59,145 nucleotides of DNA from a virus. Lineage: Duplodnaviria > Caudoviricetes. Of this stretch, positions 1 through 59,145 are shown one piece after another. The position numbers were made by a program, and so were the translations under genes. The notes below the pieces were generated by a model, which searched no databases, was not told the origin of the DNA, and saw only the letters and a list, made by a program, of their open reading frames with translations. The DNA lies in IMG/VR virus record IMGVR_UViG_3300012953_000034, positions 1 through 59,145 of that record; one strand, written 5' to 3'. Position 1 is the stretch's first letter; every line of letters begins with the position of its first letter.

Positions 1-182
1 CTTGTATCTGTGGCATCGATGGCCTTTTTCTTTTGATAGAGAAGATTCTCTTCTCTTGATAGCTGCTGTAAGCGTTTTTCTAATTTAGCCGGGTCCTCAG
101 CAGGCGTGTTTGAGCCCGGGCCCACGGCGCCCTTGCTGAGGGCCTGGATTGCCTTAACAACATCATCAAGTGTAGCAGCCAT
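1..182 (-). CDS. N-terminus of probable tape measure protein (runs off the window)
   Basis: ATG at 182 reads MAATLDDVVKAIQALSKG...LEKRLQQLSREENLLYQKKKAIDATDT, open to the window edge and helical-looking; AAGGA upstream; position after tube and chaperone genes is the usual tape measure slot. Confidence 0.5.
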   Translation of the reverse strand, partial: MAATLDDVVKAIQALSKGAVGPGSNTPAEDPAKLEKRLQQLSREENLLYQKKKAIDATDT

Positions 183-220
183 AACTAAGCGTATTCCTTT
201 ACGTAGTAATTAGTTCCTAC

Positions 221-247
221 AAAAAAAGACAAGGTTTTCACCTTGTC
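221..247 (-). terminator. Rho-independent terminator
   Basis: Minus strand GACAAGG-tgaaaa-CCTTGTC followed by T7, overlapping the stop codon of the gp51-like ORF. Confidence 0.7.
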
Positions 248-491
248 AGTAAGTTTTACTATAATTCCGCGGAGCCGGTGGAGAGTTGGCCTCATTCAGA
301 GTGTAGGTTTGGTTTTTTTGATTTCCGGAAGAACTGCTGGCTTGGTCAATCGCTTCTTTTTCTGCTTCAAGCTGTTTTATCAGGCGCTCAACAAACCACT
401 TTCTCAAACCAACCGGCAAGTTGTACGCTTCTGATAGCGACCATCCACCCGAGTATTTCAAAAAGAAAAACTGCTCGTATACATTCTCCAT
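246..491 (-). CDS. gp51-like baseplate hub/tail assembly chaperone, C-terminal part (possibly reached by frameshift from the upstream gene)
   Basis: MENVYEQFFFLKYSGGWSLSEAYNLPVGLRKWFVERL resembles the short gp51-like proteins that follow gp26 in T4-like phages; frame is open upstream to 572; no SD before ATG 491. Confidence 0.6.
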   Translation of the reverse strand: MENVYEQFFFLKYSGGWSLSEAYNLPVGLRKWFVERLIKQLEAEKEAIDQASSSSGNQKNQTYTLNEANSPPAPRNYSKTY

Positions 492-495
492 ATAA

Positions 496-1356
496 TCAGG
501 AGTTAGGCCAAAAAAAGTCCGCAGAAAGCGGAACCTCCAGTGTATTCTCGTAATCGCAGTTTCCGCACTCAAAATGTTGACTTAAATCGATATTTGGGCT
601 AGCCGCCTTATATGCTGTTCGAAGATGGCGCGCATCAATTGAGGGGATGTTTTCAACCAAGTAACTGATGGCTTCTCGGGTTGTATTGCCGTTAACTGCC
701 ACAATCATGTTAACTAATTGTCTCGTAATCCCTCTTTCGTGTACGTTCTTGTTTTTACGATCATCCTCAATACCACGCAACAGTCGTTTTTCGTCAGCAC
801 CAGTTAATAGTCGAAATGTAACCTCTAAATTTGTTTTTGGCAGAATCGTATTGAAAGTACCGTCCGTATTGTCGGTTGAAATATAAGCACTATCACTTTC
901 TGCTGGTGTCGATTCGACGCGTGCTAAATCAAACGTATACTCCTGCACAGTACCGCAGGCTGGGCACGTTACTTTTGTCGTATACTCATTTCCGTAAGCT
1001 GATATTCTAGCTGCAATGATCAAGGCGTTCTTGTCTCCCACAAGAAGAGAATTTGGATCAATAGACTTGTTTACAATTAGGCTTTGGATAACCCGGTCAA
1101 GCGCAACGCCCTTCTTAAGGAGGGTGCGGGAAGTCAGCATATCCTCTTCCTTTGCTGTCATTTGCTTGATCTCAATCGTATCTTCGCCATGCAAAGGGTG
1201 GGCGGACGCGTAATACGCTCCTCCCGAAGGAAGTTCTACGAACTCAGTAGGAACAATGAATGAAAAATCATTAGATTCCGAATTTGTAATTAATTGATCG
1301 GTAGACGCCGACTCGGGTTGTGGCGGTGCGCCTACTCTATTACTGTTTCTCGACAA
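496..1356 (-). CDS. T4 gp26-like baseplate hub assembly chaperone
   Basis: VELPSGG...MTAKEEDML...GDKNALIIAARISAYG...CPAC and CGNC zinc motifs, ends FFWP; GAGG SD before TTG start. Confidence 0.8.
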   Translation of the reverse strand: MSRNSNRVGAPPQPESASTDQLITNSESNDFSFIVPTEFVELPSGGAYYASAHPLHGEDTIEIKQMTAKEEDMLTSRTLLKKGVALDRVIQSLIVNKSIDPNSLLVGDKNALIIAARISAYGNEYTTKVTCPACGTVQEYTFDLARVESTPAESDSAYISTDNTDGTFNTILPKTNLEVTFRLLTGADEKRLLRGIEDDRKNKNVHERGITRQLVNMIVAVNGNTTREAISYLVENIPSIDARHLRTAYKAASPNIDLSQHFECGNCDYENTLEVPLSADFFWPNS

Positions 1357-1407
1357 TATACACCTCTATGATTGTTTTTAGTATAACACAGTTAAATAAT
1401 TATTGTA

Positions 1408-2001
1408 CTACGATTGGAAGAAACTTGTCGTCTGGTCGCCAAGGGTTGCGCGAGAGACGCCACCCATAGTCTGAAGTCTAGCCCAGTCGTAACGAAGAGT
1501 GACACTCATCTCTACAAGGTCATCGTTTCCATATGCCAAGTCACCATACTTGATATCAGAAATAAAAGCATTCCAAAGAGTCCATTTTTCAATTTCGTTT
1601 CCTTCGCCATCAAGCTGGGTAATGAAAACTGCCCCCAGAGCGCCGGCGGCACGTGATTTAGACATAGAACCAAGAGAGTTGGGGTTAGATGGAGGAGTAT
1701 ATCCCGACAAGTTAATAATGTCCGACAATGTAGCGGTCATATCTGGATCGCGAGGATCAACAAGCGTCACAGTAATCTCGTTCCACTTAACAGCGCCCGG
1801 ATAGTAAAAAGTGTGGTTCAGGTATTGGTGCTCTGCAGAGTTAATGGTGAAAGAAGGCTTGTTTGCCGTCTTTGCATACCACATCAAGGGTCCACCTTGT
1901 GGGGCGCTAATCCCCGTAAATTGGACCGTAAATCTAAATTGTCTTTTCGGATCCTGAAGGTTGGTACCCTCTTCACCGAAGTTGTCTGACCAGAATGGCA
2001 T
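1408..2001 (-). CDS. Tail tube protein (T4 gp19-like)
   Basis: DPKRQFRF, KPSFT, YYPGAVKW, IEKWTLWNAF, YGDLAY, LRYDWA motifs; directly downstream of the sheath gene. Confidence 0.9.
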   Translation of the reverse strand: MPFWSDNFGEEGTNLQDPKRQFRFTVQFTGISAPQGGPLMWYAKTANKPSFTINSAEHQYLNHTFYYPGAVKWNEITVTLVDPRDPDMTATLSDIINLSGYTPPSNPNSLGSMSKSRAAGALGAVFITQLDGEGNEIEKWTLWNAFISDIKYGDLAYGNDDLVEMSVTLRYDWARLQTMGGVSRATLGDQTTSFFQS

Positions 2002-2075
2002 TTGTTAGGTTCTCCTGTTTAAGTGCTCTAAATTTAATTAGTGGGGTGGGGGGAAATCCCCCCTCATTTATTCGA

Positions 2076-5000
2076 TTAGTCGTCGAACGATGCACCGGTT
2101 GAAGCAATCACAAAGTCAATCGCGATATATTCAATGGCACGTGCTGGCTTGACCATGATCTTAGCATATAAAATGTTTTGATCAATCAAGTCTGGGGTTG
2201 TTGTCGATTCATCGAGAATCAGCTTATAATCAGAGATACCGAAGTTGCTCTTCACGTTTGCCAAGAATGGCTCGACTAAGCCGATGAAACGGTTCCAAGT
2301 AGTTTGGACATTTTGCTCAAAGAGGATTTTGGTTGAAATAACCGAAATTTGCTTCTTGAGGTAAATTACCAGTCGGCGTACATTGATTCTATCAAGTGCA
2401 GATTGGCGTGTTTGAAGGGTCTTCTGACCGAATACTACGATCCCACTGGATGGGAACGATGCAATTGGGTTGATATTGGCTTCGTAAAGGATATCTCTCT
2501 CCTTAGACGTAAGCTTCTGAGTAACTGCAGAAACCGGAATCCCAGCGGCACCATCAGTGAGGCCACCGCGGTTGAAGCCCGCGGGCGCGAACCAAAGTTG
2601 TGCTTTGCGCTCAGAACTCGCGAGTACACCCATCATTGCCACGGATGGTGGCACCCAGAGCGCAGCTCCGGAGTTTTCATCGCGTGTCTGAACCCAAGGA
2701 TAGAAGGTGGCTCCATAAGATGAGTCTATTCTTCTGTCTCTGAGAGCCGTGGCTGCCTGAGTCGGCGTAGATGCCAGACGTTCGGCTGCTGTGGAAGCTC
2801 CAGTATAGTTTCCTTCGGCTGTCGGCAAGTAGACGTCCGGCAGGTCGATTAGAGCCATTGCATCAGCGCGCTCTTCGCAAAGGTTAACCATATGCTGAGT
2901 CAGAGAGTCTCGGGTAAGACCGGGAGCCGCTAAAAGATTCATATCAATTTGCTCTGGGTCGGCCAAAGTATCAAGGGCGCGCTTCCAAGAGTAATAAATG
3001 CTACTGTTACGCTCCGTCGATGCAGCTGCCATACCGCCATTCCATAGCGGATCGGGAAGTTTGATATTAAAGCCGTCAAATCCACCCCAGAGAGGTACAG
3101 TGAATGCATCGTGGCCGGCCTTCAAGAGATCCTTGTAAGTCTTGCCAGATTGCGCAGTGTAGCTCGAGCCATCAAGTCGGGAACCAGAGCGGTAGAACAT
3201 GTTGTTAACGTTTCCGCTCATTACAAGGTTATCCATAGAGAAGACATATGCGTACCCATCAATACCGGCAATAGTGCCAGCAGTTGGATCACTAGTATCC
3301 TTCATTGCTCGGCTCAGAAGTCGCTGAACGCTCGGAGTGCTTCTATCGAATGTGCTTGAGCCAGATGCGCGTGTGTATTGGGCACCGAAGAAAGCACGTG
3401 CTGGATTAGTGATACCTCCATCAGATGCCGAGTGGCGCAGGCGCACACTTGGGAATCGCAAGGCTACTAATGTTCCAACGCCGTCGCCATCAGCCGATGC
3501 GGTTGCAACCGTTCCAGCGCCACTCAGAGCGTAAACTCCGCCGGGCCCAAAAACGGTTTCAGTGGTGGAGCCAGTACCAATTGTTATGTAGGTGGATCCG
3601 ACCGCGGTTCGGGAAGACCTCATAGATCCTGTCGTTACCAGTACATTCTCTGCATCTTTATATTTTGGTGGCCCATAGTAACCGAACGGAAGGAGTGTTT
3701 CGAGACCGGATGCGCCAGCAGCCACTTCAGGATTCATATCGACATAGATGAACTTAGACTGATTCGGGTATTCACCATAGCTGCGTAACCTCTTCTCTGT
3801 CTCATTCCAAGTCTGGAATTGATCTCCTATCTTGCGGGCAATGTAATTTGGAGACGTGGGATCAAGATTCAGGTTGTCGAACCTTTCTAAGATCTGAATG
3901 GCGTTATCCGAATCGGAAATATTTCTTATTAATACCGAGAAGCTACCATAGTCTGTGGTACTAGTGTTCGACTGTCTCACATTATCAATAGAAATCTTGA
4001 CGTTTTTGCCAAGCCATGCGCCATGGCCGCGGCCAACAAAGCGGAACAGCTTTTGCATATCTTCGGGCACGAAGTCGGCGGATGTACCTAGATCTTGTCC
4101 AATAAGCCAGTTTGTGCGTGCTTCGCGGGCATTGCAGCCTACCATATTGGCCGGGGTGTTATCCGTGTCCATCTCGACACTGCCGCTCAGACCTAAAGGC
4201 ACCACAACTCCAACCAGGGTAGACGTAAGGCTTCCGTTCTTTTCTTCACATAAGTCACGGGTTTCCTGATCGTAAGTCTCCCCAAGCCAATAGTCTTTAA
4301 GGGAGGCTTCGGGGTAGAAGTTTCCGGAATTGAACAATTGGGGATTGGTGTTGAATACCTCGCGAATATATGTATCGGCATTGTCGCTAAGGCTGAAAAG
4401 ATACTTCTTGGTTGTGCCATCGCCGGAAGTGTGTTGGGCCGTAAAGACACCGTTGGCATCCGAAAGCACAGTACCTCCAACACCAACAACATTATCTAAA
4501 CCTTTTTCAACAGAACTCGTCAAAGCGCCGTTGCTCCACATTGTTCCCGAAAGCCCCATAACACCGGCGTCCAGGTACCACACAGCTGCGAGTGTTCCAG
4601 TTGCATAGGTAGTTCCTGAGCCAGTTAAAGTGAATGAAGCTGACGGCCAAACAAAAAGTCCGAAGGCGCCACCACCGCGTTTGTTGGTACCATCGGCAAG
4701 GCCAAGAGTTCGCCAACCAGCGTTAGAGGCATAATCGGGAGATGTAGCTGTCTCGGCTTGAGGGTGTTGATGCCCTAAAACACGTACATATGTGAGCGGG
4801 GCAACATTAGATGCTAAAAATGCCTTTGAGGCATAAGTCCCATAAACCGGCGACTGAAGGCTTAGGCCATCTCGATAGACGTCACCGCCGGCCTTTCCGG
4901 GTATGGTGTCTCCGAACATATTAACGAAATCGGAGTAAGCTTCCACTTTTACTGGCTGCATCGAAAGGCCGCGGCGGGCGCGACCGACTACGGCAGGACC

Positions 5001-5090
5001 AATAGCTGTTGGGGAGCGGGGGATAAAGGAGTTATCAATCTCGTTGATAAAAACTCCAGGAGATACGAACTTAAAATTCTTCACTGACAT
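2076..5090 (-). CDS. Contractile tail sheath protein (T4 gp18-like) with large insertion domains
   Basis: N-terminal FVSPGVFINEID; C-terminal WFAPAGFNRG, INPIASFP, FGQKTLQ, ALDRINVRRL, KPARAIEYI. Confidence 0.95.
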   Translation of the reverse strand: MSVKNFKFVSPGVFINEIDNSFIPRSPTAIGPAVVGRARRGLSMQPVKVEAYSDFVNMFGDTIPGKAGGDVYRDGLSLQSPVYGTYASKAFLASNVAPLTYVRVLGHQHPQAETATSPDYASNAGWRTLGLADGTNKRGGGAFGLFVWPSASFTLTGSGTTYATGTLAAVWYLDAGVMGLSGTMWSNGALTSSVEKGLDNVVGVGGTVLSDANGVFTAQHTSGDGTTKKYLFSLSDNADTYIREVFNTNPQLFNSGNFYPEASLKDYWLGETYDQETRDLCEEKNGSLTSTLVGVVVPLGLSGSVEMDTDNTPANMVGCNAREARTNWLIGQDLGTSADFVPEDMQKLFRFVGRGHGAWLGKNVKISIDNVRQSNTSTTDYGSFSVLIRNISDSDNAIQILERFDNLNLDPTSPNYIARKIGDQFQTWNETEKRLRSYGEYPNQSKFIYVDMNPEVAAGASGLETLLPFGYYGPPKYKDAENVLVTTGSMRSSRTAVGSTYITIGTGSTTETVFGPGGVYALSGAGTVATASADGDGVGTLVALRFPSVRLRHSASDGGITNPARAFFGAQYTRASGSSTFDRSTPSVQRLLSRAMKDTSDPTAGTIAGIDGYAYVFSMDNLVMSGNVNNMFYRSGSRLDGSSYTAQSGKTYKDLLKAGHDAFTVPLWGGFDGFNIKLPDPLWNGGMAAASTERNSSIYYSWKRALDTLADPEQIDMNLLAAPGLTRDSLTQHMVNLCEERADAMALIDLPDVYLPTAEGNYTGASTAAERLASTPTQAATALRDRRIDSSYGATFYPWVQTRDENSGAALWVPPSVAMMGVLASSERKAQLWFAPAGFNRGGLTDGAAGIPVSAVTQKLTSKERDILYEANINPIASFPSSGIVVFGQKTLQTRQSALDRINVRRLVIYLKKQISVISTKILFEQNVQTTWNRFIGLVEPFLANVKSNFGISDYKLILDESTTTPDLIDQNILYAKIMVKPARAIEYIAIDFVIASTGASFDD

Positions 5091-5143
5091 GGTTTGGCAA
5101 TCCTCTTAAATAATAATTGTCTAAAGACGCAATAATCATTACC

Positions 5144-5151
5144 TAAATAGT
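5144..5151 (-). promoter_or_regulatory. Putative late promoter ACTATTTA (sheath)
   Basis: One of 12 intergenic copies of ACTAHTTA or a 1-nt variant upstream of late-type genes. Confidence 0.6.
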
Positions 5152-5206
5152 ATTTTGCTTTTCAAAAGGAGGAAGAGATAATAGAAAAAGCGCTTTAGTT
5201 CCTGAA

Positions 5207-6082
5207 TTAATCTTCCAAAAACGATGGCTCTCCAGGAATTACGCCCGATTCGCGCGGGAATGTCACTTCTACCACCGACTCTTCAATTTTAACGAGAGGC
5301 CGATCATCATTGTCACCTTCTCCGATTAAATACCCCAAAATCCGTAGATTAATCGTTGTTTCAAACATTCTCAGATCTTCGTTGAGGTCGGACATATTGT
5401 TATTATGAGTAAAACTTTGATCTATAAATGCTTCATAGATGTGACCATTGCGCTTGAGCAAAAATGAGTTAATCTGGCCCGTTCTTGTCATAAAAGGCTG
5501 CATCAATTGATTCATTTGCTGTTGATATTCAGTTTTTATTACTATTTTATATTCTACATTCACATACACTGGGATAGGTATCGACAAGGTCTGTATTACA
5601 ACTTGTTTGTTAATACGGGGATAGTAATCCTGAAGCTTGCCGCCATTGTTTGTCCTGGTTCCTGTGGCTACCGCAAAATTGCGTGTTTTGTCTTGCTTTA
5701 TTTTTTTAGCTATTACCATACGTCCGGAACGTCCTTTTTGATCTTGACTAAAAGTATTAGCTTGAAAGCTACCTTTTCTTTCGGGATCTTTTATAATGCC
5801 CGTTCGTTCAATACTGACCGCTGGTAGTATAAGCGCGCCTTCATCATCACGTAGTGCACGATTAGACTTTACCTGAAAGGCTCTCTCCGGAGTTTGCCAG
5901 AATACCGGTACCTTTTCAAATCCCCTGTTGCTTTTTGCTCTTAAACCAATATCTTCTTTAAGCCAAGAAACAATAGAATAGTCGATACTCTCGATTGTAG
6001 AGGCTAGCATCCCTATTTCTTCTAATGTGGCACTTGTGGCGCCAGGAGGTAATTGCGCGAAATCAAAATTATCAGGTAGCAT
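5207..6082 (-). CDS. Tail terminator / sheath stabiliser (T4 gp15-like)
   Basis: Lies between neck and sheath genes; VPVFWQTPER, LILPAVSIER, PIPVYVNVEY motifs; start moved to ATG 6082, overlapping the gp14 stop. Confidence 0.65.
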   Translation of the reverse strand: MLPDNFDFAQLPPGATSATLEEIGMLASTIESIDYSIVSWLKEDIGLRAKSNRGFEKVPVFWQTPERAFQVKSNRALRDDEGALILPAVSIERTGIIKDPERKGSFQANTFSQDQKGRSGRMVIAKKIKQDKTRNFAVATGTRTNNGGKLQDYYPRINKQVVIQTLSIPIPVYVNVEYKIVIKTEYQQQMNQLMQPFMTRTGQINSFLLKRNGHIYEAFIDQSFTHNNNMSDLNEDLRMFETTINLRILGYLIGEGDNDDRPLVKIEESVVEVTFPRESGVIPGEPSFLED

Positions 6083-6560
6083 CAAAAAGTCCCTTTCTGG
6101 CGCGCCTACAGGTCGCGGCAATTTCAAAAGTGTGGCCAACTTGACCAAAAAGCTTTCGAGGTTCCGATAATTTAACTATCTCGTAATATGTTTTACCGTA
6201 TAAAATAAAATCTCCTTCGCGAGCAAACAAATCCTGATCCTCTGTTAGGCGCCGTTTGTGAAAATACACAGTTACTGTTGAATCAGAATCGACACCAATA
6301 CCTTGAAGATAGCTGGTGGCCTCATCATTGAATTCGACCAAAGCATATATACGAAGAGGGGGAAGGTATGTTTTCTCAATCGCCTCTCCATACATATCAT
6401 GAAACCGTGTGGCCTCCAAGTCGATAGGGTAATACAAAATTTGTTGACCAATGACCTTTTCTATAAGCTCATCGTTAACTTGCTTAACAAGATCTCGCTC
6501 TTTTTTACCTAAAAAGAGGGGTGGAGGCGGCTGTTCTGGTCTGTTCCATTCGTCTGACAT
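6072..6560 (-). CDS. Neck protein / head closure (T4 gp14-like)
   Basis: GQQILYYP, DMYGE, EGDFILY motifs; follows the gp13-like gene. Confidence 0.75.
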   Translation of the reverse strand: MSDEWNRPEQPPPPLFLGKKERDLVKQVNDELIEKVIGQQILYYPIDLEATRFHDMYGEAIEKTYLPPLRIYALVEFNDEATSYLQGIGVDSDSTVTVYFHKRRLTEDQDLFAREGDFILYGKTYYEIVKLSEPRKLFGQVGHTFEIAATCRRARKGLFDAT

Positions 6561-6565
6561 CTATC

Positions 6566-7840
6566 CTACCCCACAAAAATTGGCAATGGCGAATTTTTAA
6601 ACACATTTTGTGTTGCATCCGTCGTTTCAGAATCGTATTTAACGAGTTCTTTGTATTCAGTCTCTTTCAGCATCTCCATCAGCTTATCTTTTAACTGAAG
6701 CTGTTCATCTTTTGCTTGTGACAGCAATTCTGTATGGTTTAGTGTGACGCTTTCTCCCGGAATGGGAATCGTTTGGAACTTTCCGCGTATTTGGCCTAAC
6801 ATCTCCTTACACAGTGCTAAGCAATATTTTCTAATCCACTGCTTACCGATAGCATTGATGTTTGCATAGGGGATATTATCGAAAGGTAAAGTGTTAAGAT
6901 TGTTTACGCCGTGCACACCGTCATTGTATCCTGCATTAGATGAAAATACGTTCATGTCTTCAACATAAAACCGAACCCATATGCGATCTAAATCGCCGAA
7001 ATCCCAGTGACCCGGTTCTGGATATATTCTTAGCTTGTTGTCTATAATTTCGTATGAATAATGTGATGTACGTGTGTAGATATTATCTTCATACATTATG
7101 GCTTGCATCTTGTTTTGCCACGAAGGAACAATTTCAAATGTTGAATCATCAGCAAACTGGCCATATGTATTAAGGTTGCCCACAACACCCAAACCACCAT
7201 AGTATCCAAAGAAGCGCCACATTGCGCGCGGTGTCTTGTAGAAAACTTTAGTTATAACAACCCGATCGTCCCCCACCTTGCCAGCAAACGGTACGGCGTT
7301 TCCAGAATCATCAACACCATCTGAAGATGCTGTTTCGATAATATTCTGTAGATCATAGTCTTGCTGTTTTGTCACCGGCTTGAAAGAAGCCGAATATTCC
7401 GGTAAGGTTCCACCGTATCCACCAATTGACGCCATCGAATCAGCTACTTTGTTTGCATAGCCAGATCTAAATCTTGGGTACCGCAAGTTGCCGCTAACAG
7501 GGCCACTGATTAGAGTTCCGTCATGATTAAATGTCCCGGTCGTGTTGCCTAGAGCATTGGAAAGAACATTCTTTCCCTGATGCATGTTAATAATGTAAGA
7601 ATACTCTAATACTGCTTCTTCATATGCAGCATAAACATTAGAAGGTGTCAGTTCAATATCAACAACATCGCCACCGAGCTTTTTGTACACATAAGCAACT
7701 TGATCAGAAGCACCACTAAGGAATGGAACAGAAGCTGTATATATGCCGAAAGGGCACGCGCCAGAGACAGCTAATGCTGAACCCGTTGAGGTTAAAACAA
7801 TAGCACTAGTGGTAGATTTGGGATTTAAGTTTGTCGGCAC
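6566..7840 (-). CDS. Neck protein / head-tail adaptor (T4 gp13-like)
   Basis: KKLGGDVVDIELT, WIRKYCLALCKEMLGQIRGKF, PGESVTLN, ends PLPIFVG; GGAGG SD before GTG. Confidence 0.85.
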   Translation of the reverse strand: MPTNLNPKSTTSAIVLTSTGSALAVSGACPFGIYTASVPFLSGASDQVAYVYKKLGGDVVDIELTPSNVYAAYEEAVLEYSYIINMHQGKNVLSNALGNTTGTFNHDGTLISGPVSGNLRYPRFRSGYANKVADSMASIGGYGGTLPEYSASFKPVTKQQDYDLQNIIETASSDGVDDSGNAVPFAGKVGDDRVVITKVFYKTPRAMWRFFGYYGGLGVVGNLNTYGQFADDSTFEIVPSWQNKMQAIMYEDNIYTRTSHYSYEIIDNKLRIYPEPGHWDFGDLDRIWVRFYVEDMNVFSSNAGYNDGVHGVNNLNTLPFDNIPYANINAIGKQWIRKYCLALCKEMLGQIRGKFQTIPIPGESVTLNHTELLSQAKDEQLQLKDKLMEMLKETEYKELVKYDSETTDATQNVFKNSPLPIFVG

Positions 7841-7860
7841 GCATTAGCCCTCCTGTTTGT

Positions 7861-8109
7861 TTACTTGCTTTTTGTTGTGCGTCTGTTGGTTGTTTTTTGA
7901 GCTTTGGCTGTTTTGCTGGTCTTTTTTGTTTTCGCCGTTTTGGTGGTTGACGCAGAGACTTTGACTGGTTCGCGGGGTGCTTCTTCTGCTACTTCTACCT
8001 CTGCTACCTCAATTTTTGGTGCTGATTCTTCCAGTGCAGGTGGCGTAGCGTCGACTTGCTGTTCAGCATTTCTTCTCAGCCTTAAAATACGTTTCCATTT
8101 TTTACCCAT
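7861..8109 (-). CDS. Small protein with basic termini and Lys/Thr-rich tail
   Basis: 82 aa ORF with AGGAG SD and upstream ACTATTTA motif. Confidence 0.6.
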   Translation of the reverse strand: MGKKWKRILRLRRNAEQQVDATPPALEESAPKIEVAEVEVAEEAPREPVKVSASTTKTAKTKKTSKTAKAQKTTNRRTTKSK

Positions 8110-8220
8110 GATATATTCTCCTATATGTATAAAGGTACCTAATAAATAGTTTGCCGTCCCACAAAAGTGAAAATCTCAAAAATTTACCGGCGAAAAAATT
8201 TGAAGGATCGGTGTTTTCAA

Positions 8221-8247
8221 AAAAAATGCCCTCATTGAAGAGGGCAT
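8221..8247 (-). terminator. Rho-independent terminator
   Basis: ATGCCCTC-6 nt-GAGGGCAT stem followed by a T run on the minus strand. Confidence 0.7.
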
Positions 8248-8269
8248 CTTGTATAATTTTATAAGCAGT

Positions 8270-8854
8270 CTAGTTGCCGCCGGCGTAATCAAACTCCACG
8301 ATGAAAGTGAATGCTCCACCTGTGAAATTACCGCCCGCTGCGATTACACGCATATGAAGCTCTGCAGCACCAGAGCACCATGCTGCGGTATCTGGTTGTT
8401 GCACAAGCGGAGCGTCTGCGGTTAATGCTGTGGCCAAAGCTGTGTCTGTTGAGGTTCCAACTCCGCCGTTTACACTGGTGCCAGTTTCGAAAATGACTGC
8501 AGCAGCATAGTCAGTTCCCGCAGCCGTGGTGCCGGCTTGGACTGTAACGTTGCCGCTACCTTGGGTTGATGCTGTGCTGCAAACAACAGTCAGCTTGGTA
8601 ATCAAGGAATTTCCGGGGATATAAATTGCCCCTGAATCGATATTTGGCGAGCCGGCCGAGAAGGCTACTACCTTGGAGACTACGTTTTTGCCGTTAATGT
8701 AAGCACCCGATGCGTTTGTGTGCGTTTGAACACCAGTGACACCGAGAGTGGTAGCATTGACGGTGGCGAGTGTGGCTTCCGTAGCGGTAACACTCTCTTG
8801 AGTGAATTTCTTAAGCAGAGCGTTAAGACGGTCTTTATTCTGATTAAATGGCAT
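8270..8854 (-). CDS. Putative head decoration / virion protein
   Basis: Ala/Thr/Gly-rich 194 aa protein directly after the capsid gene, with its own late-type motif (8907-8914) and AGGAG SD. Confidence 0.5.
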   Translation of the reverse strand: MPFNQNKDRLNALLKKFTQESVTATEATLATVNATTLGVTGVQTHTNASGAYINGKNVVSKVVAFSAGSPNIDSGAIYIPGNSLITKLTVVCSTASTQGSGNVTVQAGTTAAGTDYAAAVIFETGTSVNGGVGTSTDTALATALTADAPLVQQPDTAAWCSGAAELHMRVIAAGGNFTGGAFTFIVEFDYAGGN

Positions 8855-8926
8855 TGTGAAGAGTCTCCTTTTGGGCTAAATGTGTAATAAATACTCTTTT
8901 CTCTATTAAGTAGTATCGTCACATAC

Positions 8927-8955
8927 AAAAGCCCCCGTCAAATGACGGGGGCTTT
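8927..8955 (-). terminator. Rho-independent terminator after the major capsid gene
   Basis: AAAGCCCCCGTCA / TGACGGGGGCTTT perfect inverted repeat with T tail. Confidence 0.85.
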
Positions 8956-8983
8956 ATATTTAGTCAGCGTTACTGATTATTTA

Positions 8984-10813
8984 TCAGGATCCGCCTTCAC
9001 CAATCATGCCGCGAATAACGACAAGACCGTACATATCGGGACGCACCATCTTCTTAGCGTACCGAGTCATCACGCCCTTGCGAGGCACGAAGTCTTCTGG
9101 TCCGAAGATAGTTGGTGTGGTTTGCAGTGGGACGTACGGAGCGTACACATATCCGCTTTCAAGGAAAGAGGATCCGCGACGACCGACGAGCACCAAGTTA
9201 CGCAAGAAGTATGGATCAACGTATACGTCGAACTTCTTGGTAAGTGCTCCGACCTTCACAGCGCCGATGGAACCACGCTCGTCGTCACTAGTGACGGTGG
9301 CGCGGAAGCCAGCAGTGAACTCAAGGACGTTGGCAACTTCAGGTCCGCAGACAATAAAGTTAGCTCCGCCGCGAAGAGTCTTGCGGTGAATTTGTGCAGA
9401 AACATCGTTGATGGTTTCAACGAGAGTCTCATACCACTCGGATACAGTACCAGTGAAATCGGGAGCCTTAGTGGCAGCACCAATTTCAGCGCCTGTGTCA
9501 CGATTAACAAACAGACCCGGTGAGCGAGCCCAGTACTTAGTACCAGCCTTTGCACCGCGAATAAGATCTTCAAGGATCTCTTGATCGATTTCGAGAGCAA
9601 CTTGCTCCGAAAGGATGCTTGTCAACTCAACCTCTGCATCAAGGTTGTGGTAGGCGTTAAGGTCTTGACCTAACTCCGGAGTCCACTTAGCCTTGAGCTT
9701 CTTGGTCACAGCGGTCACAGCCACGGAATCGACCTTGATGTCGATCTCGGGGATCTTCTCGTTGTTTTCAAGGCCCCATGGGTCGTCACCGACCAGAGAA
9801 CCGAGAGCGCCACCAGCGACAAAGTCGTCAGTGATTGGCCAAGAACCAGAGATAAGGTTTGCACCGCCTGAACCGGGATAACCTGCACCGCCGGCAGCGT
9901 GAGTAGAACCAGTCAGGATTTCTGCTAACTGTGTTGCAGAAGTCGAACCATCATAGGATGCAATAACGATGATAGCGTGTGAATCGCCATGATCAGTTGA
10001 ACCAGTGATACGAGTTAAGCGTTTAAGCTGAACACCGTTGATGGCTGCGGAGCCCGACGAAGCGAGTTTACCCATACCAGCGTGACCAGACGCACCAGAA
10101 ACGACGAATGCGTTAAGGTTGCGGTTGCCAAGTGCAGCATCGAAGTCAGTAAGACCTGACAATTGAATACTACCAATAGCAACAGTAGCAGTACCAGACT
10201 GCGACTCAAGTTCAGCATCATACTCACAAAGCTTCGGAACATCACCAGCAGAAGAGCTGTATACACTCGAAGTGACAGCTGTAATCGCTAGGTTACCGGA
10301 GCCGGTTGGTGAAGCGTAACCGTTGTTAAGGTTGTAAGGACCTTCTTCGGCATTCGCTGCGGTAAGCTTAACACCACCGGTTAATTGTGAACCGACGATG
10401 CCGCCTCCGTAGAGCGACTCTTCATCACCTTGGGGATCACCGTAACCAAGACGGGGCAGACCTGCACCTTCGCTTGAGATAGTGAAGTCCAAGAAGAAAA
10501 TGAGGCCCGAGGGCAAGCTCATTGGTTGGACAGAGACAAGATCGTTTGCGATCAAGCCAGCGAAAACACGACGGACGATTGGGAATGCGACGGCTGCAAA
10601 GCCCTCAACATCTCCACCCTTCATTGTCGAAGTTTCGCGAAGTAGTTCTTTTGCTTGGTTTTCAAGCAAGCGAGCCATTGAGTTACGGTTTTGATCTCCA
10701 TCAAGACCCTCAAGAAGACCCGTCTTCTCCCACTTGGAAAGAAGAGCGTGTCCTTCTGCTCGCATATCACGATTGACCATACCTTCGGTCAATCTTTCGA
10801 TAATACTAGACAT
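8984..10813 (-). CDS. Major capsid protein (T4 gp23-like)
   Basis: LLENQA, FPIVRRVF, VSVQPMSLPSGLIF, KLKAKWTPELGQDLNAYH, YAPYVPLQ, GVMTRYA; strong SD AGGAGGTGAT. Confidence 0.97.
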   Translation of the reverse strand: MSSIIERLTEGMVNRDMRAEGHALLSKWEKTGLLEGLDGDQNRNSMARLLENQAKELLRETSTMKGGDVEGFAAVAFPIVRRVFAGLIANDLVSVQPMSLPSGLIFFLDFTISSEGAGLPRLGYGDPQGDEESLYGGGIVGSQLTGGVKLTAANAEEGPYNLNNGYASPTGSGNLAITAVTSSVYSSSAGDVPKLCEYDAELESQSGTATVAIGSIQLSGLTDFDAALGNRNLNAFVVSGASGHAGMGKLASSGSAAINGVQLKRLTRITGSTDHGDSHAIIVIASYDGSTSATQLAEILTGSTHAAGGAGYPGSGGANLISGSWPITDDFVAGGALGSLVGDDPWGLENNEKIPEIDIKVDSVAVTAVTKKLKAKWTPELGQDLNAYHNLDAEVELTSILSEQVALEIDQEILEDLIRGAKAGTKYWARSPGLFVNRDTGAEIGAATKAPDFTGTVSEWYETLVETINDVSAQIHRKTLRGGANFIVCGPEVANVLEFTAGFRATVTSDDERGSIGAVKVGALTKKFDVYVDPYFLRNLVLVGRRGSSFLESGYVYAPYVPLQTTPTIFGPEDFVPRKGVMTRYAKKMVRPDMYGLVVIRGMIGEGGS

Positions 10814-10833
10814 TTTAAATCACCTCCTTTTTT

Positions 10834-11985
10834 TTATGATTGTTTTATTCCAGCTAAACGACGCATTCTATCAGAAAATGCATCGTTGGGTTTTGACGAC
10901 TCTTGACGAGTCGCACGGATAACAGAAGAGGGACGGCTAATTGCTTCGCCTAGTGATTGTGGTCCGCGCTTTGGCGTGGACTCCACTGTGCTTTGAAGCG
11001 TTTCAAAGATCGTTCTTGCTTCTGCGACCGAACCGGCGCTAGAAATCGCTTCGACAATTTTATTTTTTTGTCGCTCATTTAAGGAGGTATTTCTTAAAAC
11101 ACGGTTCGTGTATAGTAAGCGAGCATTTGAAAGGTTAACCTCAAAAAGATTTTCCTTTAACTCACTCATAATTTCTTTATATTGCTGCATTTGCTGTGTG
11201 AGATTGTTGTTCTCATCACGCAGCGCTATATAATTCTCATCTAATTCTTCTTTTTCATCTAAAGTTTCTTCTTCAGTAGATGCCTCGTGGGCTAGCTCTC
11301 GCTCTTGGCCCAACTTAAGTTGTGATGTGGGTCGACCACCCCAGCCTGAAAGTTCAAAACCGGTGTCGACATCTAGTTTTTCCATCACTGCGTCGACTAA
11401 TGCGTCTAAGGGGGAATCTTGTTCGTCTAGATCGGCTAAGCCGCTCATGGCTTGACTATCTGCTTCCTCTTCCTCTGCAGAAGGATCGACATCAATGTCC
11501 ATTTCTTCTTTTACTTCGGCTGCAGCCTTCTTCATTGGCTCTTTTTTATCTCCGTCTTTGTCTAAATCGAGAAAATCTGGTTTTTCATCAGCCTCTTCAA
11601 TAGCATCCTCTTCAACAGACTCAGCTAGTTGCGCAATTGCTTCTTGCAAGGCGCCTAAATCGATATTGACCTCAACGTCTTCACCATTCTCTGCGAGTGA
11701 TGAGAGGTTCTCTCCCTCGTTATGAGATAATCCATCGGTTGCCGCTAAGGGAATGTTATCTTCCGTAACCTCTTCGTTTGATTCGTCGATGGCACTAGAC
11801 GCATCGGCGTCTCCTCCGAGGTCAAGGCCGGCAAGAGGATCGACCTCTTCTTGCTCTAATAACTCTTCCAATACGTTTTTTACCTCGTCTGAGTACTTTT
11901 CAATAATGGTGCTTTCGGCATTTTTTAACGCGCTTTCGCGAAGAGCTTTGGCGTCAACAATAGCCTCACCAAGTAAACTAGACAT
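10834..11985 (-). CDS. Prohead core scaffolding protein (T4 gp22-like)
   Basis: Very acidic, C-terminal coiled coil EVNLSNARLLY, ends RMRRLAGI; immediately upstream of the capsid gene. Confidence 0.8.
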   Translation of the reverse strand: MSSLLGEAIVDAKALRESALKNAESTIIEKYSDEVKNVLEELLEQEEVDPLAGLDLGGDADASSAIDESNEEVTEDNIPLAATDGLSHNEGENLSSLAENGEDVEVNIDLGALQEAIAQLAESVEEDAIEEADEKPDFLDLDKDGDKKEPMKKAAAEVKEEMDIDVDPSAEEEEADSQAMSGLADLDEQDSPLDALVDAVMEKLDVDTGFELSGWGGRPTSQLKLGQERELAHEASTEEETLDEKEELDENYIALRDENNNLTQQMQQYKEIMSELKENLFEVNLSNARLLYTNRVLRNTSLNERQKNKIVEAISSAGSVAEARTIFETLQSTVESTPKRGPQSLGEAISRPSSVIRATRQESSKPNDAFSDRMRRLAGIKQS

Positions 11986-12018
11986 GAATTTTCTCCTTAA
12001 GTTGACAATAATTCAAAA

Positions 12019-12026
12019 TAAATAGT
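12019..12026 (-). promoter_or_regulatory. Putative late promoter ACTATTTA (scaffold-capsid operon)
   Basis: Same recurrent motif, 33 nt upstream of the scaffold ATG. Confidence 0.6.
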
Positions 12027-12094
12027 ATTGACGCACACAAAAGGCCATTTTTTAAACTTTTGTAATATTAGCCAGATGGGCGATGATTGTTATT

Positions 12095-14368
12095 TTATTG
12101 TGGCAAGTGAACATTAGCAGCGATGCATCGAATGTCATCAGTTGAGTTTCTAATTGCGGTGGCTGCTACTGACCAGTTTACAGCATCGTCTGTACTCTTT
12201 AGAAGGAGGCCATCTTGTGCGCATATTACCCAGGTGTTGCCATCGGTTGATGCATCTCTAAGGTTGTCGCCAGACGTAATCGAAGAAACATCAACAACAT
12301 TAAAGTTGCTAATTGATGTTCCGCTAACATCGGCGTAGCCTATTTTCTGTCTATCGTGTGGAACGACAAGGATTCTTCCTTGATAAGCAACAATCGTTGT
12401 TCTCTCGCTGTCTCCCGTCCCATAGTTTTCTAAGGCTCCGCCTCCTGCTTCGCTGCTCCAAGTAGTGACGTCGGCGGTAGAGCATGATCTAAGAAATGTT
12501 TTTCCTGAATCCGTAGTGCGCTCATAGGAAATCACCCAGGTATCACCGGTATATGCCATTCCACTAATTTTGCTAAAGTTTTCGCCAGTAAAAGTATGTG
12601 CTAACGTAAACGAGGTGCCATTATTTGTACTGTAATAAATTCTTTCGTCTTGACCCATCATCCAATTTCCGTATCCATCGCCGGCAAGTGCTGTTATTCG
12701 ATTCCCAGTGTGGCCGGTTATTCCGCTAAGTAAAATCTCTGACCAATTTACGGCGCCGTCAATACTTCTATAGTAAGCCTTGTTGTCTCCTTGTTCGCCA
12801 ACAGCCATCCACACACCGGCTTTGGTGCGTGCTGAACTCTCGGTCCAAGCTATAACAAACTGATCACCGTCATCCGTTGCTGAATTATCTATATTAACGC
12901 TTGTCCAAGGTTGACCATCTGCGACATTAGCACTGCTAACAGAAACTTGTTTTGATTTTGAGTCATTTGTCATGCAATAGATTCCGTCACCTTTTCCATT
13001 TTTACCGTAAGCAACGTCATATGCTCCCGAAGTATCCCCACCATCAAGTCTGTCGTAAAATGTCCAAGACGTGAGATCTGAATTAGAAGCGTAACCAGCG
13101 TATTCGAGCGCGGTGCCGGCAACCCACCGAGTGGCGCCAAGTGTGGTGTCGTAAACATTGGATGTGATAACGTGAATATTGGTGTCACTATCGGGAAATC
13201 CATTTACAATTTTAGTCCACGTGGCACCTTTGTCGGTGCTCTGCCACATATCACTATTTTCAGCAGCTATTATCCAATTGCCGCGGCCATCGGTCGCAAT
13301 ATCTCTTGCATTTTCGCCACCACTAATAGCGTCTACTTCACTGTAATTTGATATTATTTTGCCACTGACTTCGAATATACCAACCTGTCGCCTATCAAGG
13401 CTAACAAACATTACACGGCCGGTCCTATCTGCCGCGGCGCGGACATACTCAAATGGATATGCGAAATCAGGCGACAGAATATTTGTGTCGGTAGGTGTCC
13501 CAAAATCTGTTAAATCTGTTGCTGCGGCACTAGCAACATATAAATCATTTTCAAGCTGTTGTTTATAAATCATCACAAAACTGTTATTTGTGTAAACAAT
13601 GCTAAATAGATATCCCACATTACTGAGTCCGTGAGCTACCTTCGACCAATTAAGACCGTCGTTTGTGCTTACAAACATTTCTTTTCTTTGAAGCATTACC
13701 CAGGTTCCATTTCCATCAGAAGCTATCTCTGTTGCTTGCCTGTTCTCGCCGGCGCTCCCTGTTTCCCAGGTGTCACCTGGCATATTCGAGGTAATTTCAG
13801 TCCAACTAATTGTGCCGTCAGTACTACGAAATACTTTGCCGCCACTGGTACCACCTATCCAAACACCCGCTTTTGCGCCATCGGATGCTTCGGCCCATCT
13901 TAATGCGGAAAATTGGTTGCTAATATCGCTACTATTAACTATTTCTAAATTTGTCCAATCGGCTGCTATTGTTGCGTCTAAGCCGCTGACTGCTAATTGT
14001 TTTGTAGTAATTTCGCCTTGGCCACCGCTATCTAGTTTTTGAGTCAATACATAAATACCCTCACCATCGACGTTTTTTCCAAGAACGCCTCTTAAAGTTG
14101 CATTTCGATCATTAGCATCAGGCTGGTATGTGGCACTTGTCCAATCGGCTGTTTCGATGCTTGGTTCGTTGGCGTATCCATATTTGCCAATACCGAATGA
14201 AGTTGCAGCAAAAGCGCAGATCCAATCAGGTTGTCTTCTGGCTCTCCTTTCGTCGATTGGCGGCGGTGATGGATTGGCATTTATGCTTCTAACAGATAAC
14301 TCGACTACGCCATTGATTGACGTAATATTATCGCGATTAGTTGAATTTAGTGAAGAATAATTAGACAT
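12095..14368 (-). CDS. BNR/Asp-box beta-propeller protein, possible receptor-binding fibre tip
   Basis: Asp-box-like repeats RSTDGTISW, VSTNDGLNW, QSTDKGATW, RSIDGAVNW, KSTDDAVNW; two internally similar halves. Confidence 0.65.
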   Translation of the reverse strand: MSNYSSLNSTNRDNITSINGVVELSVRSINANPSPPPIDERRARRQPDWICAFAATSFGIGKYGYANEPSIETADWTSATYQPDANDRNATLRGVLGKNVDGEGIYVLTQKLDSGGQGEITTKQLAVSGLDATIAADWTNLEIVNSSDISNQFSALRWAEASDGAKAGVWIGGTSGGKVFRSTDGTISWTEITSNMPGDTWETGSAGENRQATEIASDGNGTWVMLQRKEMFVSTNDGLNWSKVAHGLSNVGYLFSIVYTNNSFVMIYKQQLENDLYVASAAATDLTDFGTPTDTNILSPDFAYPFEYVRAAADRTGRVMFVSLDRRQVGIFEVSGKIISNYSEVDAISGGENARDIATDGRGNWIIAAENSDMWQSTDKGATWTKIVNGFPDSDTNIHVITSNVYDTTLGATRWVAGTALEYAGYASNSDLTSWTFYDRLDGGDTSGAYDVAYGKNGKGDGIYCMTNDSKSKQVSVSSANVADGQPWTSVNIDNSATDDGDQFVIAWTESSARTKAGVWMAVGEQGDNKAYYRSIDGAVNWSEILLSGITGHTGNRITALAGDGYGNWMMGQDERIYYSTNNGTSFTLAHTFTGENFSKISGMAYTGDTWVISYERTTDSGKTFLRSCSTADVTTWSSEAGGGALENYGTGDSERTTIVAYQGRILVVPHDRQKIGYADVSGTSISNFNVVDVSSITSGDNLRDASTDGNTWVICAQDGLLLKSTDDAVNWSVAATAIRNSTDDIRCIAANVHLPQ

Positions 14369-17300
14369 TAGGTTACAATAAGATAATCTGGACTTGGGTT
14401 AAAATATACCACATTGGCTTGTGTCGTGCAATTGCCCAACACACGAAGTATTTCTCCTGAGCCCGATGGTCTCATGGTCGTAATGTGTCCGGGAGCCGAG
14501 ATGTAAACTGTCGCGCCGGGTACGAATGCGCCACTCAAATATGTGTGGACGTCGAAGAATCCGCGAATAAGCATTCCATTGGTTGCAGGAGCAGCCCCAA
14601 GAGCGATACCCAGCATACCTAAACCACCAGAAGCTGCATTGATCATATCGGTCTGCTCCCAACTGGAGCCACTGTGCAGATAGTAAAGCTTTCCTGTTGT
14701 CGTGGTTCCGGTACCAAATTTGACCGCCTCTCCGCCGCCGGTGTCGTTGGCCAGAGTGGTTGGGTTATGGTGTACGTCAAGATCGGTTTTGGGATCGGAG
14801 TTGTTGATCCCAACCGCGTCATTAGCGCCCTTAACATAAAGCATGTATGTGTTGTTATCGGATTCTACGCGGAAATTAACTAAGGTGTTGTTAAAGTCCG
14901 TACCCCCTTGGTTAACGACCACCTCTGGTACCGCGCCATCTAGACGCAAACCTTCTTTAATCGTACCATCGTCATTACATTTGAACACAATATGTCTGTT
15001 GTTGGTGTTGTTTTGTACTAGAATATTCTCGGAAGAGTTTATTCCGATTAGTGCATTTGCTGAGCTAACGCTGCGACTTAAATACAAGTAAGGTTCCGTT
15101 TCCTTTAGTGTAAGGCTGCCGGAGTTGTACATTTCACCACTAGCACTAAGATAAAATACCGGATCTTTGGTGTCAGATTTAACTGATATTAGTTTTTCGA
15201 TATCTGAGCCGGATACATTTAACACACCACCCAAATGACCACCACCAACAGCGACTTGGCCAGAGCCGGATACACCAAAACATATTCTATTCCCTTCGTG
15301 ATCAGCGGCCTGAGCCATTATCAGCATTCGGTTGCTAGTGTCTGATGGTCTGATGTGTAATATTCCATCTTGTGGGCCTTCGCCGCTTCTATCTCCGATT
15401 GCTAATCTTGGGCTTGAACCAGTAATATGCAACCCTGTCGAGCCAGTAATTGAGCCGCTGACTCTTAAGTACCCTGAAGTCTCAACACCAGTCGAACTAT
15501 AGAGTCTGGCGGAGCCCGATGCTGCTCCGGCAATGCCCGTCAAACCAGAGCCGTCACCATAGAAATTGGCTGCGTGAATGGCTCCCGTCACAGCTAAATC
15601 ATTTGAAGATGAAATGGAGCCTACTGTTCTTATGGTACTCGAGCCAGAGACAGAGCCACTGATCACAATATCGGAAAACGATCCAGTCCCTTTAATTGTG
15701 GTAGTATCAGCGCCGGCAGTACCTAAAATAGTAGATCCGGATACTCTCAAGTAACCCGAGGTTTCAACCCCTGCAACACTATAGTGCCGATCGGAACCTG
15801 ATACAGATATTGCCGAGACGGCCGTTAAACCAGAGCCGTTGCCATAGAAGTTAGCTGCGTGGACGGCACCCGTGACAGCAAGATTCACTGAAGAGGATAT
15901 GGATGCCGCGGCATAAATGCCATCTGAACCAGAGATGGAGCCCGTAGCAACAACGCTGGAGAAAGAGCCGGTACCCTTAATCGTAACGGTGGCGGCCAAT
16001 GTAGCAGAGCCAGAGGCCTTTAAATACCCTGAAGTCTCAACACCAGTCGAACTATAGAGTCTGGCGGAGCCCGATGCTGCTCCGGCAATGCCCGTCAAAC
16101 CAGAGCCGTCACCATAGAAATTGGCTGCATGCACAGCGCCGGTGACTGCTAAATCATTTGAAGACGAGATGGAACCAACCGTGGCGACACCCACAGAACT
16201 CGAAATTTGAGTGCCATTAATCACTGTTGCGAAATTTGTGCCCGGGCGTACAGCCAATCCCTGATCTGAATAGACGCTGCTAGCATGCACAGCACCGGTC
16301 ACAGCTAAATCACCTGAAGACGACAGTGAACCAACCAATCGCAATGGTCCAGAGCCGGATACGTCTCCATTAGAATCGATAACAAGCAAATTAGTATCAT
16401 TGGCTTTTCGGAATTGAACCTTAGTTGCACCGGCATTGTCTCCCATTCTCAATCGAATATTTTTATCCACTGCATTGTTGCGAATATTTAAATGGTCTGC
16501 TTCAGCCGCAATAACAGAATTGGAGCCGTTATAATAAATTTGCAATTGGGCGCCCCCTCCGAACGAAGCAGAGGCATTGGTGTTGTTGAAATTAACACCC
16601 CTGGATGCCGTAACGGGAGAGGCGAATTGGGCAGCTCCTGTCACTTTCAACTGCGCTCCGAGGAGCGTATTCCCCACTGCCTGCAGGGTGTTAGAAGACG
16701 ATATTATACCTACCACTTTTAAGGTGTCGGTGCCAGTCGATCCGGGATCGCCGAATGTAAGGTTGGCCTCACCTTGTACTGTGTTCGCATTCACCGCGGT
16801 AATGACCCTGTTGTCCACTGCCCCGTTATAGTTCGCAATAGCTGCTGATGATAGCCCTGTTAATCCGGATCCATCACCGTGAAAGCTAGCACCATGCACG
16901 GCGCCAGTAACTGCCAAATCGCCAGAAGATGAAATCGAGCCCACAGTTCGCACAGTATTTGAGGAAGATAAGGCCCCGATAGCGCTGACCTTGAATGACG
17001 ATTCTCCGCCAATGTTTAGCGCGCCACCATTGACGCCCAGCGCACCCGAGATGGTTTGTTTTGATAAGACAGCACCGGTCACGTTAAGATTGTTGCTAAG
17101 GTATGCCACTCCTCCGAGTTCTAAATTCAAAGACGCCGATATTGAACCTGAAGTTTTGACCGATCCTGTGGTGTGGACATTGCTGCCGAACGTCGATGAG
17201 CCCTGAAAATGGGCTCCAAAAGCAGAGGAAAGACTCGAGTTGAGCTTTGTTTGCGCATTTACAGTCAAAGTACCATTTAAAGTAGTTGTGCCACTAACAG

Positions 17301-17874
17301 CCAGTGTGCTTCCCAGAGTTACGGCGCCATCATTATGCATAGCTTTGGAGCCAGAATAGTAACCTTGGTTATAAATGTATGGATTACTAATCGGAGCAAA
17401 GCCTCCCGCTGCCGAAGCTCGTTGAATATTTATATCGGCGCCGACAAGCGAGGCGCCATTACCTTGAAGAAGCTGTGAGGCTGACACAAATCCGACCACC
17501 TTAAAATTAGTGTCGTCCCATATTAAATTTGCAGAGGCTCCGAGTGCGGTGCCTCCTTCATTAAACTGAATCTGTGTATCAGAGCCGGCGGGAATAATGG
17601 CAGTTGCTGGTATGCTGGTAAGGCCAATACCGCTTCCATAGAAGGATGCTGCCTTTACAGCACCTGTTACATATACATCAGCAGACGCGGAGACGGTGTC
17701 AATTCTATAAATACCAGAGCCTGATATTAGAGTGTTTGTGATGTTGAGCCTTGGAGCGCCGCCTGTTCTCAATATAATTTGATCATTCTCAAAATCAATT
17801 TGGACATCATTCGGATCGCCTTCGTACTGAATATCTCCAGTATGCTGGGGGCCCTTGTTGTTGTTATATGCCAT
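14368..17874 (-). CDS. Long Ser/Gly-rich fibre protein
   Basis: Repeated SISSSxDLAVTGAVHAxxFxGDGSGLT modules, PAGSDTQIQFN fibre motif, C-terminal GMLGIALG...YFNP domain. Confidence 0.75.
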   Translation of the reverse strand: MAYNNNKGPQHTGDIQYEGDPNDVQIDFENDQIILRTGGAPRLNITNTLISGSGIYRIDTVSASADVYVTGAVKAASFYGSGIGLTSIPATAIIPAGSDTQIQFNEGGTALGASANLIWDDTNFKVVGFVSASQLLQGNGASLVGADINIQRASAAGGFAPISNPYIYNQGYYSGSKAMHNDGAVTLGSTLAVSGTTTLNGTLTVNAQTKLNSSLSSAFGAHFQGSSTFGSNVHTTGSVKTSGSISASLNLELGGVAYLSNNLNVTGAVLSKQTISGALGVNGGALNIGGESSFKVSAIGALSSSNTVRTVGSISSSGDLAVTGAVHGASFHGDGSGLTGLSSAAIANYNGAVDNRVITAVNANTVQGEANLTFGDPGSTGTDTLKVVGIISSSNTLQAVGNTLLGAQLKVTGAAQFASPVTASRGVNFNNTNASASFGGGAQLQIYYNGSNSVIAAEADHLNIRNNAVDKNIRLRMGDNAGATKVQFRKANDTNLLVIDSNGDVSGSGPLRLVGSLSSSGDLAVTGAVHASSVYSDQGLAVRPGTNFATVINGTQISSSVGVATVGSISSSNDLAVTGAVHAANFYGDGSGLTGIAGAASGSARLYSSTGVETSGYLKASGSATLAATVTIKGTGSFSSVVATGSISGSDGIYAAASISSSVNLAVTGAVHAANFYGNGSGLTAVSAISVSGSDRHYSVAGVETSGYLRVSGSTILGTAGADTTTIKGTGSFSDIVISGSVSGSSTIRTVGSISSSNDLAVTGAIHAANFYGDGSGLTGIAGAASGSARLYSSTGVETSGYLRVSGSITGSTGLHITGSSPRLAIGDRSGEGPQDGILHIRPSDTSNRMLIMAQAADHEGNRICFGVSGSGQVAVGGGHLGGVLNVSGSDIEKLISVKSDTKDPVFYLSASGEMYNSGSLTLKETEPYLYLSRSVSSANALIGINSSENILVQNNTNNRHIVFKCNDDGTIKEGLRLDGAVPEVVVNQGGTDFNNTLVNFRVESDNNTYMLYVKGANDAVGINNSDPKTDLDVHHNPTTLANDTGGGEAVKFGTGTTTTGKLYYLHSGSSWEQTDMINAASGGLGMLGIALGAAPATNGMLIRGFFDVHTYLSGAFVPGATVYISAPGHITTMRPSGSGEILRVLGNCTTQANVVYFNPSPDYLIVT
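15470..15573. repeat. 104-nt exact direct repeat, copy 1
   Basis: Identical to 16025-16128 (offset 555 nt, in frame); encodes AANFYGDGSGLTGIAGAASGSARLYSSTGVETSGY. Confidence 0.9.
16025..16128. repeat. 104-nt exact direct repeat, copy 2
   Basis: Identical to 15470-15573. Confidence 0.9.
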
Positions 17875-17893
17875 CTAAAGTTTCCTTTTTATT

Positions 17894-19021
17894 TTAGTTG
17901 CTATGGGTTCCAATCACCCACCAATTGGAGCCGTCCGATTGCAAACAACGAACCGCATAATTGTTTTTTATAATTAGTTCGGAGTGCCGATCAATCGTAC
18001 CTTCTTGCACCTTAAGAGTTACAGGGTGAGTTCGTAAGTTGTATTTATCACTGTTCGCTTTTTTAAAGTTAAGTATCCGCCCTTTATGATCGCATGCTGG
18101 CGGTAACATTACGTCTATCGGATTCTTGTTTGTATCACAAACAATTGTGTAGTCCTCATCTCTAACTGCGTAGAGTCGTTCGTTTACATTGCAGATATTT
18201 CCGACAATTGCACCGCTGCAACTTATCGTGCCCGCTACATTTACGGAAGTAGTACGTACAGTTCCTTTGACAGTGAGAGTGTCCGATCCGGAATCATACA
18301 CAAAATTTGGTGAAGATTTAAATCCGTTATTATCTTTTAGTTGAATCGCGTTTAAGATTCCGTGCGGTTGAGGTGCTTTAATCTTCAAGTAGTTGTTGTA
18401 AAAATTATTCAATGTTGTTTTGGTGATTATCCCTCTAGATTGATCGGCAACCACCAACGAATCGTTATCGCTTAAATTTTGACCGTTGGTTGCGATATTT
18501 GTAACAGTCTCCAAATCAAGAGAAAGCTTTCCATTTGTGACTGTTATGCCGCGGCTAGTGTCAGTTGCGACACCAACTTTCTCATTCTCAATTAAAAGAC
18601 CGGGGCCCGGGTTGACCTGTAGTCTTCCTCTTATATTTTTAAGACCATGACCCAACTCAAGACTAGATGCTTGTATTTTATCGACGAAATTGTTAGAAGG
18701 AATATTTGTTAAAGTCTCAGCAGAGCCGACGAATCTTGATGCCTCAACAATATTAGTTCTCATTACAGATCCATCAAAGGTAAGATTGTAATGTGCCCGG
18801 GCAGTGCCTTCCTTCTCCCACACCAGTAAGCCGTTGGTGCCGCCGGCATTTATTTTTTTAATTGCAACGTCTTTCATAGTTGCACAGGGGCTCTGGGCGT
18901 CTGTGTCGTAAAACACGCTCGCACTAATTGTATTTTTAAATATTTTGTTCCCGTCTATCTCCTGATCGCCGTGTTGATCTACGGAGCCGTCAACGGTGCC
19001 CTTCAAGACATTATAAGCCAT
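17894..19021 (-). CDS. Fibre-like virion protein
   Basis: MAYN N-terminus, GDQEIDGNKIF motif, C-terminal domain MLPPA...KK...ID...SDGSNWWV shared with neighbours. Confidence 0.65.
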   Translation of the reverse strand: MAYNVLKGTVDGSVDQHGDQEIDGNKIFKNTISASVFYDTDAQSPCATMKDVAIKKINAGGTNGLLVWEKEGTARAHYNLTFDGSVMRTNIVEASRFVGSAETLTNIPSNNFVDKIQASSLELGHGLKNIRGRLQVNPGPGLLIENEKVGVATDTSRGITVTNGKLSLDLETVTNIATNGQNLSDNDSLVVADQSRGIITKTTLNNFYNNYLKIKAPQPHGILNAIQLKDNNGFKSSPNFVYDSGSDTLTVKGTVRTTSVNVAGTISCSGAIVGNICNVNERLYAVRDEDYTIVCDTNKNPIDVMLPPACDHKGRILNFKKANSDKYNLRTHPVTLKVQEGTIDRHSELIIKNNYAVRCLQSDGSNWWVIGTHSN

Positions 19022-19071
19022 ACTTTGTCCTCGTCTCTAATAAATAGATTATTTTTGTTTATTAGACATAT

Positions 19072-19102
19072 AAAAAAGGATGCCCCCACAAGGGAGGCAT
19101 CC
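19072..19102 (-). terminator. Rho-independent terminator
   Basis: GGATGCC...GGCATCC stem followed by T6 on the minus strand. Confidence 0.7.
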
Positions 19103-19135
19103 AAAAATGAGATAATCTTCAAGATTATAAAAATC

Positions 19136-20563
19136 CTAGAAGATGACCCAAACGTCACTACCAACATACTGCAATGAGATTGCAGCGCCGGCAGATTCAA
19201 GGTGAACCTGAATATTTCCGTCAATGGTTTGTGAACCAGCACGACGAATGATAACATCAGCATTCATTGTGCCAGGGGCTTTGATGCGAATGATATCGTT
19301 GTTGGCTGGAGAAGCTGGAAGTGTCAGAACTTTCTCTGTGGAAATACTTCCTGTACCGAAGTTCATACCCTCTACGAGAGTGTTTGGACCATCGGCGCCC
19401 CAAGCACGTGAGCTAACAGCAGCGTCAGTAGAAAGAACACCGTTAAGAGCTGAGATACCATCACCCGCCATAGCTGTTGCAAGGTCGGCAATGCTTTCCT
19501 TTTTAGAGTTATTGCTATCGTTTGCATCGATAATAGCGATACTATCGGCAGCGACATCAACATCAGCAGCACCCAACTCGTTAAGGTCAAGTGACATAAT
19601 ACCAGAAGCAGCACCAAGGCCAACACCAGCTAAGTCAGAAGCAAAGTTAGTGCGGGTACGAGCTTGCAGATCCTTAGTAGTGCTATCAAGCGAAAGAATC
19701 AAGTCAGCAGCGTCAAGAGCAGCAGCAGCAACATTCGGGAAGTTGACAACAGTACCGTCAACCTGAAGGTTGCCGGAAACGTTAACCAGGCCACCGAAAG
19801 TAGCAGCTTTCTGGAAGATTGCTGTACCAGAGGATGACAAGGAGCTAGTAATTGCCATGTACCCGAAAGAAGACGAGTGAGCGACTACGGCGCCCTTAGT
19901 GCCACCGAAGCGGCCGTTGGTGAAGACTGCGTCTGCAGAACCCGTAAGGGAGCGCAAAGAAGAAACGTCTTTGTTGGAGTCAGCAACAACAACTTTGCTA
20001 GCAACGACAGCAGTACCGGCACCATCGATGAAGCCGATTTCTGAGTCAGTGAGAGCAGAAAGAGTTGTCAGCTTAGCAGCAGTAACGTCTGCACCAGCAC
20101 CGTCAAGCTTGTTAAGCTCAGCAGCAGTGGAAGTGACTGCGCCATCGGCGAGCTTGAATTTGCCTGCGCCAGCAATAGTTAATTCACTGTTAGCTTTAAC
20201 TGTGATTTCAGTTGCAGCAAGAGTCAGTAAATCTGCATTGCTAGCGTTGCCGATTGTGCCGTCATCTGGGGTAGCCAGAGTTTTGACAACAGTGTCGCCG
20301 TCGGCATCGACGGAGAAGCCGGTCATTGTAATGGTAGCAGCAGTCAGATCGCCAGCGGTATCGATGTTACCACTAGTAGCCAGAGTGCTACCAAGAGTTA
20401 CAGCACCAACGTTGTGCAGAAGTGAAGAACCAGAAACTCTACCAGTCCTACCCACCGAGTACAGCACGCTTCCGCTTACAGCGTCAGAAAGAACTTCGAG
20501 AGAACCTTCTTGTTGAAGGGAGCCACTCATTACAGCAGCCCCTATTTGAAATTTATAAGCCAT
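19136..20563 (-). CDS. Fibre-like virion protein, probably abundant
   Basis: Ala/Ser/Thr-rich; VTSTAAELNKLDG fibre motif; C-terminal TLPASP...IK...IDG...W domain; GGAGG SD; GCT/GTT/ACT-biased codons similar to the capsid gene. Confidence 0.7.
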   Translation of the reverse strand: MAYKFQIGAAVMSGSLQQEGSLEVLSDAVSGSVLYSVGRTGRVSGSSLLHNVGAVTLGSTLATSGNIDTAGDLTAATITMTGFSVDADGDTVVKTLATPDDGTIGNASNADLLTLAATEITVKANSELTIAGAGKFKLADGAVTSTAAELNKLDGAGADVTAAKLTTLSALTDSEIGFIDGAGTAVVASKVVVADSNKDVSSLRSLTGSADAVFTNGRFGGTKGAVVAHSSSFGYMAITSSLSSSGTAIFQKAATFGGLVNVSGNLQVDGTVVNFPNVAAAALDAADLILSLDSTTKDLQARTRTNFASDLAGVGLGAASGIMSLDLNELGAADVDVAADSIAIIDANDSNNSKKESIADLATAMAGDGISALNGVLSTDAAVSSRAWGADGPNTLVEGMNFGTGSISTEKVLTLPASPANNDIIRIKAPGTMNADVIIRRAGSQTIDGNIQVHLESAGAAISLQYVGSDVWVIF

Positions 20564-20658
20564 GTTAAAAAACCCTCCATATTAATAGTTTTCTTGTATG
20601 GTTAAGATGAACAGATGAATCTATCCAAATTTGACGCACAGGGAGCCTATACGTCGCT

Positions 20659-20668
20659 TATAAATAGT
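20659..20668 (-). promoter_or_regulatory. Putative late promoter ACTATTTATA
   Basis: Same motif, followed by a structured leader. Confidence 0.6.
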
Positions 20669-20688
20669 GTGTACCGTGCAGTATTTTT

Positions 20689-21450
20689 TTACGCTATAAA
20701 GAATTTATTCGCGCCGTTACAATAAAGCTGTATTGCTGCGAAAGGTGATGATAAAACTACTTGATTTTCACCATCAATTGTGTCACCACTTCCGACTGAT
20801 CCAGATACAGTTATATTGTTTATAGCCGATTCGCCGCCTTCATCCTTGACTATTATGGTATGACCATTAATCAACGTGTTGGCCGCTGGAAGTGTCACTT
20901 TCACTATGTTACTTGTAGAGTCGACCCCAATATAATAATCGCCAACAGTAACAGTGTGATTGCTATTCACTTCTCTTCTACTGTAGGCGACACCTCCGCT
21001 TAGATAAGCAGATCCTGACACCTTAAGATAGCCAGATGTCTCCAAGCCGGTGGTGCTGTAGATCCTAGCCGAGCCCGAAACTCCGACGCCAATAAGGTTT
21101 GAACCATCGCCATAATAGGCAGTAGCATGTACATTCCCAGTTACCGCTAAATCGCCTGAAGACGATATAGAGTTGCCAACGACAACCGTACCAGACCCGG
21201 ATAACTCACCATCGAGGCCCAAAATCTGCCCATCAAACGTTAGCTTTGTGTCGCATCGCAGCGTGTTCGCATCGCCGCCGGTATTGATCACCAGACTATC
21301 ACTATTAGGAAGCGCTACCCGAGGCACGTTGATAACTGTTGCGGCATCGGATGTACTCAAATTACCGGAGACAATACCGGCGTTAACTCCCTCTACTTTT
21401 AGCAATTCTTCGGGCAAAAGAACGCTGCCAGATAAATTATTGTATGCCAT
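20689..21450 (-). CDS. Fibre-like virion protein
   Basis: MAYN start; one SISSSGDLAVTG...YYGDGSNL module shared with 14368-17874; C-terminal TLPAA...VKDEGG...IDG domain. Confidence 0.65.
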   Translation of the reverse strand: MAYNNLSGSVLLPEELLKVEGVNAGIVSGNLSTSDAATVINVPRVALPNSDSLVINTGGDANTLRCDTKLTFDGQILGLDGELSGSGTVVVGNSISSSGDLAVTGNVHATAYYGDGSNLIGVGVSGSARIYSTTGLETSGYLKVSGSAYLSGGVAYSRREVNSNHTVTVGDYYIGVDSTSNIVKVTLPAANTLINGHTIIVKDEGGESAINNITVSGSVGSGDTIDGENQVVLSSPFAAIQLYCNGANKFFIA

Positions 21451-21478
21451 ACTGGGCGTCTCCCTTACTTAATTAGTT

Positions 21479-22207
21479 TTAGAAGACGAACCAACTAGTT
21501 CCATTGGAAAATAAACTGATGGCCGGCATAGTTCCTGTCAGGACGTATGTACCGTCTCCATCAATTAAAACGTCACTTCCGGCGGTACCGGTCAGTGTTA
21601 TGTTGTTGGCCGCACCGACTCGCGAGGTTACCGTATCCTTAATAACGAACGTGGTTCCTTCGCCTGTGTGTCCTGTTGTTGCGCCGGCTGAGGCAGAGGG
21701 GAGAGTCACAGTTACAGGGTTTGCGTTTGCTATGGCGATGATATAATCAGCGTTGGTTACAGTGGGAGAGGTGCCGGCAACATTTCTTACTGCAAATCGA
21801 GTTGCCCCATAGAAGCGAACTACCTTAGAATAAGCACTGGCAGACATTATCATATCGCCTGAGCCATTTCTTAATTCAAAACTACCCGTGCGCAAGTGCA
21901 TATCGTCGACTGAGTTTCCAAAATAGGTTGACCCAGTCGCATCGATAACTGCAATATCTTCATAGTTTATGACGCTAGCGCTAAGAGTGCCAGTAATAAC
22001 CATATTACCAGACAACACCAATGTATGCGGAGGGTTGCCGTGCGTCGACGCAGTGTAGAACATTAAGTGCGTTGAGCCCGAGGCCGCTCCTGCTCCTGTT
22101 AGGAACAGTACCGAACCAGTAGCTCCTTCGATTGCTTGCGCCAAGGCGCTACCGCCACCGCCACTGCTCTCTGCACAGTCTACATATGCCCAGCCAAAGT
22201 TCGCCAT
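21479..22207 (-). CDS. Fibre-like virion protein
   Basis: TGSTYFGNSVDDMHLRTGS motif; C-terminal TLPSA...IKD...IDG...NGTSW domain. Confidence 0.65.
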   Translation of the reverse strand: MANFGWAYVDCAESSGGGGSALAQAIEGATGSVLFLTGAGAASGSTHLMFYTASTHGNPPHTLVLSGNMVITGTLSASVINYEDIAVIDATGSTYFGNSVDDMHLRTGSFELRNGSGDMIMSASAYSKVVRFYGATRFAVRNVAGTSPTVTNADYIIAIANANPVTVTLPSASAGATTGHTGEGTTFVIKDTVTSRVGAANNITLTGTAGSDVLIDGDGTYVLTGTMPAISLFSNGTSWFVF

Positions 22208-22211
22208 GGGC

Positions 22212-22634
22212 TTATCCTACTCCTGCAGAACCTGACCAGTTGGGACCAGAGCCCGGCGGGGTTCCAGTGCTAACTCTTTGGGGAGGAATACCAGTAAGGC
22301 CGGCGAGGATATCTACATTATCAGAACCAGATAACCATACGGCTGAGACCTTCAACTCCAAAACACCGGAATCAACCGGAATACCAGTTGCTCCTTTCCC
22401 AACCGTAAAGTAGTTCGCAGAACCGGTGATGCCGGTTACCGAAAAGCCTACTTGGCAAGGCGTTGTACCATTGTTGATAACCTTAAACCAACGTGTAACA
22501 TATGGAAACGTTACCTCGTAGCCGCCCGGGCGTAAGCCGTGTTTGGCGTCAATGTTGCCACTGGCATAGGGTTGGCCACTGACTTGATAGGATCCGACAT
22601 TATTTAAGCCGGGTTCTAAATTCCAACTTCCCAT
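22212..22634 (-). CDS. Small putative virion/decoration protein
   Basis: 140 aa, beta-rich, GLNNVGSYQVSG; AAGGAG SD and upstream ACTATTTATA. Confidence 0.5.
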   Translation of the reverse strand: MGSWNLEPGLNNVGSYQVSGQPYASGNIDAKHGLRPGGYEVTFPYVTRWFKVINNGTTPCQVGFSVTGITGSANYFTVGKGATGIPVDSGVLELKVSAVWLSGSDNVDILAGLTGIPPQRVSTGTPPGSGPNWSGSAGVG

Positions 22635-22674
22635 TATAAAACTCCTTCAAAATTTTGATTTACAATATAAATAG

Positions 22675-22920
22675 TCACTTATTTTTTCTATTGCGCCTTT
22701 GTTGTGCGCGTATACGTTTTTGTTCTTCCCTGTGGCGAGCACGTTGTGCACGTTCACGTTTTTCTTTTTTCTTTACTGACGGCTTTTTGTAGCGGCGGCG
22801 ATCTCTAGCTTCCTCCACAATTCTTTCTTTTTTAGTCTTTTTTATAAATCTTCTAATCATCCGATCAGCGCTTTCACGCGGATGGCGAGGTCGAACTATT
22901 ACATTTCCAGTTTTTTTCAT
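22675..22920 (-). CDS. rpsU: Phage-encoded 30S ribosomal protein bS21
   Basis: VIVR...ESADRMIRRFIKK...IVEEARDRRRYKKPSVKKK matches the bS21 pattern (ES.E.ALRRFK...E.R.R..YEKPS). Confidence 0.85.
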   Translation of the reverse strand: MKKTGNVIVRPRHPRESADRMIRRFIKKTKKERIVEEARDRRRYKKPSVKKKEKRERAQRARHREEQKRIRAQQRRNRKNK

Positions 22921-22927
22921 CTACTAC

Positions 22928-23332
22928 CTACTTTATTGCCTGCCAAATTTGAGAAGACATTCCGACAAGCGAACTTATGTCAACACCAGCATCGCGAGGA
23001 TCGCCTAGATCAGTGGCGCCCTTTCGGGGGGCCTGCGACTCATACGAAGTCATCGCTTCTGTTCCTTCGAATATATCCACACCATTATAAGCGCCCTTGG
23101 TTATCTCTCGAAGTGATTGCATTCTTTGTTGTTGGAGATTTTGTTCCATACCTTTATCTATTTGCGGAGGAGCGTGCTGTTGCGGGGCTGAAGACTCTGC
23201 TATCACTTGTGTTCCGAGACCCTTAACAACCTCCGATACCACTCCCGACAACATTCCGTCTTCAATTAGAACCTCATGAATGCACTCTTTTATAAGCGGC
23301 TTCAACATTTTTTTTAATTCACTTTTCTTCAC
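22928..23332 (-). CDS. Hypothetical protein, possible prohead core/internal protein
   Basis: N-terminal MKKSELKKMLKPLIKECIHEVLIE resembles the shared leader peptide; overlaps the protease gene. Confidence 0.55.
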   Translation of the reverse strand: MKKSELKKMLKPLIKECIHEVLIEDGMLSGVVSEVVKGLGTQVIAESSAPQQHAPPQIDKGMEQNLQQQRMQSLREITKGAYNGVDIFEGTEAMTSYESQAPRKGATDLGDPRDAGVDISSLVGMSSQIWQAIK

Positions 23333-23927
23333 TTAGCACCTCGTTTAACAGTCTGTTGATCTTATCGCCGTGAGTGAATACCTCATTACGATAATTCTTG
23401 GCTTCCTTCATCATAAAAGCGCCCGGTGTCGAAGGCTCAGACACCATATCAAAACAGATAAGCTGAAAATCATCCTCTACGATAGTCTGACCTTTTTCTT
23501 CGCGCACCGAGCCCATTCCCCGAGAGGATACTCCGACGGTAACACCACCGTTTACTAGTTCTTGCAATATTTTGCCGGCCGGTGTGTCGAGGACTTTGAT
23601 CTTGCCCATTACATTTTTATCTTCCATCCAGATTTCTGTTACCATATGAGAGCAATTTTTTAAATTGATTACGGAGTCATCGGGATGGTCTAATTCTCCC
23701 AAAGCTCTTCTTTCTTTGACTAGTTTTTTATAATTTTCTACTTCGCGCATCATTGTGCGGTGCTGATAAACTCTTCCGTTTCCGTTCTGAGTTTCGGTCA
23801 TCTGCATGATTCCAGACAGAATCATACCCCCGCCGGCCACATAGCGCTTCTCATCTTCTGTTAGTAAGTCTTGGCATATGCCGCCATCGCATAGCGCATA
23901 ATACTCTCTTAGTAATTTCTTTCCCAT
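23319..23927 (-). CDS. Prohead maturation protease (T4 gp21-like)
   Basis: NGNGRVY, ALGELDHP, SH, LDTPAG, GVSSRGMGS, DMVSEPSTPGA. Confidence 0.95.
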   Translation of the reverse strand: MGKKLLREYYALCDGGICQDLLTEDEKRYVAGGGMILSGIMQMTETQNGNGRVYQHRTMMREVENYKKLVKERRALGELDHPDDSVINLKNCSHMVTEIWMEDKNVMGKIKVLDTPAGKILQELVNGGVTVGVSSRGMGSVREEKGQTIVEDDFQLICFDMVSEPSTPGAFMMKEAKNYRNEVFTHGDKINRLLNEVLSEEK

Positions 23928-23929
23928 AG

Positions 23930-23998
23930 CTAAGATCCTTTACAGCAGTGTCTTACTGGCTGCAGCATCCATTTTTGCGTCCAAATATTTGTGTTCAT
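23930..23998 (-). CDS. Putative 22-aa Cys-containing peptide (overlapping small ORF)
   Basis: AAGGA-7 nt-ATG; MNTNIWTQKWMLQPVRHCCKGS*; stop ends 2 nt before the protease ATG. Confidence 0.4.
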   Translation of the reverse strand: MNTNIWTQKWMLQPVRHCCKGS

Positions 23999-24296
23999 GT
24001 TTTATTCCTTCGTCTCCGATGATCATGTTGAGAATGTAAGACGTTCCTGACGACAAACCTCCTAGTAAAAAGAAATTTATAGCAGAAACTTCAAAATTAA
24101 ATAGTTCTGTAAACGGAGAAAGTAGCATTAAAAGCCATCCCACGTGGAAACCCATACACATCGGACAATGAAAAACCTTGCCGTATCCTTTGGCAAAATC
24201 CGCGGATGGGCGGAGGCGCTTAAGCAGCGGCATCTCTCCGTAAACTATAATTTGTGTTAGACCGTAAGCGCACAGTATGAATGTTAATAGCTCCAT
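23940..24296 (-). CDS. Small membrane protein with CxxC motif (DUF1360-like)
   Basis: Three hydrophobic segments, FHCPMCMGFHVG; start reassigned to ATG 24296 after AAAGGA. Confidence 0.6.
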   Translation of the reverse strand: MELLTFILCAYGLTQIIVYGEMPLLKRLRPSADFAKGYGKVFHCPMCMGFHVGWLLMLLSPFTELFNFEVSAINFFLLGGLSSGTSYILNMIIGDEGIKHEHKYLDAKMDAAASKTLL

Positions 24297-24303
24297 ATTT
24301 CCT

Positions 24304-24843
24304 TTAAACCGAATACATATAACCAATAGAATATGGATCTCGGACAAACCCAGTCCTGATAGATCCTTGCTCAACCTCTTGTGGCACCTCTCCCAACTCT
24401 GTCGAATCTGCCTTATCTGGCTCAATCAATTCGTCGTCGGCCATTGAGACTATCGCCTCTGTCTGTTCAAAATAGGGCCGCTCTTCATCTATAAAATTTG
24501 ATATGTTGATAAGGGCTAGCTTTGCAGAACTTGCCTCTTCCATTTCTGATTCCTCGAGGGTGCCCTCCATGGAGCCATAAAATGCGCCGGCTTGAATAGA
24601 TTCAGCCACCACAATACCCCTACGACGAAGGTGAGTGAATAGCCTGTTTTGGGCGCCATATGATAGATCAGTGAGCGATTCTTTTGGAAAAACTATTACT
24701 TTATTTTTTGCCGGCGAAAGAACAATGTCGATATCTCCATGATCAAATATCATCAGATCTCCATTTAGAGACTTTCTCAAATCCAATTCTAATCTAACTT
24801 TTTTTGCATTGGCTTCTTTGCCAACTTTAATGATCACTGCCAT
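24304..24843 (-). CDS. Hypothetical protein in the head operon
   Basis: 179 aa ORF with AAGGA SD, overlapping the upstream gene. Confidence 0.6.
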   Translation of the reverse strand: MAVIIKVGKEANAKKVRLELDLRKSLNGDLMIFDHGDIDIVLSPAKNKVIVFPKESLTDLSYGAQNRLFTHLRRRGIVVAESIQAGAFYGSMEGTLEESEMEEASSAKLALINISNFIDEERPYFEQTEAIVSMADDELIEPDKADSTELGEVPQEVEQGSIRTGFVRDPYSIGYMYSV

Positions 24844-25657
24844 TGTTTAGTTCCTTTACTAACTCTTGTGTTTTCAATATGGTAAGCAAAACCTTTTCAT
24901 CAATAGTTGTTTCAAAAAGATTGTCTAGCTTTTCAATGACCAAGGAGGCCTTTGACATCATCTCCTCGTCTTCTTCAAAAAAAGAAGCATTTTTCGACTC
25001 TAATATTGATTTTTTCAGCCTAAGCACTTCTTCATTTAAGAATGTCTTTAACTCAACACCATTGTCTGAGAACGAAGTAATATAGAAAGACAGGAGAGAT
25101 TTTTGTTCTTGCATTAGCGAAGTTTCATATTTTGCATTAAATTTTCTAGCGAATGAATTAAGAGTTAAGTTGTCGATATTTTCACAAACCTGTTCTGAGT
25201 TACTACTTTCTGACATGTTTGACACAATCCAACCTTCTAGCATAACACGTTGTTTTGGTGAAACTTTGGTAGATAATATTTGATCAATAGTCGCAATTGT
25301 TTTGTAGTTTGGCACAAAGTTGTTAAATACTTCTGGAGATAACTTTTTGTTCACGTCGTTTATAAGTTCTGTTTGAGTGCGAAAAAGACCCTGTGGGTCA
25401 ATAAGGCGTGCAGCCATTTTTGCCTCTTTGATCACTTTTTCTCCAACATCTGGTAACAACTCTTGATTTTCATAAAGAGAGCGGTAACATTCAAGGTGAT
25501 GTTTCAATATAGTCCCTGGGGCGAAATACTCCTTTAGGATTGAAATCGCAGCATTTTTTCTTCCCTTGTCTCCCTTGATGATCGATACCGTTACTTCTCT
25601 TACCAAAGACTCGTAAATAAAAGCGGTATTTCTTTTTTTATTGTGCTTATTCTTCAT
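24827..25657 (-). CDS. Hypothetical helical protein downstream of portal (possible prohead core)
   Basis: 276 aa, KHNKKRNTAFIYE start, overlaps the portal stop. Confidence 0.6.
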   Translation of the reverse strand: MKNKHNKKRNTAFIYESLVREVTVSIIKGDKGRKNAAISILKEYFAPGTILKHHLECYRSLYENQELLPDVGEKVIKEAKMAARLIDPQGLFRTQTELINDVNKKLSPEVFNNFVPNYKTIATIDQILSTKVSPKQRVMLEGWIVSNMSESSNSEQVCENIDNLTLNSFARKFNAKYETSLMQEQKSLLSFYITSFSDNGVELKTFLNEEVLRLKKSILESKNASFFEEDEEMMSKASLVIEKLDNLFETTIDEKVLLTILKTQELVKELNNGSDH

Positions 25658-27653
25658 CCTTTTTCTCCGTTGGTGTTTTATCTTTATTTTCTAGTATTTC
25701 TACCAAAGCGCGGACTGATTGGTTCACTTCAAAAATTTGACGCTCTTCTTTCTCTCCCGCTAATGAATAAGTAGGATCCTTTTCTTCGTAAAGGCTATCA
25801 TAAATACTTGTTTCTGTCACTCCCCTACCTAGGGCGCTCAACATATCCCGTCCAGGAAGTGTTGTGCGGGGGGTAATTTCTGTATCACCTAAGCTCTTTA
25901 GATGGCGGGTGCGAGCACCGGAGGGACGTGAATCAGTTTTCTTTGGAAAATACAATTTCTTTCCTTTACTGTTTGGGCCCTGATGTATTCTCGGGGCGTT
26001 TCTAGAACCAGGAGGAACAGCAAGAAGGGGCGAGTCGTCGCCGGCTGGTGATGTGTCGTCGGGGCCGGCATCGATATCTCCTGCTGGGACCTCTTCCGGG
26101 GCGCCGGCGTCAAGACTGAGATCATCGGGACCCTCATCACCAAGGCCAAGATCCGCATCCAGGCCGGATCCCAAGGCGCCGGCAGTTTCGCCTGCTGCGG
26201 CCTGTTCAGCAACTTGCTGTAGCGATGCATCATGTTTGCGATCGTAATACATTTCTCTTTGGTTGCGCGTAAATTCCTCGTTAGACAATCCAAATATGTT
26301 TTCAGACACCCATCTTCGGGAGAAGAAGCCTTCTGTCGCTGACGCTGCAATATCAAATTTTGACTTCCAGTGTTCAATTTCTTGAAGTTCAGCAATCTTT
26401 GATGGGTTGTTGAGGGCGAGGTTGAACGACAAAAGGTCGTCTCCGCGGAACCCAAGTGTATAAAGATGAATGATTCCAATCTTTTCAAGCTCGGCAATGA
26501 TCACTCGCTGTAGCCTCTGTATTGTTCGTGAAAAACGGATATCTTTTTGAGCCAATGTGGTTTTGTCTTCAGTCGCACCCTCGCCCATTGTCAAATAAGA
26601 TTGTGGAACCTTGAGTGCTGAAAACAATTTATCTCTGAGATACTTAACGTCGTCAATCGCCGTAATATTTTGGGCGCCCGCAAGGGTCTGTATGTCTGTT
26701 GCGGAGCCGGCCCTAATCGGAATAAAGTAATCCTCCTCGATAGACATTGGATTATATCTCAAATCTACTCGTCCGGTATCCGCGTCGACAACAGAGTTTC
26801 TCTTGAGTTGCGTGACAATCTTTTGCATATATTGTTCAACATCTTGAGGTGGAATTGCGCCGACATCAATCTTAAATACGCGGCGCTCAGACGAGCGAAC
26901 GACACGGTAAGCCATCATGGCATCTTCCATAAGCGTAAGCTGGCGCCAAATGCGGCGCGCGGGTTCTAGAATAGAAGTGCCATATGGTGCATACTTGTCG
27001 TTGCCTAAAACTCTAAAGTGAGCAACCTGCCAGTTTTCAAACGTCATACCGCCAGAATTCCATTGGTACTGAATATAGTTTGGGTTTGTTGAGTCTTTCC
27101 CTTCCAATCTTTCGATCTCAGAAGACGGTAGTGCTATAACAGACTGTATTCCATATTTTTCATCAATGTCAAGATACAGAAAGAAATCACCATACTTGCA
27201 CATCGTACGTGACCAGCCAAATAGATTGTATTGAACATTTAAAATATTCTCATACAAAATCGCTAATACGGCTTTTATTTCTTCATTGGTGCATTTGATA
27301 TTTAACATCGGCCTGAGATCTGAGTAGGTCGTCATCTCGTCCGCATATATGTCAAGAGATGAGGCAATCTCTGGCATATATTCCATCTGATCAAAATCAA
27401 CATATCTTTCTGCGCGTTGTTGATTGGCGATCGCATTTGTCGCCACCACGTCGAGGGGATTATATAAAGATTTTTTAAATTGTTGACCAGATGCAGATTT
27501 AAATCTACTGGAAAACTTATCTAAATGCTGTCGTCTAATTCGCCTACCAGACTGTGACCGATAGTTGATGATAGGACCCGAAAACAGTCTTGTTAAAGAC
27601 TTAAAAAGCGTTGATTGTTGGTTTTTGGGATTTTTTGTAGGTTTGTTGGCCAT
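25647..27653 (-). CDS. Portal protein (T4 gp20-like)
   Basis: QLTLMEDAMMAYRVVRSSERRVFKIDVG, EEDYFIP, IDDVKYLRDKLFSALKVP; long low-complexity C-terminal tail. Confidence 0.95.
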   Translation of the reverse strand: MANKPTKNPKNQQSTLFKSLTRLFSGPIINYRSQSGRRIRRQHLDKFSSRFKSASGQQFKKSLYNPLDVVATNAIANQQRAERYVDFDQMEYMPEIASSLDIYADEMTTYSDLRPMLNIKCTNEEIKAVLAILYENILNVQYNLFGWSRTMCKYGDFFLYLDIDEKYGIQSVIALPSSEIERLEGKDSTNPNYIQYQWNSGGMTFENWQVAHFRVLGNDKYAPYGTSILEPARRIWRQLTLMEDAMMAYRVVRSSERRVFKIDVGAIPPQDVEQYMQKIVTQLKRNSVVDADTGRVDLRYNPMSIEEDYFIPIRAGSATDIQTLAGAQNITAIDDVKYLRDKLFSALKVPQSYLTMGEGATEDKTTLAQKDIRFSRTIQRLQRVIIAELEKIGIIHLYTLGFRGDDLLSFNLALNNPSKIAELQEIEHWKSKFDIAASATEGFFSRRWVSENIFGLSNEEFTRNQREMYYDRKHDASLQQVAEQAAAGETAGALGSGLDADLGLGDEGPDDLSLDAGAPEEVPAGDIDAGPDDTSPAGDDSPLLAVPPGSRNAPRIHQGPNSKGKKLYFPKKTDSRPSGARTRHLKSLGDTEITPRTTLPGRDMLSALGRGVTETSIYDSLYEEKDPTYSLAGEKEERQIFEVNQSVRALVEILENKDKTPTEKKDEE

Positions 27654-27661
27654 TTACTTTC

Positions 27662-29245
27662 TCACTTAATAATCCATTTATATTGTTTATAAATTTTTTC
27701 AGCTTCACTCATTTTATCAAAGATATTGCCAGTTTTGTAGCCTTGTTGGCCTTTAACTTGTGTATTCATTGTTGTCTTGGTGGTAACGATTGCATCAACA
27801 AAAGCTTTTTGATAATTTAATTCTCGAGCATTTGCTTGAATGGCAGTGTCTCTGACCCAGCAAGCGATTGCTAAAGCCATGATCAAATCATCATTATAAC
27901 CTTTCATTGCTTGTGGTTTACCATTCCTCCAGATAAAAGTCTTCATCTCATTAATTGTTCGAGAAGAATACACAGTAATTAGTTTATTTCTGATAAACTC
28001 TTCTAATTTGGCTACGATAAGAGGCCGAGTCTTCATGGAGGTTGTAAATCCGGGCACCGCAGACGTTCTTGATTCTGCTTGATGTTGTTCTATATATTCG
28101 TGTGTTGATTTAACAGAGTGGTATACATTAGGATACCCCAGTTCGATTAGCTTTGTCAACACTGAATATCCTATATTGTTGTTTTCTACTACCAACATAG
28201 CGTCTCCGTATTCTCGACCTACCTGGTTCAGCATTCCTGCATACATATCGAGAGTTGGTTTTCCTTGGTATTCCCCAACAACTTCTAAAGTTTCCAGCTT
28301 GATTATATGAAAAGTGGAATAGTCGGCGCCATCACCGCGCGCAACATCGGCGACCATTAAATAATTACAGGAAGGATCGTATTCCTCCCACATCCAAAAA
28401 TTGCGATCAAATCCAGTTCTATATTTTGGCTCTTTAATATTATCAAGCAACCACTTCATACATTCAGGATCGATGACAGTCTCACCAGAGGTGTTGAAGT
28501 TACACTCAAGCTCTTGTGCGATCTGACGCTTAGACATATTTCTGGTTTCTTTTTTATACCAATCTCGATCGCGATCTGGGTGTACGTCCCAAGGCAACAC
28601 TGTTAAATTAAAATTGTTCGTTCCGGACTCAGCATCACTACAAGTTTTATGAAACCAATTACCTACGCCGTTTGGAGTGGACAATGCAATGCAGCGACCA
28701 CCGGTTGACAGTGTGGGATATAGGCCGGTCCACAACTCTTCCAAGCCTTCAATGTGGGCAGCCTCATCAAGGACCAAAAGAGACAGCGCCTCCGACCGGC
28801 CGGCATCTCCGGAGGTGGAGGCGGCCTTGATCGATGAACCATTAGATAGCTCAAATGATGTACGGTTATCTACTGAAATTGATGAGATCCTTATCCATCC
28901 CGGCAAATTTCTCATTATGCTTTTAACTTTTTTAACCAGGTTTCCGGCAGTCGCAAATTTGGTAGCCATGACAAGAATAGCCTTATCGCGATGAAACAGC
29001 ATCATCCACGCAATATAGCCGGCTGTGATAGTAGATATACCCAGTTGGCGGGCCTTCAAGATTACGTTAAATCGATAATCGTTAAATTCTTGCAAAAGGT
29101 TGTCTTGAAAATCATAAGTATTAAACAGAATCAGCCCGTGCATCGGATGCGATATACGGGCATAATTTTTAAGAAAATAAGATGGGTCTTTGCCGCATCG
29201 TAAGATTTCTTTAATTTGTTGTTTTTTGTCTAATTGAAAACTCAT
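27662..29245 (-). CDS. Terminase large subunit
   Basis: KARQLGIS Walker A variant, LLVLDEAA Walker B, STPNG, nuclease ADVARG and NDDLIMA. Confidence 0.95.
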   Translation of the reverse strand: MSFQLDKKQQIKEILRCGKDPSYFLKNYARISHPMHGLILFNTYDFQDNLLQEFNDYRFNVILKARQLGISTITAGYIAWMMLFHRDKAILVMATKFATAGNLVKKVKSIMRNLPGWIRISSISVDNRTSFELSNGSSIKAASTSGDAGRSEALSLLVLDEAAHIEGLEELWTGLYPTLSTGGRCIALSTPNGVGNWFHKTCSDAESGTNNFNLTVLPWDVHPDRDRDWYKKETRNMSKRQIAQELECNFNTSGETVIDPECMKWLLDNIKEPKYRTGFDRNFWMWEEYDPSCNYLMVADVARGDGADYSTFHIIKLETLEVVGEYQGKPTLDMYAGMLNQVGREYGDAMLVVENNNIGYSVLTKLIELGYPNVYHSVKSTHEYIEQHQAESRTSAVPGFTTSMKTRPLIVAKLEEFIRNKLITVYSSRTINEMKTFIWRNGKPQAMKGYNDDLIMALAIACWVRDTAIQANARELNYQKAFVDAIVTTKTTMNTQVKGQQGYKTGNIFDKMSEAEKIYKQYKWIIK

Positions 29246-29736
29246 ACATTTTCTGTTAATACTTCCCGGATAAGTTCCATGAGTTCCTCGAGCCTAAATC
29301 CAACTTGGGGGCGCCCTTCAGCGCCAGGAGAATAAAGCGTTTCCGGATCTTCTTCGGCAGGACCTATTTCAACGCCAGGGATGCCGGCGAATACCGCTTG
29401 AAATAAATCTGACACCGATTCCGGATCCATTCCCTGCACCATTGCAGCTATCTTGGCTTGCAGGGACTCGGGTTCTGCCGGGGTTTCTCCACCCGATGGG
29501 AACGGCATTGTGTCTGCTGCTCTATCAACATCGGGATCCATTGGCGACTGAACTGCTTTACCGCTGCCACTGGTGCCATAATCATCTGTAGCCCAATCGG
29601 GACGGGGGCCCTTACCCCTAATCCAAGCTATCAATTCAGCAGTTTTTTCATCACTCAGTGCTTCATCGAGAAAGCCCTCCTCGATCGCATATTCTTCAAG
29701 AATAATTTGATATAATTTTTTACGGCTTATGTTCAT
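29242..29736 (-). CDS. Hypothetical acidic protein with shared N-terminal leader
   Basis: MNISRKKLYQIILEE; translationally coupled to its neighbours. Confidence 0.55.
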   Translation of the reverse strand: MNISRKKLYQIILEEYAIEEGFLDEALSDEKTAELIAWIRGKGPRPDWATDDYGTSGSGKAVQSPMDPDVDRAADTMPFPSGGETPAEPESLQAKIAAMVQGMDPESVSDLFQAVFAGIPGVEIGPAEEDPETLYSPGAEGRPQVGFRLEELMELIREVLTENV

Positions 29737-30284
29737 TATTGCTTTTTCCGAGTATCATTTTGTGGTCTTTTGCCGCCATCGCCATTCCATCCGCCTTGCT
29801 CGAGAAAGCTTTTCCAATCGTTATCTAAGACGTTAGTAGAGCCACGATTATCATCGTTCATATCTTCAGAAAGGCCACCGACTTTATAGTGCATTTTTGC
29901 TATAATCCAAGAACGCACGCGTGAAGAGGTTTCAACTCTCACATCTATTTCTCCATCAGCGGTCAACGTCACAGATTCACCTCTAATCTTTCTATATTCT
30001 TTTTTCAAAAAAGAAGCAATCTCAGAAATTTTCTGCTGTACATCATTTTCAAATCCAGGTTCGTGAACCTCCTTTAGTTGCACTTCTGAGTGATATGTCA
30101 AACACATCATGTTGCCATAAAATTTTACCTTGAAGCCGTCCAAAACGCGGCGATCGAGAATCGGATCTCCGTCCTCTCTTGCAAGGCCGGCTTTAATCGG
30201 TTCCCCACTTTCATCGAGGGCTCCGTCATAAGCGTTTGCGGCCGCTTGTGACAGACCTTGAATAATTTCATAAACTGTAGCCAT
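29736..30284 (-). CDS. Hypothetical protein
   Basis: Start reassigned to ATG 30284 (TAATG overlap, GAGG SD): MATVYEIIQGLSQAAANAYDG. Confidence 0.55.
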   Translation of the reverse strand: MATVYEIIQGLSQAAANAYDGALDESGEPIKAGLAREDGDPILDRRVLDGFKVKFYGNMMCLTYHSEVQLKEVHEPGFENDVQQKISEIASFLKKEYRKIRGESVTLTADGEIDVRVETSSRVRSWIIAKMHYKVGGLSEDMNDDNRGSTNVLDNDWKSFLEQGGWNGDGGKRPQNDTRKKQ

Positions 30285-30685
30285 TATGTTTCCTCTTTTA
30301 TATTTATTTTTTCGGGTCTCCACCCAGATAGCCATCTCTCTTCTCTGCCAAAAATATATTTATCATAACATTCGCTACAACAATCAAATTTTATGAGGCA
30401 TACATCATCCATAGATACCTTTGGAAAACTTCCGCAGACTGGACAACTTTTTAAAGATTCTCTATTAAGTAGTTTTTTTGACACCTTTATACCATTAATC
30501 TCTATTTTCTCTTGGTGCTGCTCATTTCTTTTAATTTTCTTATAGAAGCTCTTCATTTGAGATAAGTATTTTTTCTCTCTATCTTCATCCCAATTAGACC
30601 TCGGGTTAACGATAGCCTCTTCTCCATATTTCTCTGAAATTGCCTTTTCAATGGCCGCTATTTGATCTAAATTTTTTTCATTCAT
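30284..30685 (-). CDS. Hypothetical zinc-finger protein
   Basis: CPVC...CSEC, ends GWRP. Confidence 0.55.
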   Translation of the reverse strand: MNEKNLDQIAAIEKAISEKYGEEAIVNPRSNWDEDREKKYLSQMKSFYKKIKRNEQHQEKIEINGIKVSKKLLNRESLKSCPVCGSFPKVSMDDVCLIKFDCCSECYDKYIFGREERWLSGWRPEKINIKEET

Positions 30686-31098
30686 TTCAGGGCCCTATAC
30701 ACGCCATATGAGCTTGCAGTACCAATGAGGATCCCACCAACAAAATACAACCATTTGTAACGGGGTGAAGTTTTTTTTAGTGCATTGGCCAACAAGTCAA
30801 TTTCTTTATCTTTTTGTATTATAAACAAATCATACTCATCTGTTAAGGCTTTATGCTCTATCCTCATATTTTCTAACTTAAATTCGTATTCTTCTTTTTG
30901 AATTTTTAGTTGATACTCTGTCTTTATATCGCAGGAATACTTAAAAATATCATAATCGGACATTATTTTAGCAGTCGCGTATTCGTCAAAAAGAACGCCA
31001 GCAAAAGGCGCCGGCTGCTTATATTCCAGGACTGTGAACTGCGGGGGTTGTGTCGCTGCAGCGGTCATCGTAAGCATTAACATAAGATTAAGGAACAT
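30682..31098 (-). CDS. Envelope protein with signal peptide, coiled coil and C-terminal TM helix (spanin-like)
   Basis: MFLNLMLMLTMTAAA signal, heptad-rich middle, WLYFVGGILIGTASSYGVY. Confidence 0.45.
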   Translation of the reverse strand: MFLNLMLMLTMTAAATQPPQFTVLEYKQPAPFAGVLFDEYATAKIMSDYDIFKYSCDIKTEYQLKIQKEEYEFKLENMRIEHKALTDEYDLFIIQKDKEIDLLANALKKTSPRYKWLYFVGGILIGTASSYGVYRALK

Positions 31099-31471
31099 AT
31101 TGGATACCGAATTTAGTCTCTATATCTTTAATTAGTTGCTCTCGATCACTATTGAATTTGTTTCTGTATTCTCCACTCTTGTCTTCTCTCAACTCTTCAA
31201 TCATCTCCAAAGCATTTTCGTAGTCTTCTTCGATGGCAGCAATAGATTCAAGATGGCTTTCCATTAGCTTTTTTTTCTCACGCAATTCTTTCTTGTGAAT
31301 TTCTTTTAGTCCGTCAATTTGTGCCTGATGCGATTCGGATTGAGTTTCGTATGCCTTTTGCATAAGGCCATAATCGTATCGACTCTTCATCGCGACAACG
31401 AGACTCAGTAACACGATTGCTATAACCTTCCAATTTTTTAATGCAAATTGGAATATCTGTTTTTTAATCAT
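31088..31471 (-). CDS. i-spanin-like protein
   Basis: N-terminal TM (VIAIVLLSLVVAM) followed by a long coiled coil. Confidence 0.5.
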   Translation of the reverse strand: MIKKQIFQFALKNWKVIAIVLLSLVVAMKSRYDYGLMQKAYETQSESHQAQIDGLKEIHKKELREKKKLMESHLESIAAIEEDYENALEMIEELREDKSGEYRNKFNSDREQLIKDIETKFGIQYVP

Positions 31472-31664
31472 TATAGCCTCTCAACCTTGCGATGCCGTCG
31501 ATAACTGTTTGACCACCGATATAAATTGCCGAGATGATAACCCAATCTTCACTGGTAACATGGCCGGCTAGTGTCAGGCCTGTTGCGGTTAACCACACCA
31601 TGAGTTTCCGTGATGTAAGTTTTGCTAGCCAGGTGTCCATAAATGCTTGTGCCTTTGCCATCAT
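31464..31664 (-). CDS. Holin-like small membrane protein
   Basis: 66 aa, SRKL motif, two hydrophobic helices, tandem Met-Met start, AGGA SD. Confidence 0.55.
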   Translation of the reverse strand: MMAKAQAFMDTWLAKLTSRKLMVWLTATGLTLAGHVTSEDWVIISAIYIGGQTVIDGIARLRGYND

Positions 31665-31673
31665 TTTGCTTCC

Positions 31674-31961
31674 TTACTTTTTTGAGAATGGGTGACCTGA
31701 TGGAAAGTCTGGATTTCCAACTGGGCGATCAGTCATCATTTTTCTTCTTACTTTGCTGCTGTCAAATGGTAAACCTTCTTCAACCTTTGATTTACACATT
31801 TCCTCTGCCTCTTCCGCTGAAAGGCCTTCTGGTCTCTCGGAAGCAGGCTTATCTTTCTGAGCGCAAGCCCAGCGGCGCTGCTTTTCTGAAGAAACTTCAC
31901 TCAGAACTTCTGCCAATTCTTTTCGAATAATTGATTTAAGCTCTTGGTGAGATATTTTCAT
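31674..31961 (-). CDS. Hypothetical protein with shared N-terminal leader
   Basis: MKISHQELKSIIRKE. Confidence 0.55.
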   Translation of the reverse strand: MKISHQELKSIIRKELAEVLSEVSSEKQRRWACAQKDKPASERPEGLSAEEAEEMCKSKVEEGLPFDSSKVRRKMMTDRPVGNPDFPSGHPFSKK

Positions 31962-32257
31962 TTAAAATTTCCTCGGGCTAGTTTTGCATTAACCATTGGA
32001 TTATGTTTTTTGAACGCATCGATCGAAGCACGCACCGCCGATCGATCACAAGGGCCTACGTACCACTCATTAAAAAGTTCAACAAGATTGGCCTTATCGA
32101 TCGTCCTTTGGGATACTCCGGCCTCAAGACACAATATCTCAAAAGTGGCGCCACATTGCTCCTGTTCGACTTCCACCTCTTCGACTACTACTGTTGTCTT
32201 TGGTGTTGTGGAGGTTTTGTTCACTATCGAGTTCCATAGTTTTTTGATTATGTTCAT
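31958..32257 (-). CDS. Hypothetical protein
   Basis: 99 aa, ATGA-coupled on both sides. Confidence 0.5.
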   Translation of the reverse strand: MNIIKKLWNSIVNKTSTTPKTTVVVEEVEVEQEQCGATFEILCLEAGVSQRTIDKANLVELFNEWYVGPCDRSAVRASIDAFKKHNPMVNAKLARGNFK

Positions 32258-32706
32258 AATTTTTTGAATTCCTTTAATGCCTCATATAAAGCTTGAATGA
32301 CCCCATTATTAAGGTGAGAATATTGTGGGGGATTTCTTGCTGCGTCCTGTGCTGCTTCTTCTAATAAGCGCGCTAGTTTTACTTCAGTCTGCTCAACAGT
32401 CATAATTCCGTAACCGGGAATTTGAAGATCGGGACTACTTGATTGGCCGCCGGTGTAATCTCTGAGTTCTTCACTCATTTCTGCAGGCTCTGTTGGGCCC
32501 GGTGATTTCTGAAAGTTTTTCTTTACCATCTCCACAGCAGCCGCAACGCCACCGCCAAGCAGTGCTGTGACCACAGCGGGTTCTTGAATAAATTTTTCAA
32601 AGGCAGATAGAGCAACGCTAAAATTTTCAGGAGTCAGCTGCTCAAAGCTTTCGCCGATTTGTTCTTCTTTCGTGTGCTCACGCCAATTTTCAAATAGTTT
32701 TTTCAT
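32254..32706 (-). CDS. Hypothetical protein
   Basis: Start reassigned to ATG 32706 (ATGA overlap with the tubulin stop): MKKLFENWREH. Confidence 0.55.
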   Translation of the reverse strand: MKKLFENWREHTKEEQIGESFEQLTPENFSVALSAFEKFIQEPAVVTALLGGGVAAAVEMVKKNFQKSPGPTEPAEMSEELRDYTGGQSSSPDLQIPGYGIMTVEQTEVKLARLLEEAAQDAARNPPQYSHLNNGVIQALYEALKEFKKL

Positions 32707-33842
32707 GTCGCTAATCCATTCATACTTAGTATCGCAATCAAACCGGGCACATTTTTTCTGACATAAACGCCAGAGAAAAGCGTCTCGCATCGACCGCCGA
32801 CATAAGCGATTGCCGACTCAATATTCTTGCTGACTTTAGGGTCAGCCACCATCTCTTCGGACACAACCAACACTAACGATCCTGCTGCGGCTTTACCCTT
32901 GGGTGGAGGGCACGCGGAGCGATTCATACAGTTGTGAAGGATTACCGATCCAAGCTTTCCAGTATTTGGATCTTTTATCATAGTCGAACCCATAAAGGCT
33001 CGGCCGCTATTGCTCAAGCACGTTTCCAGATCTTTACTATCAAAAGACTGGATCGGTGAATCCTCTGTGGAGAGTTTAAGTACTTGAGCTAGCGACTTGG
33101 CAAATTGTGTGTTAGCGACTGGGTACATACCAAGCATACCAATTCTGCCGCGAAGTAAGCGGGTAGAGCGCTCGTTATCAAGAATGATATGTGCGTGCGG
33201 CGTAACATCGTTAGCCAGCGTCAACGCGTTGCGAGCGATTGTGGGATTAAGATTTTCTTGTGCCGTCGGCCATGATACTATATAAACGACTCGACCAGAA
33301 GCCTGAACAGATCGTAAGTAACGCTCAAAGACAGGCTGTAAAGCAGTGACAGAACTACCGGTACCGCCACCACCCCCAGCAAGGACAAATAACCAATCAA
33401 CCTTACCAAGCTTGATTCGCAAAGCATCTTCAACAATCGCACCATTTTGACTTAAAACCTCTTTTCCATATTGTACGTCTTTTCCAATGCCATCGGCATC
33501 TGGTATAAGGACAACGTGATCCTCTTCGACATTTTTAGGGATGTCTTTACCTGTTGTATTTACAAGCAGTGTTTTGTTAAAACCAAGTTCAATAAAGGCA
33601 TTCGCCATTTTGTTACCTCCGCCGCCGACGCCGACAAAGCCGACGTTAATAGATGAGGGTGCCGTATTCTCGGGGAGTAAATCTTCGTCGGAGTACTCCA
33701 TTTGTAATCCGAAGTCCTCGACCATACCGAAGTCTTCTGCGTCTACCTGTTCGTGGTAACTGTCTTTCTCTTGCGCAAATGCGGGGGGCGGTTCTGCGGG
33801 AGGCAGAAAATCAAATTCGTTGTTGTCGTTTTCATCTGACAT
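32703..33842 (-). CDS. Tubulin/FtsZ-family GTPase (PhuZ/TubZ-like)
   Basis: GVGGGGNK, VNT, GIGKD, signature GGGGGTGSS, LDN, T7-loop-like FDSKD. Confidence 0.9.
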   Translation of the reverse strand: MSDENDNNEFDFLPPAEPPPAFAQEKDSYHEQVDAEDFGMVEDFGLQMEYSDEDLLPENTAPSSINVGFVGVGGGGNKMANAFIELGFNKTLLVNTTGKDIPKNVEEDHVVLIPDADGIGKDVQYGKEVLSQNGAIVEDALRIKLGKVDWLFVLAGGGGGTGSSVTALQPVFERYLRSVQASGRVVYIVSWPTAQENLNPTIARNALTLANDVTPHAHIILDNERSTRLLRGRIGMLGMYPVANTQFAKSLAQVLKLSTEDSPIQSFDSKDLETCLSNSGRAFMGSTMIKDPNTGKLGSVILHNCMNRSACPPPKGKAAAGSLVLVVSEEMVADPKVSKNIESAIAYVGGRCETLFSGVYVRKNVPGLIAILSMNGLAT

Positions 33843-33852
33843 TGAGTGTCTC

Positions 33853-36800
33853 CTATTGGTTTACTCTGGCGTATCCTGCTTTCTTATCGATCACTACCTG
33901 CAAATCAACACAATCTTTGAGCGAGTCAAGGTGTGAGATAAGCAAAACATTTTTAAAATACACTTTAATTAGTTCCAAAATACGAATAAAACCTTCCATA
34001 TTTTCCTCGTCGAGCGCTGTGCCGGGTTCATCTAGAACGAAAATGTCACCGGTCGGAAGCGAAGAGACTCCCAAAAGAGCAAGACGAATAGCGATTGCTG
34101 AAAGAGATTTCTCTGCACCAGAAGCGAGTTCAATCGGGCGCTCATCATATTTGGGGTGCTTGATGAAGATATCAAATTTGTTCCCAGAAGCTTCAAAAAA
34201 CACCTCAAAATCAACGATGTTAGCCAACACCTTTGCGATTTCAGAATTGATTACTGGAATTTTCTTTTTGATTATATCGTATGCGATACCGTTAGAATGC
34301 ATACATTGCATGTATAAATCGTAAGCCGCAAATTCTCTTTGCAATTCTTGGCGCTCCTTTTGTTGGCTTATAATGTTTTCCACCTTTTGTTCTAAGGAAC
34401 CCACCATCTTAACAAACTCCAAGGTTTTGTTTTCACATTTTTCGATATTTGCGTTTGTTGCCTTAATATCATAGTGGCACCTGTTCAATTGAGCAATCAA
34501 GCTTTCAAGGTTTTCAATGGCTTCTTTGTTCTGCTCGTATTCGTCCCTCTTGGAGCAAAGATTGATTAATTGTAGCTCTGTCGTGTGTATTAAATTTTTG
34601 TTTTTCTCTATTTCCAAATTAAGATCAGCTATCTGCGAGGAAACCGAGTGCTTATTACTTTCAAGTTTGTCGTATCTATCGAGTTGAGTCTCAACGTCTT
34701 TAGGATTTAGCTTCGATATTTCTTCAGTAATCAAATTTATCATCTCTAAAATTTCATTTTGCCCTGTTTCGACGGGTACCTTCTGTAAAACTGCGGCATG
34801 AGCCTCCTTTACGAACTCGTTCTCGCAACAAAATTTACAATCCGGGTCATATTGATGATCTTCTAAAAGTTTTTCCTTTTTAAGAATATTATTATAAACA
34901 CCAAGAAGTTTATCCAGCGAGCCTTCTTGTTCTTTTAATTTATCCCTATTTTGTTGAATTTCTTGCTGCAAGCTTTGGTATCTCTCTAGCTCAAACTCGT
35001 CTAAAAAGTTTGTAATCTTCTTATAAACACCTTGTTTTATTTTTAACTCGTTTTCGTTGTCTGAGTTTTTTATTTTTAGTGCGGTGATTTGATTTTCTTT
35101 TTTGAGAATATTGCTACTAATGTCTGCGATATCAATGATCTCAGTAGGGATTGAATCTATTTTTTCTTGCGTTGATGTACAGTCGTCTGTGAGTGTTACT
35201 AAAGAATCCTTAAGTATTGCGCACTTATCCTGCTGTCCTTTCTGCATTTGTCTGGTACTTTCGAGTTCTTTTTTGGCGCTGTCTATTTCTTCAGTGTAGT
35301 TTCTTGACTCTAGACGTTTAAGGGCACCCTTAAGATCCACTGAATCTTCTTTTGCTAATTTAAATTTTTGCTCAAACAGTTCTAAATCCAAGAACTTGGC
35401 TATGATTTCTTTGCGTCGTGTTGAACCCTCATCAATAAAGGTCAAAGCTCCATGCTGAGAAGATAACGAGGATACTGAAAAATCATCTAGGGTTCCGAAG
35501 TGCTTACGAATGTTGGCATCTGTGAGAGTTCTGGTTAACCCATTTAGTGACGTTGTTTCTCCCATTACCGGATCATACACCTCAAAATTTAATTCTGTTT
35601 TTGCCTCAAGAGTTTCCTCGCCCTTGAGTCGCTTAACGTATTTGTCAGATCTTCTTTCAATAGTATACGATTTGTCGCCAACTTCTATTACGGCTTTTCC
35701 GGATCCGTATTCTTTGTTTTGATTAATAACATTGAGATTCTTACGCTCATTTTTCGAGGTTGAATTAAAAATAGTCCAAAGCAGGCCATCAACAATGCTA
35801 CTCTTACCAGAAAAGTTTTTGCCGAAGATCCCGACAATGCCGCCAAGTTCATTAAAATCAACATTGTTATCTTCTCCATAATTAAATAAGTTATCAAATT
35901 CAAAATTTACCAATTTCCAATTTACATTTCTTGAGATATCCTCGTTATCCTCTACGAGTTTGTTGTACTTTTCATTTAACTCGTACACCTTCTCCATTGT
36001 TTCCGGGGGTACTTCAAAATCAACAAGGTACTCATCTATCAATTCCTCTTGAACGCTGATATCTCTCAGGTTCTCGGTCTTTAGTCCGTCGGTCAGACCC
36101 TCGACAGAGCCGCGTTCTCCAGAAGCGCGATTAAGAAATGATATACTCTCTGGCTTAAATCTATGCTTCGCGATATCAACCGCACGACGCATTACATCCA
36201 GCGGAAGATTGTTATTGCTAACGAGACGAAGACGAGCGCCAGACGGAATAGATGTATTCTTTGGCATTCGTCCCTTGCGAGTAAGTTCGATAGTAATGAA
36301 CGGTTTTGGGTTGACAAGTGAGACGTGCCTTGTTGACCAAGTGCTTTTGCCTTCAATATCCCAAATAAGATAACCTTTATCATTTGACTCTCCGTGATTT
36401 TGTTGTACAAGAGAGCCTGGATATCTAGCGCGACCATCATTGTCTACCTTCTGATCTGTCTTGTGAATATCTCCGAGCAATGCATAATCATATTTCTCAA
36501 GCTCGTCAAGAGAAATATCACCGTGTGTCATCATCCAGCCACTATCTGTGACCGAGCCAACAACAGAGCCATGATATAAGGCAATGTTAACACGATCTTC
36601 TGGCAAATCTTTTTGCCAGTTTTCTGGATCCACAATAGATAAAACATGCAAATCGACACCATCTGCCACCTCCACTACTGATGCATATTTATGAAAATGA
36701 ATATTGGGATGTTGCAAGTAATCCACAATTGGCGATATCGCATCAAGCCTACCACAATTTTTTAAATTCATATCGTGATTGCCTAAAATCATATGATAAG

Positions 36801-37020
36801 GCGCAATATCGGCAAGACCTACAAATAACTCACTCATCATCTTGATAGACTCTGGTGACATATCAAGTTTTGTGTGAAAGGTGTCACCCGTATTGACAAT
36901 AATATCGGGCTCCTCTTCACGCAACTTCTCATAAAGTTGCTCAAACACTGCACGGTACTCTTTGTGGTACTTTAATTTTCGGACGTGAATATCCGATACG
37001 TGCGCAATTTTAATGCTCAC
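33853..37020 (-). CDS. Fused Mre11/SbcD nuclease - Rad50/SbcC ATPase (gp47-gp46-like)
   Basis: Phosphoesterase motifs SDIH, TGDTFH, GNHD, YHG, GDIH; Walker A GKNFSGKS; coiled coil with CKFC hook; ASGAE signature; VLDEP; ISH; start at GTG 37020 after AGGAG. Confidence 0.9.
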   Translation of the reverse strand: MSIKIAHVSDIHVRKLKYHKEYRAVFEQLYEKLREEEPDIIVNTGDTFHTKLDMSPESIKMMSELFVGLADIAPYHMILGNHDMNLKNCGRLDAISPIVDYLQHPNIHFHKYASVVEVADGVDLHVLSIVDPENWQKDLPEDRVNIALYHGSVVGSVTDSGWMMTHGDISLDELEKYDYALLGDIHKTDQKVDNDGRARYPGSLVQQNHGESNDKGYLIWDIEGKSTWSTRHVSLVNPKPFITIELTRKGRMPKNTSIPSGARLRLVSNNNLPLDVMRRAVDIAKHRFKPESISFLNRASGERGSVEGLTDGLKTENLRDISVQEELIDEYLVDFEVPPETMEKVYELNEKYNKLVEDNEDISRNVNWKLVNFEFDNLFNYGEDNNVDFNELGGIVGIFGKNFSGKSSIVDGLLWTIFNSTSKNERKNLNVINQNKEYGSGKAVIEVGDKSYTIERRSDKYVKRLKGEETLEAKTELNFEVYDPVMGETTSLNGLTRTLTDANIRKHFGTLDDFSVSSLSSQHGALTFIDEGSTRRKEIIAKFLDLELFEQKFKLAKEDSVDLKGALKRLESRNYTEEIDSAKKELESTRQMQKGQQDKCAILKDSLVTLTDDCTSTQEKIDSIPTEIIDIADISSNILKKENQITALKIKNSDNENELKIKQGVYKKITNFLDEFELERYQSLQQEIQQNRDKLKEQEGSLDKLLGVYNNILKKEKLLEDHQYDPDCKFCCENEFVKEAHAAVLQKVPVETGQNEILEMINLITEEISKLNPKDVETQLDRYDKLESNKHSVSSQIADLNLEIEKNKNLIHTTELQLINLCSKRDEYEQNKEAIENLESLIAQLNRCHYDIKATNANIEKCENKTLEFVKMVGSLEQKVENIISQQKERQELQREFAAYDLYMQCMHSNGIAYDIIKKKIPVINSEIAKVLANIVDFEVFFEASGNKFDIFIKHPKYDERPIELASGAEKSLSAIAIRLALLGVSSLPTGDIFVLDEPGTALDEENMEGFIRILELIKVYFKNVLLISHLDSLKDCVDLQVVIDKKAGYARVNQ

Positions 37021-37028
37021 ATTTTCTC

Positions 37029-37124
37029 CTAGTTTAACATCATCCAAGCAAGGGCACTGAAGCCATAGTACGATGTGTAAATGAAGATGGCTTTTCCAAG
37101 TGTTTCCAATGCAAACTTAAGCAT
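37029..37124 (-). CDS. Putative 31-aa hydrophobic peptide
   Basis: GGGAGG SD, MLKFALETLGKAIFIYTSYYGFSALAWMMLN*; first ORF after a sigma70-type promoter. Confidence 0.55.
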   Translation of the reverse strand: MLKFALETLGKAIFIYTSYYGFSALAWMMLN

Positions 37125-37145
37125 AGGTTCCCTCCCTATACATAT

Positions 37146-37174
37146 ACTATATCATTTTAGGATCACACTGTCAA
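37146..37174 (-). promoter_or_regulatory. sigma70-type promoter
   Basis: TTGACA-17 nt-TATAGT with extended TG. Confidence 0.8.
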
Positions 37175-37212
37175 GTACTTCTTTTGCTTATTTTAATAAA
37201 GCAATTAGCTTT

Positions 37213-38142
37213 TTACAGTGATGTTATCGTCATTGACGCCCAGTCTATCTCAGCAAAATATGTATAACTTCCATCACCTTCAATTATTCGAGTGTCTGTC
37301 CAAGCGAGAATTCCATCAAGATAAATATTGACTGTAACTTCATTACCACCGTAGAAGTCAGGTGTTGAACCTGTGTAGTCGTGAACCACAACAGTGTATA
37401 CCCCGCCAGCAACTGGATCTGCTATGTTAATATTCTCTGGGCCTGTACCCGGGATGTCATCTAAATCCAAAACGGGATTGTCTTCTGTGTAGCCTGAGAT
37501 ACCCCAATCCATAGGAAACAAAAACTGTGCCGACTCGGTGCAGTTTGAGTAGTAACAATCTGTTCTGGCCTCAAGTGATCCACCGGGTGCAAGGAGGTGT
37601 AGATCCATGTCGTCTTGAAATTCAGACCAGAACATTTCAACCCAGAGATTTTGATCAGGTACTGCTTCCAATGTAATTTCACAAGGAACTGAAACTAAAC
37701 CAGATTCATTAGTCACTATAAGTCTTGCTGTGTATTCTCCTGCAAGCACAGGAGTGAAAGGACCGCGATTAGCGCCACCAAAGGGCATTGTCACTGTTGA
37801 CCCTTCGGGTGCTGATATTAACTGCCAATTATATTGCTCTATCCTCTCGCCGGCCGGATCAAACGAGTCGTCACCAATCCAAGTTGCCACCTCAAAGGGT
37901 GGCGAGATAGGATCGGGCGTGACATCACATATTGCAACGGGTACAGTGGGGCCTGGTTCTTCTTCAGGTTCATCCTCTGGCTCCTCTTCGGGTTCATTAG
38001 CACCCGTATCTATCGGAGGTAACTCTTCAGCATATGCTGTATCAAGTTCGGGGAGTTCTGAACCGGGATCGGCTGACCCAACGCCGCTGAGTTTATAGTC
38101 TGAACATGACAGACTAAGAAGTGTAAACAGTAAGATTCTCAC
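37213..38142 (-). CDS. Lipoprotein with PKD/Ig-like and YfaP/DUF2135-like domains
   Basis: Signal peptide with LSLSC lipobox-like end, EPE linker, PVAIC...SFDP...WQL, DMDLHL...DCYYSNC...LDLDD...GPENINI. Confidence 0.7.
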   Translation of the reverse strand: MRILLFTLLSLSCSDYKLSGVGSADPGSELPELDTAYAEELPPIDTGANEPEEEPEDEPEEEPGPTVPVAICDVTPDPISPPFEVATWIGDDSFDPAGERIEQYNWQLISAPEGSTVTMPFGGANRGPFTPVLAGEYTARLIVTNESGLVSVPCEITLEAVPDQNLWVEMFWSEFQDDMDLHLLAPGGSLEARTDCYYSNCTESAQFLFPMDWGISGYTEDNPVLDLDDIPGTGPENINIADPVAGGVYTVVVHDYTGSTPDFYGGNEVTVNIYLDGILAWTDTRIIEGDGSYTYFAEIDWASMTITSL

Positions 38143-38153
38143 AAAGTCTCCAT

Positions 38154-38954
38154 TTATTTGAAAGTATTTTTGCCCTTGGCGCTACGTTCGGCGGCTTTGT
38201 CTTGTAGCGCCTTGTATGCAATTGACCAAGATGATGGCAAAAGCTGGGTTCCAGTTGATTTTGAATCATAAAAATCGCCTTGCCCTTCCGAACCCCATTT
38301 GTTAAAATCTCTAACTAAATCAGCCAAATCTTGTATCTCCATTGTCTGATAGTATTGTTTTAGATCTTCCTTCTCTGCACCTCGCGTAAACGTGTCTTTA
38401 TATCCATCTGGAAGACTATCATATGGCACATAAGTGATATATGACGCGCCATCGGCTGTCTGTTGTGCCTGACCTGTGCTTTCAATGCTCCCCTTGGAAG
38501 CAAATTCAGTCTCAAGTCGATCCATAGCGATGTTCTTTGCTTTATCGGCACCAACACCCGCTTCTAGATCTGCGGGTATCTCACCTTCTCGAGCGCTGGC
38601 ATCGATAGCTTTTTGGATTGCAGTGGCTCTTTCATCTGATATATTTTGACTAGCATCAAATGCGTTTTGAATTTTTTCCGCTGTAGCCGGCGTAACACCA
38701 ACGCCGTCTAGCTGTTGCACATCTGATGCTATTTCGCCACCAAATGCAATTGCAGCCATAACACCAACAGGCAGCGCTGCTTTTCTAGCAGCCGATTTAA
38801 TCATATCAAGAACGCTTTGCTCAAGAAGGGTTCTTTGTCCTTCGGTAAGTTCGAGATTCATGTCGCGAACTACCTCTGAGATTACCTGTTTGACAATCCG
38901 GAGTTCAACTTCTTCGCGAATAATTTGCCTAAGTCTAGCTTCTGATGTTCTCAT
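38154..38954 (-). CDS. Hypothetical protein with shared N-terminal leader
   Basis: MRTSEARLRQIIREE; hydrophobic segment ALPVGVMAAIAFGG. Confidence 0.6.
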   Translation of the reverse strand: MRTSEARLRQIIREEVELRIVKQVISEVVRDMNLELTEGQRTLLEQSVLDMIKSAARKAALPVGVMAAIAFGGEIASDVQQLDGVGVTPATAEKIQNAFDASQNISDERATAIQKAIDASAREGEIPADLEAGVGADKAKNIAMDRLETEFASKGSIESTGQAQQTADGASYITYVPYDSLPDGYKDTFTRGAEKEDLKQYYQTMEIQDLADLVRDFNKWGSEGQGDFYDSKSTGTQLLPSSWSIAYKALQDKAAERSAKGKNTFK

Positions 38955-39319
38955 TTTTCTTTTTCTAAAAAGAATTCGCTATCGCCATCAAACCGATCAA
39001 GCTTCTGACGCTGTGCATAGCGCTCATCATCATAAACCTTGGCGTTAAAATCAAATTCTTTCATAATCTTTCTAAGTTCGCTTTCAAGCTTGTAAGCCAT
39101 TCTAACTATTCTGGGTCCCTCGGTTTTTCGATCAAATTCGGGACGATTCAAATCTCTTGTATACGCGGTAAATTTATTAAACAGCATAGCCCACTGTTCA
39201 ATCTTTCTCTTGAAAGCATCGTATTTTTCAACTGGAATCTTCAATTCTGCTCCCTCGTCGATAGTTGCTTCAATTTCTTCTTTGATGATTTCTTTAAGTT
39301 GTGTTTTCGTGATTTTCAT
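38951..39319 (-). CDS. Hypothetical protein with shared N-terminal leader
   Basis: MKITKTQLKEIIKEE. Confidence 0.6.
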   Translation of the reverse strand: MKITKTQLKEIIKEEIEATIDEGAELKIPVEKYDAFKRKIEQWAMLFNKFTAYTRDLNRPEFDRKTEGPRIVRMAYKLESELRKIMKEFDFNAKVYDDERYAQRQKLDRFDGDSEFFLEKEK

Positions 39320-39322
39320 TTT

Positions 39323-40261
39323 TTATACCGCCGATAGTAAATCTAGCAGTAAATAGTTGTCTCTATCGATAAAGGATGCAGATTTTTTTCTTTCTCTGAA
39401 TACCTGTTTTGACATTGACCCTACATCCTCATATCCCGAAACATCTATCTTATAAAGCTCAACATCGTAATCCAAAAGCGTTTTAATAATCCGTCTTTCT
39501 TTGTCTGCCGCATCTGGATCGAGCGCGATGTAGATTGGGGTGTCGTTCCGTACAATCTCTCGTAATAATTTGGACCCCTTCCGTAAGGTTGAACCCAATA
39601 TAGGAACAGCATTTCCGGCGACCAGTGCATCAAAAACTCCTTCGACCAATACTAGGTCATTATTCCAGTCAATAAATAGCTCATTAAACACTATATCCTT
39701 CGACGCTCTTGGATTTTTATACTTATAGGAGTCTCCACTATAGGATCTCGCGATAAAGTAGCTACAATCGCCATCATCGTCGAATGATGGTATAATGATT
39801 CTATTACGATATTCTCCGCTAAAGCAGTATCCGATTTTCCATTTTAAAATATCGGAGTCAGTCACCCCTCGTTTTTGTAAATATTTTTGCGCGTAGGTTC
39901 CGGTTGCCGGGGCTGACTCTGCGCAGAGGCTGATGAATTCTGCTGGGAGTTCCACTTTTTCTTTGTCTTCTCTACGGATTGGTTCCATAAAGAGTTCAGC
40001 AAATCTCTCAAGATCTGACCGGTCTGATATTGAGTCCCATTTCTGTAATTGATTATACGTACCATAACTTCTAACAATGCGCCTAATATTACGACCCCGA
40101 TAATCACAAACCCAACACTTATAAGCATTTTTATCCAAGTTAACAGAGAATTTACGTTTGTGGTGATTGCATGACGGGCACGCGAAAAGTAATTCATCGC
40201 CTTTGTCTGAGTAGTTTCCAAGCGTTTCATATAAAATCTTTTTTGCTTCTTTCTTGTTCAT
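39323..40261 (-). CDS. DNA primase (zinc finger + TOPRIM)
   Basis: CPSC...CWVC, YLQKRG, RIIIP, KYKNP, VEGVFD, LDPD, D-V. Confidence 0.9.
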   Translation of the reverse strand: MNKKEAKKILYETLGNYSDKGDELLFACPSCNHHKRKFSVNLDKNAYKCWVCDYRGRNIRRIVRSYGTYNQLQKWDSISDRSDLERFAELFMEPIRREDKEKVELPAEFISLCAESAPATGTYAQKYLQKRGVTDSDILKWKIGYCFSGEYRNRIIIPSFDDDGDCSYFIARSYSGDSYKYKNPRASKDIVFNELFIDWNNDLVLVEGVFDALVAGNAVPILGSTLRKGSKLLREIVRNDTPIYIALDPDAADKERRIIKTLLDYDVELYKIDVSGYEDVGSMSKQVFRERKKSASFIDRDNYLLLDLLSAV

Positions 40262-40275
40262 ATGCCCTCTTATCT

Positions 40276-40304
40276 AATTTATCACAAGCTTATGGAGTTG
40301 TCAA
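40276..40304 (-). promoter_or_regulatory. sigma70-type promoter for primase
   Basis: TTGACA-17 nt-TAAATT with extended TG. Confidence 0.65.
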
Positions 40305-40305
40305 T

Positions 40306-40329
40306 AAAAAACCCCGCCGAAGCGGGGTT
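40306..40329 (-). terminator. Rho-independent terminator
   Basis: AACCCCGC-TTCG-GCGGGGTT plus T run; UUCG tetraloop. Confidence 0.85.
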
Positions 40330-40346
40330 AGTGGGGAGGGCATCTT

Positions 40347-40913
40347 TTATAGTGAGTCTAAAGCTTCGATAATTTGTGCCTTAGTAGAGCGCGTGTTTAC
40401 ACTCAAACCTTGGGCCTTCGCGACCTCAAGAAGTTCGGCCTTTTTCATTGAAGAACTCCAAGGCATAGGAGGAAGTTCATCTTCTACTTCGTTGATTGTC
40501 ACCAACTCAATATCAAAATGAAGCTCCTTACCAGCCAACGGGTGGTTAAAATCAAGAACCACGTCGTCTTCCTTTTCCTCAAGAATTCGAGCCAAGAATT
40601 GGCCGCGGGGGCCATTACCTTGAACTACTTCCCCGATGAGAAACTCAAAATTATCACCAAAGGCACTTTTGGGTACATCTTGGATTGCTTGTTCCTCGCG
40701 CTGGCCGTACGCCACCTCGGGTGGCAATACTATTTGCCTAGTTTCTCCCGGCGACATTCCGATGGTCGCGTCGTTAAATCCGGGAATCATTCGACCAGAA
40801 CCTACTTCAAAATTTAAAAGCGAGCCCCGGGTTTTAGAATTATCGAACTCGGTGCCATCTTTGAAGGCACCTCGATAGTGTACACTGATGTTGTCACCGT
40901 TTTTTACTTTCAT
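40347..40913 (-). CDS. FKBP-type peptidyl-prolyl isomerase (SlyD/SlpA-like) with C-terminal HeH/Rho-N-like domain
   Basis: VHYRG...DGTEFDNS...MIPGF...PPEVAYG...LDFNHPLAGKELHFDIEL; tail MKKAELLEVAKAQGL...TKAQIIEAL. Confidence 0.9.
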   Translation of the reverse strand: MKVKNGDNISVHYRGAFKDGTEFDNSKTRGSLLNFEVGSGRMIPGFNDATIGMSPGETRQIVLPPEVAYGQREEQAIQDVPKSAFGDNFEFLIGEVVQGNGPRGQFLARILEEKEDDVVLDFNHPLAGKELHFDIELVTINEVEDELPPMPWSSSMKKAELLEVAKAQGLSVNTRSTKAQIIEALDSL

Positions 40914-40944
40914 TACTTCTCCTATTATTAATGAAACTTTATAT

Positions 40945-40973
40945 AGTATAAATTGTTATTTAATTATTGTCAA
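40945..40973 (-). promoter_or_regulatory. sigma70-type promoter for the PPIase gene
   Basis: TTGACA-17 nt-TATACT. Confidence 0.85.
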
Positions 40974-40983
40974 GTTTTTTTAT

Positions 40984-41556
40984 TTAATTTTTTGACAATT
41001 TGTGAGTTTCCAAATTCCATCCGGCTCGAGCGATGATAATCGCATCTGCTCTGTCATAGCTTTCTGGTTTTGGGTTACCATGCCTTGTATATTCTATCTT
41101 AAAAGCAGGCTCTGTGTCAAGCAAATGTTTTAAAACAACTTGTTTTGCTTTTTGACCTCGAGGCACTTTGATTCCACAAGTTTTTCTTGCGGATGTGGCT
41201 CCCACATATTCAGGCCTAATTTCAAATATTTCGTACAGAAGCCAAGACACTATGCCATTAAACTTCTGTAGCGTTGCCATGGTCTTTGCTGACGATCCTC
41301 CTGAATTAAAAAATGTGAACGGCTGCTCCACATAAATGTGTTGGATGGGGTATCTTGAATCTCCCCAACTTGGTTCATCGTCATTGTCTAGTTGGTACAT
41401 TTCATAAAGATCTAATATTTTTTCTTTAATCGCAATTGTCTTGTCAAAAATGTTTTTTTGTCTTCTTAAGTCAATCGAATCATAATAAACCAATTGATTA
41501 TCCGCAACAATTGCAAAACCAGTGATACTGGTCGACACATCTACGCCTAAAACCAT
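40984..41556 (-). CDS. RuvC-like Holliday junction resolvase
   Basis: VLGVDVSTSITG, IYVEQP, DRADAIIIA. Confidence 0.85.
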   Translation of the reverse strand: MVLGVDVSTSITGFAIVADNQLVYYDSIDLRRQKNIFDKTIAIKEKILDLYEMYQLDNDDEPSWGDSRYPIQHIYVEQPFTFFNSGGSSAKTMATLQKFNGIVSWLLYEIFEIRPEYVGATSARKTCGIKVPRGQKAKQVVLKHLLDTEPAFKIEYTRHGNPKPESYDRADAIIIARAGWNLETHKLSKN

Positions 41557-41568
41557 TTCTATATTCTA

Positions 41569-42873
41569 TCACATATCCAGTTTTATTTTAAAAGTATAGT
41601 CTTGATTTTCTTCTTTTAATACTGGATCCGCCAGGGTTGCTATTCCGAGCAAGTTTTCATTATCATCATATATAGCAACGCGAGACACATAAACCTGTCT
41701 TTTGAAAGGGGCGTTAAAAGAAGAAAAACTAGAAGAAACTGTGTTTTTTATTCTTCGAACTGGGCTCTCTTCGTAAACTTGAGAACCCGAACGCAACATT
41801 CTTTCTTGATTAAATTCCAAAAAAGTCGGATTGTTTGAGTAGTTTACTTGGCCGCGGCCGGCTTTTGCAAAAAATGTCTGCGTTTGAATTTCGGTCATTC
41901 CGTTAAAATCCATAGTAAACGATGCCGAGGCAAACCTAACATCTGTTATGTTATCAGAATTTATTCCATCGTTTGCGCCGGCGCCAAAATAAATCCACTT
42001 TGATTTAACTAAACCGGCATCGCCGCGGCCATCAAGAAGTGGCAGATTCGTATTATCTATTTCCCAAGATCCGGTGAGAAGCACAACTCCTTCATTGTAC
42101 ATGACAACACCGGCAACCTTACCATTATCTGCTGCAGCGCCCGATACTTGAATGAGTTCTCCGTTTTCTTTAGTATCCCTAATTTCCGCCGCCAAAGTTC
42201 CAGAAATGTAATACTTTAGACTTACGCTGCCTTCATTTATTTTAGATCCATAAAAAATAGATGGAACATATAAAACGTTCAGCGGCTGAAATGCTTTATT
42301 CCAGCCCCCTAGATAAGAAGAACTAACTCGAAAATGCGAACTCAAATAGCCATAGTAGTTTAGCCTATTTTTAAGAGCATAGAAATGCGGATACGCAGCA
42401 GAGCCCGAGCCCACCTGAATGTCTCCAGTGTGTATGTTAATTACATCACTGCGGGCGCCCGGGGCGGGACTCATAAACTCTCTTGTTAGTGACGCCGTGA
42501 GGGGATAATTACCTTTTATGACGTCGCCATACTGGAACTCATTATTGTAGCTTACCTCTCCTACAGTACTAAATGAAGCGCCGGCGCTGTCTTTGTGAAT
42601 ATAAGGAATAATCGGCGGGTTGTCGCCGGTTGTTGAAACATCTTCATCCGCATTAATCGTTACAGTTCCCTGTCTGTCCACGTTATATTCGTATAAGCTT
42701 ATTCCGCCCGAAGTGCTGGAGGTAATATTCAGTATGGAGTCGGAAAAGGCGCCGGAGTGATGTGGGATATTGTTGTAGTATACCTTAGAATTGTATATTA
42801 CAAAGTTAACCGATGGGAAAGTCCTCATCGTGTTTAGCACAATATCGTTTGGGCCAAACTTACGAAAAGACAT
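41569..42873 (-). CDS. Putative baseplate/virion protein
   Basis: C-terminal NYSNNPT...VAIYDDNENLLGIATLADPVLK...KLD; paralogous to the upstream gene. Confidence 0.6.
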   Translation of the reverse strand: MSFRKFGPNDIVLNTMRTFPSVNFVIYNSKVYYNNIPHHSGAFSDSILNITSSTSGGISLYEYNVDRQGTVTINADEDVSTTGDNPPIIPYIHKDSAGASFSTVGEVSYNNEFQYGDVIKGNYPLTASLTREFMSPAPGARSDVINIHTGDIQVGSGSAAYPHFYALKNRLNYYGYLSSHFRVSSSYLGGWNKAFQPLNVLYVPSIFYGSKINEGSVSLKYYISGTLAAEIRDTKENGELIQVSGAAADNGKVAGVVMYNEGVVLLTGSWEIDNTNLPLLDGRGDAGLVKSKWIYFGAGANDGINSDNITDVRFASASFTMDFNGMTEIQTQTFFAKAGRGQVNYSNNPTFLEFNQERMLRSGSQVYEESPVRRIKNTVSSSFSSFNAPFKRQVYVSRVAIYDDNENLLGIATLADPVLKEENQDYTFKIKLDM

Positions 42874-42875
42874 TT

Positions 42876-44006
42876 TTAGTAATCCAATCTAACTCTGATC
42901 GTCAGCTCATTTTGTGGAGTTTTCTTGAGAGGCTCAGATAATTTAGCAGTAGCTAATAATTCATTTCTAGAGTTATACAACCCAACCGTTGTTGCATAGG
43001 ATATTGGCAAATCGGAAGCGTTGTTTTTCACCACAATTTTACTACCAGATGTGTATGTTGGATTTGCACTATAGTTAAACTTATTAACTGGGAGCCTGCA
43101 GAAGTAGATAGTGGAGTTAATCTCGGTCGAGTTGTTGAACGTAATGTTTTTGATTCTGCTCCGCAGTGCATCGACGTTTCCAGAAATAGAGGCAGTCGCT
43201 AGAGAAGCGCCGGCCTTCAGAGGGGTACGGTCATTGGAAGCACTGATAGCCGAACTGCTGTTAAAGTAGGCGCCAAGTGCCGACGCCGAGAGGCCAATTG
43301 CACTCGCAGGATTATTCTCATCAAAAACAGACGAGGAAAGTACCATGATTCCGGCTTGGTAGAATATCACGCCGTGACTAGATGTGTTTAAACTGTTTGA
43401 CGTAGATGCTGTAATGTCATAAAGGACTCCGTAATCTCCGCCTACTGTGTTAGTAGTGCCCTCGCCGGTTGCCGAAGCTTTAATATCAGCTAATACGACT
43501 GGCAATGATGTTGCCGCTAAAGCGCCGCCGGCAGGGTTCGCTTTTCCGCGACCAAGTGTAATTGAAAACGTCCCTTTCTTGATTTGATCTTTTGTTATCA
43601 AACGTGCAAATGATAGAAAAAAGCAGTTCTTCATAGAGCCGGTCGAATCCAGCGTTAAGTCATTCTCAAACAATCTTACAACATTATTAGAACCGGTATA
43701 ACCAAGTAGAACCTGAGAAAATTGATTATACATGTTAATTTTCTTGGTGTTCATAGCATTGACAGAGGCGCTAAGAGCGGAACTCTCGTCATAACCACAA
43801 CTAAGATCGAAGACGTGGTTAGCTGATGAACTCAGGTATGGATAATCGTAAACCGACTGGAACATACCGTGGACAAAGTTTTTGATGTTTTCATCATTAT
43901 ATGTCCCACTGACAACCGCTCCGGTGAGAGGAATAACTTCGTGTAGAATTGTTTTTGTCGTAGTGACATCGGTGTTTACATTTAAAGGTTCGTAAGAAAC
44001 AGGCAT
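42876..44006 (-). CDS. Putative baseplate/virion protein
   Basis: C-terminal FNYSANPT...VGLYNSRNELLATAKLSEPLKK...RLDY. Confidence 0.6.
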   Translation of the reverse strand: MPVSYEPLNVNTDVTTTKTILHEVIPLTGAVVSGTYNDENIKNFVHGMFQSVYDYPYLSSSANHVFDLSCGYDESSALSASVNAMNTKKINMYNQFSQVLLGYTGSNNVVRLFENDLTLDSTGSMKNCFFLSFARLITKDQIKKGTFSITLGRGKANPAGGALAATSLPVVLADIKASATGEGTTNTVGGDYGVLYDITASTSNSLNTSSHGVIFYQAGIMVLSSSVFDENNPASAIGLSASALGAYFNSSSAISASNDRTPLKAGASLATASISGNVDALRSRIKNITFNNSTEINSTIYFCRLPVNKFNYSANPTYTSGSKIVVKNNASDLPISYATTVGLYNSRNELLATAKLSEPLKKTPQNELTIRVRLDY

Positions 44007-44022
44007 TCAATTTTCTCCAATT

Positions 44023-45051
44023 TTATGATTGCGATAATTTTATAATTCTAATAGGTATCTGTAAAGAGGCGTTTGAGGCTAATCCTTGCACGTATACTGT
44101 AGTATCTATATAATCATACAGCTGAGAAGCACCAAATAAGTTTTGTGTGACTGAGCCAAATCTAGAGTAATCCGCTTGGGTAATATCCGTCCGCAAAGAA
44201 AGGTTAAAGGCGACAACTGCCCCGCGGGGGCCCGCAAAGGCAGAAAATTGGCCAGAGATATCGTCCTGATCTCCAGATGACATCTTAATAACACGGTTAG
44301 GCGAGGCGTCAATAATCGCCGAATCATAGTCCGCTAGATTTCTTGCTTTACGCGTATTTTTGGCGCCAGTTAAAGTAACGCTAAATGTTGCTCCACCGTT
44401 CACGTTGTTAGCAAAAGTTACTTGACCTGATGGCCCTAATGCTGTGGATATAAAGCGGCTATCATATTTTACACTAAATTGACTATCCATCAACCCAACT
44501 GATGTAATATACGTTGCTTGGTTTGCTATCGTAGCAGCGAGATCTTGAGTTTTTAAACCTGTCTCGATAACTAATTTGTTCGTACTAATGGACCCTTCGT
44601 CTAAAATATTTCTCTGGTTGGCTCCCATCTCGATCATTTTTTGAGCAGTATTCAATCCCTGGGAAGTGGTTTTAGTATTGTCTGCTAGGAAAATAACACC
44701 ACCGCCGGCAGAATCAGTAGCAGAAAACTGCACAATTTGAGAATCAAACGTTTTTTGGTTTACTTCTGCACTGGGAAGGTATAGAAGATCTTGACGCGGA
44801 TAAGAAACTAAGCCATAGTTAATGTTAGCATTCATCTGTGTGAAGGCTTCAAAAACTGGGGTCTGTAAAATCTCTAGGTCATAGTACGCCGAGCCGGATG
44901 GATGATCTTTATTGTACAGCCCATAATCAATTTCATCGTCTCCAATAGTAAATTTAGTAATTCTAAAGTTACCATTTGCCATTCTTTTGCGGCCAACGTC
45001 AGTCAAAACTGCGTCCAGAATAATGTCTCCGGAGTTATCTAAAAATGCCAT
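44023..45051 (-). CDS. Putative baseplate/virion protein
   Basis: N-terminal DAVLTDVGRKRMANG...ITKFTIGDDEIDY; GAGG SD and ACTATTTATA motif. Confidence 0.6.
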   Translation of the reverse strand: MAFLDNSGDIILDAVLTDVGRKRMANGNFRITKFTIGDDEIDYGLYNKDHPSGSAYYDLEILQTPVFEAFTQMNANINYGLVSYPRQDLLYLPSAEVNQKTFDSQIVQFSATDSAGGGVIFLADNTKTTSQGLNTAQKMIEMGANQRNILDEGSISTNKLVIETGLKTQDLAATIANQATYITSVGLMDSQFSVKYDSRFISTALGPSGQVTFANNVNGGATFSVTLTGAKNTRKARNLADYDSAIIDASPNRVIKMSSGDQDDISGQFSAFAGPRGAVVAFNLSLRTDITQADYSRFGSVTQNLFGASQLYDYIDTTVYVQGLASNASLQIPIRIIKLSQS

Positions 45052-45066
45052 TTAATTTCCTCTCTC

Positions 45067-45076
45067 TATAAATAGT
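45067..45076 (-). promoter_or_regulatory. Putative late promoter ACTATTTATA
   Basis: Same motif, upstream of the baseplate-like operon. Confidence 0.6.
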
Positions 45077-45086
45077 CTTGGTTTTT

Positions 45087-48000
45087 TTAATCTTCGTCAT
45101 CTTCTTTTTTTAATTTTTTGGTGGGATCACTATAAGTAATATTTAAATCGATTTTTTTGCCAGTTTTCTTAGAAGTTAGTCGAATCTTAAAAGTTTTATC
45201 CCAAATCAGCTCTTCTGCGGTTCCTATTTCAACCTTTTCATATTCCTCTGATGCTGTGAGTCCAAAATTTGCAGCTGTCGTATTCATGTTCGTCTGGGAC
45301 AACTTTGGGGTTAGTTGAATTAACTTTCTAAATGAAATTGATGTTTCTTTGTGACTGGGCTGGAAGAGATCTTCTTCGAATAACACCTCAAAATTAGCAT
45401 ATTTGTAGCCGCCATCATTGACCAACTCAGCTTCTAATATAGTTTCAACATTGCCAGGTATACCCAATTCATTGACTGCTCTAAATAGATAATAATATTT
45501 TGTATTTGACTTTACAATATCATCAAAAACAGCAGTTGTGTATGTAAAATTTGATCTTGGAATTTTTAATGAGATGGTTTTATATAAATTTCCTGAGAAT
45601 TCTTTGAAGCTTTTAGGCCTTTTGTTTAAGCGGTATACTTCAATTGAGCTAGCGGGGGATATAGTTGATTCCTTGTAGCTTAATGGCGTGGTTAATAAAT
45701 AATCTCTCGCATGCAAATACTGCGTTCGAGTAACTTCGTCTGAATCTAATATTATGCGGGGATAAAATCTTTCTGACGGAGATTGATAATAAAGTTCAAA
45801 GTTTAATCTGCTAGAGTTATCCTTATAATGGTATGGTACAGCGTCAATGTTACTTGGCGGATTATCCAATATTCGATAAGTCTTAGATGCTATTGGGATC
45901 TCAACAATTCGAACAGACGGCTGGCACGTAGCTAAAAATTGCGCTACGTATGGCGGAAGCACCCCTCCGCCTTCAGATTTTTTAGCAGAAGCAGCAATTC
46001 GCTGGGCATCCGTGGCCACTCTACTTATTTCTTCACTAAGCGCAGCGGCGGGAAGATCTGTGTCGTACACTATGTCTTCTAGAAGATCTGACGATCTATT
46101 TCCGGTAAAGGGGTCGTAATATTCGATACAATACGCGTCTGGTGGTGGTGGTGGGGTGCCCTCAATACCGGTTCCAAGGTCCACGGCTCCTGTCCATCCT
46201 TCTTCAGCGCTTACTTGTCCTATAATCCGACTAATTCTGAGATCAGAGTATTTGTACTTGAATCCCTCAACTATGTAATACGCATAAACTCTGTAAGTAT
46301 AGTCAGTATCATATTTTACTTGAGTATCTAAGAAGTTCATCTCTTCAAGACCGGAGCCATTAAAAATCCAAAAATTCTGCAGAGCATTCTGAGTATTTGC
46401 ATCGCCAGATGGTGGGCCCCCGATTTTTTCTATTCTGTATGCGAGAACCTCATTATATTTAGGATCTGGATTGAGGCTTGCTAAAGTATCTGCATCTGAA
46501 AAGTCTACCTTCGTTCCGTCACCGTATACTTGAGAATTTAGGATGTCTCCGATACTATTAACCCTATAGCTGGACAAATTTGGGGCCTGTCGCGCAAGAC
46601 AATTTTCAAATGTTTTCACTATATTTCTGTTATTATAAGCCCGGTATATTCCCCTAGTGTCATAAATTGATTTAGTGTCTATGTTCTCATAATCCATTAC
46701 CATGAAATCTTCAAAGTCATCGGATATTTTATTATAATTGTATAGAAGCGATTGAATATAATCCACACTTCGATGTTCGACAATACCGGTGGTACACTCA
46801 ACACCATTGGCAGTCATCCCAATAGAAGATGATAAAAACTTTTGATTTTTTAAATATTGCATTCGCTCTATTGGTACCGTGGCATCTCCCTGACGTAGGA
46901 ATATTTCTTTTAGGTTGCGCAAGAACATTGTGCTGTAATCATTTCGTGCAATGTCCTGCGCATATTTTTTTGTTGCATGAGTTGGGAAAGTTATTTTATT
47001 GCAAAATGGAACCATTTTTTCATACAAAAATGCATTTGAATCGTTTCTTAGAAATGATTCAACAGAATTTGCATTAAAAAGAACATTTGAAAATCTATTA
47101 TGAAGATAATTCCTAGTACCACGTGAAACTTTATTAGAATGATTGACAAATGTTGTGTTGAGGTAATTTAAGTAATTCATAAATTGAAGCGGGGTGTTTT
47201 TGTTTGGACCGGACGCTTCTGAAGTTGAAGGCTCATAGTCACCGGCGGGGGGCCACTCCAATAATGACTCAATATGCTCAAGAGTCACTTGTCCGTTTCT
47301 GGTATAGTATTCTATAATATTTGGGTTAAGATATCTGGCGTCCGGCGCACTCGTATACGAAATGCCGGGAGGACCAAGACGCTCAACTAGCGGAACCTTT
47401 GCTAGTATTTCGTAAGCTGCGGGAGTCTCTGCTACCAAATTAGTTAAATACCAATTTGGCAATTCCTTTTCATTTTCTATATCATCGCTATATGATTGAT
47501 AATTTCTTACAAAAAAATTATACCTACTCCCCAATTCAATATAAGAATAAATCATTTCTGGATTTTTTAAATATTGTTTTTGAATATTAGGGTACGGTCT
47601 AGTTGTGGTAAACCAGTGATCATCGTAAACCGCTTCATTATAAATGGGGGATATGTCTGTATAGAGAAAGCGACCTCCTGTGAAAAGTAGCTTCCAATAT
47701 TTATTGCCAAACATTATATCAGACAAATATTCTGCTTCTGGGTCTCCATCAATTTTGCAAACAAACTGAACGTATGGCAATATTATATCCTGAATATAAG
47801 GCGAAAATTCATCGTACCCGCGAAGTTTCACATCCAATGTATCCGGCGACATGTCTTCACTCGATGGAGTTCCAAGAGGTGTTGCTAGTTCATTTATCTC
47901 TTCTCCCGTCAGAGAAGCCACGGAATACAAATAAGAACTTTGAAATGAATTTGATTTAAATTTAGCAAATGATGGTGGAACTGTGTACTTGCCTTCCTCG

Positions 48001-48266
48001 TTGGGAACATTCATGAAGTAACCACCTACAAAATTTCTGAATGCATCACTTGAGCCGGCTAATAAGTTTAAGTCTACGTACGAACACCCGATCGATTCCT
48101 GCGGGTCAATCAAATCTTCTGATGGTGTTGCTGTCAACTCCGCAAACGTTAGTTTGACTCCATCAATCACGTCAGTAAGAGCTTCGGACGCGGCTGGGTC
48201 AAGATCTTCAGATGCGGGAGATGGTATAACTGCTCCTGGGGGGGAACCTGGAAAAAATGGAGCCAC
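45087..48266 (-). CDS. Large hypothetical (probably virion) protein
   Basis: 1059 aa, Tyr-rich, FnIII-like YTYRVYAY and KYYYLFRAVN motifs, ends KIRLTSKKTGKKIDLN. Confidence 0.55.
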   Translation of the reverse strand: MAPFFPGSPPGAVIPSPASEDLDPAASEALTDVIDGVKLTFAELTATPSEDLIDPQESIGCSYVDLNLLAGSSDAFRNFVGGYFMNVPNEEGKYTVPPSFAKFKSNSFQSSYLYSVASLTGEEINELATPLGTPSSEDMSPDTLDVKLRGYDEFSPYIQDIILPYVQFVCKIDGDPEAEYLSDIMFGNKYWKLLFTGGRFLYTDISPIYNEAVYDDHWFTTTRPYPNIQKQYLKNPEMIYSYIELGSRYNFFVRNYQSYSDDIENEKELPNWYLTNLVAETPAAYEILAKVPLVERLGPPGISYTSAPDARYLNPNIIEYYTRNGQVTLEHIESLLEWPPAGDYEPSTSEASGPNKNTPLQFMNYLNYLNTTFVNHSNKVSRGTRNYLHNRFSNVLFNANSVESFLRNDSNAFLYEKMVPFCNKITFPTHATKKYAQDIARNDYSTMFLRNLKEIFLRQGDATVPIERMQYLKNQKFLSSSIGMTANGVECTTGIVEHRSVDYIQSLLYNYNKISDDFEDFMVMDYENIDTKSIYDTRGIYRAYNNRNIVKTFENCLARQAPNLSSYRVNSIGDILNSQVYGDGTKVDFSDADTLASLNPDPKYNEVLAYRIEKIGGPPSGDANTQNALQNFWIFNGSGLEEMNFLDTQVKYDTDYTYRVYAYYIVEGFKYKYSDLRISRIIGQVSAEEGWTGAVDLGTGIEGTPPPPPDAYCIEYYDPFTGNRSSDLLEDIVYDTDLPAAALSEEISRVATDAQRIAASAKKSEGGGVLPPYVAQFLATCQPSVRIVEIPIASKTYRILDNPPSNIDAVPYHYKDNSSRLNFELYYQSPSERFYPRIILDSDEVTRTQYLHARDYLLTTPLSYKESTISPASSIEVYRLNKRPKSFKEFSGNLYKTISLKIPRSNFTYTTAVFDDIVKSNTKYYYLFRAVNELGIPGNVETILEAELVNDGGYKYANFEVLFEEDLFQPSHKETSISFRKLIQLTPKLSQTNMNTTAANFGLTASEEYEKVEIGTAEELIWDKTFKIRLTSKKTGKKIDLNITYSDPTKKLKKEDDED

Positions 48267-49729
48267 TAGTAACTACCTCCGCCGCCGCCCATACCGCCGC
48301 CACCGCCGCCGCCTGTGCCAAAGCCAAAGCTAGACGGAATGCCCATTCCGGATCCGGGAGAGGGCGGGGTAAGACCTGTTCCACCTGTTCCTCCAGCGGA
48401 GTCGACAGGCAACAGCCCTGCGCCGGCGCCTTCAGAACCCATGAACGTGTACCCCGAACTCATTGGTGCTGCGGGGAACGACCCACCATAATCCATACCC
48501 AGATCTCCGCCGGCTTCCATCATCATACGAAATTCTTCCGCGGTCAATAAACCTTCGCCAGGATATTTGACTGGTCGACCACCATTTCGTTTTGAGCCGG
48601 CTCTAATAGATGAATCAAGGATTTGAGAAATAGTGACGTCCTCCATTGTTTCTTTTTGGGTAATTTTTTGATATCTTTCATTTGACATTTTTAACCTAGG
48701 TATTGTTCGGATAACATCATTTCTTGGGACAAAACCTTCTTCCAGACCATCTAGAATAGTATCTAAAGAGTTGTTCAGGCGCTGAAACGTCTCCTGATAG
48801 GGTTCACCGTCAGCTAATTTTGAAAAACCGAATGTTTCTTTTAGTGATATCTTCTCAGACTCTCTCCAAGAAACAGGATCGAAAGGATCAGTTAATCTTA
48901 TGGTGCCATAAGTTGTATTAGAATCAAATGGATACCCCACGGTGGGGTGCGTCTCGTACGAGTCGACGAGAGTGACGCTTCCATCTGATCCAATCGTGCC
49001 CATGCCGGCGCTGATACCAAATGATAGTCCATTAATATAATCTGTCCAACCGGTAGTTAGACCTTGATCTGGGTCTTCATAAATGTTATTGAATTCTGTC
49101 CTCCATACCGCAACAGATCCAGAACATCTTTCTTTCCAGAGATCGTACCAAAGGCCTGTATTGGCTGCCCTTGGAAAAGTTACAACACCCCACCCGCCGG
49201 CGGACGTGTCCCAAAAAAGCGACCCGTTGATGCATCCGGGGAATATGGTCGATGAGCGAGCGCCGAGATCTGGCTTGGCGTACCTTATTCCATAACTATC
49301 TTCTGTAAGGGTTGTTGTTTCATCTAAGTGCTCCACTGGCCAGGTTTCGCCGTCGTTTAGAGCGGATATTTCATCGGTTATTCTTTGCGATAAATCGACC
49401 TCGGCCATCAAAGTGGTAGTATTTCCATATGGCGTGTACGGTGTGTCGGCGTCAGCGCTGAACAACTCAATCTCGGCGCCGTCCGCGGACGAATAAGCGC
49501 CGGCGTCTCGCAATTCTTGCCCGATTCTTTGACCGCCGGTGGCGCCATATCCTGTATTGTGGCCTGGGTAAGTTGTGGCTGAAAAGTCCGTGCTGTACTC
49601 TACATATGTTCCGTATGACGGATCGCTACCTCCAGAATCAGGATTCGGTGATTCTGGAGTTGTTACCGTGTACGATACAACGTAAGGGGTGCCTCCAAAG
49701 CCCGCTCCAGTGTGTCCATTTGCTGCCAT
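48266..49729 (-). CDS. Hypothetical protein with Gly/Met-rich C-terminus
   Basis: 487 aa ORF with AGGAG SD. Confidence 0.55.
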   Translation of the reverse strand: MAANGHTGAGFGGTPYVVSYTVTTPESPNPDSGGSDPSYGTYVEYSTDFSATTYPGHNTGYGATGGQRIGQELRDAGAYSSADGAEIELFSADADTPYTPYGNTTTLMAEVDLSQRITDEISALNDGETWPVEHLDETTTLTEDSYGIRYAKPDLGARSSTIFPGCINGSLFWDTSAGGWGVVTFPRAANTGLWYDLWKERCSGSVAVWRTEFNNIYEDPDQGLTTGWTDYINGLSFGISAGMGTIGSDGSVTLVDSYETHPTVGYPFDSNTTYGTIRLTDPFDPVSWRESEKISLKETFGFSKLADGEPYQETFQRLNNSLDTILDGLEEGFVPRNDVIRTIPRLKMSNERYQKITQKETMEDVTISQILDSSIRAGSKRNGGRPVKYPGEGLLTAEEFRMMMEAGGDLGMDYGGSFPAAPMSSGYTFMGSEGAGAGLLPVDSAGGTGGTGLTPPSPGSGMGIPSSFGFGTGGGGGGGMGGGGGSY

Positions 49730-49754
49730 CTTCTATATACTCCTGTCTCTTGAA

Positions 49755-50333
49755 CTAAAAATACTTATTTTTTCCAAAATAATTCTTACTTTGATTTAAA
49801 ATTGTCATGTTTGATAACACAAATGAAGGATCAGATTGTACAAAAATTTCTTTAGTTGTATCACTTTTTGGTATCTTATAATCTTTTACAAGACTCGGCC
49901 CATCATCAAGTTGATAAAATGGATCGTCAACACTAACAAATTTGTCTGTTGCTAATACAAGATTGTTGACTGTGTTTGAAAACTCTTTTTTGTCAAAAAT
50001 ATACTGGCTATCAATAGTCTCCTTATTGGAGTTACACTCTAGCAGAGAAAAATCAGAATCTATATCTGTTATAGACACATTCATTGCAAACAAAACTTCT
50101 CGGGCGGTTTGTGCTCTATTTGTTTTTCTTCCAGGGGCTGCGCGCAATGATCTTAAATTTGGATGTGGGCCGGTTCTTTGTGCGACTGCTGCTCTTGCAG
50201 CTTCAATGTTAAACAAAGTTGGTTCGCGCCGGCGATCAACAACTTTGTCAATAAAAATTTCTTGATTTCTTCTTCTAGATGCACGGGCGTTGTGTCTTAT
50301 ATTTGATACCTTTTCTGGATCTTTGAAAAACAT
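49755..50333 (-). CDS. Hypothetical protein with Arg-rich N-terminal half
   Basis: 192 aa, AAGGAG SD, upstream ACTAATTA. Confidence 0.55.
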   Translation of the reverse strand: MFFKDPEKVSNIRHNARASRRRNQEIFIDKVVDRRREPTLFNIEAARAAVAQRTGPHPNLRSLRAAPGRKTNRAQTAREVLFAMNVSITDIDSDFSLLECNSNKETIDSQYIFDKKEFSNTVNNLVLATDKFVSVDDPFYQLDDGPSLVKDYKIPKSDTTKEIFVQSDPSFVLSNMTILNQSKNYFGKNKYF

Positions 50334-50383
50334 TTGGCTACTCCTTGTCTGTAATTAGTAATAGGGCTAAAATACTGTCAACA

Positions 50384-53300
50384 CTACACATCAACATCAT
50401 CGATACCCATTGTTAAACTTAATTCATCCGCGACTCTTGTATAGTCTCCAATGTGATCTGTTATTCTATCTTTGACAAATCCACCGAATCGGAAATTTCG
50501 TTCACTGCCTATACTGGCTGCATAATCTTTGGCCATGGCGTTTATTCTCGTAAGCTGAGAGTCCATTAATTCACACTGTTGTTTAAACTCCACAAGAACC
50601 TGTAGCGTGCCAGTTTCTGGTCTTATCATTTCTAACATATTGTTGGCGGTTTGCATCATCTTGTCCCACTCTCCGCCAAACACATCTGAGAAAATAAGCT
50701 GGTATAGGTGATAAATTGCTATCATCTTAAACCAAGGCGACTTTCTGGGATCCGGATGTTTAGTTAGCATAGTTTCAACAAAAAAGTTATTGAAACGAGT
50801 TGTAAAATCATTAAACGAGCAGTTTTCTTCAGCAAACTCGTAATATTCGCTCATAAAGACAGAATAAATATCACGGTACTTTTTTCCTAGGGCTTTAATA
50901 ATATCGTCACTGTTGTCTTCTATGGTTATGTCAATAGAATATTTATCTACAAAATAACCACCGTTAAAATCACTATCTACGCCCCCCAATGTGGCGCCAT
51001 AATCATCCTCACCTTCTGCCGTATTGTTTCCAGCATAAACTTGGTCGTCATCCGTAAAATATTGGTAGTAAAACATAAAAAGCCTGTAGTTGTTTGTCCA
51101 GGTTTCTTTTGAGCTACCGAACGAGACGTCTTCAAAGCCCGGAAAGCCGAATGATCTTTGCACAACATGTGAAAACTCATCATACGCTTTCGATTCTGCG
51201 AGGTGTTGCATATCAACTTCTGCCATACCCATCGGCGAATCGACTTCTGGGGTGCCGCCACTTGTATAATATGTTGTATCAGTTATTTCATCAAAACTAG
51301 TATCACTTAATATGTTTACCCGATTATATACCAGAGGGGTTAAATTGACGGCCTCGGTAGGAATAACAAGCTGTAAAAAATCATAGGTGTAAGGAACATT
51401 CGTTATATTTTTGTATTTCAATCTCATAAAGAAGTCTCCCCGTGAGCCCCAGTTATGATTGTAATATATGCATTCTTTCATCTTAATTGCTGAATTAGTT
51501 ATTTCTTGTGCTGACGGCATATAGGCCATAAGTCTATCGACGTTTAGGAAATTAGATATTACTGATCTTTTTCTAATATATTTTTCCATATCAAAAAAGA
51601 AGTTTCCATATTTTTTTACAATAATATCGGTTTCTGCTAGGGCAGAATGGACGCCGGTATCGCTCGTAAAACCTTCGAAGGCGCCTTCAACGATCAAAAG
51701 TTCCTGGATAATCTCCTTGATTCTTGCTAAGTTATCTGAAAGCTTATTTCTTATGAAATTGCGCGCATCGTGACCAAAAGATATTACTTGATAATTTCTA
51801 CTGGTTGACGTGCCACTATCTTCGCCGCGGGAGGTGTCATCATCTTGAAATTTATCTTGTATCTCATAGTCTCCATATGGAAACCAGCACCCATTGGTGG
51901 AGCGCGTTCTAATATTATGAACGCTTGCGGTTTTCCAACTGTTGCTGATGTATTTGTAATTAAAAGTTGAGTTTTCTGGGCACACACCAGTTGCAAGAAT
52001 AAAGGTACAAAGACGGTTTGATAGATATTGATTTAAATACACTTCCAGCCTGTCGAGAAGGCCTGTTGATAAAATCTCTGCTGTGCCTTGTCGCTCAGTA
52101 GCTGTATTAAGATCAGTACCGCTTAGTTTGGTTATTTCGTTTTTTAACCAAAGATACAGTGATCTTCCTATTTGGCCCGGAAGATCCTTTAAGTATTCGT
52201 CCAGTTCGGTGCCCGTATTGAGATCATTTACACTAGTATAATCGGGATTAATTCCCATAGATTCTTTGAGCGCTCGAATCTCATCATCACTCATGCCTGA
52301 GTCGCCACCCGTAAAGGCTGTGACCAAATCACTATTTGTAACATTAGTGCCGTCGCCGCTCGAGTATACTTGATATACGGAATAATCATCGTCACCACCC
52401 ATGACATTGAGCACGGTTGCATCTGATGGAACTGCTGTTGGATATTCAACACCGCTGGGTGAAAGGTCTATACTGGTAAAACCATTAATTGGATCAATTC
52501 CAAATATTCTGCTTAATAATTTTATTATTTGTCCTTGTACTTCTCTTACATTTTTACGAACGATATGAACAATACCAGAAGGCGCATCCTTTCGTTCCGG
52601 ATAGTAATCGCCGCTCTCGCCGAGAGCAGAACCAGACCTGGACTTTACCATCGTGATTGGGTTAATCCCACCAATTCTTTCAACATGATTTTCCATAAGC
52701 CATTCAGCCCATTCATAGCCAGTTATATCTCCTTGATCAAAAGTCCACCACTCCGCACTAGTGCCGGTGGGGTTAACGATCATCGAATCTCCGGGGCCAG
52801 CAGATCGCCGAGGAACAAAAACTGTAATTTGGTCGATAGCGTGTGAGCTATTACCAAGACTAGTCGCTGTGTGGCCGGGATACGGATGATTGGCTGCGGG
52901 GTGCGAGCTAGAGTCTGCTCCAAACAATTGCCAAGCAGAATACATCTCTCCTCTATCGCACCTAGACAATATTGTTGATGCCATTTTGGTACAGGTCGAT
53001 TCCACGTTCTCATAAAAGAAAGCCTTTCTATTCCAACCGGATGTGTCCATTGTGGCGGCGTCCGTGCCGCTGCCGCCGTGTGGTATATCTATACCGAACG
53101 CGTCGTTATACTGAGACCAACTGTTGCCAGCCTGAGCATCTTTAAAATTCATTAAGTCCCTATACGCATATTTCCAGCTAGCTGGTCTCCACGTGTCGTC
53201 GTCGGCATCGCAGCCATCTCCCCAATTTAGGCCATCTGGTGCTGTTCCCCAGGGATGATCGATTAGGAAGGTTCTCCATCCTGAGTGATATTCTCCGTAT

Positions 53301-55027
53301 CCAGTACCCATATCTCCAGTAGCATATACAAAGCGGCCGGCCCAGTTGTTAAATGACCAATCGAATGCTCGACGGGCGGCGCTCTCGATTACTTTAAGAA
53401 TAAAGTTGTTTGCTGTATCATTTCCTCCAAAAGCTACTTCTGGGCGGGCAAGGGGAGCAGCGAAGCCTCCAAGGCCCCATTCGCCGCGCGACTCTTCTGC
53501 GGTTGTAAACGATACATCATCCCAATCAGTAGTTGGGCCGTCGCCGCCGTTAACAAAATCAAACCAAGAATGATCCGTTAATAATGTGTCTAGTTCGTTC
53601 ATAAGTTGGGCGCGTTTGGCATCATAAACCTCCTTCCTCTCAGTGGGAGAAACTGGGAGTTCTGCAGCGCCAGGATAAGCAGAAGGCTGATTTGCGATGG
53701 GTACATATTTCGCCACAGCGCTGGCGAATAGGTTCTTGTTGACATAGATAAACTCTCGCACATCGTCATTATCTATAAACGATGTGGCGTCAAAAGAAGC
53801 CGGGGTGAATGCTCGAGCGTCGACTATTTTATAGTTTTTAAATACTCTTTTTATCACCTCATCTTGCTGCATTAATAGCTGATCAACATTAAATATTAAC
53901 CTTCGGAATCTCTCATACAGAACACTGACTTGGCTAGCCCCCACTTGTTCGGGAAAAACATCTGCGGCTTGTTCTAGTTTTTTTAAAAATTCGAGGGAGT
54001 CTTTATGGGTATATACCATCATGTTTATTTCGTCAATAACCTCTCTCATCTGTAAATCAGAGAGATATGACGGCCTATATTCGGACAAAAGCTTGCTGAG
54101 GGATTCTTCTATTTCTGCGGCCCCAAATTTATCTGTTTTGTAAAATTTGCCATTCAATGCCTTAAGCGGAGGATTAGGGTAATAAACGCCGGACTGATCC
54201 ACATATGAAGCATCACCGTAAGTTATCAAGGAGTTATTTTTCCTTATTTGTTCATAAGAAACATCACTAAAATTTAAAGTGTATGCCGCGGTGCTTAGGC
54301 GGGTCATGGGCCCGTACGGTGCGCGCACATCTCCTACTGATATGGCAGCAAAAGCAGTCAATTCATCAATAGATGAAAAATCAAGAACAAATGTGTCTAT
54401 CTCTATTTGAGACATTCTTATAATAGGGTTTTCATCTTTATCAAAAGTTGTGGTAAATCTTACCGTATCATAGAACTCACTTAGTGGTATCGTAATGACA
54501 TAAAGGCCGGAGGGTTCCAATAGCTCTAGTATCTCTGTAATATCATTTATACCTGAGTGTGGGGCCCCACCTTCAGGGCTAGCAAATGCAGGTTCCGCGC
54601 GGAACGCTTCAGCTGGATTTCCGGTTGTAGGTTGCATGAACGACTTTAGTGCCAATCTAGATTTCTTAAGCTGGTCTCCAACTCCATTTCGTGCTATAAT
54701 CAAATTTATGTAAAGAGGTTCCGTCGAGCCTCCGTCAACCGTTGATCTGGCGCTAAACAATTCGTTGGAAAAATTTTGAGCATCAAATCCTTCAATTGTA
54801 TTAAACAAAACGGAAATCATAAACTTCATCCTAGTAGTAGAAGCTACCTGATCTACAATTTTGTCAGCCTGATCCGAAAACTTTACAGTCGTTCTTGCTT
54901 TTTGAACTAAGTCTCCAAAATCTTCATCACTTAAATTAATCGTCTCAAGCCGAACAATGTCGATAATTGGTGTCGGTAAATGGCGACCTAATAGGTCTAC
55001 TAAGTTATCTTGCAGTTTTAAGGACAT
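50384..55027 (-). CDS. Large hypothetical (probably virion) protein
   Basis: 1547 aa uninterrupted ORF overlapping the upstream gene. Confidence 0.6.
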   Translation of the reverse strand: MSLKLQDNLVDLLGRHLPTPIIDIVRLETINLSDEDFGDLVQKARTTVKFSDQADKIVDQVASTTRMKFMISVLFNTIEGFDAQNFSNELFSARSTVDGGSTEPLYINLIIARNGVGDQLKKSRLALKSFMQPTTGNPAEAFRAEPAFASPEGGAPHSGINDITEILELLEPSGLYVITIPLSEFYDTVRFTTTFDKDENPIIRMSQIEIDTFVLDFSSIDELTAFAAISVGDVRAPYGPMTRLSTAAYTLNFSDVSYEQIRKNNSLITYGDASYVDQSGVYYPNPPLKALNGKFYKTDKFGAAEIEESLSKLLSEYRPSYLSDLQMREVIDEINMMVYTHKDSLEFLKKLEQAADVFPEQVGASQVSVLYERFRRLIFNVDQLLMQQDEVIKRVFKNYKIVDARAFTPASFDATSFIDNDDVREFIYVNKNLFASAVAKYVPIANQPSAYPGAAELPVSPTERKEVYDAKRAQLMNELDTLLTDHSWFDFVNGGDGPTTDWDDVSFTTAEESRGEWGLGGFAAPLARPEVAFGGNDTANNFILKVIESAARRAFDWSFNNWAGRFVYATGDMGTGYGEYHSGWRTFLIDHPWGTAPDGLNWGDGCDADDDTWRPASWKYAYRDLMNFKDAQAGNSWSQYNDAFGIDIPHGGSGTDAATMDTSGWNRKAFFYENVESTCTKMASTILSRCDRGEMYSAWQLFGADSSSHPAANHPYPGHTATSLGNSSHAIDQITVFVPRRSAGPGDSMIVNPTGTSAEWWTFDQGDITGYEWAEWLMENHVERIGGINPITMVKSRSGSALGESGDYYPERKDAPSGIVHIVRKNVREVQGQIIKLLSRIFGIDPINGFTSIDLSPSGVEYPTAVPSDATVLNVMGGDDDYSVYQVYSSGDGTNVTNSDLVTAFTGGDSGMSDDEIRALKESMGINPDYTSVNDLNTGTELDEYLKDLPGQIGRSLYLWLKNEITKLSGTDLNTATERQGTAEILSTGLLDRLEVYLNQYLSNRLCTFILATGVCPENSTFNYKYISNSWKTASVHNIRTRSTNGCWFPYGDYEIQDKFQDDDTSRGEDSGTSTSRNYQVISFGHDARNFIRNKLSDNLARIKEIIQELLIVEGAFEGFTSDTGVHSALAETDIIVKKYGNFFFDMEKYIRKRSVISNFLNVDRLMAYMPSAQEITNSAIKMKECIYYNHNWGSRGDFFMRLKYKNITNVPYTYDFLQLVIPTEAVNLTPLVYNRVNILSDTSFDEITDTTYYTSGGTPEVDSPMGMAEVDMQHLAESKAYDEFSHVVQRSFGFPGFEDVSFGSSKETWTNNYRLFMFYYQYFTDDDQVYAGNNTAEGEDDYGATLGGVDSDFNGGYFVDKYSIDITIEDNSDDIIKALGKKYRDIYSVFMSEYYEFAEENCSFNDFTTRFNNFFVETMLTKHPDPRKSPWFKMIAIYHLYQLIFSDVFGGEWDKMMQTANNMLEMIRPETGTLQVLVEFKQQCELMDSQLTRINAMAKDYAASIGSERNFRFGGFVKDRITDHIGDYTRVADELSLTMGIDDVDV

Positions 55028-56091
55028 ATTTCTGGTTCAACCTCGCTTCCATAGATATCATTATAAGCATCTTCTATGTTGTTATCTGTGCAGTCTAGAT
55101 CTAAATCAATATAGTAAGACGTTTTATTGTAAATTTTCATTTTTTTGCATACAATTTCTGAATCAGCTAACGCATCATTTTTAAAATCAAAATAATAATC
55201 CACCGAAGTTAACGGCGGACTTGAGATTGATATTTCACTATCTGGCGCTGGTCGAGTCATTATTCCGTCTATTATTTGCGGTGTTTCTGATTCAAAATAT
55301 TTTCTTTGTAATACGGAGCCTGTAATTAGAAATACTTCTATATCAAAATTCTCAGTAAGTAGTTCTGTGTTTACTTCATCTACGTATATAATAGGATCTT
55401 GCTTTTTAAGTCGAATGTAGTTTTGATCAGAAAAATTAGGCGTTTTGTTTATCATTTCAGATAATGTTAGCTCACCACTCTCGCTGGGAATAGGGAACTC
55501 TGACGAACGTATTTCTTTCTCGTACTCGACTACGATATCTACTTGCGGGATGTTCACGGATGCAGAGGAAGAAGAGTGCAGAAACATTGATGGCGAAGAG
55601 CCAGTAATTTTTCCATTTAGTACTACTATTTTCCAAGCCGGCGCCACATTGGTATCCTTACTTGATAACATTGCATCGCCTATTGCTGAATCAAATTTAA
55701 AAGTATCTTGCCTAGGCAGGTACTGAATTGGCTCAACGTCGGCAGCAAAATAATTTTGCGTTCTCCTGAAGGCCCATTCGTAGTAGCTCCGGTCTTCTTC
55801 CGACAAATCTTGCGCAGCCAAATCTGGAGGCATTCGAACAAGTTTTTGTTGGGCACTGTTAACGTCTTCGAATAATACCATACTTCCAAGGTAGGAAGTG
55901 TCGTTTTTAATTCTTTCGTTGATTGAGTTTTGAGATTCGCTAATATTGCAATATTGATAATCATATATAACGTTATCATCAAAAAAAGCATATTGTGAAG
56001 CTTTATATTTACCAACAGAGAGAAGGTATCGTCCGTATGCAGTGAGCCTTAAATCATAGACTCTTTCTTTTTTATCTAAAATATTTGCCAT
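55018..56091 (-). CDS. Putative baseplate/virion protein
   Basis: N-terminal DLRLTAYGRYLLSVGK...YAFFDDNVIY, related to the N-terminus of 44023-45051. Confidence 0.55.
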   Translation of the reverse strand: MANILDKKERVYDLRLTAYGRYLLSVGKYKASQYAFFDDNVIYDYQYCNISESQNSINERIKNDTSYLGSMVLFEDVNSAQQKLVRMPPDLAAQDLSEEDRSYYEWAFRRTQNYFAADVEPIQYLPRQDTFKFDSAIGDAMLSSKDTNVAPAWKIVVLNGKITGSSPSMFLHSSSSASVNIPQVDIVVEYEKEIRSSEFPIPSESGELTLSEMINKTPNFSDQNYIRLKKQDPIIYVDEVNTELLTENFDIEVFLITGSVLQRKYFESETPQIIDGIMTRPAPDSEISISSPPLTSVDYYFDFKNDALADSEIVCKKMKIYNKTSYYIDLDLDCTDNNIEDAYNDIYGSEVEPEICP

Positions 56092-56106
56092 ATAATAATT
56101 ACACTT

Positions 56107-59100
56107 TTATTGTTTTTTCTTCAATTCAACTTTCTTTTTAGCTCGTTGTGTCTTGTCTAACACTTGATTTTGCTTACCTATATTCTGATTTGTGTTGGAC
56201 TGAAGCCCAGGGGTTCCTTTGTGTCTATTGAACTTGATGTCAACATCTAGCCTAATTGACTCAACAATCGATACAAAATCATATGGCCAGTTAAATCTCA
56301 AATACCTAGGATACTGGCCGGCCCAAGGGACAAATCCCTTCTGGTTGAAAACAGGTTCACCAGCCTGAGTAACCAACATATCCTTGTAAGATGATTGGCT
56401 ACGTTGTTTAACTTTGAAAACCATCCATCTCAAGTTTGGATTGGCGAGTAAATTTTTCTCTGTTAGCAGTTCATTATTACCTAAAGTATGAGCTACGCAT
56501 TCTTTTTCCATACTCATTCTGGTATAATTTCTAGGAGCAAGGTTCTGCCATATATACGATAAATCATCTTGATCCAATTCATACTTAAACTCAAATATGT
56601 ACATTACAATCGGGTCTAGCTGTTCATTTTGTGCAAAATCAAATTGCGGCGGAAATACATATCTTTCCATTGTTTGCATCATGTGTCTAATCGAGGCGCC
56701 CGAGGCTCCGAGGTTGTCGCCGGTTTGACTTTTTGCTTGTGCTTTCATTGCAGCTTTAAATCTCTTACGAGGAATATTGATAAATCTCTTTCTTAATTGA
56801 GCATTTGCGCCGGCTGGCTGCTGTTCGTCTGGCTCGAGCCCCTCCATTACATATGGAATCGCCACAACTGCTTCTCGGATGGTTTGTTTCTCTGCAATTT
56901 CACCAATTCGTGTAGTTGAGTTGTCCTCGTTAAAACCCATTAATTTTGAAAAAGATTTCATATTTTTATATACGTCAGGACCTGAGCCAGTATTATAGTT
57001 ATTGTATGCGCTAGAGCCTGTTACAACTTCATAGTGCCACCTGAGCCACGTTTTTGGAATTTCGCCAATTTCTAAGAAAATTCCCTTGTTAGCTTCGTCC
57101 GGTATCACGCCAAATTGGTGCCACATACCACGTGGAACAGATCCGGAACTATAGAGTGGATTCGACAACGTACTGCTTCCAGAAGGAAGGCTGCCAGATT
57201 GGGTAGCCGACGCAGATGAAATACTAGCTGTGATGGGGTGAACACCCGAATCAACAAAGTTCAGCATTGGAGTTTCAAATTTAGTTTGAATAACCCACCG
57301 GTCGGCGGCGACTTCGTTTGTTTGACTAGATGTGTCTCCAAATTTATCCGTTGTTGTCTTTTGAATCAACTCGACACCAAAAAGATTGACGGATGCATCT
57401 AGCTGCATTGCATTTGAATCAATATTTTGACTATTATAGGGAGCAAAATTTAGCGGCCATCTATCTATAGACTCTGTGCTACCGGGTGAAACTAACTCCA
57501 AGGACATATCACTAACAAGCGTTCTCGCATAGTAGCCCGGTTTTGCAGCGTGGAGGTCGTTCCTGTCTGCTCCAGGGTCGTATCTTCTTTTTACTACATT
57601 GACCTCTTGCAAAATTGCCTCTAGATCATAATCAACATTTGCACGAGGATAGAATATGAAATCAACCCAAGACTCACCGTGATAATAAGGAGGAGTCCAA
57701 GCCCAGTTATAACCATTAAGTGCGTCTTTGACTCCATATGCCGACGCAGATAATGAAAATTGGTGAGATAGGCCGCTAATGATGGATAGCTTGTCTGCGG
57801 CCGGTACATTGCCCCAATCTCCCGGTGTGCTTCCGCCTGAACCAGTAGCAGGTGGCCGGCCGCTAAGAGGGGGTCCAAACGCGGTGGGTCTGCTGTACAT
57901 AACGAAATTTTGCTTGAAGGACGGATTGAGGCCTGGATCTTGTGGGATTTCAAAGCTGGCTCCGGAGATAAACTTCTCTGGATCCGTTGGGCTTGCTACA
58001 CCAGGGCGCGAAAGATTTTTAAAGTATGCCTGGGCACCGTCAAAAGCATATCCCAAGTTGCTGCCTGAGTAGCCCCGCTCCCAGTCATAAGATCTGACAC
58101 CATCATAGGAGCACCTCATTCTAAGGCGCGCGCCAAATGCTTCGCCGGTTTTGAACTTATATTTTTTGACGTTTACACCGTTAGAAGCTAATCGACTGTA
58201 GCGTTTATCTCTCAAGAAAAACTTTCCAACTTCTGCAACAAAGTTTGATGCCATAAGGTTATAAACGGAACCACCGGGTGCAGAATTCAGAGAAGCAGTG
58301 ATTGGTTTTGGCATAGACGCCGATGGGTGGGGTTCACACTCAACAATTCGAAGATTATTAAGATATGCGGTTGGATTTACAAGCGCCTCAAATGGAATTC
58401 TATCTTCAAAAAACGTTCCAGAAATATATCCTAATTCATGCGTTGCACTCTGATCGTTGTCTTTGGGTTTTGAAATTTTCCCAAGAGCACCGGTTATTGT
58501 TACATCTGTATTCATTATCCAGTTTTCATTATAGAAGGAGGAACTGCCCCAGGAGATTGATGCTGTAACATGTTGTGGCTTGAGCTTTTGCCCCTCTCCA
58601 ATAATAGGATAATCCACCGCAATACCGGCTTTGATGGAGTTAAACAAAATGCCAGGGGAAAACAGCGGCTGATAAACAGGTCTGACGTAACTAAATTGTT
58701 CAATAGCAGAGCCCGTTTGTACCAATTCTCTATTGTCTTTTGTCAAATACGAAACTGTGGTGTAATCAGCATATGATTTTGAAAACTGATTTACAAGCTG
58801 TAAAGAGCGATCCGCGGGATAGAAGCCCTTATACGGATTAAATTTAATCGCTGCTTCACAAGTAAGTTTTATCTCTTCCGCCTTGAGACCTGACATTTTT
58901 CTAACGTCTAGGAAATTTTTCAAGAAATCTGAATTACTATAATCTTTATAGAAATTTTGATCGGAACTGTTTAGATACGTACCTGGAATAGAAAGCATTT
59001 TGAAATCTTGAGTTTCTGTTGTTCCCATATTCATATACTTCTCTACATGTTCTGATACTCTATACTCTGGCACCACGACGAAGCCTTTAGCAATAGTTTT

Positions 59101-59145
59101 AATATCCTGCCTAAAGTGATCGTAGTTATTATACCAAGGTTTCGA
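56107..59145 (-). CDS. C-terminal part of a very large virion protein (5' end outside the window)
   Basis: Frame stays open from 59076 to the window edge (SKPWYNNYDHFRQDIKTIAKGFVVVPE...); rich in TGS/SAS/SGS. Confidence 0.65.
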   Translation of the reverse strand, partial: SKPWYNNYDHFRQDIKTIAKGFVVVPEYRVSEHVEKYMNMGTTETQDFKMLSIPGTYLNSSDQNFYKDYSNSDFLKNFLDVRKMSGLKAEEIKLTCEAAIKFNPYKGFYPADRSLQLVNQFSKSYADYTTVSYLTKDNRELVQTGSAIEQFSYVRPVYQPLFSPGILFNSIKAGIAVDYPIIGEGQKLKPQHVTASISWGSSSFYNENWIMNTDVTITGALGKISKPKDNDQSATHELGYISGTFFEDRIPFEALVNPTAYLNNLRIVECEPHPSASMPKPITASLNSAPGGSVYNLMASNFVAEVGKFFLRDKRYSRLASNGVNVKKYKFKTGEAFGARLRMRCSYDGVRSYDWERGYSGSNLGYAFDGAQAYFKNLSRPGVASPTDPEKFISGASFEIPQDPGLNPSFKQNFVMYSRPTAFGPPLSGRPPATGSGGSTPGDWGNVPAADKLSIISGLSHQFSLSASAYGVKDALNGYNWAWTPPYYHGESWVDFIFYPRANVDYDLEAILQEVNVVKRRYDPGADRNDLHAAKPGYYARTLVSDMSLELVSPGSTESIDRWPLNFAPYNSQNIDSNAMQLDASVNLFGVELIQKTTTDKFGDTSSQTNEVAADRWVIQTKFETPMLNFVDSGVHPITASISSASATQSGSLPSGSSTLSNPLYSSGSVPRGMWHQFGVIPDEANKGIFLEIGEIPKTWLRWHYEVVTGSSAYNNYNTGSGPDVYKNMKSFSKLMGFNEDNSTTRIGEIAEKQTIREAVVAIPYVMEGLEPDEQQPAGANAQLRKRFINIPRKRFKAAMKAQAKSQTGDNLGASGASIRHMMQTMERYVFPPQFDFAQNEQLDPIVMYIFEFKYELDQDDLSYIWQNLAPRNYTRMSMEKECVAHTLGNNELLTEKNLLANPNLRWMVFKVKQRSQSSYKDMLVTQAGEPVFNQKGFVPWAGQYPRYLRFNWPYDFVSIVESIRLDVDIKFNRHKGTPGLQSNTNQNIGKQNQVLDKTQRAKKKVELKKKQ

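Follow-up and report, generated by a model that had tools for sequence, protein, structure and literature searches.

Why a short tripeptide, [S/T]-[G/A]-S, recurs in many virion proteins encoded by the stretch of viral DNA analysed here (59,145 nucleotides, IMG/VR record IMGVR_UViG_3300012953_000034, further referred to as the window) is the question addressed below. A preliminary description of the window read the motif as a candidate virion-wide recognition site of a modifying enzyme. The window belongs to an uncultured marine T4-like myovirus: Pfam matches include Gp23 (PF07068, 240.6 bits), Portal_T4 (PF07230, 267.2 bits), PF03420 (98.6 bits), PF12322 (63.4 bits) and, for the sheath, PF17482. 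The families represented in it are of T4 type for the capsid, the sheath, the portal, the prohead protease and the baseplate, and PHROG matches were obtained too.

Motif excess in the virion module

The motif was scored in 45 minus-strand ORFs of the window (18343 aa). It was observed 116 times, compared to 43.7 sites expected when whole proteins were shuffled, 47.6 when shuffling was restricted to 40-aa blocks and 48.0 for 20-aa blocks; the standard deviation of the shuffles was about 6.5, and 116 sites were reached in none of 2000 shuffles. SGS (46 vs 14.5 expected) is the top-ranked of all tripeptides for over-representation. TGS was found 31 times vs 11.8, SAS 24 vs 12.4, and TAS merely 15 vs 9.8. 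Permuted tripeptides are not enriched (SSG, 11 vs 14.9; GSS, 17 vs 14.6; GGS, 11 vs 15.5; SGT, 14 vs 11.4). When internal and paralogous repeats were collapsed, 102 sites remained vs 42.4 expected, and when the five fibre-family genes were removed, 66 vs 32.1. The codons are varied, with 94 distinct 9-mers at the 116 sites, in line with the earlier statement that the motif does not recur by DNA duplication. The remark that a hydrophobic residue often precedes it holds as well: V, I or L occupies position −1 at 49 of 116 sites (background 20.3%, p = 7e-8), and hydrophobic flanks are seen at −1 and at +3 or +5. Taken together, these comparisons support selection acting on the motif as protein sequence, across proteins and domains without detectable common homology.

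Virion-module ORFs contain 111 sites vs 43.2 expected (z 11.0), whereas ORFs outside the module contain 5 vs 5.1; there the motif is neither in excess nor avoided, and selection against off-target sites is not discernible. Within the module the excess is confined to about 12 of 30 ORFs. Hence the term "virion-wide" overstated the extent. The ORFs at expectation include 12095-14368 (1 vs 2.8), 45087-48266 (1 vs 1.5), 48266-49729 (1 vs 2.0) and 50384-55027 (2 vs 2.8), as well as the portal, tube and hub, the tube (1408-2001) having no sites at all. A recount reproduced the earlier figures of no sites in the Mre11-Rad50 fusion and terminase and one in the primase.

Carrier proteins

All carriers are encoded on the minus strand, and no domain common to them was detected. 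The strongest is the fibre protein at 14368..17874 (1168 aa, N-terminus MAY...), with 30 sites where 9.3 are expected, a number that none of 2000 shuffles attained; "dozens" had been reported. It contains three copies of a module of about 70 aa, also present in the product of 20689-21450, and matches the Chlorovirus glycoprotein repeat (PF06598, 31.2 bits, cut-off 27). Two further fibre-family proteins with the same N-terminus are encoded at 20689..21450 (253 aa; 5 sites vs 1.3–1.8, p 0.008–0.025) and 19136..20563 (475 aa; 5 [ST]GS vs 1.3, p 0.010). The latter is a borderline carrier, given that the four-variant motif yields 5 vs 2.8 (p 0.14). The two had been described as a single motif-bearing stretch, 19136-21450; the motif is indeed repeated there, five times in each of two separate ORFs.

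A giant virion protein is cut by the contig end, and its C-terminal part of about 1000 aa (56107..59145) carries 14 sites, counted on 56107-59076, vs 2.3–2.7; the full-length orthologue in G001, a 130-kb relative, has 3714 aa and 26 [ST]GS vs 5.0. The 242-aa protein at 21479..22207, a gp9/gp10-like trimeric adaptor or spike, has 8 sites vs 1.3. In this family the sites are column-conserved across 34 orthologues (6 of the 8 sites), with Gly invariant at four. The Foldseek matches of its model (best E 2.3e-6) are tailspike N-terminal modules, the capsid spike of Pa223 and T4 gp9/gp10, the site-rich half being folded poorly. The adjoining protein (22212..22634, 140 aa) has 3 sites vs 0.6 (p about 0.02), and its G001 orthologue likewise has 3, none in a matching position. 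The 376-aa baseplate or fibre protein at 42876..44006 has conserved termini, a variable middle and 8 sites vs 1.9. Its G001 orthologue has 9 in the pairwise alignment and 10 in a separate count, only 2 of them common to both, and its paralogues in Flavobacterium phage immuto and Microcystis phage Mel-JY01 are enriched for the motif. It shares the C-terminal 110 aa or so with the virion protein at 41569..42873 (434 aa; 5 sites vs 1.2, p 0.003–0.006).

In the tail sheath with a large insertion (2076..5090, 1004 aa), all 9 sites (vs 3.1–3.3, p about 0.003) lie at residues 150–635, and none in 703–1004, the sole part aligning to solved T4 gp18. In the major capsid protein (8984..10813, 609 aa), all 5 sites are [ST]GS (vs 1.0, p 0.003) and fall at residues 170–322, in an insertion of about 250 aa beyond the Gp23 models and the solved T4 gp23 alignment. 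The placement given earlier for both proteins is thereby confirmed, as are the counts for them and for the 242-aa and 376-aa proteins. The structural context of the five sites is not uniform in the model of the capsid protein: one begins a strand, one ends a strand, one is in mid-strand, one lies in a loop between strands and one closes a helix. Among 67 capsid orthologues the number of sites varies from 0 to 8; one column is kept in 58 of them and the others are scattered. The gp13-like neck protein (6566..7840, 424 aa) has 4 sites vs 0.6–0.9 (p 0.004–0.010), including the two noted before near its N-terminus (residues 19 and 35), and 3 of the 4 are kept in G001. A virion protein at 55018..56091 (357 aa) has 3 sites vs 0.4–0.6 (p 0.005–0.013).

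Distribution of the excess among phages

Whole-genome [ST]GS counts (observed/expected) were 77/26.7 for the window. An excess was found in eight relatives (z 6.8–10.7), namely G001 (89/33.8), immuto (117/50.3), Rhodothermus phage RM378 (53/20.7), Mel-JY01 (140/72.8) and the complete genomes G007-G010 (115/46.6, 104/45.3, 97/46.4 and 83/41.2), and all eight encode a pair of glycosyltransferases, GT4a and GT4b. T4 (20/30.0), cyanophage Syn33 (75/61.8) and phage Moby (31/29.6) have no excess. LR756511 (92/70.9, z 2.6) and LR756508 (119/85.7, z 3.4) lack GT4b and show a weak one.

In a phyletic profile of 123 G001 ORFs and 195 ORFs of complete G007 against six-frame ORFs of the other genomes, GT4b was the sole gene matching the excess, being found in immuto, RM378 and Mel-JY01 but in none of the five non-excess genomes. 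On the capsid tree LR756508 falls inside the clade that bears the pair (supports 97/95 and 99/98); it retains GT4a and the other shared families without GT4b. Numbers close to those expected were counted in its orthologues of the capsid (1/0.8), sheath (1/1.4), neck (0/0.3) and 376-aa (w42876; 3/0.8) proteins. The association of the excess with GT4b is phylogenetically shallow, comprising about two events, one gain and one loss. The loss is known from this single metagenomic genome.

Between the window and G001 the motif is retained at 23 of 72 window sites, the exact retention of control small-residue tripeptides being 241 of 937. The numbers of sites per protein in the two genomes are 8/9, 5/5, 7/7, 3/3 and 5/4. 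This supports turnover of site positions, within well-aligned flanks, at a steady number per protein.

The glycosyltransferase pair

Both proteins match PF00534 (Glycos_transf_1, GT-B fold; cut-off 26.4 bits), GT4a with 46.0 bits and GT4b with 31.0 bits, and both match phrog_2170 (glycosyltransferase). Their genes lie side by side in 79 of 80 IMG/VR loci; the remaining locus stops 263 nt past GT4a. Homologues of the pair occur in just 8 of 50697 phage records, with hosts in three phyla. The EX7E motif, the catalytic signature of glycosyltransferase family 4, is retained in four of four GT4a and three of four GT4b proteins and is degenerate in GT4b of RM378. No membrane-span-like segment was found in the pair. 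The modelled GT4a-GT4b complex scored 0.86, the best of three controls 0.00, and the mark used is one that 116 of 157 solved complexes attain, as do 2 of 215 mismatched pairs; contact agreement between runs was at least 98% and partner pLDDT at least 89. The model favours binding of the two proteins, with the reservation that its pass may mirror likeness to solved GT-B pairs. Its best-defined contacts are made by the C-terminal tail of GT4a, which GT4a of LR756508 lacks.

The closest solved relatives of GT4a are the small-molecule transferases BshA, MshA and TreT, matched in the donor-binding half only, while GT4b has no PDB sequence match at E up to 0.1. Besides the pair, G001 has genes for a sulfotransferase-family protein, a GNAT and further sugar enzymes. 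In its sugar cluster WecB alone passes the NCBIfam cut-off, and a heptose-nucleotide pathway was not confirmed (heptose adenylyltransferase match of 58 bits vs a cut-off of 181.5). The RM378 pair has no adjoining sugar cluster or sulfotransferase. Among 48 window ORFs Pfam detected no modifying enzyme, glycosyltransferases included, in agreement with the earlier observation that the window has no modifying enzyme. The genome record is this contig alone, and the contig ends some 25–40 kb short of the syntenic place of the pair in relatives.

Proposed role of the motif

As the excess tracks GT4b in relatives, the motif is probably the attachment site of a phage-made sugar coat. More specifically, Phi-[S/T]-G-S, with S-A-S as a weaker variant, would be read by a soluble two-subunit GT4a-GT4b enzyme that O-glycosylates freshly made virion proteins in the cytoplasm. 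We regard this identification of motif and enzyme as evenly balanced between true and false. It assumes that the substrate of the pair is a protein, that the sugar is attached to a hydroxyl of the motif (of its residues, the Ser in third position is the most conserved), that the sites are solvent-exposed and that the window phage itself carries the pair past the contig end, as synteny suggests. Sugars would then cover those parts of the particle that face outward, namely the insertion domain of the capsid protein, the outer domains of the sheath, the spikes, the fibres and the outer proteins of the baseplate, and might shield it against proteases, host defences or non-specific sticking. Of the original idea of an enzyme recognition site, protein-level selection, position turnover and a fitting enzyme in relatives speak in favour; as a whole it stands about midway between acceptance and rejection. 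The broader claim, namely that a widespread T4-like lineage has a dedicated heterodimeric GT4 enzyme reading this sequon and glycan-coating capsid, sheath, spikes and fibres, with sequon density held while sites drift, is a shade more doubtful. The lineage meant comprises marine uncultured phages, immuto, Mel-JY01 and RM378.

Several observations count against glycosylation. The closest solved relatives of GT4a act on small molecules, and GT4b has no PDB match by sequence; the pair could have another substrate; no glycosyltransferase was detected in the window; the association with GT4b is phylogenetically shallow; ORFs outside the virion module do not avoid the motif; the capsid, sheath and w42876 orthologues of RM378 are at expectation, and its GT4b is the one with degenerate EX7E; the weak excess in LR756508 and LR756511 exists despite the missing GT4b; and the conserved columns and invariant Gly of the 242-aa family suit a structural role equally well.

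Alternative explanations

The last point leads to the strongest alternative, in which the motif contributes to the structure or physical chemistry of the exposed beta-rich domains of this lineage, no enzyme is involved, and the link to GT4b is a coincidence of shared ancestry. It could form a strand edge or turn in which a buried Gly sits between two hydroxyls pointing outward, or it could favour solubility or counter aggregation. Besides the 242-aa family, the hydrophobic flanks, the location of many fibre sites within a repeated module, the few events behind the association and the weak excess without GT4b all agree with this. On the other hand, fibres, sheaths and capsids of the same fold in T4, Syn33 and Moby lack the excess, sites turn over inside well-aligned flanks with their number held, the capsid sites differ in local context, the carriers share no detectable domain and GT4b alone of 195 genes fits the pattern. 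We consider a purely structural role unlikely, though worth keeping in view.

Less probable still is that the motif serves phosphorylation, acylation, sulfation, another phage or host enzyme or the binding of an accessory protein, the GT pair acting on something else. The small-molecule relatives of GT4a, the additional enzymes of G001 and the phosphorylation and acetylation of marine phage virion proteins reported in PMC12014285 are compatible with it. However, no further gene family fits the distribution of the excess, the RM378 pair stands without a sugar cluster or sulfotransferase beside it, and the spread of the hosts over three phyla makes a host enzyme unlikely. An artefact of S/G/T/A-rich composition (the refuting outcome named in the preliminary description), low complexity or internal duplication has a negligible chance: the carriers are somewhat rich in these residues and the large fibre has repeated modules, but the 20- and 40-aa block shuffles, the flat same-composition permutations and the survival of the excess after repeat collapse and fibre removal refute it.

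Related systems and significance

If the motif is indeed a glycosylation sequon, the nearest parallels lie in bacteria and in other viruses. The O-GlcNAc transferase GtfA-GtfB, in which GtfB is catalytically inactive, modifies serine-rich-repeat adhesins of Gram-positive bacteria. Like it, the phage pair comprises two adjacent GT-B-fold genes with a predicted complex, and serines flanked by small residues would be glycosylated ahead of surface arrival. Unlike GtfB, GT4b keeps EX7E in three of four orthologues, and the sites are isolated tripeptides rather than long Ser-rich repeats; GtfA and GtfB are not among the 47 PDB matches of GT4a. Flagellin O-glycosylation in Campylobacter and Helicobacter affects many Ser/Thr sites of a surface protein that polymerises; these lie in its exposed central domains and frequently follow a hydrophobic residue. 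Chloroviruses encode their own cytoplasmic capsid glycosylation with N-linked glycans. Both differ from the phage pair in enzyme families and sugars, and the chlorovirus links are weak (the PF06598 match of the fibre and PBCV-1 B736L among the GT4a matches, E 1e-3).

Bacterial autotransporter heptosyltransferases (TibC/TibA, Aah/AIDA-I), as presented in PMC4358343, act in the cytoplasm, where they hyper-glycosylate numerous serines, but not threonines, that have small neighbouring residues within the repetitive beta-structure of a surface protein. They are a separate dodecameric family using heptose; the phage enzymes are GT4. For mycobacteriophages, the summary of Freeman et al. 2023 (Cell Host Microbe) in PMC12619734 describes phage-encoded glycosyltransferases that are proposed to modify structural proteins of the particle while still in the cytoplasm and so to build a glycan shield, with glycans at the C-termini of capsid and tail-tube subunits. 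Phage-encoded enzymes and structural targets would be common to both systems, here as candidates from genomes alone. In contrast to that account, the candidate sites here are internal tripeptides in about a dozen proteins (capsid residues 170–322 of 609, none in the tube), and the system is a specific GT4 pair of a T4-like myovirus clade, known from sequence.

If true, an abundant marine phage lineage would be sugar-coated by its own enzymes at a short predictable tag, the first defined O-glycosylation sequon on a phage particle, and constancy of sequon density with drifting sites would resemble the glycan shields of animal viruses. The coat would bear on resistance to proteases and host defences and on avoidance of non-specific adsorption; the sequence rule would predict modified sites straight from genomes, and the compact enzyme-tag pair might serve site-directed protein glycosylation. 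A literature search returned no paper on this clade. Its hosts include Bacteroidota, cyanobacteria and Rhodothermus, and glycosylation is directly testable since three members are cultured with their hosts. A related capsid is encoded by at least 733 IMG/VR stretches.

Excess of the motif in the window

The 45 ORFs of the window (18343 aa) contain 116 [S/T]-[G/A]-S sites. The expected number was 43.7 when whole proteins were shuffled, 47.6 with 40-residue blocks and 48.0 with 20-residue blocks, and none of 2000 shuffles reached 116 sites. SGS is the most overrepresented of all tripeptides in the window (46 vs 14.5 expected), followed by TGS (31 vs 11.8); SAS is enriched more weakly (24 vs 12.4), and TAS barely (15 vs 9.8). 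Counts of SSG, GSS, GGS and SGT in the window ORFs showed no enrichment over the shuffles. Since these permuted tripeptides are flat and SGS and TGS are at the top, the signal is ordered and its core is [S/T]-G-S. As previously noted by eye, the motif tends to follow a hydrophobic residue: V, I or L precedes 49 of 116 sites, against a background of 20%.

The site counts of the preliminary description were reproduced: 8 in the 242-aa gp9/gp10-like adaptor or spike protein (21479-22207), 8 in the 376-aa protein w42876 (42876-44006), 9 in the sheath, 5 in the capsid protein and 30 in the large fibre, with none in the Mre11-Rad50 fusion, none in the terminase and one in the primase. The span 19136-21450, for which repeated occurrences had been reported, does carry the motif, although it consists of two ORFs rather than one. 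The proposed comparison of virion and non-virion proteins with shuffled sequences upheld the excess and confined it to the virion module (111 sites vs 43.2 expected). The 15 non-virion ORFs contain 5 sites vs 5.1 expected, that is, they do not avoid the motif, which is neutral for its reading as a sequon. Still, the term “virion-wide” is too broad, as about a dozen ORFs carry the excess. The large structural ORFs 12095-14368, 45087-48266, 48266-49729 and 50384-55027, as well as the portal, tube and hub genes, are at expectation.

The claim that sites of the sheath and capsid proteins fall in insertions held as well. All nine sites of the sheath (2076-5090) are at residues 150-635, and the solved T4 gp18 aligns only to residues 703-1004; all five sites of the capsid protein (8984-10813) are inside an approximately 250-residue insertion skipped by gp23 models. 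From what is established for T4, both insertions would face outward.

Excess in related genomes

Genome-wide expectations for [S/T]-G-S were obtained from 30-residue block shuffles. The number of sites was 77 vs 26.7 expected in the window (z = 10.2), 89 vs 33.8 in the 130-kb marine relative G001 (z = 9.6), 117 vs 50.3 in immuto (z = 10.7), 53 vs 20.7 in RM378 (z = 7.3) and 140 vs 72.8 in Mel-JY01 (z = 7.9). In four 100% complete genomes, namely the marine genome G007 and genomes G008, G009 and G010, it was 115 vs 46.6 (z = 10.3), 104 vs 45.3 (z = 8.8), 97 vs 46.4 (z = 7.5) and 83 vs 41.2 (z = 6.8), respectively. The five comparison genomes yielded 20 vs 30.0 (T4, z = −1.8), 75 vs 61.8 (Cyanophage Syn33, z = 1.8), 31 vs 29.6 (Stenotrophomonas phage Moby, z = 0.3), 92 vs 70.9 (LR756511, z = 2.6) and 119 vs 85.7 (LR756508, z = 3.4). 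The excess is a trait of one clade and not of T4-like folds. In each positive genome, 40–75% of the sites are in 5–10 ORFs, and many of the site-rich ORFs have no BLAST similarity to the carriers from the window.

Candidate glycosyltransferase pair

The Pfam scan found no glycosyltransferase among the window ORFs, in agreement with the earlier statement that the window contains no modifying enzyme. At its right end, the window breaks off within the orthologue of a giant ORF (>3700 aa). In G001 and G007-G010, two adjacent glycosyltransferase family 4 genes, GT4a and GT4b, are located about 25–30 kb beyond the point matching this end, and this synteny suggests that the window phage itself has the pair.

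Among 50697 phage records, only 8 contain a GT4a homologue, seven of them being the nearest capsid relatives of the window; the named hosts span three phyla. GT4b directly follows GT4a in immuto, RM378 and Mel-JY01 and in 79 of 80 IMG/VR loci; the remaining locus ends 263 nt past GT4a. The EX7E signature is retained in both proteins, with the exception of RM378 GT4b, and neither protein has membrane-span-like segments. Small-molecule transferases are the nearest solved relatives of GT4a, and the match covers only the donor half. The model of the GT4a-GT4b complex scored 0.86, compared with 0.00 for the best of three controls; this value is attained by 116 of the 157 solved complexes and by 2 of the 215 mismatched pairs. 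The contact agreement was at least 98%, and the partner pLDDT at least 89. The model supports binding of GT4a to GT4b without showing it, and its score may owe something to solved GT-B pairs.

In G001 (loci L049-L050, 11031-32348), a GT2-like gene, a WecB-type epimerase and further sugar enzymes come after the pair. This cluster also includes a GNAT, a truncated DegT aminotransferase, a KdsC-like phosphatase, a PfkB kinase, a nucleotidylyltransferase-RpiB fusion, a split transketolase, a sulfotransferase-family protein and a dTDP-glucose-4,6-dehydratase-like protein. Only WecB was above its cut-off, and a heptose-nucleotide pathway is thus unsupported; RM378 has the pair without any such cluster. 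As a clue to co-expression of the pair with virion genes, the T4 late promoter consensus TATAAATA was uninformative: none of its five sites in the window, and few of those in relatives, are upstream of genes. In L270, L315 and G002:C1:8311-9546, GT4b is part of a longer open frame (657, 664 and 704 aa, respectively) and may be fused to the downstream gene. In Mel-JY01 (PP395634.1, 83441-84932), the annotation divides GT4a between two ORFs (190 and 302 aa), reflecting either a split gene or a sequencing frameshift.

Association of the pair with the excess

The excess is present in all eight of the examined genomes that carry the pair. On the capsid tree, LR756511, which has no GT, is sister to the clade, and LR756508 is nested inside it (supports 97/95 and 99/98). 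LR756508 retains GT4a (305432-306748), which ends about 25 residues early and lacks the C-terminal tail through which GT4a makes its best-defined contacts with GT4b in the model. Profile and six-frame searches found no GT4b in this genome, the one clade member without it. Its orthologues of site-rich proteins are near expectation (capsid 1 vs 0.8, sheath 1 vs 1.4, neck 0 vs 0.3, w42876 3 vs 0.8).

Phyletic profiles were constructed without preselection by comparing all 123 ORFs of G001, and then all 195 ORFs of the complete G007, with six-frame ORFs. GT4b was the only profiled family shared by immuto, RM378 and Mel-JY01 and missing from each of the five genomes without the excess. With no more than 14 families detectable as far as the distant members, the profile has limited power. 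Among five further large contigs, GT4b was matched in G002 only; the other four (39–60% complete) are uninformative, since, judging by the capsid gene position, they end short of the GT syntenic region. Overall, the association of GT4b with the excess amounts to one gain and one loss, the latter seen in a single metagenomic genome. A weak excess is kept in LR756508 and LR756511 without GT4b, and the capsid and sheath of RM378 are at expectation.

The proposal that the motif is a glycosylation sequon of virion proteins is thus partly supported, and we rate its chances as even. The excess across the clade, its confinement to virion proteins in the window and the co-distribution with GT4b speak for it; the absence of the pair from the window, the weak excess in genomes lacking GT4b, the RM378 capsid and sheath counts and the small-molecule relatives of GT4a speak against it.

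Conservation of sites and alternative explanations

The 242-aa family was represented by 35 aligned sequences (28–57% identity). Six of its eight sites are column-conserved, with TGS, SGS, TAS and SAS interchanging in these columns; additional copies are lineage-specific, and Ser at the third position varies least. Over all orthologue pairs of the window and G001, the motif is kept at only 23 of 72 window sites, which does not set it apart from other small-residue tripeptides, retained exactly in 241 of 937 cases. The number of sites per protein is nevertheless maintained (8/9, 5/5, 7/7, 3/3 and 5/4 in the window and G001), and the alignments contain true gains and losses within well-aligned flanks. 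One capsid site recurs in 58 of 67 orthologues, and the others are spread over more than 50 columns, with 0–8 sites per protein. Selection acts on the motif and often not on its position.

The main rival explanation, which we consider fairly unlikely, assigns the motif a structural or physicochemical role. The column-conserved sites with invariant Gly are consistent with it, as is the weak excess in LR756508 and LR756511. The model of the capsid protein, however, places its five sites in five different settings (strand start, inter-strand loop, strand end, helix end and mid-strand), so that no single structural context is predicted; the insertion is the best-predicted part of this model, whose mean pLDDT is only 59.5. 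The AF2 model of the 242-aa protein is uninformative on the site-rich half because pLDDT is below 50 at residues 1-106, which include five of eight sites, with a sixth (residue 107) at the boundary. Sequence comparison of this family with PDB yielded only marginal matches to reovirus sigma-C (E = 0.04), and ESM Atlas, only weak gp9/gp10 leads.

Composition, low complexity and duplication are ruled out by the block shuffles, the flat permuted tripeptides and the counts with repeats collapsed (102 sites vs 42.4 expected); 66 sites vs 32.1 expected remain when the five fibre-family genes are removed. No domain common to all carriers was found; shared modules are limited to members of the fibre family (14368, 19136, 20689, 21479) and to 41569 with 42876. 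A DNA-level signal is excluded by the 94 distinct 9-mers encoding the 116 sites, confirming the earlier remark on varied codons.

Comparison with known systems

GtfA-GtfB is a two-gene GT-B complex modifying serine-rich-repeat adhesins. GT4a-GT4b is likewise a two-gene GT-B pair with a predicted complex, but GT4b appears catalytically active by its EX7E signature, and no sequence relationship was found. In the mycobacteriophage examples described in PMC12619734, virions are glycosylated by phage-encoded transferases, with glycans at the C-termini of capsid and tube subunits, whereas the candidate sites here are internal tripeptides found in a dozen proteins but not in the tube. BAHT enzymes, as characterized in PMC4358343, add heptose to serines lying among small residues in the beta-helices of autotransporters and belong to a different family from the GT4 pair. 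The literature searched contained no paper linking Mel-JY01, RM378 or immuto with glycosyltransferases or describing such a motif, and no mass-spectrometry paper on serine hexose glycosylation of phage tail fibers. If true, the sequon system would be a variation on the already known glycosylation of phage virions.

Gene content of the window

The record consists of one 59-kb contig, and all real genes are on the (−) strand. They encode a T4-like myovirus core: structural proteins (baseplate hub, tube, sheath, gp15-like and gp13-like neck proteins, major capsid protein, prohead protease, portal and large terminase) and replication and other proteins (Mre11-Rad50 fusion, primase and RuvC-like resolvase). 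By the capsid protein, the nearest named relatives are Flavobacterium phage immuto, Microcystis phage Mel-JY01, Rhodothermus phage RM378 and two uncultured huge phages; a related capsid is encoded in at least 733 IMG/VR stretches.

Four consecutive genes in 14368-21450 (−) start with MAY (MAYNNNKG, MAYNVLKG, MAYKFQIG and MAYNNLSG), a tripeptide seen 8 times in the window (0.9 expected) and 99 times in related loci (6.8 expected). The pattern points to fibre paralogues with a common N-terminal anchor, inserted between the prohead protease gene and the scaffold and capsid genes. The large fibre (14368-17874, (−)) matches the Chlorovirus glycoprotein repeat (PF06598, 31.2 bits, cut-off 27) at residues about 675-693, in a DGSGLTGI... 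module. ORF 56107-59145 (−) runs off the contig end, and its orthologues in complete relatives are giant proteins of 2516–3830 aa.

The Mre11-Rad50 fusion (33853-37047, (−)) is a single 1064-aa ORF combining an Mre11-like phosphoesterase (PF00149) and a Rad50/SbcC-like ATPase (PF02463/PF13476). The window also has a tubulin/FtsZ-family gene (32703-33842, (−); PF00091, 35.0 bits, cut-off 33), whose product shares 94% identity with the G001 orthologue, far above any other protein pair of these two phages; a PhuZ-like function is a possibility, in a phage of about 185 kb. An 81-aa ORF similar to ribosomal protein S21 (22675-22920, (−); PF01165, 26.4 bits, just below the cut-off of 27) is located between the prohead protease gene and the cluster of fibre genes. 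An FKBP-type peptidyl-prolyl isomerase (40347-40913, (−); PF00254, E = 1.2e-22) adjoins genes 41569-44006 for baseplate and fibre proteins, which it may help to fold.
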